63,788 nt of DNA from Leucoraja erinacea (GCF_028641065.1 NW_026576298.1:62001-125788); one strand, 5' to 3'; counted from the first letter of the stretch, positions 1-63,788 are shown. Notes: generated from the sequence alone by a model not told the origin. Program-made: numbers and translations.

Positions 1-425
1 TTTGCATGTGTTGATGTTCGGCAACTTGAGCGTCCCGGAGCTGAAAAGAATGCAGAAAGTTGTGACCACTGCCCAGTCCATCATCGGCTCTGACCTCCCC
101 ACCATCGACGGGATCTATCGCAGTGGCTGCCAGCAACATCAAGGACATCCTGGCCACGTACTCATCTCTCAATTGCTGCCATCAGGTAGAAGGTACAGAA
201 GCCTGACATCCAGGTTCAGGAACAGCTACTTCCCCACAGCCATTAGGCTATTAAACTCGCCATCAAACAAACTCTGAACTATAACAGCCTATTATCTGTT
301 TATTTATGTGTGTATATATATATATGGTCTATGCTATATAGACACACTGAACTGTTCTGTATTTATGCTTACAATACTCTGTTGTGCTGCAGCAAGCAAG
401 AATTTCATCGTCCTATCTGGGACAC
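1..425 (+). mobile_element. Rex1/Babar-like LINE 3' fragment
   Basis: ORF 2..277 ends ...[28 protein letters not shown], a C-terminal motif typical of Rex1/Babar-type ORF2, followed by a 3' UTR-like segment. Confidence 0.6.
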
Positions 426-427
426 AT

Positions 428-1260
428 CCTTCATAGCAAAAGGATTTGAGTATAGGAGCAGGGAGGTTCTACTGCCGTTGTACAGGGTCTTGGTGAGACC
501 ACACCTGGAGTATCGCGTACAGTTTTGGTCTCCTAATCTGAGGAAAGACATTCTTGCCATAGAGGGAGTACAGAGAAGGTTCACCAGACTGATTCCTGGG
601 ATGTCAGGACTTTCATATGAAGAAAGACTGGATAGACTCGGTTTGTACTCGCAAGAATTTAGAAGATTGAGGGGGGGGGGATCTTATAGAAACTTACAAA
701 ATTCTTAAGGGGTTGGACAGGCTAGATGCAGGAAGATTGTTCCCGATGTTGGGGAAGTCCAGAACAAGAGGTCACACAGTTTAAGGATAAGGGGGAAATC
801 TTTTAGGACCGAGATGAGGAAAACATTTTTCACACAGAGAGTGGTGAATCTGCGGAATTCTCTGCCACAGAGGGTAGTTGAGGCCACACAGTTCATTGGC
901 TATATTTAAGAGGGAGTTACATGTGGGCCTTGTGGCTAAAGGGATCAGGGGTATGGAGAGAAGGCAGGGATGGGATACTGAGTTGGATGATCAGCCATGA
1001 TCATATTGAATGGCGGTGCAGGCTCAAAGGGTTGAGTGGCCTCTACTCCTGCACCTAATTTCTATGTTTCTATGTATGGTGAGAAGGCAGGTACAGGATA
1101 CTGAGTTGGATGATCAGCCATGATCATATTGAATGGCGGTGCAGGCTCGAAGGGCTGAATGGCCTCTACTCCTGCACCTATTTTCTATGTTTCTCTGCCT
1201 CAGAGGGTGGTGGAGGCCAGTTCTCTGGATGCTTTCAAGAGGGAGCTAGATAGGGCTTGA
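428..1260 (+). mobile_element. CR1 (HER1-like) LINE 3' fragments
   Basis: Translates to CR1 RT C-terminus ([49 protein letters not shown]), ending in TTCTATGT tails. Confidence 0.9.
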
Positions 1261-1484
1261 CTCTTGGTTTCTTGGTCCTCCAAAATATTCCAACTGGAAT
1301 TTAAACTGGAGGTGGTGGAGGGAGGGATTAAGGCAGGAAGGGTTATTGGGAAGAAAGTGCTACTTTAAATGTAGTTGCATCTGGTTGGGTAACTATAGTT
1401 TGGTGGAGATTATTCCATGCTTTTAATTGGGTGGGAAGAACCCCAGATCAGATGTAGCTGGGATTCAAATTACTTTGTCATACA

Positions 1485-1552
1485 GTCATGTGTACAGTGG
1501 TGAGACAACTGCCTTCCAAGCAGTGACCTGGGTTCGATTCCCGGCATCTCCA
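1485..1552 (+). pseudogene. degenerate tRNA-Gly(TCC) pseudogene
   Basis: Anticodon arm ACTGC-CT-TCC-AA-GCAGT (TCC at 1515-1517), T-arm CTGGG-TTCGATT-CCCGG and A-box-like TACAGTGGTGAG match vertebrate tRNA-Gly-TCC. The acceptor stem does not pair. Confidence 0.65.
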
Positions 1553-2059
1553 GGGCTTGAACTATAGTTTTTTGGAGCATTTCGTTGTCCATACTGTACA
1601 CTGCTGACAATTAAATTGAATCTGAATCTGAGCTGGGCTCTCTTAAAATAGCGTGTCAGGGGATATGGGGAAAGGCTTTCCACACAGAGTGTGAATCTCT
1701 GGAATCTGTCTTTAGTTGAGGCCACAGTTCATTGGCTATACAAGATTAGTTAGTGTGGCCCTTGGGCTAAGGGGATCTTAAAAAGAAGGCGGTAGGATAC
1801 TGGTTGGATGATCAGCCATGATCAGAAGGCGGGAAGGCTCGAAGGGCCGAATGGCCTACTCCTGATTTCTATGTTTGATCACATTACTGATTGGAGATGA
1901 TCACATGAATGGCGGTGCTGGCTCGAAGGGCCAAATGGCCTCTCCTCCTGCAACTATTGTCTAAACTTACTTACTTAGTGGGAGCCAAGGAAGAACGCGG
2001 GCAGGTGGGACTGGTGTGGGCCAGAGATTCTGCTTCCACGCTGTGTGACTCCATGACTT

Positions 2060-2700
2060 CCTCACACTTGGCGCCCTGTCCTCATGGCCATCCACCATTG
2101 TTGTCCGCCGGCGCCGGCGCCATCCCCCAGCCTTGCGGGGGGGGAGGGGTCCCCACAATTCGCCAATCCGCCCACCCCCTCCAGTTTTGGCGCCTCTTTG
2201 AACGGCGGCGTCCGCAAACCGCCCCCCCTCCCCGCCCCTCGCCTCCTGATCGACACCCGCCCCGACCAATAAGGAGCGCGCTCCCCGCGCCACTCCAACC
2301 AATCGGATTCAAATCGGTGGGCGGGACCAGCGCGGTGGCTGATGGACGGCCACCTCAGCCAATAGCGCTCGGGTTCACTCCGGTGGGCGGGCCCTGCCGC
2401 TGACGGGCGGGCGATCAGACCAACCGGTGAGTCGGCCCCCTGAGTGACGCGACCACCGACCAATGGGGAGGCGGTACTTTTAAAGACTCGGTAGGCGGGT
2501 TCTACCGGGTGCCGGCCAATGGGAGAGGAGGGAGGGTGAGCGCCGGCCAATGGGGGAGGCCGGGGGGCGGGACAAGCGGGCTGAGCGCCGAGTGTAATGG
2601 AGGCCGAGTAACTGAGGGAAGATAAAGGCTGTTTGTCCTTGGCTGCCGGCGAGGATAGAGAAGCGCTCCTTTCATTTTAAAACTACACACACACATATAT
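2060..2700 (+). promoter_or_regulatory. ANP32E CpG-island promoter (7 CCAAT boxes, GC boxes, E2F site, CDE/CHR)
   Basis: CpG-rich. CCAAT at 2163, 2266, 2299, 2359, 2460, 2516 and 2547; TTTGGCGC 2186-2193; TTTGAA 2197-2202; GGCGG-TACT-TTTAAA 2470-2484. Confidence 0.8.
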
Positions 2701-2802
2701 ATTTTTGCAAAGTTTCTTTTGCCCCCCCTCCACCCCCCCCGCGCGTTTTGTTTTTATTTTAAAGTAGGGGAGAGGGAGAGAAAAAAGGCAAAGCTGGCGA
2801 AA

Positions 2803-20644
<17,842 letters not shown>

Positions 20645-23600
20645 TTCCCCCCCTACCTCCACCCCCAGGGGCGTGACCAAACTCCTGATTTACCGCAATA
20701 CATCGTCGTAACATATTTGCTATGGTTTGGATGGAAGCTGTCGCGATTGGAGTTGAAGGGGGAGAGGAAAGGAGGAATAACCTGGGATTGGGGGGGGGGG
20801 GGGGGGGGGGGGGGAGGAAATTATTTTGTACTTTAAAAAAAAACAACAAAAAAACATTCCAATTTTCCCCACTGTCCTAGATTTATTTGTATTCCCCCGC
20901 CCCCCCCCCCCCCCAATGCCGTTTCACGGAGCTGGACACAGTGTTGGAGTAATTCAGCAGGTCGGGCAGTATCTCTGGAGAACATGGATAGGCGACGTTT
21001 TGGGTTGAGATTCTTCGGTCTGAAGAAGGATCCCCGAGCTGATCCACATCCTCCAGAGATGCTGCCTGAACCGCTGGGTTACTCCAGCACCTTATGTCCT
21101 TTTTTTTTGATAAACCAGCATCTGCCGTTCCTTGCTTCTGCCTTTTTCTAGACAGCCCTGATTGTACCTGGTAGAGAAAAATGCTGGAGGAACTCGGCGG
21201 GTGAGGCAGCATTTCTGGAGCGAAGGAAATAGGCGACGTTTCGGGTTGAGACCCTTCTTCAATCAGACTGAGTAAGTCTGAAGAAGGGTCTCGACCAGAA
21301 ATGTTGCCTATTTCCTTCGCTTCATAGATGCTGCCTCGCCCGCTGAGTTTCTCTAGCATTTTTATCTACCTTCGATTTTCCAGCATCTGCAGTTCCTTCT
21401 TAAACTGATTGTACCTGAGATCGCCATTCGATCAAAGTGCATCCAAATAGTTCCAAGTGAAAATCCAAAGCTCTAGGAGACAATATTCAGGGATGCGGAG
21501 GGGCGGTGAAGAGCAAATTGTTTTTTTCTGTGCGACTTTTAGAGCACGACATGCCTGCTTAATTTTCCTTAACAATTCCTGCCTACATTTGCTATGTAAA
21601 CACGTCACGCTGCAGTTGCACCTCCCCATCAGGAGAGGCACTGCAGCACACCACTGGCAGCAGAATCACTCACACTGGTACATCATCCCAATATATATAT
21701 ATATATATATAAATATATATGGTTGGCGTTTACAGTAAAGTCTACATATTTTTTTTTCTCCCAATTTTTCTTTTTCCTCTCCTCAATTATCTCCCACCCC
21801 CCCACTTCTATTCCTTAGGGAAACTGCAGGTAAAACCCTCCAAACCCCAGCGAGCTAGTATTTTGGATAGCCCGAGCCCCCGTTTAAATCCCTTTCCCAG
21901 CAGATCCTGCCTGTGGATACTTTAAATTTTTCCTCTTCGGGATGAGATTCCGAATTCCCATGCCCTATTTCCGTCCGGGTGGTTTCTAACCTGGTGCGAG
22001 GGGCATTGATGGCCATTTGTATCGGTGTCCATGCTTGAGGTTGGACAGTAGAGTAACAGCAGCAGCAGCTGACTAAAAAGAGATGTACCAAAATGCTGGA
22101 GTAACTCAGCTGTGGCGCAGCGGTAGAGTTGCTGCTTTTCAGCACCAGGTTCGATCCTGACTACGGATGCTGGCTGTACGGAATTTCGTGCATCCTCCCT
22201 GTGACCATGTGGGTTTACTCCGGGTGCTCTGGTTTCTTGCCACACTCCAACGCCGTGCATGTTCGTAGGTTAATTTGGCTCTGGTTAGATATTGCAGATT
22301 GTCCGTTGTGTGTGTATGTGTGTGTGTGTGGAGTAGCACTAGTGTATGAGGATCGCAGGTCGGCACGGACTCGGTGGGCCGAAGGGCCTGTTTCCGCTCA
22401 ATGTCTCTCAACTAAAGGTCAGGCAGCATCTCTGGAGAAAATGGGCAAGTGACAGGCGAGAATCCTGAATAACAAGTCCTTGACCCAAAACGTCACCTAT
22501 CCATGTTCTCCAGAGGTGCTGCCTGACCCACTGAGTTACTCCAGAACTCTGTGTCATTTTGTGTATTAACCAGCATTTGCAGTTCTTTATTTCTACATGG
22601 AACTAAAGATGCTGGTTTGCAAATAAATAAAGACAGTGCTGGCGTAACTCAGTGGATCAGGGTGAGGCAGTATCTTCACTTATAGAGATACAGCGCGGAA
22701 TTAGGCCCTTCGGCCCAGAGTCCGCACCGACCAGCGATCCTCGCACAATAACACTATCCTACATACACACACACACACTGGGGACAATTTACATTTTTTT
22801 TTACACCAAGCCAATTAATCTACAAACCTGTACGTACGTCTTCAGAGTGTGGGGGGAAACCGAAGATCTTGGAGAAACCCCACGGGGAGAACGTACAGAC
22901 AAGCACCCGTCGTCAGGATCGAACCCGAGTCTCGGGAGCCGTAAGGCAGCAGCTCTACCTGGTTACACAAAAAAGCTGGAGAATCTCAGCGGGTGCAGCA
23001 GCATCTATGCAGCGAAGGAAATAGGCAACGTTTCGGCCCGAAACGTTGCCTATTTCCTTCGCTCCATAGATGCTGCTGCACCCGCTGAGTTTCTCCAGCT
23101 TTTTTGTGTAACCTTCGATTCTCCAGCATCTGCAGTTCCCTCTTAAGCTCTACCTGGTTACCTGAGTTGCACTTGATGTGTTGTGTCTATCTATTGATGT
23201 AAGCCGACACTTGCAATTCCTTCTTACTGCAGCTGACTAAAGGGGGAGGGTTGTGTGCTTCACTGCTGGTGGCCAGCCTCATTGTTCATGGCCCTTTATG
23301 TTCCCCAGTGGGTATTTTTATCCGACTTGTCCAACTCCATCACATGCCAGAGTGAGCACCCTGACCAATCATTCTGGAAGGATGGAGCTAAAAAGTGATT
23401 GGGGCAGAATTGGGCCATTTGGCCCATCTAGTCTACTCCGCCATTCAATCATGGCTGATCTATTTCCCTCTCCTATCCCCATTCTCCTGCCTTCTCCCCA
23501 TATCCCTTGAAAAGGTGGTGCAACCTTCGACAGCAAACAACAGACAATAGGTGCAGGAGTAGAAGCCATTCGGCCCTGCGAGCCAGCACCGCCATTCAAT

Positions 23601-24320
23601 GTGATCATGGCTGATCATCCCCAATCAGTACCCCGTTCCTGCCTTCTCCCCATATCCCCTGCCTCTGCTATTTTTAAGAGCCCTATCTAGCTCACCCTTG
23701 AAAGCATCCAGAGAAACTGCCTCCACCTCTGAGGCAGAGAATTCCACAGACTCGCCACTCTCTATGTGAGAAAAAGTGTTTCCTCGTCTCCGTTTTGAAT
23801 GGCTTTAGACCATTATTTGCTTTCAGGGCCCCGGTTTAAGACTTTTAAGGTGCGGCTGGCTGTAACCTGTTTTTTGTTTGTTTTTTCCTCAACCAAGTGC
23901 TGCCACTGTAGTTGGCTCCTGACCCCCTTCGACTCCAATTGAAAATCGCGTCTTTAACCTGTTGTCGAGAAATTCCTCTGCAGATGCTGACAGTTGTCTG
24001 CGTGTCGGGGTGGGTTTTGTATTCGTAGATCTTGTGGGGCTTTTGTTTTGTAGCTAATACCTTACACACAGAAGGGAAAAAAAGAACACACGAGCGCCGT
24101 TGGAATTAGTCGCGGGACGGAGGGCTGCTCCTGTGAATCAAGATGAAGAATTTTCACGCGGTATTTTCTTGCTTTGACGAAGAAATTGTGCGGTCTTCAT
24201 GCTCTAATGTTTTGTACCAAGGTCACCAACGCTGTGGTTTTGTTTTTTAATGATGTTCTCCCTCGATTGTGGTGTTGCCGGGACAGACGCGCTGTTTATC
24301 GGCTGTGACCCAAATGCTGG

Positions 24321-24326
24321 AATAAA
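24321..24326 (+). terminator. candidate proximal polyadenylation signal for ANP32E
   Basis: AATAAA at the end of a unique U-rich UTR-like block. Confidence 0.45.
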
Positions 24327-25911
24327 ATTGTTACATTCCCCCCCCTCCCCACTCCTGCCTGTCTCCCAACCCCGTCACTACCCTAATATAAGGCAGTGCT
24401 GGAGCAACTCAGCACGTCAGGCAGCCTCTCTGGAGAAGATGGGCGGGTGACGTTTTGGGTCAGAGTGCGGGTGCACTCCAGAGTTGAGGCGGCGCAGCGG
24501 GTAGTGCCACTGCCTCTTGGAGCCGGAGACCCTGGTTGGATCCTGTCCGTGCAGAGTTTGGGCCCTTTCCCTTTATTCCTCCAGGTGCTCCGGTTTCCTC
24601 CCACATCCCAAAGACTTGTGGGTTTTGTTGGTTAACTGGCCCCTCTGTAAATTGCCCCTGGTATGTAGGGAGCGGGATAACACAGGGCAGGCATGAATGG
24701 GTGAACGGTTCCATGCTGTGACTAAGATGCTGCCTGACCTGCTGAGCTACTCCAGCACTTTGTGTATTAATCGCCATCTGCAGTTATTTGTTTCTACCAG
24801 GAACTGGAGATGCTGGTTTTACAAAGAAAGCCAAAAGTGCTGGAGTAACTTCAGCGGGTCTGTACTGGAGTAACTCAGCGGGTCAGGCAGCATCCCTGGA
24901 GAACATGGATAGTTGACGTTTCGGGTTCTCCACAGATGAAGGGTTTCGGCCCGAAACGTTGCCTATTTCCTTCGCTCCAAAGATGCTGCTGCACCCGCTG
25001 AGTTTCTCCAGCATTTTTGTGTACCTTCTCCACGGATGCTGCCTGACTCGCTGAGTAGCTCCAGCACTTTGCATCTTCAGTTCCTTATGTACCCTCCCCA
25101 TCTTTGACCCGATTTGGGGCATCTCTGGCCTGGGTTAAGTCTTCTCAGTGAAGACATCATTCTGCATTGCCTCCCCCCTGCCCTATCTATAACCCCCCCC
25201 CCCCCCCCTCCCCCTTCCAGAACTTAATTCCGACAGTGTTCCAAACAGTGACACTCCATTTTTAAAAGAGGATACTTTGTAAATAATCTGTTTGGTCGCC
25301 TTTTTAAGGAGAGATAAAGTCTCCCCCTCCCCTTGCCCCTCTTTTGTGTTTAAATTGTTTTTGGAAGAATAGTTTTTTTTTAATTATTTTGGTTTTAGGA
25401 TATACTGTATTTGGATGAAGCCATGGTAGAATTTTTAAATTTGGAATAATGAATTTGAAGCATTGCTTCGGCCTATTATAATCTCAACCCAGTGACTGCA
25501 GTGGTCTCTGAATGTTTCTCCGAGGATTTGTCCCAGGGATATTCCCAGGACCCATATTTGCTTGTGTCGGCTTCCCCCCCCCCCCCCCCACCCCGGGTTT
25601 TTTAGCAGCGGCTAGCGTTACCCACCGCCCTGACCCTTTCTCTCGAATTTGTGAAGTAGGTTTTTCTTTTTGTGTGTGTGAGATGCACCAATGTGTTGTA
25701 GGTTTATAATTCTCTTGCATTGCCCCCTCCCAAATGTGACCAGCTGACCTTACCCCCCCCACCCCTGTGTTTTAGTTGTTGCCGGGGGGAGAAATGTGGG
25801 GTTGTGACTTCTAACCATGAAAATTGCGCCTCCTGGGAACAGCTCTGGGTTTTATTTTGTGCTGTAAACTTAATGCTGTTTTTGTTTATATATAAATTGA
25901 AAGTTGCACAA

Positions 25912-25917
25912 AATAAA
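25912..25917 (+). terminator. candidate distal polyadenylation signal for ANP32E
   Basis: AATAAA after U-rich unique sequence, followed by a GT-rich downstream element (25950-25990). Confidence 0.55.
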
Positions 25918-27139
25918 GTTCCAAATGTTTCAGTAAAGCTTCTCGCTACTGGTGTGGAGCGAGTGAATGAGGTGTGTGGTGTTGAGTACGTGGGGCGGAG
26001 AAACATAGACAATAGACGCAGGAGGAGGCCATTCGAGCCAGCACCGCCATTCAGTGCGATCATGGCTGATCGTCCTCAATCAATAACCCGTGCCTGCCTC
26101 TCCCCTTTTCCAGCTTTTTTTTCCCTCCTTTCTTCTCCCCCACCTCCTCCAACGAGCAGACCTAAAGCGGCACCCATCATAGAAACATAGAAATAGGTGC
26201 AGGAGGAGGCCATTCGGCCCTTCGAGCCAGCACCGCCGTTCATTGCGATCATGGCTGATCGTCAACAATCAATAACCCGTGCCTGCCTTCTCCCCATATC
26301 CCTTGGTTCCACTAGCCCCTAGAGCTCTATCTAACTCTCTTAAATCCATCCAGTGATTTGGCCTCCACTGCCCTCTGTGGCAGGGAATTCCACAAATTCA
26401 CAACTCTCTGGGTGAAAAAGTTTTTTCTCACCTCAGTCTTAAATGGCCTCCACTTTATTCTAAGACTGTGTGTGGCCCCTGGTTCTGGACTCGCCCAACT
26501 TTGGGAACATTTTTCCTGCATCTAGCTTGTCCAGCCCTTTTATAATTTTATACGTTTCTATAAGATCCCCCCTCATCCTTCTACACTCCAGTGAATACAA
26601 GCCTAGCCTTTTCATTCTTTCCTCGTATGACAGTCCCGCCATCCCAGGGATCAAGGATGTGGGGTGGCATGGTAGAGTCGCTGCCCTTCAGCGCCAGAGA
26701 CCCTGCTTCGATCCTGACCACGGTGCTCTGTACGTAGAGATACAGCGTGGAAACAGATGCACCGACCAGTGATCCTCACTATCCTACACTATCCGACTAG
26801 GGACGATTTTTACATTTACCATGCCAATTAACCTACAAGCCTGTACGTCTTTGGAGGGTGGGAGGAAACTGAAAACCCACGGGGAGAACGTACAAATTCC
26901 GTACAGACAGCACCCTTAGCCAGGCTCGAACCCGGGTCTCCGGCGCTGCATTCGCTGTAAGGCGGGAACTCTACCGCTGCGCCACCGTTACCGCCCTAAA
27001 AGAGTCTTCAGGCTGATTTTCTCTTGAGTGCTTCGGTTTCCACACACACTCCAAAGACGTACGGGTTTGCAGGTACATTGATTTGGTTATAAATGTAAAT
27101 TGTCCCTAGTATATCTGTTCTATGACATTTTTTATGTAG

Positions 27140-28520
27140 AAAGTAAATGATTCCTGTCTTATTTCAGTGCATTGCAAGATCATCGCTTTATAGCCACTCA
27201 GTCTTACTTGTACCATAGTCTTGGAGGTGATGGTTTGGAACATCTCTTCAAGCAGAAAGTAAATAATTCCTTATTCCAATGCATTTGCAAGATCATGGCC
27301 CTTTTGGCCACTGAGTCTTATAGGACCATAGTCTTGGAGGTGATGGTTTGGGACATCCCCCATTCCTTCAAGCAGAAAATAAATAATTCCTTTTTCCCTT
27401 CGCTCCAGAGATGCTGCTGCACCTGCTGAGTTTCTCCAGTATTTTTTGTCTACCTTAAATAATTCCTTGCATTGTCATTGTCCTATCAGGGACACATGAC
27501 AATAAACCCACTTGAAATAATTCCTTATTCCAGTGCATTTGCAAGATCATGTCCCTTTTGACCACTGAGTCTTATTGCACCATAGTCTTGAAGGTGATAG
27601 TTAGGAACATCTCAAGCAGAAAGTAAATAATTCCTTATTCCAGTGCATTTGCAAGATCATGGTGCATTTGCAAGATCATGGCCCTTTTGGCCACTGAGTC
27701 TTATAGGACCATAGTCTTGGAGGTGATGGTTTGGGACATCCCCCATTCCTTCAAGCAGAAAATAAATAATTCCTTTTTCCCTTCGCTCCATAGATGCTGC
27801 TGCACCTGCTGAGTTTCTCCAGTATTTTTGTGTACCTTAAATAATTCCTTTCATTGTCATTGACAATTTAATTGACCTATCAGGGACACATGACAATAAA
27901 CTCACTTGAGATAATTCCTTATTCCAGTGCAATTGCAAGATCATGTCCCTTTTGGCCACTGAGCCTTATTGCACCATAGTCTTGGAGGTGATGGTTTGGG
28001 ACATCCCCCATTCCTTCAAGCAGAAAATAAATAATTCATTTTTTCCTTCGCTCCTGAGATGCTGCTGCACCTGCTGAGTTTCTCCAGCATTTTTGTCTAC
28101 CTTAAATAATTCCTTATTCCAGTGCATTTGCAAGATCATGACCCTTTTTGGCCACTGAGTCACTTAGTGGCACCATAGTCTTGGCGATGATGGTTTGGGA
28201 CATCACCCATTCCTTCAAGCAGAGTTTCTCCAGCATTTTTGTCGACCTTAAATAATTCCTTATTCCAGTGCATTTGCAAGATCATGTCCCTTTTGGCCAC
28301 TGAGTCTTATTGCACCATAGTCTTGGAGGAGAGAGTTTGCAACATCACCCATTCCTTCAAGCAGAAAGTAAATAATTCCTTATTCCAGTGCATTTGCAAG
28401 ATCATGGCCCTTTTGGCCACTGAGTCTTATTGCACCATAGTCTTGGAGGTGAGAGTTTGCAACACCCCTTGAGGCAGAAAGTAAATCATTCCTTATTCCA
28501 GTGCATTTGCAAGATCATGG
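27140..28520. repeat. 120-bp tandem repeat with interspersed Penelope-end fragments
   Basis: Unit AAATAATTCCTTATTCCAGTGCATTTGCAAGATCATGGCCC...CAAGCAGAAAGT recurs at 120-bp spacing (e.g. 27261/27381, 28251/28371); about 8-9 copies. Confidence 0.9.
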
Positions 28521-28609
28521 TGCATTTGCAAGGCAAGAAATAATGATGTCCCTTATGCTCCATAGACATGTGGGTGGGGGAGGGGAGGAAGGGTTAGAGG
28601 AGAACAATC

Positions 28610-28800
28610 TTGTGCGCTGGCCCTCTGGGAGTTGTAGTCGGTGCCGGCGCAGAGGACGTGGCGTCGCCCCGGGCCGGGCCGTGCGTGGGACTACAAGTCC
28701 CAGCGCGCACCGCGCACGGTATCATTCAAACACCTCTCCATGGCAACGGACCAAGCAATGGGGCGGGCGTGAAAGGCCGCCCCCATCTCCAGGCTCTTTA
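28610..28800 (+). promoter_or_regulatory. CpG-rich promoter with two ZNF143/THAP11 (SBS) motifs, RFX X-box and GC box
   Basis: TGGGAGTTGTAGT (28626-28638, reverse orientation), ACTACAAGTCCCAGC (28690-28704), CTCTCCATGGCAAC (28734-28747), GGGCGGG near 28761. Confidence 0.75.
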
Positions 28801-28804
28801 AAAG

Positions 28805-28862
28805 ATGAAAAGAGCCTCACAAAATGTCCTTGTCTTTACTTGTTTGGCTGTATGTCTCTCTG
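28805..28862 (+). CDS. putative first coding exon (signal peptide MKRASQNVLVFTCLAVCLS-G) of an uncharacterised gene
   Basis: AAGATGA start directly after the promoter; basic N-terminus plus hydrophobic core; consensus donor TG|gtaagt in phase 1. Confidence 0.6.
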
Positions 28863-29183
28863 GTAAGTGTTAGAAGTTCATAAGATAAGAGAAGATACCA
28901 GCAGCAGCAACAAAAAAGGCCATTCCTCCCATTGTGTCCATGCTAGCCCATTCCCAGATTGAAGGCACTCATGGTTTCTGGATCGTCTCAACAGCAATAA
29001 CAGCCGCAAGGGTGTAGGAAGGAACTGCAGGTGCTGGTTTTAAACAAACACACAAAATTGCTGAGAGGAAAGACTTTCTCACCTGGAGAGTTGTGAAATT
29101 TGTGGAATTTCCCTGCCACAGAGGGCAGTGGAGGCCAAGTCACTGGATGGATTTAAGAGAGAGTTAGATAGAGCTCTAGGGGC

Positions 29184-30280
29184 TAGTGCCCGGGGAGGGG
29201 GTGGTACGGATGGGAAGGGAAGAATTGACAAGGGAGTTGCGGAGGGAGCGGTCTTTGCGGAAGGCAGACATGGGGGGGGAGATGGGAAGATGTGGCGAGT
29301 GGTGGGGTCACGTTGGAGGTGGTGGAAATTGCGGAGGATTATGTGTTGTATTTGCCGGCTGGTGGGGTGAAAGGTGAGGACCAGAGGGACTCTGCCCTTG
29401 TTGCGAGTGCGGGGATGGGGAGAGAGAGCAGTGTTGCGTGGTATGGATGAGACCCTGGTGCGAGCCTCATCTATGGTGGCGGAGGGAAATCCCCGTTCCC
29501 TGAAGAACGAGGACATTTCCGATGCCCTGGTGTATATATCAGTCTGCCTTCCGCAAAGACCACTCCATCCACAACTCCCTTGTCAATTCTTCCCTTCCCT
29601 CCCGTACCACCCCCTCCCCGGGCACTTTCCGTTGCGACCGCAAGAAATGCAACACCTGTCCCTTCACCTCCCCCCTCGACTCCATTCAAGGACCCAAGCA
29701 GTTGTTTCAGGTGCGACAGAGGTTTACCTGTATCTCCTCCAACCTCATCTACTGCATCCGCTGCTCTAGATGTCAGCTGATTTACATCGGGGAGACTAAG
29801 CGGAGGTTGGGCGATCGTTTCGCCGAACACCTCCGCTCAGTCCGCAATAACCTACCTGATCTCCCGGTGGCTCAGCACTTCAACTCCCCCTCCCATCCCC
29901 AATCCGACCTCTCTGTCCTGGGTCTCCTCCATTGCCAGAGTGAGCAACACCGGAAATTGGAGGAACAGCACCTCATATTCCGCCTGGGTAGCTTGCGTCC
30001 TGATGGCATTAACGTTGAATTCTCCCAATTTTGCTAGCCCTTGCTGTCTCCTCCCCTTCCTTAACCCTCGAGCTGTCTCCTCCCATCCCCTGCCCTCGGG
30101 CTCCTCCTCCTCCCTTTTTCCTTCCTTCTCCCCCCACCCCACCCCCATCAGTCTGAAGAAGGGTTTCGGCCCGAAACGTCGCCTATTTCCTTCGCTCCAT
30201 GGATGCTGCTGCACCCGCTGAGTTTCTCCAGCAATTTTGTGTACCTTCGATCTTCCAGCATCTGCAGTTCCTTCTTGAAC
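29184..30280 (+). mobile_element. Penelope-like element (GIY-YIG endonuclease, Cys-rich linker; Neptune-type), 5'-truncated with an inverted 5' segment
   Basis: ORF 29522..30037: CDRKKCNTC...FTCISSNLIYCIRCSRCQLIYIGETKRRLGDRFAEH...VAQHFN...GINVEF. Segment 29184-29535 on - encodes the upstream region (FRERGFP..RVPLVLTFHP). Confidence 0.9.
30153..30180 (+). ncRNA. minimal hammerhead-ribozyme-like motif in the Penelope terminal repeat
   Basis: CTGAAGA-A-GGG(TTTCGG)CCC-GAAAC-GTC gives the CUGANGA and GAAA core, stem II, palindromic minimal stem III and GUC triplet. Helix I is weak. Confidence 0.55.
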
Positions 30281-30617
30281 AGATTATTCCCGATGTTGGG
30301 GAAGTCCAGAACTAGGGGTCACAGTTTAAGGATAAGAGGGAAGTCTTTTAGGACCGAGATGAGAAAATCATTTTTCACACAGAGAGTGGTGAATCTGTGG
30401 AATTCTCTGCCACAGAAGGTAGTTGGGGCCACAGTTCATTGGCTATATTTAAGAGGGAGTTAGATGTGCCCCTTGTGGCTAAAAGGATCAGGGGGTATGG
30501 AGAGAAGGCAGGTATGGGATACCGAGTTGGATGATCAGCCATGATCATATTGAATGGCGGTGCAGGCTCGAAGGGCTGAATGGGCTACTCCTGCACCTAT
30601 TTTCTATGTTTCTATGT
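30281..30617 (+). mobile_element. CR1 LINE 3' fragment
   Basis: RLFPMLGKSRTRGHSLRIRG...FFTQRVVNLWNSLP, with TTCTATGT tail. Confidence 0.85.
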
Positions 30618-30628
30618 TATTTTCCAAG

Positions 30629-30684
30629 GTTCCATGGATTCTTGCACCGATTGTTATGTGGGTGACTCCATTCATTTAAGAAAG
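30629..30684 (+). CDS. candidate internal exon of the uncharacterised gene (GSMDSCTDCYVGDSIHLRK)
   Basis: ttttccaag| acceptor; phase 1 in, phase 0 out; bridges 28862 to 39450 in frame. The donor AAG|gtggtg is weak. Confidence 0.35.
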
Positions 30685-31549
30685 GTGGTGGGTTGAAAAG
30701 GCAAGCCAGACACCAGCAGGAGCCAAAGATGCTGCGGTCAAATTTTCAGGACGTACCCAGTATAAATCTCTTAGCAAATAATAATAGGATTAGGCAGTGT
30801 CAACATGGGCTGAAGTGAAATTGTATTTGCTAAATGCTGGTGTATTTGGTGATGAAAACTACCTGGATAGGACAGATAACTCGATAGATGCTTATTTGGA
30901 CTTCAAGAAGGCCCACTTTCACGAACTAATTCGCGACCTTTTTTACTCGTGGACATGTTTCATCGTGCTAGAAAAAAAACGCCCCGGGCCTACTTGATGC
31001 CACGAATGCCTACGACTAGCCTCACGGCCTGCTACGACCTACCTACGACCTTGTGATGGCCATGCTGTGAGGATACTGAGTTGGATGATCAGCCATGATC
31101 ATATTGAATGGCGGTGCAGGCTCGAAGGGCCGAATGGCCTACTCCTGCACCTAATGTCTATGTTTCTATGAGTCAAGGGCAAACTCGGCAGAGGTGGTGA
31201 ATTAGGTCTTGAAAGTGGGACAGGCCCTTTACATGGAAACACAAGAAACTGCAGATGCCAGCCTATTGAACAAAACACAAAGCGCTGGAGGATCTGGATG
31301 GAGTGGATGTGGAGAGGATGTTTCCACTGGTGGGAGATTGTAGGACCAGAGGGCACAGCCTCAGAATAAGAAGGATGGCACCTTTAGAAAGGAGTTGGGG
31401 GAATAATTTCTTTAGTCAGAGGGTGGTGAATCTGTGGAATTCATTGCCACAGGCCAAGTCAGTGGATATTTGGTTTAAGAAGGTACTGCAGATGCTGGAA
31501 AATCGAAGGTGGACAAAAATGCTGGAGAAACTCAGCGGGTGAAATTGAA

Positions 31550-32400
31550 ACATAGAAACATAGAAAATAGGTGCAGGAGTAGAGGCGATTCGGCCCTTCG
31601 AGCCTGCACCGCCATTCAATATGATCATGGCTGATCATCCAACTCAGTATCCTGTACCTGCCATCTCACCATACCCCCTGATCCCTTTAGCCACAAGGGC
31701 CACATCTAGCTCCCTCTTAAATATAGCCAATGAACTGGCCTCAACTACCTTCTGTGGCAGAGAATTCCACAGATTCATCACTCGCTGTGTGAAAAATGTT
31801 TTCCTCATCTCGGTCCTAAAAGATTTCCCCCATATCCTTAAACTGTGACCCCTTGTTCTGTACTTCCCCAACATCGGAAGCAATCTTCCTGCATCTAGCC
31901 TGTCCAACCCCTTAAGAATTTTGTAAGTTTCTATAAGATCCCCCCTCAATCTTCTAAATTCTAGCGAGTACAAGCCAAGTCTATCCAGTCTTTCTTCATA
32001 TGAAAGTCCTGACATCCCAGGAATCAGTCTGGTCATATATAAGATTGTTAAGGGTTGGGACACACTAGAGGCAGGAAACATGTTCCCGATGTTGGGGCAG
32101 TCCAGAACCAGGGGCCACACACAGTTTAAGAATAAGGAGTAAGCCATTTAGCACGCAGACGAGGAAACACTTTTTCTCGCAGAGAGTGGTGAGTCTGTGG
32201 AATTCTCTGCCTCAGAGGGCGATGGAGGCCGGTTCTCTGGATGCTTTCAAGAGAATGCTAGGTAGGGCTCTTAAAGATAGCGGAGTCCGGGGATATGGGG
32301 AGAAGGCAGGGACGGGGTACTGATTGGGGATGATCACATTGAATGGCGGTGCTGGCTCGAAGGGCCAACTGGCCTACTTCTGCACCTATTGTCTATTGTC
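31550..32400. mobile_element. back-to-back CR1 3' fragments (- then +)
   Basis: ORF 31644..32147(-) is CR1 RT C-terminus; a second subfamily copy on + starts at ~32035. Confidence 0.85.
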
Positions 32401-35400
32401 TATTGGTATACAAAAGTGCTGGAGAAACTCAGCGGGTGCAGCAGCATCTATGGAGCGAAGGAAATAGGCAACATTTCGGGCCGAAACCCTTCTTCAGACT
32501 GTCTATTGTCTATTGGTGAAAATATCCACTCAATGTATATGTTTAAGGTTAAGATTGGTAGATAGTTGATTTGTGCGGGTGTCAGGGGTTGTGGAGAGAA
32601 GGCAGGAGAATGGGGTAGGGAGGGAGAGATGGTTCAGCCATGATTGCATGGTGGAGTAGACTTGATGTGGGCCGAGTGGCCTGATTCCCCCTCCTCGAAC
32701 TATTGATGGTCGATGGCAAACCCTTCAATCCAGGCAGCATTCTGGTAAACCTTCTCTGCACGCTCGGCAAAGTTGTAGTGTCGTTCTCCTCTTCCGATGA
32801 GGAATCAACGGATGGCACGTTTCCCCTCCCCCATCAAGGATTCCAGGCGTAGGGCCCAAAGCCAACTTCCAAGAGTCACGGCTGCGCAGTGCCAGAGACC
32901 CAGGTTCACAAGGTCACAAGTGATGGGAGCAGTGGGAGGAAACTTGAAGATCTTGGAGAAAACCCACGCAGGTCACGGGGAGAAGGTACAAACTACAAAC
33001 TGTGTACAGCGGAGCCCGTGGTCGGGATGGAACCCGGGTCTCCGGCGCAGCGAGCCGGCGACTCTACCCGCTGTGCCGCAAAGAGATAGGAGCAGAATTA
33101 GGCCATTCGGCCCATCAAGCCAACTCCGACATCCAATCAATTATGGCTGATCTACCTCTCCCTCCTCCCCCCATTTTCCTGCCTTCTCCCCCGTAACCCA
33201 TGACCCTTGACACCCGTACTAATCAAGAGTCTAAGGTAGACAAAAATGCTGGAGAAACTCAGCAGGTGAGGCAGCATCTATGGAGCGAAGGAAATAGGCG
33301 ACGTTTCGGGTCGAGACCCTTCTTCAGACTGATGTGGGGGCGGGGCGGGGGGGGGGGGGGGGAGATGAAAGGAGGAGGAAATAAAAAGGGTCTCGACCCG
33401 AAACGTTGCCTATTTCCTTCGCTCCATAGATGCTGCTGCACCCGCTGAGTTTCTCCAGCATTTTTGTCTACCTTTGATTTTCCAGCATCTGCAGTTCCTT
33501 CTGAAACAGTCAAGAATCTATCTCTCTCTCTCTCTCCGCCTTAAATATATCCATTGAATTGTGGCCTCCACAGGCCGTCTGTGGCAAAGAATTCCACAGA
33601 TTCACCACCCTCTGACCAAAGAACTTTGTTTGATCCTGACCTCGGCCACCGTCTGCATGGAGTTTGTAACGTACGTTCTCCCTGTGACCACGTGAGCTTT
33701 CTCCAGTTGCTCTGGTTTCCTCCCACACTCCAAAGACGGCCGATTTGGAGGTTAGTTGGCTTGTGTAAATTGCCTTGAGTGTGTGTGTGTACGATAGAAT
33801 TAGCGTATGGATGTCCTTTGGCTGGCTTGGGCTCGATGGGCAGAAAGGCCTGTGTCAACGCTGTATCACTAAACCAATCTAGTGTGAATGGGTGGTAGAC
33901 AAAAATGCTGGAGGAACTCAGCGGGCGAGGCAGCGTCTATGGAGCGAAGGAATAGGCGACGTTTCGGGTCGAGAGACTGGTGTGAATGGGTGTTCGCTGG
34001 TTGGTGTGGACTGGGTGTGAAGAAAGGCCTGTTCCTGCTCTGTATCCCTCAACTAAACTAGAACAAGTCAGAAGAGCTCGCAAATATAAGCCTGTGACTA
34101 TCATGAATGGTCTTTTTTTGGAGATTAAGATCCGGAGGTTGCAGGTAGTGGAAGCAGGTAGGGAGACTGACGAAAACCTCCGGGAACCGCACGGAAACCT
34201 TGGGTGGGGCGCAAAGTCTCCAGAGGTTTCCGTTCAGGTTTCCTAAGTGGGACAGGGGCATTAGGAAACATAGAAACATAGGTGCAGGAGTAGGCCATTC
34301 GGCCCTTCGAGCCTGCACCGCCATTCAATATGATCATGGCTGATCATCCAACTCAGTATCCTGTACCTGCCTTCTCTCCATACCCCCTGATCCCTTTAGC
34401 CACAAGGGCCACATCTTCACCCCTGCAATTCCCTGCTGCCATGGGCAGTTTAGTTGAGAGACGCAGCATGGAAACAGGCCCTTCGGTCCGCCGAGTCCAC
34501 ACTGGCCCTCAGTCACCCACTAGTTTTTAGTTTTTGGAGAAACAGGACCTTCCGCCCACTGAGTCCACGCCGATCAGCGATCCCCCCACACACTCGGGAC
34601 AATTTTACATCTACACCAAGCCAATTAGCCTACAAACCTGCACGTCTTTGAAGTGTGGGAGGAAACCGAAGTCTCGGTGAAAACCCACGCAGGTCACGGG
34701 GAGAACGTACAAACTCTGTGCAGACAGCGCCCGTGGTCAGGATCGAACCGGGGACTCTGGCGCTGCCCCACCGTGCCGCCCCTTAGTTCTACATTATCCC
34801 ATCCGCTCCCTCCACACTAGCGGTCAGTTTACAGAGGGCCAATTAACCTACAGACCCGCGCGGGCACGTCTTTGCCACGTAGGAAGAAACCAAAGGAATC
34901 CCTCGCGGTCACAGGGAGAGCATGCAGACTCCACATAGAAAGCACCCGAGGTCAGGAGCGAACCCGGGTCTCTGGCGCTGTGATCAGCCGCTCTACCCGC
35001 TGCACCACCACGATCTCCCATCCCCGACTCTCATTTATCCCCTCCCTCCCTCCTCTCCTTCTCTGTCCCCTTACACCTGTAAATCTCCTTCTGGGCTTCC
35101 ACTTCACTCCTCACATCGAAACATAGACAATAGGTGCAGGAGGAGGCCATTTGACCCTTCGAGCCAGCACCGCCATTCATTGTGATCATGGCTGATCGCC
35201 CCCAATCAATAACCCGTGCCTGCCTTCTCCCCGTATCCCTTGACTCCACCAGCCCCTAGAGCTCTATTTAACTCTCTCTTAAATCCATCCAGTGACTTGG
35301 CCTCCACTGCCCTCTGTGGCAGGGAATTCCACTAATTCACAACTCTCTGGGTGAAAACTTTTTTTCTCACCTCAGTCTTAAATGGCCTCCCCTTTATTCT

Positions 35401-35889
35401 AAGACTGTGTGTGTGGCCCCTGGTTCTGGACTTGCCCAACATTGGGAACATTTTTCCTGCATCTATCTTGTCCAGTCCTTATAAAATTTTATATGTTTCT
35501 ATAAGATCCCTCCTCATCCTTCTAAGCTCCAGTGAATATAAGCCTAGTCTTTTCAATCTTTCCTCATATGACAGTCCCGCCATCCCAGGGATCAATCTCG
35601 TGAACCCAAGCTGCACTGCCTCAATCACAAGGATGTCCTTCCTCAAATTAGGAGGGCAAAACTGGACTCCAGCATTTTCGATTTTTCCAGCATCTGCAGT
35701 TCCTTCTTAAACAGGAGAAGGTGGATAACGTTTAATGCAAGATAAAGTCCGATTAAAGATAGTCTGATGGTCTCCAATGGGAGATATGGTAAGCTAGGAT
35801 CGCTCTCTAGTTGGTTATAGGACGGTTCGGTTGCCTGATAAAAGCCAAACTGTCTCCGAATCTGGAGATGTGTGCGTTTGTTTTCACGT

Positions 35890-36430
35890 TTGCAGTTTTG
35901 CTCCCCTAATTTGAGGAAGGACATTCTTGCTATTGAGGGAGTGCAGCGTAGGTTCACCAGGTTAATTCCCGGAATGGCGGAACTGTCATATGTTGAGAGA
36001 ATGGAGCGGCTGGGCTTGTACACTCTGGAGTTTAGAAGGATGAGAGGGTATCTCATTGAAACATATAAGATTGTTAAGGGTTTGAACATGCTAGAGGCAG
36101 GAAACATGTTCCCGATGTTGGGAAAGTCCAGAACCAGGGGCCACAGTTTAAAAATAAGGAGTAAGCCATTTAGAATGGAGACGAGGAAACACTTTTTCTC
36201 ACGGAGAGTGGCGAGTCTGTGGAATCCTCTGCCTCAGAGGGCGGTGGAGGCAGGTTCTCTGGATGCTTTCAAGAGAGCTAGATAGGGCTCATAAAAATAG
36301 CAGAGTCAGGGGATATGGGGAGAAGGCAGGAACGGGGTACTGATTGGGGATGATCAGCCATGATCACATTGAATGGCGGTGCTGGCTCGAAGGGCCGAAT
36401 GGCCTACTCCTGCACGTATTGTCTGTTGTC
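35890..36430 (+). mobile_element. CR1 LINE 3' fragment
   Basis: ORF 35872..36285, CR1 RT C-terminus. Confidence 0.9.
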
Positions 36431-36721
36431 ACACTTCTGTCCCTCTTGCCCGATGGGAGAGGGGTGAAGAGGGAGTGACCGGGGGTGAACTGGTCCCTTG
36501 ATGATGCTGCTGGCCTTGCCGAGGTGTAGATGCTGAATGAAAGGCAGGTTGGTTTGTGCGATGGCCCTTAGTACACCAACACCCTCCCCCTCTCCGGAAG
36601 GGATGTACTGGTGGATTCAAGTCAGAAGACTCACGATTGCTTAATTCTCATGTCTCCCCTGAACAGAACAATACAATACTTGTAGTAGCATAACAGGCAT
36701 CATACAGATAATATATATATA

Positions 36722-37380
36722 CTAGACTAAATGGGACCCGTTGGATCCCAGCATCACACGGGAGGGCTGGTCACCAACACAATATTCCACCTCTCCACCA
36801 ATTCTAATGTTGCTCGCTAGTAGGGAGGGGGGCTGTCTGTTGCGCTAGTATGGGTGTTGCGGGCCGAAGGTACTGGTTTCCAAAGGGCTAGTATAGACAT
36901 TGTGGGCCGAATGGATTCTTGGGCTGGCATCCAACTGTTGCAACAATTTTAAAAGGCAAGGCAAACAATTGGGCTGCAGCCACTTTACAGCCGCATCGAG
37001 GGGACTCATCGTGGAGTAGACGTGCGTTCAGTGATATTCGCAGCTCAGAGAGCCGTGACCCTCTCGCTTCCTGGGTCTGGCAGAGACGGAATGAGGCACT
37101 ACGCTTCCGGGTTTTATAGTCCCTCGCCCTGCCGCCAGCGGGGGCAGCAGAGAGAATGGGGATTTTTTTTAAAAAAACATTAATATCTCTCGGATTTTTT
37201 TTTATTTTTTATTTTTAATTTTTATTAGAAGTACGGTAAATTACATCGATGGGAAAAATCCTCTGGTCCCGGAAGGCGGAGGGGGCCTCTGAGCGAGGTG
37301 GCCAAAAATGATGGCGTTCTCTCGGAAATCGCAGCGCAGTGGGCCAAAAGCGGTCAAGATCAGACTTTTAGTAATATAGA
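36722..37380 (-). mobile_element. non-autonomous Helitron
   Basis: On -: A|TCTATATTAC at the 5' end, CTAG|T at the 3' end, subterminal hairpin (+ 36732-36750 TGGGACCC-GTT-GGATCCCA) about 10 nt from the end; no TSD. Confidence 0.7.
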
Positions 37381-38374
37381 TGATAACCACTAACCCTAGG
37401 CGGTCACGGTGTTGCAGCGGTAGAGTTACTGCCTTACAGCGCCAGAGACCCGGGTTCGATCCTGACTACTGACACTGTCTGCACGGAGTTAGTACATTCT
37501 TCCCGTGACCGGCATGGGTCTTTTTTGAGATATTCCGACACTCCAAAGACGTACAGGTTTGAAGGTTAATTGGCCAGGTAGAAAGGCAAAATTGTCCCTA
37601 GTGTGTGCAGGGTAGTGTTAGTCTGCGGGGATCGCCGCTGGTCGGCGCGGACTCGGTGGGCCGAAGGGCCTGTATTTCTAAACCAAATGAAAACCCGATG
37701 TCTTTAATGATCCAGAGAAGTTCGTAGTTAAGTTGTACTCAAGAGCCTGATGGATGTTGAGAAGGCCTGGTTCTTTTCAGGCTCCCGATGGAGGGAGTGA
37801 AGGTACAGGAGTGATCACAATGAATGGCGGTGCTGGCTCGAAGGGCTAAATGGCCTCCGCTTGCACCTATTTTCTATGTTTCTAAACTCAGCGGATGAGA
37901 CTGTGGAAGGTAGACAAAAATGCTGGAGAAACTCAGCGGATGAGACGGCATCTATGGAGCGAAGGAATAGGTGACGTTTCGGGTCGAGACCCGGAAGGGT
38001 CTCGACCCGAAACGTCACCTATTCCTTCGCTCCATAGATGCTGCCTCACCCGCTGAGTTTCCAGAAGGGTCTCACCCGAAACATCGCCCATTCCTTCGTT
38101 TCCAGAAGGGTCTCGTCCCGAAACGTCGCCCATTCCTTCGCTCCATAGATGCTGCCTCACCCGCTGAGTTCCCAGAAGGGTCTCGTCCCGAAACGTCGCC
38201 TATTCCTTCGCTCCATAGATGCTGCCTCACCCACTGAGTTTCTCCAGCATTTTTGTCAACCTTCCACTTAATCCTGTTCCGTCCACTGTGGACGGCTCGA
38301 TTGTAATCATGTACAGTCTTTTCGCCAACTGGATTTTCACCGCATCTCGGTACACGTGACAATAAGGAACTAAG

Positions 38375-38710
38375 CACCGGAAATTGGAGGAACAGCACCT
38401 CATATTCCGTTTGGGGAGTCTGCACCCCAGGGGCATGAACATCGAATTCTCCCAATTTTGTTAGTCCTTGCTGTCTCCTCCCCTTCCTCAGCCCCCCTGC
38501 TGTCTCCTCCCATCCCCCAGCCTTCTGGCTACTCCTCCTTTTCCCTTTCTTGTCCCCACCCACCCCCACCCCCGATCAGTCTGAAGAAGGGTTTCGGCCC
38601 GAAACGTTGCCTATTTCCTTCGCTCCATAGATGCTGCTGCACCCGCTGAGTTTCTCCAGCTTTTTTGTGTAACCTTCGATTCTCCAGCATCTGCAGTTCC
38701 CTCTTAAACT
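38375..38710 (+). mobile_element. Penelope-like element 3' fragment with intact hammerhead-like core (38581-38608)
   Basis: HRKLEEQHLIFRLGSLHPRGMNIEF plus terminal repeat. Confidence 0.85.
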
Positions 38711-39449
38711 AAAGAACCACCGTGTGTAGGAAGGAACTGCAGATGCTGGTTTAAACCGAAGTTGGACACAAAAAGCTGGAGCAACTCAGCGGGACGGGCA
38801 GCGTCTCTGGAGAGAAGGAATGGGTGACGTTTCGGATCGAGTCTGAAGAAGGGTCTCGACCCGAAACGTCGCCCATTCCTTCTCTCCAGAGATGCTGCCC
38901 GTCCCGCTGAGTTACTCCAGCTTTTTGTGTCTAAAGAACTATTATTTAACGGGAAGCCTTACAAGATAAAGTCGAGCATTAGACCATCTCCCTCATGACC
39001 CCCTCGGTAATGCACACACCAACGGCAATATATCTTTCAAGAAGGATTTGTGGATTTAAGAGAGAGTTAGATAGAGCACTCGGGGCTGGTGGAGTCAAGG
39101 GATATGGGGAGAAGGCAGGCACGGGTTATTGATAGGGGACGATCAGCCATGATCACAGTGAATGGCGGTGCTGGCTCGAAGGGCCGAATGGCCTCCTCCT
39201 GCACCTATGTTTCTATGTTTCTAAGGGTATCGGCCCGAAACGTTGCCTATTTCCTTCGCTCCATAGATGCTGCCTCACCCGCTGAGTTTCTCCAGCATTT
39301 TTGTTTACCTTCGATTTTCCAGCATCTGCAGTTCCTTCTTAAACATTATATCTTCAACATATCATTCCACGCCTTGGGGACAAGGCTACGATTGCGTTTC
39401 GTTAAGATGGTAAAGTCCTTTCTGTTCATTCTTCCCCCACCCCCCACAG

Positions 39450-39507
39450 ATTGCCTCTGTAGACGCTGACTGGAGTCAAGCACCTCACAACTCGTTCAAA
39501 GAAAGAG
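39450..39507 (+). CDS. putative internal exon of the uncharacterised gene (IASVDADWSQAPHNSFKER)
   Basis: Polypyrimidine tract with ccccacag| acceptor and AG|gtaaga donor, in non-repeat sequence. Ends in phase 1, matching the acceptor at 43771. Confidence 0.6.
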
Positions 39508-39974
39508 GTAAGAAAGGCTTCCTCATTCGCCCTTTGATCTCCTCGGTGCTTGTAGCGGGCTCCACTGCCCCTTCGGACTTTACGCTTTAAGAATTCAAGT
39601 AGTCCCACTACGATGGGGACTGCCATCTTGCCCCCCCCAAACCTGGGTGGGTTTCCATCACAACGGTGGTGCAGCGGCAGGTTCGATCCTGACTGCAGGC
39701 TGCTGTCTGTATGGAGTTTGGACCTCCTCCCCGTGACCCGCGTGGGTTTTCTCCTGGTGCTCCGGCTTCCTCCCACTATCCAAAGACGTGCAGGTTTGTA
39801 GGCTAATTGGCCCTCTATAAATTGTCCCTGCTGTTTAGGGTAGTTAGTGTACGGGGCGATCGCTGGTCGGCACGGACTCAATGGGCCGAAGGGCCTGTTT
39901 CCACGCTGTATCTCTAAACTAAACTAAATATTACGAAGGAGAACGCTGAAGACAGCTTGTCAGTTTGAGTCTCG

Positions 39975-40640
39975 GAGCAGGGAGGTTCTACTGCAGTTGT
40001 ACAGGGTCTTGGCGAGACCACACCTGGAGTATAGGAGCAGGAAGGTTCTACTGCAGTTGTACAGGGTCTTGGTGAGACCGCACCTGGAGTATTGCGTACA
40101 GTTTTGCTCTCCTAATCTGAGGAAAGACATTCTTGCCATAGAGGGAGTACAGAGAAGGTTCACCAGACTGATTCCTGGGATGGCGGGACTGTCATATGAA
40201 GAAAGACTGGATAGACTCGGCTTGTACTCGCTAGATTTTAGAAGATTGAGGGGGGGATCTTATAGAAACTTACAAAATTCTTAAGGGGTTGGACAGGCTA
40301 GATGCAGGAAGATTGTTCCCGATGTTGGGGAAGTCCAGAACAAGGGGTCACAGTTTAAGGAAAAGGGGGAAGTCTTTTAGGACCGAGATGAGAAAAACAT
40401 TTTTCAGACAGAGAGTGGTGAATCTGCCACAGAAGGTAGTTGAGGCCACACAGTTCATTGGCTATATTTAAGAGGGAGATAGATGTGGCCCTTGTGGCTA
40501 AAGGGATCAGGGGGTATGGAGAGAAGGCAGGTACAGGATACTGAGGTGGATGATCAGCCATGATCACATTGAATGGCGGTGCAGGCTCGAAGGGCCGAAT
40601 GGCCTCTACTCCTGCACCTATTGTCTATGTTTCTATGTCT
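39975..40640 (+). mobile_element. CR1 LINE 3' fragment
   Basis: ORFs 39997..40284 and 40289..40471 are CR1 RT C-terminus. Confidence 0.9.
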
Positions 40641-41264
40641 TCACACTCACACATTGGCCAAATTTAGACAAATAGAGGTTATTGTTAATACCTCCTCTTT
40701 GAAAGACGATTGCAATTAGGTAGCTTTGCTATAACATATGTTTCCATACCACAAATTTTTAAAAAAACGTGATTGAATTAGAGAACACTGTATTACATGG
40801 GCCAAATTGGTTTTGATCGGGAACAAGGGAACCACTTAAAAGTTACTTTGGAAATTTGTCTTGCAGGGAAAAAAGCTGTCTTTCAAAAAGTAAACAGTCT
40901 GGGGGGAAAAAAGTTCCAATGTAACCTCCCTGCAGCAATCAGATACCACTGCCTCTTAACAAAAGAGTCTGCCAGTTTCATCATAGAAACATAGAAACTA
41001 AGTGCAGGAGTAGGCCACTCAGCCCTTCGAGCCTGAACCGCCATTCAATATGATCATGGCAGATCATCCAACTCATTATCCTGTACCACCTGCCTTCTCT
41101 CATGGAAGGAATGGGAGGCTATTGATCTCAGTAGGATAGTGTTAATGGTGGGCTGAAGGGCCTGTTTCCGCGCTGTGTCTCGGATCTAATCTAAAAAATA
41201 ATCGAAAATCTAACGGTTTGTGCAGTTACCCGAAATGAGAGAATTCAATAATGTTCCATGAATT

Positions 41265-43620
41265 CTGCAGTTGTACAGGGCCCTAGTGAGACCACACCTG
41301 GAGTATTGTGTGCAGTTTTGGCCTGTTGGCCTTCATAACAAGAGGAGTCGAGTATAGGAGCAAAGAGGTGCTTCTGCAGTTGTACCGAGCCCTAGTGAGA
41401 CCACACCTGGAGTATTGTGTGCAGTTTTGGTCCCCTAATTTGAAGAAGGACATTCTTGCTATTGAGGGAGTGCAGCGTAGGTTTACAAGGTTAACTCCCG
41501 GGATGGCGGAACTTTCATATGCTGGGCTTGTACACTCTGGAGTTTACAAGGATGAGAGGAAATCTCATTGAAACATATAAGATTGTTAAGGGCTTGGACA
41601 TGCTAGAGGCAGGAAACATGTTCCCGATGTTGGGGGAGTCCAGGACCAGGGGCCACAGTTTAACAATAAGGGGTTGGACAGGCAAGATGCAGGAAGATTG
41701 TTCCCGATGTTGGAGAAGTCCGGGACAAGGGGTCACAGCTTAAGGATAGAGGGGAAATCCTTTAGGACTGAGATGAGAAAAACATTTTTCACACAGAGAG
41801 TGGTGAATCTATGGAATTCTCTGCCATAGAAGGTAGTTGAGGCCACAGTTCATTGGCTATATTTAAGAGGGAGATAGATGGGGCCCTTGTGTCTAAAGGG
41901 ATCAGCGGGTATGGAGAGAAGGCAGGTACAGGATACTGAGTTGGATGATCAGCCATGATCATATTGAATGGCGGTGCAGGCTCGAAGGGCCGAATGGCCT
42001 ACTCCTGCACCTATTTTCTATGTTTCTAAGAATAAGGAGTAAACCATTTAGAACGGAGACGAGGAAACACTTTTTCTCACAGAGAGTGGTGAGTTTGTGG
42101 AATTCTCTGCCTCAGAGGGCGGTGGAGGCAGGTTCTCTGGATGCTTTCAAGAGAGAGCTAGATAGGGGATATGGGGAGAAGGCAGGAATGATTGGGGATG
42201 ATCGGCCATGATCACATTGAATGGCGGTGCTGGTGCTGGTGCTGGCTCGAAGGGCCAAATAGCCTACTCCTGCACCTATTACATAGAAACATAGAAATTA
42301 GGTGCAGGAGTAGGCCATTCGGCCCTTCGAGCCTGCACTGCCATTCAATATGATCATGGCTGATCATCCAACTCAGTATCCCGTACCTGCCTTCTCTCCA
42401 TACCCTCTGATCCCCTTAGCCACAAGGGCCACATCTAACTCCCTCTTAAATATAGCCAATGAATTCACCACTCTCTGATCATCCAACTCAGTATCCCACA
42501 CCTGCCTTCTCTCCATACCCCCTGATCCTTTTAGCCACAAGGGCCACATCTAACTCCCTCTTAAATATAGCCAATGAATTCACCACTCTCTGATCATCCA
42601 ACTCAGTATCCCATACCTGCCTTCTCTCCATACCCCCTGATCCCCTTAGCCACAAGGGCCACATCTAACTCCCTCTTAAATATAGCCAATGAACTGTGTG
42701 GCCTCAACTACCTTCTGTGGCAGAGAGTTCCAGAGATTCACCACTCTCTGTGTGAAAAAAAGTTATTCTCAATTGTCTATTGTATTGTATTGTATATCTT
42801 TATTGTCATTTCCTGAGTATTCACATACCCAGAGGAAACAAAAAAACGTTGCTCAACCAGTGTCCATTCAGTGTGCATTAAAAATAAATAGAAATAAAAA
42901 TACATATATCATGAACAAATTGAACACTCTACTAAACATTCAACAGGTGTTCCGATCGGCAGCGGCACGGCAGTGGTTCTGCTGCAGTGTGTCCAGGTTG
43001 GTGGTTGGTGCTCGAGACTTTGGCAGGGGGCAAAGTCCATTTAGCCGTCTTATAGCCTGTGTGTTATGATCCTGTGGTTTTGCAGCTAAATGCTCCTTTA
43101 GGAAACATAGAAATTAGGTGTTGTTTGTCTTTTGAGCCTGCAAAGCCATTCGCGAGTATCATTATCTGCCACTTTCTGATTTGGCCACAAGGGCCACATC
43201 TAACTCCCTCTGTATATGAACTGGCCAAATCTGTGGCAGAAGTTCCAGAGATTGACCACTCTCTGTGTGAAAAAAGTTCTCCTCATCTCGTTCTGGCAGC
43301 GGCCCCTTGGCCTGGACTTCCCCAACATGGGAACAATCTGCTGCATCTAGCCTGTCCAACCCCTTAAGTTTTGTGGTTTCTATAAGATCCCCCTCTCATC
43401 TCCTAATTTCTAGGCAGGGGTCTATCCAGCTTCAAAGACAGTCCATTTCCCAGGAATCAGTCTGGTGATTCTCTGCACTCCCTCTATGGAAATAATGTCC
43501 TTCCTCAGATTTGGAGACCAAAACTGCACGCAATACTCCAGTTGTGGTCTCACCAAGACCCTGTACAACTGCAGTAGAACCTCCCTGCTCCTATACTCAA
43601 ATCCTCTTGCTATGAAAGCC
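41265..43620. mobile_element. cluster of nested CR1 fragments (both strands) with a Rex1-like piece; partly low-quality sequence
   Basis: Multiple CR1 RT translations (41308..41571, 43422..43622), internal tandem duplication at 42360-42690, garbled copy at 43100-43430. Confidence 0.8.
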
Positions 43621-43770
43621 AACTGTACCTCTTCCCAGATGGCAGGATGGAGAAAATGTCATGCGATGGGTGGTAGGGGTCTTTGATGATGGAGATGGCT
43701 CTGCCATGGAGATGGAGATAGTATTGTCTATTGTTTATTGAATTGGTTTTTTTTTTCCCCCCTGATTTAG

Positions 43771-46700
43771 TTCCAAGAACTGGGAACGGCTTTAGCCAAG
43801 ACAGCAGGACACTAGGCGACATCATCTTCGATGTGTACGCCAACAATGCATCCATGCCCTCTCTGCTGGAGCGTATGCTGGCGGAGAGTGGAGTCAAGCC
43901 GGGTGGTGGTGGTGGTGGCGGCCAGCACAAGGTAGGCTTCCAACCGAGCCCCAGCCAGCCGACCGTGAGCCGATTGAACCTGACCCAGCACACGAGGAAG
44001 GGCCGGCCACGCCTGCCGGGCCAGTCGTGGTCCGGGCGCCCCGACACGGCCAAGCCCGCCGGAAGGGAAGACCTCGGCTACGCCGAGAAAGAGCTGCAAC
44101 TCTTCCACCAGATGTTCGAGGAGTACCTCCACTTCAAGGCCCACCGCAAGGGCGAGGGGGTGGCCGCCACCAGGAGGGGGCTGGAGGAGACGTGCGAGAA
44201 GATACTGGGCCGCAAGCACAAGCCGGTCGAGGCGGACTCCACCGTGGTGATCGTGGACGATGGCTACCAGGGGAAGAACGCGACCAAGCCGCCGCTGGTG
44301 GCCTCCAAGGAGGAGGAGGCCTTCTCGTCGTTCGAGACGCTGGTCAAGGCCATGCTCTCGCCCTTCTCCCAGCTGCCCACCACGTCCCCCGGCAACGCCA
44401 ACACCAACACCCGCTTCCCCGACGACGTGACCGTCACCCGCGAGGAGGAGGGCAACTCCACCCCGGTGTTGGAGATCACGCAGACGGCCGGGAGCGGGAC
44501 GGGGACGGGACCACCGACATCGACCTGACCTCCGGCGGGCCAACGGCGCTGGAGTTCTCCCCGGCCAGCGTGGGGCCGACGGGCGGGGATGAGGTGGTGA
44601 CCACCGTGGTGTCCGAGGCCCAGACCGAGCCGCCGGCCGCCTCGGCCTCCACCGGGCTGGACAACAACGACTTCTCCTCCCCCCCCACCTCCACCATCAC
44701 CGTCAAGCTGACGGACGACACCACGGATGTCACCCCCAACGTGAAGGAACACATCTCCACCCTCGGGCACGCCCCGTCCACCGCCTTCACCGAGGCCCAG
44801 TCCCCCACCCCGTCCAACGGGCCCGAGAGTTTCCCCTCCTCCCCCCCTTACTACAACCCCTTCCAGACCTACGGCACACCCACCTGGTCGAAGGAGCCGC
44901 ACCACCACGCCTTCTCCGTCCCCTCACGGTCCCCTCAGCTGCAGGACTTCCCCTTCTCCTCCTCACAGGGGAGTGGACAGTACGACTTCACCGGCCTTTC
45001 CACGGGGCCCCAGCAGTTCGACTTGCCCCCCACCCCTTCCAAAGGGGCTCAACAGTACGACTTTCCAACCCCGTCAATGGGGTCTCATCAATATGGCTTG
45101 CCCACCCCTTCAGCGGGGCTGCATCAGTTTGGCTTGCCGACCCCTTCAGCAGGGCTTCATCAATTTGGCGCCAACACTCCCTTAACTGGACCTCAACAGT
45201 ATGGCGTCACCACCCTTTCAACAGGACCTCAACAGTATGGCGTCACCACTCCTTCAACAGGACCTCAACAGTATGGCGTCACCACTCCTTCAACAGGACC
45301 TCAACAGTATGGCGCCAACACCCTTTCAACAGGACCTCAACAGTATGGCGTCACCACTCCTACAACTGGACCTCAACAGTATGGCGCCACCACTCCTTTC
45401 AACAGGACCTCAACAGTATGGCGTCACCACTCCTACAACTGGACCTCAACAGAATGGCGCCAACAGTCCTTCAACTGGATCTCAACTGTATGACTTTCCC
45501 ACTCCCTCAAGAGAACCTCAACAGTATGACTTTGCCGGTCCCTCAAGAGGACCCCAACAACACGGCCTCCCCAACCTTTCAAGAGGACCCCAACAATATC
45601 TCTCGTCCAGCCCTTCGAACGGACCTGAGGAGCTTGGCTCACCTTCTCCCTTGAAAGGGCCTCAACAACATGGCCTCCCCATGGCGTCGCGAGGACCTAA
45701 AAAGCATGGCTCCCCCTCCCCATCGAAAAGATCTCAGAAGCATGGCTCCCCCACCCCATCGAAGGGACCTCAAAAACAAGGCTCCCCCACCCCATCGATG
45801 GGGCCTCAAAAACGTACCTTCCCCGTCCCGACGAAAGGACCTCAGAAGCGTAGCCCGCCCAGCTCCACGAAAGCGCCTAAAAAGCACGGGCCCCCCAGCT
45901 CTTCCAAAAGCTCCAAGAAGCACGGGACTCAGGGCACGACCGTCCTCCAGCCCGATTACACGGCGACCACCCAGATCTCGTCCGGCAACGAGTCCTCGTT
46001 CCTCCTGACCAACGAGCCGCCCGCGGGCCAGAACCGGCAGGCCCCGAGGAAGAAGGGGAAGAGCAGCCACGGCCGGGCCCTGCTCCGAAACCTGGTCCTC
46101 CCCGCGGAGGACATCGAGAAGCTGTACCTGATCGAGGAGTCCGCGAGGAAGCAGCGGATGTCCACCACCACCACCGAGCCCCGGCGGCTGAAGATCAAGA
46201 TCCGGCACCAGCAGACGACGGAGGAACCGGCGAAGGAGGAGGAAGCCGACGACGAGAAGGAGGTGGAGGAGGCGGTGGAAGCGGAGCAGGCGGCGGCCGC
46301 AGAGGAGGAACCGTCCAGCCAGTCGGACATCCCCGTGCTGGAGAACCTGATGAAGAACCTGAACCAGCAGTTCTCCAAGCGGGTCCCGACCAAGGAGGAC
46401 ATCGTCAACATCCAGGACGCCATCTCGCGGCTGAACGCGGTCCTGTCGCAGTCGCAGTCGGCCCCCGAGAACACCAGCCGCCACGCCGGCCTGTCCCAGG
46501 CCCCCCGGCCCAGCACGTGGAAGGAGAGCGCGGAGCCGCGGACCCCGGCGCCCAGGCTGAGGCTGAGGCCTAAGCAGCAGCTGAGTCCGGAGCTGGAGCT
46601 GGAGCCAGTGCCGGAGCTAATGCTGCCCAGCAAGGCCCCAAACGCCCTGGGAGGGGCCCACTTCCTCCCCCAGGCCATCTTCTACAGCCCGGAGAAGCCC

Positions 46701-49700
46701 GGCAAAAAGGCGGAGCCGCGAGAGGAGCCGCTGGGGGTTACCACCTACAGGAGCCCCCTGAGGGCCGAACGGCCGCTGAGCGAGAGGAAAGGGGCCCGGG
46801 AGGACAAGAAGGCCTCGGGCCCCCGCCAGGAGCTGCACCTGAGCGCGCCCGACGTCTTCCCCAAGATAGACCAGCTGGAGCAGCTGCTGAAGAAGGCCAA
46901 GGTCAGGTTCTCCAAGGGGAGCCCCACCCCCGGCGACATGCTCCACTTGAAGACCGCCATGAACCACTTGGACGCCATCGTGCCGGGCGACAACAACCTG
47001 TCGCGGTCGAAGAGAGCCGCCCACCACCGCCCGCCGTCCGTGCCCGGCTCTTCGGTTTCGCACTTCATCCTCCCGTCCGATGCCCGCGGCCCAAGCCCGG
47101 GCCCCTCCGCCAAACGCCGCACGAAGCCCCTCCACGCCTTCCCGCCCAACGCCCGCGAGCACCACAAGCCTTCGTCCTCCTCCTCCTCCTCCAACGGGAA
47201 GGCCTCGGCCCACCCCGGACCCCGCCACGGGGCCCCCCTCAGCGGAAGGCTCCCCGACAGTGCCCGTCCGGCCCGCAGGGATCCCGCCCCTTCCCCCATC
47301 CCAAGCCCGAAGGGCGCAAAGAGGAAGCGCGCCGGCAAAAAGTCCAACGCTTCCGCCGGAGCGCCATCGCCCGTCTCCCATGGACAACCGTCGCCGTCCA
47401 AAATGGCCCCGCCAGCCGCCGCCCATCCCCGCCGCGAAAACTCCAAGGAGCACATCATCCGACGAGCATCCATGTTCTCCCCGGAGAAAGGCCACGCGCC
47501 GCCCATTTCCAAGAGGTCGCTTCCGAACCGGCCTCCGGGGAAGGTTCTGCCCGAGCGTCGGGCGGCCCAGCGCCCTCGTCTCCCCACGGAGGGGCCCCGT
47601 CCGGTCCCCCTCGCCAACCCGAGGGACCGAGACATTTACCGGCCTTCGAGCCCGGTTGTGTCGGGCAAGGCGGCTGCCCCCCCTCCCCGGAGAGCCCCCC
47701 AGGGGTCTTCAAAGAACGCAGCCCGGCAGGGGCTGTCGGGACCCCAGGGTCTGAGGCTGAAGTTCGCCGCCAGAGGGAACAGGGACTCGTTCCTGGAGAA
47801 GAGGCGGGAGAAGGCCCTCTCGCCGGGCACTCAAGAGTCCAGGTTGCAAGGTATGAATTCTCCAAATGGCCCCCAAAAAGGCAGCGTTGCCAACCCTTCC
47901 CACCGCATCCACGCGCCTTCCCCCGAGAAGACGTGGGATTCGAACCCATCGCGTGGTCTCAACGCGCCTTCCGGTAAGAACGTACGGTCGTCGAAGACTC
48001 TCCCGGGTCCCAATCCGCCGACCCCGGAGAAAGTGTGGTCCTCGAAGGCTTCTTACCGGCACCCCCCGCCTTCCCTGAAGAGTACAAGGCCTACAGCTTC
48101 TCGCAGTTTCGAGTCACCTTCGTTTGAGAGCGCAAAGTCGTTGAGACTGTCCCAGAAGCTCCCTGTAGCGTCCCCCGAGAACAGGCGCTCATCGAGCCCG
48201 ATCCGCAGGCGTGGACCGCCTTCCCCCGATAATGAGCCGCTTCCAAAAGCTTCCCCCAACCTCAACCCGCCTTCCCCGAAGAGGTCAAAGTCTTCAAGGC
48301 CTCCCCTTAGACTTCCACCTTCCCCCGAGGACCGGGAGTCCTCTGAACCTCCCCTTAAGCGCAACCCACGTCTTCCCGGGGACAGGAGAGCTTCGAACCC
48401 TTCCCACAACCTCAAGTTTACACCTCCCGGCAAAAGGCGGCCTACAGTCCATCTTCCGACTTCCCGCGAGAAAGAGCAACTTTCAAACCCGCCTCTCCCC
48501 GAGATCGTCTCCTCGTCCCCTTTGAACAGTTTCAAAAAGTCTTCCCGGGCGAACGGGAGATCTTCAAACCGTCCCCCTATTCTTAAACCAACCAACGCGA
48601 TTCGAATCCCATCCATTGGTCCAAGTCTACCTGTCCTTGAGGACAGGAGGTCTTCAAAGCTGCCCGATAGTCTTCAGAAATCTTCCACTGGGAACAAGAA
48701 GTCCAATAGTTTCAATCCGTCTTCTGCTGAGAGAGAGTCGCCAAATCCTTCCCATTTTTCGACCCCATCTTCCATTGCGATCACAAAGGCTACAAACCCT
48801 TTCGTTCGACTCAAACCGTTATCCGCTGGGCACAGGAGGTCTTCACAGTTACCCCATGGCCGTCGTCCAGTTTTCACTGGGACTAGAAGGTCTACAAATC
48901 CTCCCCACGTTCTCCACGCATCATCCAAGTCTTCAAAGCCATCCCAAGATCCGACACCATCTTCCATAGGGACCATGAAGTCTACAGGCCCTTCCCGTGG
49001 TCTCAGTCCGTCTTCCACCAGGCCAACGCATAGTCCTCCATCTTCCACTGGGAGTCATCAGTCATCGGTTGCGCCCCAAAGTCACAACCCACCTCCACCT
49101 GGGTCCTCAAACCCTTTGAAAGATTCCACTGCAAAAGCCCCCCCGAATACCGAGACTCCGCTACCCTCCGTCATAAGGATGTCGGCCGGCTCCAAGGAGA
49201 AGCCGTTAAAACTGCCCCACGCCACCCATCAGCCTCCCCTTTGGAAAGGGAAGTTCTCGAAACTGTTCTACAACCTCGGGGACTCTGCGTCGGTGAGGAA
49301 GCGATTCCACGGCCCCAACCCGTCGCCGCCGGTCAACGGGCTGGAGGCCACGCGCCGCGCCCTCCGCGAGCCCGGCCCCAAGCGGCAAGACCCGGAGACC
49401 CCTCAGGCCCCGACCCCGGCCCCCGAGCCGGAAGCCGCGATGGCGAAGAGGCCTTCCAATCCTTCGCCCGGCCCGCACCCGGCGAGCACCACCGCCACCG
49501 TCCTGCTGGTGGAACACTCGCCCGCGACCAAGACGCCGCGCGTCCACCACGTCCACGCCTTGAAGACCCCCAGGGACAGAACCTCGTTCTTCGGCCTCAC
49601 CACCTCAACCGCCCCCGTGGTCGAGGTGTTTGTCGAGCCATCGACCACCGCCACCACCACCAAGATTCCGCTACTGGAGACGCCGACCACCACCCCTTCC

Positions 49701-51075
49701 GAAGACATCGAGATCATTCTCCTCCCCACCAGCCCCGCCCCCACCCCCCCACCCCATTGACGTTGTGCCGCCAGCCTCCGTCAACCCGCCTCACCCGGCC
49801 GCGCCCACCAGGAAGCAAGTCCCGCGCCTCCACCGCCATTCCAGCACCACGCTGGCCACGGAAGCGCCGGAAGACCAAGACACCTCGGAGGTCACGTTCG
49901 TGGAGATTCCCGAGACCGTGCCGGAGACGACCGAGGCGACTCTGGTCCCTGACCTTTCGCCGGAGACGGTCAGCCCCGCGCCCAGCGCCGCCGCCGGCGC
50001 GCCGCCGCCACCGCCGGACGAGGAAGAGGGCCCGGTCACACTCCCGACCAAGATCGTCCCGCGAGTCCACCACCACATCCACTCGCTCGTCACCCCGGCC
50101 AGTCGCCTCTCCTTCCTCCGCATCACCACCCCCAAGACCAAGCAAGTCCTTCTCAACTACACCAGGACCTCGACCCTGACCCCGACCGCCACCTCCACCG
50201 CGGAGACCCCCACCGCCGGGACCTTCTCCTCCACCAAGAAACCGTCCAGAAAGAAAAACAAGCACAAGGGCAGCAAAAAGTCTTCGCCCGTGACGGCCAC
50301 TCCGGAGGCCGCGGCCGAATCGAGCACCAAGAAATCGGAGCACCACAAGGCGGCCAGCGGCTCCGCCAAGCAAAAGTCCCACCGCAACAAGTCAACGTCC
50401 AATGTGAAGTCCAAGAAGTCATCCTGGGGCTCCCCCAATCCCTCTCCGGCCCGCAACATGGCCGAGAGGTCTTCGACTCCTTCGTCCAGTGACCCGTCCG
50501 CACGGCAATCTTCGAAAGCCACCGCCCCCTCCGAGCGCAGCGCCCCGTCGAGCGAGGGATCGCCGGCGCCTTCCGTCGCGCCCGCCACACGGCGTCCGCA
50601 GTCCCCTCCCATGAACGAGCTGGTGATCCAGGCGTCTTTCCCCTCGCAGAGCTCGCCCCTGACCAAGCGGCCAGTGCCGCGCCACCACTCCAGCCGCCCG
50701 AGACCCCCCCAGCCGGCCGCCGACCAGCCCAGCCCGACCGCCGCCGCCGCCACCGCCGAGCCCGAAGACGAGGACCTGGAGGAGCTCGAGGAGTTCGACG
50801 ACCCCGCGCCCTCCGACGGCCCCAATCAAGGCTTCCCTCAACTCCTCCAGGACGTGGCAGAACCGTCCCCCATCGGAACCCCGGAGCCCGCCGACGGGGA
50901 GGGCGAGGAGCCCGAGTTCCTCCACCGACGCGCCAGGAGGGTGGGGTCGTTCGGCCGGCCCCCGCCGCCCGACCATCCCGCCGACCCTCGCGGGGAGGCG
51001 CAGCGGTTCACCAGAGCGCGGCGGACCCAGACCCAGTGGGTGGCCAACCAGCCAGGCGTCGAGGGGGCCATCTGA
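43771..51075 (+). CDS. giant terminal exon (~2,430 codons) of an uncharacterised Pro/Ser/Thr/Arg-rich, probably secreted protein; 3 single-nt frameshifts
   Basis: Acceptor tttttcccccctgatttag|. Overlapping ORFs 43731-44528, 44027-45493, 45201-49760 and 49630-51075 chain through shifts at ~44500, ~45398 and ~49750. Strong GC3 bias, no TE insertions over 7.3 kb, TGA at 51073-51075. Confidence 0.8.
44965..45930 (+). repeat. coding 36-nt/12-aa tandem repeat (TGPQQYGVTTPS), ~26 units
   Basis: Unit ACAGGACCTCAACAGTATGGCGTCACCACTCCTTCA; diverges toward both ends. Confidence 0.9.
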
Positions 51076-51211
51076 CATCTGACGAGAGGGGGAGGGGAGG
51101 GACGGCGACAGGAGCGGCACAAAAAACCTACCCTACCCCCTCACACGCACACACACACTCAAAACCCCAAGAGCCGAGAACAGCAGCAAAACAGTACATT
51201 GGAATGGAGGA

Positions 51212-51353
51212 GCGGCCATTTTGTGCAGCCAATTTTGTGCGGCCATTTTAAGCAGCCATTTTGTGCGGCCATTTTAAGCAGCCATTTTGTGCGGCCATTT
51301 TAAGCAGCCATTTTGTGCGGCCATTTTAAGCAGCCATTTTGTGCGGCCATTTT
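51212..51353. repeat. 13/26-bp minisatellite built of YY1-like GC(G/A)GCCATTTT motifs
   Basis: Ten GCCATTTT sites plus one variant at 13-bp period, ~140 nt after the stop codon. Confidence 0.85.
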
Positions 51354-51737
51354 GAGCGGCATCAGAGTCCATTCTGGACTAGTCTCCTGGAGAATTATTC
51401 TACGACCACCTCCAGCGAGCTTGAAAACATTTTTTTTTTTTCAAAAGACAAGTGTTTCGCAAGTTGTCCAGACTCTCCCCCCCCACTCCTCTCCGGATAC
51501 AGCGGATTTATATATGTGCAATAACTTGCTTTTTAACTGTTTTACAAAAACGGGAAAAATATATATAATGGTAACCATGCTTTGTCTTTCTGAGTTTTAA
51601 ACCTGGTGCATCCCATTACAGTATAAGATATACAACACCACAACGTGTCTCTCCATTTAATGGTAATTTATTAGTCATCGAGGTACAGTTCTGTGCAATA
51701 GTATCACTTAGATAAGCAGCTCAGATACAGTACAATA

Positions 51738-52668
51738 TAGAAACATAGAAATTAGGTGCAGGAGTGGGCCATTCGGCCCTTTGAGCCTACACCGCCATTC
51801 AATATGATCATGGCTGATCATCCAACTCAGTATCCCATCCCTGCCTTCTCTTCATACCCCCTTATCCCTTTAGCCACAAGGGCCACATCTAACTCCCTCT
51901 TAAATATAGCCAATGAACTGGCCTCAACTACCCTCTGTGGCAGAGAGTTCCAGAGATTCACCACTCTCTGTGTGAAAAAAGTTCTTCCCATCTCGGTTTT
52001 AAAGGATTTCCCCCTTATCCTTAAGCTGTGACCCCTTGTCCTGGACTTCCCCAACATCGGGAACAATCTTGCCACAAGGGCCACATCTAACTCCCTCTTA
52101 AATATAGCCAATGAACTGTGTGGCCTCAACTACCTTCTGTGGCAGAGAATTCCACAGATTCACCACTCTCGGTGTGAACAATATCGGTCCTAATAGATTT
52201 CCCCCTTATCCTTAAACTGTGACCCCTTGTTCTGGACTTCCCCAACATCGGGAACAATCTTCCTGCATCTAGCTTGTCCAACCCCTTAAGAATTTTGTAC
52301 GTTTCTATAAGATCCCCCCTCAATCTTCTAAATTCCAGCGAGTACAAGCCGAGTCTATCCAGTCTTTCTTCATATGGAAGTCCTGCCATCCCAGGAATCA
52401 GTCTGGTGAACCTTCTCTGTACTCCCTCTATGGCAAGAATGTCGTTCCTCAGATTAGGAGACCAAAACTGTACCCAATACTCCAGGTGTGGTCCCACCAA
52501 GACCCTGTACAACTGCAGTAGAACCTCCCTGCTCCTATACTCGAATCCTTTAGCTATGAATGCTAACATACCATTCGCTTTCTTCACTGCCTGCAGCACC
52601 TGCATGCCTACTTTCAATGACTGGTGTACCATGACACCCAGGTCTCGTTGCATCTCCCCTTTTCCTAC
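51738..52668 (-). mobile_element. CR1 LINE 3' fragments
   Basis: ORF 52126..52671(-): QRDLGVMVHQSLKV...KKANGMLAFI... Confidence 0.92.
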
Positions 52669-53764
52669 CACTCTACCGCTAGTGCGGCCTAGCAGTAGAA
52701 CGACTGTTTTACAGCGCCAGAGACCCAGGTTCGATCCCGACTACGACTGTTTTGCCTGTACGCAGTTTGTACATAGAAACATAGAAAATAGGTGCAGGAG
52801 TTGGCCATCCGCCATTCAATAAGATCGTGGCTGATCATCCACAATCAGTACCCCGTTCCTGCCTTCTCTTCATATCCCTTGACTCCATTAGCCCCAAAAT
52901 CCAAACTCTCTCTTGAAAACATCCAGCGAAATCGGCCCCCACTGCCCTCTGTGGCCGAGAATTCCACAGATTCACAACCCCCTGGGTGAAAAAGGTTTTT
53001 CCTCACCTCAGTCCAAAAATGGAGACCCGGGTTTGATCCTGTCTACGGGAGCTGTTCGGTTTCTTCCCCACTCCCTAGATGTACAGGTTTGTAGGTTAAC
53101 TGGCTTGCTAGACAGTACACAATCGACAACAGGTGTAGGAGTAGGCCTACCCCTTATTCTTAATCTGTGTGACCCCTGGTTCTGGACTCCCCCTTCCCCC
53201 CCCCCCCCCCTCTCACCCCCAGCCAACATCAGGAACATTTTTCCTGCCTCTGGCTCTTAAATAAGGCTCTTAAAAATAGCGAAGTCAGGGGATATGGGGA
53301 GAAGGCAGGAACGGGGTACTGATTGGGGATGATCAGCCATGATCACATTGAATGGCGGTGCTGGCTCGAAAGGGCCGAATGGCCTCTACTCCTGCACCTA
53401 TTGTCTGTTGTCGAGCCTGTCCAATCCCTTAAGAATTTTATGTTTCTATAAGAACCCCTCCGACCCACGTGGGTTTTCTCCGAGATCTTCGGTTTCGTTC
53501 CACTCTCCAAAGACGTGCAGGTTTGTAGGTTAATTGGCATTGGTGTATATGCATAAATGTTTTAAAAAAATATTGCCCCATCGTGCGTGAAGGCCCTCTC
53601 TCTAAATTGTCCCCGCTGTTCAGGGTAGAATTAGTGCACGGGTGATCGCTGGTCGGGGCGGACTCGGTGTGTCTCTAAACTGGACTCAAGTCCTGGGACG
53701 GTCGGGCGGCGAGGGCGCAGCTTCCCAAAATGGCGGCGAGGGCACAGCTTCCCAAAATGGCGGC

Positions 53765-53826
53765 TCACATCTGCACGCATCTCCTCGCGGGTTCTCCGTC
53801 GGCGTTTGCTTCTCGACGCACCTTCT
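53765..53826 (-). CDS. ANKDD1-family terminal coding exon (EKVRREANADGEPARRCVQM*)
   Basis: Minus-strand polypyrimidine tract with caacag| acceptor; phase 1 matches the upstream exon; ends in CaaX then TGA. Confidence 0.8.
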
Positions 53827-54439
53827 CTGTTGTATGGGGGGGGAGAAAGCAAATTGAGGGCGGGCGCGGCAACGGAGTTTGCGATAGAACTTCGCTCACG
53901 GCAGGCGGGAGATCGTGCCCGGCGGCAGACATGGAACGCAACAACATACGTGAAACGTGGAACAAAAGTGACGAGCGGCAAGCCCAGGAATAGAAACATA
54001 GACAATAGGTGCAGGAGGAGGCCATTCGGCCCTTCGAGCCAGCACCATGCGCCATTCATTGCGATCACGGCTGATCGTCCCCAATCAATAACCCGTGCCT
54101 GCCTTCTCCCCATATCCCTTCACTCCACCAGCCCCTAGAGCTCTATCTAACTCTCTTTTAAATCCATCCAGTGTTTTGGCCTCCACTGTGGCAGGGAATT
54201 CCACAAATTCTCTGGGTGAAAAAGTTTTCTCACCTCAGTCTTAAATGGCCTCCCCTTTATTCTAAGACTGTGTGTGTGGCCCCTGGTTCTGGACTCGCCC
54301 AACATTGGGAACATTTTTTCCTGCATCTAGCTTGTCCAGTCCTTTTATAATTTTATATGTTTCTATAAGATCCCGTCCCCACCTCATCCTTCTAAACTGC
54401 AGTGAATACAAGCCCAGTCTTTTCAATCTTTCCTCATAT

Positions 54440-55170
54440 AGAAACATAGAAAATAGGTGCAGGAGTAGAGGCCATTCCTGCCCTTCGAGCCTGCACCGCC
54501 ATTCAATATGATCATGGCTGATCACCCAACTCAGTATCCTGTACCTGCCCTCTCTCCATACCCCCTGATCCCTTTCGCCACAAGGGCCACATCTAACTCC
54601 CTCTTAAATATAGCCAATGAACTGTGTGGCCTCAACTACCTTCTGTGGCAGAGAATTCCACAGATTCACCACTCTCATTCTCATCTCGGTCCTAAAGGAT
54701 TTCCCCCTTATCCGTAAACTGTGACCCCTTGTTCTGGACTTCCCCAACATCGGGAACAATCTTCCTGCATCTAGCCTGTCCAACCCCTTAAGAATTTTGT
54801 AAGTTTCCATAAGATCCCCCCTCAATCTTCTAAATTCTAGCGAGTACAAGCCGAGTCTATCCAGTCTTTCTTCATACGAAAGTCCTGCCATCCCAGGAAT
54901 CAGTCTGGTGAACCTTCTCTGCACTCCCTCTATGGCAATAATGTCCTTCCTCAGATTTGGAGACCAAAACTGTACGCAATACTCCAGGTGTGGTCCCACC
55001 AAGACCCTGTACAACTTCAGTAGAACCTCCCTGCTCCTATACTCAAATCCTTTTGCTATGAATGCTAACATACCATTCGCCTTCTTCACTGCCTGCTGCA
55101 CCTGCATGCCTACTTTCAATGACTGGTGTACCATGACACCCAGGTCTCGTTGCATCTCCCCTTTTCCTAA
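54440..55170 (-). mobile_element. CR1 LINE 3' fragment
   Basis: ORF 54604..55176(-), CR1 RT C-terminus. Confidence 0.92.
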
Positions 55171-55191
55171 TAACAAGGATGTCCTTCCTCA

Positions 55192-57640
<2,449 letters not shown>

Positions 57641-58129
57641 GCGCTGTGCTGTTTTTTTTAAATTTATTCATTTTTTCATTCACAAATGCTTGTATTCAGA
57701 AACAATATAAAGCGACAAAACATACACGAGGGTAACGAGATCAAAACCGCCTTCGGGGCAGCTAGTTAAACAGCAGCGTCAATTTTAAAATATAAAGTCA
57801 CACTCATCATTCATACCCTCCCCACCCCCTCATCTCCTCCCCCCCCCCCCCCTGCCGTGGTAACCGCACGCGCACCCCTCGTTGTTCCGCCCGCAGGGGA
57901 CGCACGGGCCCCAGCCGTCAATCGCGCGCCCTGGGCCCGGCGAGGGAGAGCGCGGCATATTGGGCCTAGGCCCAACAGGGTGGCCACACACCCATTCCTC
58001 ACCCCCCCCCCCCCATCGCAACACTATACCGGGTGGCCAAATATCAGGAGCGATAACGAGTGGGGGGTAAAATGCGGGCGAAACTATAAGGGGCAAATGC
58101 CCCCCTCCCAACTTATGCATAGTGTACAG

Positions 58130-58970
58130 GTGGGGCAAAAAAAGTGTGAGGTGCTACATCTGGCAGGACAAATCAAAATCAGGACGTACATGGTAAATGG
58201 TTAGGGAATTGAGGAATGCAAGTTTGAACAGAGGGATCTAGGAGAACTGTGCACAGTTCCCTAAGGTGAATCTCATGTAGAATGGGTGGTGGCAAAGAAA
58301 GCTTTTGGTCCGCTGGCCTTATAAAGTCAGAGCATTGAGTACTTAGAAGTTGGGATGTCAGTTAAAATAGTACAAGGCCAATTTGGAGTATGGGTACAAT
58401 TCTGGTCGCCCTAGTTATAGGAAGGAGTCAACAAAATAGAGAGAGTACAGAGGAGATTTTACTAGAATGTTGATGGGTTTCAGCAACTAGGTACAGAGAA
58501 AGGTTGAACCAAGTTAGGTCTTTCTTTATTCCCTGTGAGCTTTTGAGAGAAGATTATTTTATTGGGGGGAGACTTGATAGAGGTTTTAAAATGATTCATG
58601 AGATTTTTTTTTTTTGAGATTTTAAGACAGAATTTGTCAGGGGATAAGCTTTTAAGCTGCGATTTAGAGTAGGGGAAGATTCAAACAAGGGGACGTGAAT
58701 GGAGAATTGAGGGACAGAAGTTTAGGGGTAACATGAGGGGGAACGTCTTTACTCAGAGAGTGGTAGCTGTGTGGAATGAGCTTCCAGTGGAAGTGGGGAG
58801 GCAGGTTCGATTTTACCATTTAAAAATAAATTGGATAGGCATATGGACGGGAAAGGAGTGGAGGGTTATGGTCTGAGCGCAGGTAGATGGGACTAGGGGA
58901 GAGTAAGTGTTCGGCACGGACTAGAAGGGCCGAATGGCCTGTTTCCGTGCGGTAATTGTTATATGGTTAT
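58130..58970 (+). mobile_element. CR1 LINE fragment (second subfamily; error-rich), related copy at ~60895-61530
   Basis: KCEVLH...RDLG...FFTQRVVAVWNELP-like sequence, with TATGGT tail. Confidence 0.8.
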
Positions 58971-59093
58971 AAACTCACGGACCGCATGTAGACGCGGAAC
59001 AAGGTCTCTTTGAGCTGGCGCTGAGGGAGGGGGGGGGGGGGCGGTCGAGCGGGGGGGGGTAGGGTTGTGGGGGGGTCCGCGCGCTCCCGTTAC

Positions 59094-59195
59094 CGTGGTG
59101 TGCGGCGCGTCTGCGCTCGGCTTTGATGTGACCGTTGTCGGCCAGCGAGGGTGTTTGCCGCGGACGGCCACGTCCAGCGGTGTCCGGCCCCTGCG
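59094..59195 (-). CDS. ANKDD1-family last-ankyrin exon (frameshifted, low-quality sequence)
   Basis: Two frames give GRTPLDVAVRGKH and PSLAD..IKAER, resembling ANKDD1 QGKTAL.VA.R.NH.SLVDMIIKADR; cag acceptor and |gtaacg donor. Confidence 0.6.
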
Positions 59196-59619
59196 CTGGG
59201 GGGGAGGAGACAACATCGTTACGGGGAGAGTCGGGGGTGGGGGGGGAGAGGGGGGGGAGAGAGACGGGGTGGAGGGGAGAGGAGAGTGAGGGGTATTGGG
59301 ACTGGGATGGGGGGAGACAGAGGGGAGAGACTGGAAGGGAACAGGGGATGGGGGGCAGGAACGGGGGTAGGGGTAGGGGGGGGGGGAGTTTGATGGGGAG
59401 GGAGGTGTGGAACTCTGAGGTCCTCAGGAAGGGTACTGGTGGTGAGATGGGGATCGGTGTGTGGGTTGGCCCGATCATTAGCAGCATGCCTGCATCTTCT
59501 GGTCCTGTATGGTGTAGGTTTGCATCGCTGGCCTTCATTAGCATGCTCGACGTATGCCAACACTTGCCGCATCTCTGCTGCAGGTTGTTGGGCAAAGCGG
59601 CTGCTCTCATAAAACTTTT

Positions 59620-60660
59620 CTGCTCTCGAAACACAGGCCTCAACACACAGGCCTAAATGCTACAGGCCCCAAAAACTGCAGGCCTCAAAATAACAGGCCC
59701 CATCATAGGTCACAACACACAGGTCGGCAAAACACAGGCTCCAAATTGCAGGCCTCAAAACACAGGCCCGAAATTCTAATCTCTGAAACTCCAGGCCCAA
59801 AATTTGAAGTCTTTTGTTGTCCCCTCCTAACACAGGGGCTTCGCTTCCCCTCTTGCTTAAATTCTCTACAGCCCCAAAATAAGCAGGCCCAGCCGGTGCC
59901 TCTACAGGACCAAAAAACATAATCTTGAAAACCTTCTGCCCCAAAAATTCAGACCTCAACACACTCATCCGTTCTGCCCAAAACGCATGCCTCAAAACAA
60001 ACATCCTTCATCTATGCTGGTCCACAAAAACACTTTCAGGTCGCAAAACACCGGCCCCAAAAATAAAGGACCGAGACATTAGGACCCAAACACAATTAGT
60101 AGACAAAAACACAGGCCTCATTAATGAGGACATAAAACACAGGCCTCATACATAGGCCTCAAAACACAGCCATCAACACACTCTGCCACAAAACACACAG
60201 ACCATATACAAAACCCCAATTTCACAGGCTGAAAAACACAGGTATCAACACTAAGGCCTCAAAACACAGACCCGGTATACTATATCCACAATACACAGCT
60301 ACTGACAAATAACATCACAGGCCTCAAACACACAGGACTCAAAACAGATTGCCTTCTTTAGGTACAAAGCACAGTCCAAACACTACGGCCCCAGCAAAAC
60401 ACACAGTCCTCAAAATACAGGACCCAAACACACATGACCACAAATTGTTAAGGCCTAATCATTTAGGACCCCAAAACACGTGACAATTTTTTAAATTTTT
60501 TTATGCCCATACAGAGGTCCCCAAAACACACTGAACACAAAATCACAGGCATTTCATTTACTTTAGGACCCAAAACAAAATGACACAGAATCACAGGGCC
60601 TCATTTTTAGGCCACAAAACACCAAGGCCCATTATAGGCCACAAAACAAAGGTCACAAAA
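59620..60660. repeat. degenerate ~14-bp minisatellite (AAAACACAGGCCTC)
   Basis: Recurrent AAAACACAGGCC(T/C)C units. Confidence 0.8.
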
Positions 60661-61559
60661 TACAAGGGTTTTTTGACACGTTGGTTTAGAAACTGTTGCC
60701 TATTTCCTTCGCCTCCATAGATGCTGCTTGAAACCCGCTGAGTTTCTCCAGCAATTTTTTGTACCTTTATTTTCTTTAGTGTTTAGGTACTGGTGATTAG
60801 TGTGTGTGCGTAAATAGTACAGTTGGTCATTCACAGTCTCTCAGTGTTGGGCATCGCTGTTTACTATTACTCCAAGTATAGGCCTCAAATGTCATATTGA
60901 GTATAGAAGTGGGATGTAATGTTAAAATTGTACAAGGCGTGGTGAGGCCAATTCTGGAGTATGGTGTGCAATTTTGGTCACCTAATTATAGGAAGGATGT
61001 CAACAAAATAGAGAGAGTACAGGAGGAGATTTACTAGAATGTTGTCCTGGGTTCAGCAACTAAGTTACAGAGAAAGGTTGAACAAGTTAGGGCTTTATTC
61101 TTTGGAGCGCAGAAGGTTACGGGGGGACTTGATAGAGGTTTTTAAAATGATGAGAGGGATAGACAGAAGTGGCGGTGGAAAAAGCTTTTACCACTGAGCG
61201 TGAGGGAAGATTCAATGCAAGGGGACGGACCTGAGAATAAGGATCTGGAAGTTTAGGGGTAACACAGAGGGGGTGTTGGACTTCTTTACTCAGAGAGTGG
61301 TAGCTGTGTGGAATGAGCTTCCAGTGAAGGTGGTGGAGGCAGGTTCGTTTTTATCATTTAAAAATAAATTGGATAGTTATATGGATGGGAAGGGAATGGA
61401 GGGTTATGGTCTGAGCGCAGGTATATGGGGGAAAGGGGATTGAGAATATGTGTTCGGGCCCGGACTAAGAAGGGTCGAGATGGACTGGTTCCGTGCTGGT
61501 CAAAATTGGTATTGGTTATGGTTATAGATGTGACGTATTTCCTCGTCGCAAGGATTATT

Positions 61560-62140
61560 CTAGTTTTGATCTCCAAATCTGAGGAAGGAAACTTATTGCC
61601 ATGAGCGGAGTGCCGAGGACGGTTAAACAGACTGATCTCATGGGATGTCAGGACTGTCTTATGAAGAAAGCCTGGATAGAGCAGGTTTCTCCTCTAGAAT
61701 TTGGAAGAATGAGAGGGGATGTTATAGAAACTTACACAATTTTTAAGGGATTGGGCAGGTTAGATGCAGGAAGATTGTTTCCGATGTTAGGGAAGTCCAG
61801 GACAAGGGGTCACAGCTTAAGGATAAGGGGGAAATCCTTTAAAACTGAGATGGGAAGAACTTTTTTCACACAGAGAGTGAGTGAATCTTGGAAACTCTCT
61901 GCCACAGCGTAGGTGAGGGGGGGGGGGGGGTGAGGGCCAGAGTTCATGGGTATATTTAAGAGGCGAGTTAGATGTGGCCCCTTGTGGCTAGGGGAGTCAG
62001 GGGGTATGGAGAGAAGGCAGGTACGGGATACTGAGTTGGATGATCAGCCATGATCATATTGAATGGCGAATGATGCAGGCTCGAAGGGCCGAATGGCCTA
62101 CTCCTGCACCTAATTCTATGTTTCTATGTTTCTATGTTGG
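61560..62140 (+). mobile_element. CR1 LINE 3' fragment (error-rich)
   Basis: ORF 61601..61912, with TTCTATGT tail. Confidence 0.8.
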
Positions 62141-62723
62141 ATGTATCATCTAGTTCCTTTAAAATCAGGGGTTGCCTCGCTGAGTTTGTCAAAGTGTGCG
62201 TTCCTTGTTTTGTGACAGTTATTGCATTTCTCTCTGTGTCAATAACTCACTTCCCTGACCAGTCCAACCTGTCTTATCTGGGAAATAAACCTTGAGCAGT
62301 CAATTTCCGATTTGCATTTACTAAAAGCGCGCTTTGCACAAACGTTACCGCCCAGAGGAGAGGAGCCAAGAATCATCGTGCGTCAGGTCACGGCGGCGCA
62401 GCGGGTGGAGCTGCTGCCTCACAGCGCCAGAGACCCGGCTTCGAACCTGACCTCGGGCGGGTGCTGTCTGTACGGAGTTTGCACGTTCTCCCCGTGANNN
62501 NNNNNNNNNNNNNNNNNNNNNNNNNNNNNNNNNNNNNNNNNNNNNNNNNNNNNNNNNNNNNNNNNNNNNNNNNNNNNNNNNNNNNNNNNNNNNNNNNNNN
62601 NNNNNNNNNNNNNNNNNNNNNNNNNNNNNNNNNNNNNNNNNNNNNNNNNNNNNNNNNNNNNNNNNNNNNNNNNNNNNNNNNNNNNNNNNNNNNNNNNNNN
62701 NNNNNNNNNNNNNNNNNNNNNNN

Positions 62724-63135
62724 TACACACACATAGACACATTCACACACACACACACACACACACACAAAGACACATTCACTCACACACACACACATAG
62801 AAACAGAACACATTGCACACACACACACTCAAAGACATACACACACACTTACATTCACACACACCGCACACGCACACACACACAAATATCGCACACATTC
62901 ACCCCCACACAGAAAGACACACTCAAAGACATTCACTCACACACATAGAAACAGACACACATGCACACACACACACTCAAAGCCAGACACACACACATTT
63001 ACATTCACACACAGACACGCACACACACACAAATATTCACACATTCACACCCACAGAAAGACACACACTCAAAGACAGACAGACACACACACACACATTC
63101 ACACACACAGATATTCACACTCACACACACGGAAA

Positions 63136-63168
<33 letters not shown>

Positions 63169-63615
63169 TCACAGATACACACACACTCAAAGACAGGCAC
63201 ACACACACATTCACAGCCACACACTGATATTCTCACACACTCACACACAGATACACACAAACAAAAACACATATACATACGCACACACACACATAAACAC
63301 ACACATACTGTCACAGGCATCCAAGCACACACAGATATTTACACACATTCATACAGAGACACACACGCACACACACACATAGGTCCACAAGAANNNNNNN
63401 NNNNNNNNNNNNNNNNNNNNNNNNNNNNNNNNNNNNNNNNNNNNNNNNNNNNNNNNNNNNNNNNNNNNNNNNNNNNNNNNNNNNNNNNNNNNNNNNNNNN
63501 NNNNNNNNNNNNNNNNNNNNNNNNNNNNNNNNNNNNNNNNNNNNNNNNNNNNNNNNNNNNNNCACAGATGCATAGACACACAGAAACACTCACACACACA
63601 TACATATACACACAC
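62724..63615. repeat. (CA)n-rich compound microsatellite between assembly gaps
   Basis: Imperfect CA repeats; N runs at 62498-62723 and 63394-63562. Confidence 0.95.
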
Positions 63616-63666
63616 AAGCCCGGACGAGACAAACACCACCCCCACACGTATCGCAGAGCAACATAC

Positions 63667-63759
63667 GTGATCACAGATGTTGACGTCACATGTGGCGGAG
63701 ATCAGACACTGGACCAGCGTGGGGCTGTTGTGTTTCACCGCGAGATGGAGGCAGGGATC
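63667..63759 (-). CDS. ANKDD1-family ankyrin-repeat exon (DPCLHLAVKHNSPTLVQCLISATCDVNICDH)
   Basis: tgacag| acceptor and |gtatgt donor, phase 0. Ankyrin consensus LHLAV..N...LV..LI....DVN..D; resembles ANKDD1A PLHLAVRHNFPALVRLLI.SDSDVNA.D. Confidence 0.8.
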
Positions 63760-63788
63760 CTGTCAGCAAACGCACACTGTTACTGTTT

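What the first reader, a model, noticed from the sequence alone, without database searches (positions are those of the whole stretch)
28610..51075. Unrecognised gene for a giant (~2,490 aa) secreted low-complexity protein between ANP32E and ANKDD1-like
Seen: a CpG promoter, a phase-1 signal-peptide exon (28805-28862), phase-compatible micro-exons (30629-30684 tentative; 39450-39507) and a 7.3-kb exon free of TEs in an otherwise TE-saturated region, which suggests purifying selection. The protein is modular: helical N-terminal part, Thr/acidic mucin-like part, GPQQY repeats, duplicated helical module, long basic Pro/Ser/Arg part, Thr-rich part and acidic tail. It is nearly Cys-free with no TM segment. 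I recognise no family. Inference: a lineage-restricted structural or extracellular-matrix precursor (sperm, egg capsule or mucus are all possible).
Basis: partly seen in the sequence, partly recalled or inferred. Interest (0 to 1): 0.85.

Follow-up and report, generated by a model that had tools for sequence, protein, structure and literature searches.

The report
Giant secreted shark-and-ray matrix precursor
This is a real gene, so far found only in sharks and rays, for a very large secreted protein that is probably cut into a sugar-coated half and a strongly positively charged half; the public skate record holds only its first ninth, and its likeliest but untested job is to build a gel or matrix in or around sperm.

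Summary
(1) Exon 1 is read in another frame: ATG 28824, phase 0, spliced straight to exon 39450-39507; the micro-exon 30629-30684 is not needed. (2) The 7.3-kb exon is four ORFs joined by three single-base frame breaks, most likely long-read assembly errors. (3) It is not unrecognised: the three-exon model up to the first break is letter for letter NCBI's 284-aa LOC129693704 of Leucoraja erinacea. Unbroken relatives occur in Mobula (2,045 aa) and Narcine (1,996 aa), and shorter records in two sharks. No hit outside elasmobranchs, no Pfam family, no solved relative. Read through with X it is about 2,465 aa: signal peptide, invariant N-glycosylation site, 24 Gln/His 12-mer repeats, a duplicated helical hairpin, a furin-type site shared by three batoids, then a pI 11-12 Pro/Ser/Arg half with short conserved His motifs. 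Best reading: a secreted proprotein whose basic half condenses a matrix, probably in sperm or seminal fluid (CpG, TATA-less promoter with an RFX-like site; fast divergence). No expression data were found, so the tissue is a guess.

The parts
28610..28810 (+). CpG-island promoter without TATA or CCAAT box
   Evidence: CpG o/e 0.97, GC 64%; 0 TATA and 0 CCAAT matches in 28560-28830; start site not known
28626..28638 (-). ZNF143/Staf-type site ACTACAnnTCCCA, copy 1 (motif name recalled)
   Evidence: only 2 matches in the whole window, both here; 0 of 5000 shuffles reach 2
28690..28702 (+). ZNF143/Staf-type site, copy 2 (motif name recalled)
28734..28747 (+). RFX X-box-like element: one perfect half-site, one degenerate (consensus recalled)
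   Evidence: strict 10-mer CCATGGCAAC once in the window, 6 of 5000 shuffles; the loose pattern is common (23 in the window, 606 of 5000 shuffles)
28805..28862 (+).
28824..28862 (+). Coding exon 1 (13 codons, phase 0): most of the signal peptide
   Evidence: 10 of 13 identical to Mobula P0003; equals residues 1-13 of P0004; top hydropathy window, 1.72
39450..39507 (+). Exon 2 (phase 0 to 1): end of signal peptide and mature N-terminus
   Evidence: score vs Narcine 46 (0 of 2000 shuffles), vs Mobula 38 (2 of 2000); in P0004
43771..51075 (+). Exon 3, coding part, 7.3 kb, in four frame segments
43809..44369 (+). Conserved N-terminal region: LGDIIFD block with invariant N-A-S/T sequon (43845), helix pair with the only, invariant Cys (44085-44220), FSSFE block (44322)
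   Evidence: invariant columns in 5 of 5 sequences; sequon 5 of 5; AlphaFold helices 47-56, 63-71, 136-159, 163-182, 218-227 at low confidence, mean pLDDT 40
44470..44528 (+). Frame break 1 (net one base short, in a stretch of G runs; exact base not fixed); the uncorrected frame stops at 44526
   Evidence: P0004 ends here
44530..45004 (+). Thr/Ser-rich, acidic, mucin-like stretch
   Evidence: net -9 and -10, Ser+Thr 26-30 per 100 residues
45005..45870 (+). 24 tandem 12-residue repeats, Gln-Gln/Lys-Tyr/His-Gly core, turning basic towards the 3' end
   Evidence: same period in Mobula (9 units), Rhincodon (11), Chiloscyllium (8), 0 by the same pattern in Narcine, 14 in skate
45395..45398 (+). Frame break 2: one 37-nt unit in the 36-nt array (one extra base in a T run)
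46326..46457 (+). Helical hairpin module 1
   Evidence: conserved in 5 of 5; AlphaFold helices 134-150 and 155-176, block pLDDT 71-91
46857..46988 (+). Helical hairpin module 2, a duplicate of module 1; clear in skate and whale shark, eroded in Mobula and Narcine
   Evidence: score 69, 0 of 2000 shuffles; pLDDT about 60
47004..47015 (+). Furin-type site RSKR
   Evidence: R-X-[KR]-R at the same place in Mobula (829) and Narcine (799, 802); the shark records end before it
47016..51072 (+). Basic Pro/Ser/Arg-rich half with short conserved motifs at 49245 (KG[KR]FS.LFY), 49539 and 50062 (R[IV]HH[IVH]..), 49816 ([QL]VP.[LF]H); Thr-rich and acidic patches and two more R-X-R-R sites (50929, 51013) are seen in skate only
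   Evidence: pI 11.0, 11.8, 11.6 and net +93, +112, +102 in skate, Mobula, Narcine; motifs 3 of 3
49735..49760 (+). Frame break 3 (net one extra base, in C runs); the uncorrected frame stops at 49758
2803..20645 (+). Upstream neighbour: intact 7-exon ANP32-type gene, 259 aa (paralog E is a recalled label)
   Evidence: open reading frame with AG/GT junctions; LRR matches
53768..59215 (-).

Best explanation
A working three-exon elasmobranch gene for a secreted proprotein of about 2,000-2,470 aa that serves as a matrix or scaffold, most likely on the male side (acrosome of the spermatid, or the seminal matrix that binds sperm into bundles). Steps: (1) signal peptide takes it into the secretory pathway, where it is glycosylated [sequence and conservation shown; entry inferred]; (2) a furin-type protease cuts it after the second hairpin [site conserved in 3 of 3 batoids; cleavage inferred]; (3) the N-terminal half (pI 6.1-8.4; hairpins, Thr-rich stretch, Gln/Lys/His 12-mers) acts as spacer and cross-linking part, the repeats being candidate transglutaminase substrates [inferred by analogy]; (4) the C-terminal half (pI 11-11.8, net about +100, largely disordered) condenses with polyanions such as sulfated glycans, with its His motifs perhaps binding zinc [inferred]. 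The three breaks in the skate sequence are read as assembly errors. My odds: real secreted-protein gene about 0.9; breaks are errors about 0.85; male reproductive matrix about 0.4.
For: Exons 1-2-3 equal P0004 letter for letter and match the N-termini of Mobula and Narcine. Invariant N-A-S/T sequon in 5 of 5. Furin-type site and the two-charge layout in 3 of 3 batoids. Single-ORF relatives hit the window in frames +3, +2, +3, +1 in order. No in-frame stop along the path in 2,467 positions, third-position GC follows it. The published little skate assembly was built from noisy PacBio CLR reads with Racon polishing (PMC10115646, passages); one ANKDD1-like exon also changes frame. For a male role: CpG, TATA-less promoter with an X-box-like element 77-90 nt above the ATG; RFX2 binds X-boxes close to start sites and is needed for acrosome formation in mouse (PMC4498915, passages); only 50-53% identity among batoids in the best region; batoid semen has a secreted matrix in which sperm bundles form (PMC8300314, passages); mammalian semen coagulum proteins are likewise large, basic (pI 10.3 for Svp5), repeat-rich and coded by a signal exon plus one major exon (PMC7556508, passages).
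Against: No expression data for this gene were found in any tissue. ZNF143 sites and CpG islands also mark housekeeping and ciliated-cell promoters (recalled), and the loose X-box pattern is common (23 in the window). The shark records (904 and 1,027 aa) stop before the furin site, so the basic half is shown only in batoids. Narcine has almost lost the 12-mer array (0 units by the pattern) and module 2 is eroded in two rays, so these parts are dispensable. Homology for the last segment is weak (tblastn E 0.42 and 0.066), and the 29-37% identities in low-complexity parts have no shuffle control. NCBI's model ends at the first break without correction. Synteny in other species could not be checked.
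Confidence: 0.38

Rival explanations
1. Same secreted proprotein, but a somatic gel or mucus component (skin, gill, gut, ampullary jelly, oviduct egg jelly) rather than a male one.
For: Ser+Thr 20-22% in both halves, 11-24 N-glycosylation sequons, acidic Thr-rich stretch; no tissue data exclude it.
Against: 1 Cys, no Pfam mucin domains, no transmembrane segment; 0 of 2,368 100-residue windows reach 40% Ser+Thr with 5% Pro in skate, 0 of 1,897 in Narcine, 56 of 1,946 in Mobula; a CpG, TATA-less promoter is unusual for such gland products (recalled).
Confidence: 0.22
2. A granin-like dense-core granule protein of endocrine or neural cells, cut at basic sites into peptides (the short conserved motifs would be the peptides).
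For: Signal peptide, helical hairpins, 25-40 dibasic sites per protein, short conserved motifs in a variable background; RFX factors also act in neurons and endocrine cells (recalled).
Against: Granins are acidic (recalled), this protein has pI 10.0-10.6; no granin Pfam match at E up to 10; dibasic sites are expected from the Arg/Lys content.
Confidence: 0.1
3. In this skate the long protein has just been lost: the breaks are real, leaving a 284-aa secreted product or a young pseudogene, while other rays keep the long form.
For: Three breaks in 7.3 kb; the neighbouring ANP32-type gene has none in 781 nt; P0004 ends at the first break; slippage in runs also happens in life, and 21% of the exon lies in runs of 3 or more.
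Against: No nonsense codon in about 2,190 codons after the first break, strong codon bias kept; all three breaks are net one base; break 2 looks like a blend of two neighbouring repeat units; noisy-read assembly. P0004 is probably predicted from the same DNA and so is not independent.
Confidence: 0.13
4. A structural protein of the egg capsule or of mineralised tissue (teeth, denticles, tesserae).
For: Disordered, repeat-rich, secreted, processed; acidic Thr patches.
Against: Longest Gly-X-Y run 2-3 triplets, Gly 5-7%, Tyr about 1%; full length kept in Mobula and Narcine, which bear live young (recalled); net basic; exon phases 0 and 1 with the signal peptide split over two exons, unlike SCPP genes (recalled).
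Confidence: 0.1

Closest known systems
NCBI LOC129693704 (Leucoraja erinacea, 284 aa, 'uncharacterized') and relatives P0003 Mobula hypostoma, P0001 Narcine bancroftii, P0002 Rhincodon typus, P0005 Chiloscyllium punctatum chiPu_0020132
   Same: P0004 is this gene up to the first break; the others share the N-terminal blocks, module 1 and, in the rays, the furin site and basic half.
   Different: Their names ('proline-rich protein 36-like', 'serine/arginine repetitive matrix protein 2-like', 'PB18E9.04c-like') are composition-driven labels; none is characterised. The skate record covers 284 of about 2,465 residues.
Mammalian semen coagulum proteins (REST genes: semenogelins, Svs2, guinea pig Svp5, rabbit SVP200)
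   Same: Works-like analogy: large, basic, tandem-repeat, Gln/Lys-bearing secreted proteins from a signal exon plus one major exon, fast diverging; one precursor is processed into two products (PMC7556508).
   Different: No sequence match, no WFDC domain, locus beside ANP32 rather than among WFDC genes, signal peptide split over two exons, conserved helical modules and N-glycan site that Svp5 lacks.
Acrosomal matrix proteins (SPESP1, ACRBP/sp32, ACRV1) and invertebrate bindin; features recalled
   Same: Signal peptide, short helical cores in low-complexity flanks, proteolytic processing, rapid change; SPESP1 lies near the paralog ANP32A in human (recalled).
   Different: No Pfam match to any of them; five to seven times longer than SPESP1; no Cys-rich domain.
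Gel-forming and membrane mucins; granins (features recalled)
   Same: Ser/Thr/Pro-rich glycosylated stretches; dibasic sites.
   Different: No Cys-rich polymerising domains, no membrane anchor, net basic.

Membership tests
REST semen coagulum proteins | Signal-peptide exon followed by one major coding exon | tested here: inconclusive
   One giant coding exon, but the signal peptide spans exons 1 and 2; rabbit SVP200 also has a short second exon
REST semen coagulum proteins | Homology to SEMG2/PI3 and position in the WFDC locus | tested here: not met
   Neighbours are ANP32-type and ANKDD1-like genes; no WFDC domain, 1 Cys; no mammalian hit. Nucleotide homology to SEMG2 itself was not tested
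REST semen coagulum proteins | High pI with Gln/Lys tandem repeats | tested here: met
   pI 10.0-10.6; 12-mer repeats in 4 of 5 proteins
REST semen coagulum proteins | Made in male accessory glands, cross-linked by transglutaminase | not testable with these tools
   No expression or biochemical data
Gel-forming mucins | Cys-rich VWD, C8, TIL and cystine-knot domains | tested here: not met
   1 Cys in 2,467 positions; 0 Pfam families on 4 of 4 segments
Membrane mucins | Transmembrane segment and SEA domain | tested here: not met
   Best non-signal 19-residue hydropathy 0.92 in skate, 0.83 in Narcine, 1.35 in Mobula; no Pfam match
Mucins (PTS domain) | 100-residue windows with at least 40% Ser+Thr and 5% Pro (threshold recalled) | tested here: not met
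   0 of 2,368 windows in skate, maximum 37%; 56 of 1,946 in Mobula; 0 of 1,897 in Narcine
SPESP1 / ACRBP acrosomal proteins | Match to the family profile | tested here: inconclusive
   No match in Pfam scans at E up to 1 and 10, but short diverged helices may be missed and no direct pairwise test was run
Granins | Acidic protein with granin profile match | tested here: not met
   pI 10.0-10.6; no Pfam match
Egg-capsule collagens | Long Gly-X-Y triplet region | tested here: not met
   Longest run 3, 2 and 2 triplets
Furin-type substrates | R-X-[KR]-R site in a secreted protein, conserved in position | tested here: met
   3 of 3 batoids; the 2 shark records end before the site. Cleavage itself not tested
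Any solved fold | Structural match of the helical modules | tested here: inconclusive
   Low-confidence models and generic hairpins

The most novel reading that the evidence does not exclude
An elasmobranch-wide, so far uncharacterised family of giant proproteins that release a 130-kDa polycation and a repeat-bearing glycoprotein which together set the gel that packs shark and ray sperm (or fills their acrosome): an independent invention of the semen-coagulum principle in a lineage that evolved internal fertilisation on its own, giving a first molecular handle on that matrix.
Probability: 0.25. Interest if true: 0.7.

Novelty: new variant of a known kind. Interest (0 to 1): 0.45.

Why it matters
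Practically, it corrects an annotation: a conserved gene is present in public sets only as a 284-aa stub and under misleading names. Biologically, it defines a protein family with its own conserved blocks and no detected relative outside sharks and rays. If it proves testis- or male-duct-specific, it is a direct candidate for the sperm-bundle matrix or acrosome of elasmobranchs, which matters for the evolution of internal fertilisation and for semen handling in conservation breeding. If somatic, it remains one more lineage-restricted secreted scaffold.

Tried and rejected
Pfam: 0 families on 4 of 4 window segments; on the 5 relatives only sub-threshold matches (Mab-21 E 0.009, Rx_N, DUF6794, syntaxin), rejected as below cut-off and not shared. 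ESM Atlas: no usable hit for residues 1-205 of the first segment; for P0004 best feature score 0.78 and TM at most 0.27. PDB by profile: 0 of 177,635 sequences. Foldseek on the N-terminal model: no match at E up to 0.001. Wide structural search on the middle model: best Z 4.4, none at 5 of 48,161 chains; says nothing about novelty of fold. Homodimer prediction for module 1: no answer, median 0.21 against a mark of 0.32, alignment not used; no evidence either way. N-terminal helix pair as a third copy of the module: rejected (1,241 and 1,160 of 2000 shuffles score as high). Literature: no listed paper holds the gene ids (5 of 6 papers listed, all with 0 occurrences; 20 of 1,208 listed, all matching only a digit string); searches gave nothing on this gene (search listings only). 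Catshark tissue atlas PMC11979771: outline and section 7 read, its supplement could not be read and may hold the expression answer. [quoted passage not shown] PMC10127299 (passages) did not say whether Narcine makes an egg capsule, so that point rests on recall. Cluster membership could not be looked up. Not run: SignalP, dN/dS (no DNA for relatives), synteny in other species, read mapping; metagenome and viral contig collections were not searched; the bacterial genome collection was not used as it does not bear on a vertebrate gene.
Full report
What is in the window. An intact seven-exon ANP32-type gene runs on the plus strand from 2803 to 20645 (259 aa, all junctions AG/GT; LRR matches). Between them lies a CpG island at 28610-28810 (o/e 0.97 against 0.56 for the window) and a GC-rich stretch at 43771-51075 with no sequence repeated elsewhere in the window, against 68% and 71% in the two introns.

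The big exon is coding but broken. It is four ORFs, in codon frames 0, 2, 0 and 1 (position mod 3). Third-position GC is 0.90-1.00 in the structured parts and moves to the next frame at about 44495, 45397 and 49750. The longest segment is 1,524 codons; 200 shuffles of the exon gave at most 459. Break 2 is exact: one 37-nt unit in an array of 36-nt units. Breaks 1 and 3 fall in G and C runs and are net one base short and one base long; their exact bases are not fixed. The finding as given does not mention these breaks. Read through with X at each, the protein has 2,467 positions and no stop.

Relatives. The first segment found a 1,996-aa Narcine protein (48% identity, E 1e-49) and a 1,027-aa whale shark protein (37%, E 1e-18) among 1,895 candidates. 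The Narcine N-terminal region found a 2,045-aa Mobula protein among 852 candidates. HMMER over 1.84 billion representatives gave 4 hits at E up to 0.001, adding P0004 (284 aa, 100%) and P0005 (904 aa). A profile of all five, scored on the 8,000 best candidates, returned those five and nothing else at E up to 1, and named P0004 as Leucoraja erinacea LOC129693704 and P0005 as Chiloscyllium punctatum chiPu_0020132. So the family is elasmobranch as far as these searches see; chimaeras and bony vertebrates gave no hit, but the collections seem to hold few shark species, and synteny outside this window could not be checked. The Mobula protein, a single ORF, hits the window in frames +3 (E 3e-43), +2 (1e-20), +3 (3e-55) and +1 (0.42) in order; support for the last segment is therefore weak by alignment and rests on codon bias and short motifs.

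The 5' end. ATG 28824 gives 13 codons, 10 identical to the Mobula start, ending in phase 0, which joins directly to exon 39450-39507 (phase 0 to 1; 0 and 2 of 2000 shuffles score as well against Narcine and Mobula) and then to 43771. This three-exon translation up to the first stop equals P0004 letter for letter. The micro-exon at 30629 is not needed and does not fit the phase. The ATG at 28805 would open a 25-codon upstream ORF over the true start.

Error or real loss. For error: no nonsense codon in about 2,190 codons after the first break, codon bias kept, all breaks net one base in runs, break 2 resembling a blend of two neighbouring units, a frame change in one ANKDD1-like exon too, and a published skate assembly made from noisy CLR reads with Racon polishing (PMC10115646, passages). 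That the window belongs to that assembly is my inference from P0004. Against: the ANP32-type gene has no break in 781 nt, NCBI left the model truncated, and slippage in runs is also a real mutation type (21% of the exon is in runs of three or more). I put error at about 0.85.

Anatomy. One hydrophobic stretch, at the N-terminus, in skate, Mobula, Narcine (from its residue 61) and whale shark. An N-A-S/T sequon is invariant in 5 of 5, good indirect evidence of passage through the secretory pathway. Three conserved blocks follow, with the only Cys invariant; AlphaFold gives helices but no confident fold (mean pLDDT 40). Then a Thr-rich acidic stretch, 24 repeats of 12 residues with a Gln-Gln/Lys-Tyr/His-Gly core (period shared by Mobula and both sharks, nearly lost in Narcine), and two copies of a 44-residue module (0 of 2000 shuffles) that folds as a two-helix hairpin (block pLDDT up to 91 for copy 1, about 60 for copy 2). 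Directly after copy 2, all three batoids have R-X-[KR]-R. The part before it has pI 8.4, 6.6 and 6.1; the part after it pI 11.0, 11.8 and 11.6 with net charge +93, +112 and +102 and carries three short motifs kept in 3 of 3 batoids, two with His. Identity to the rays is 50-53% in the first segment and 29-40% in most of the rest (18% against Narcine in the second segment), without a control for low complexity. The acidic tail and the last two basic sites are skate-only. Both shark records end before the furin site; whether they are truncated models is open.

How it most likely works. Shown: gene structure, conservation, signal-like N-terminus, sequon, cleavage motif, two-charge layout. Inferred: secretion, cleavage, condensation of the polycationic half with polyanions, cross-linking through the Gln/Lys repeats, metal binding by His motifs. 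For the tissue there is only indirect evidence. The promoter has two ZNF143-type sites (the only two in the window; 0 of 5000 shuffles), an X-box-like element (strict form 6 of 5000 shuffles, loose form common) and no TATA or CCAAT box (motif names recalled). In mouse, RFX2 binds X-boxes near start sites and is needed for acrosome formation (PMC4498915, passages). Batoid males secrete a matrix in which sperm bundles form (PMC8300314, passages). Mammalian semen coagulum proteins share size, high pI, tandem repeats and a one-major-exon layout (PMC7556508, passages). I therefore favour a male reproductive matrix at about 0.4, ahead of somatic mucus or jelly (0.22), recent loss in the skate (0.13), granin-like (0.1) and egg-capsule or mineral matrix (0.1). 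Such promoters also serve housekeeping and ciliated-cell genes (recalled), so this is a lead, not a result.

Known families. It is not a member of the REST, mucin, granin or collagen families on the features tested; SPESP1-type kinship is inconclusive. It may work like a semen coagulum or acrosomal matrix protein. No listed paper names the gene ids; supplements that I could not read, above all the catshark tissue atlas, may hold its expression.

Verdict. New as a family, familiar as a kind. Interest 0.45.

Noticed in passing
window 28805-28862 with 39450-39470: An out-of-frame ATG 19 nt above the true start would give a 25-codon upstream ORF that overlaps the start codon and could damp translation if the transcript begins above it; the 5' leader is similar in Narcine, whose record is extended 60 residues through it.
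   Followed up: partly
window 59068-59215 (minus): The ANKDD1-like exon changes reading frame in the middle, and the LINE-like copies around 58100-61600 look unusually degraded, suggesting lower sequence accuracy in this part.
   Followed up: partly
window 43771-51075: The exon body keeps CpG (o/e 0.86, GC 65%) far above the introns (0.57), and third-position GC falls to about 0.5 in the repeat array and in 48300-49100, as if those parts were younger expansions.
   Followed up: no
window 51212-51360: A 13/26-nt tandem repeat (about 11 units) in the presumed 3' UTR; no AATAAA or ATTAAA in 51076-52000, so the transcript end or a further non-coding exon is unknown.
   Followed up: no
window 27120-28530: A degenerate tandem array of roughly 120-nt units, broken by SINE-like inserts, lies just upstream of the promoter.
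   Followed up: no
window 17525-18200: A short-period tandem repeat fills the intron after ANP32 exon 5.
   Followed up: no
window 20645-25920: The ANP32-type gene seems to have a long 3' region with many retroelement inserts up to an AATAAA near 25913.
   Followed up: no
P0002 and P0005, residues about 20-80: Both shark proteins carry about 40 extra residues between the signal peptide and the first conserved block that the three batoids lack, perhaps a longer or extra exon.
   Followed up: no
PMC10115646 supplement file 2, SI Table 3: The authors were unsure where the skate counterpart of chicken chromosome 25 lies, and P0004 sits on a 125,788-base contig; a GC-rich, hard-to-assemble region may explain why few shark species show this gene.
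   Followed up: no
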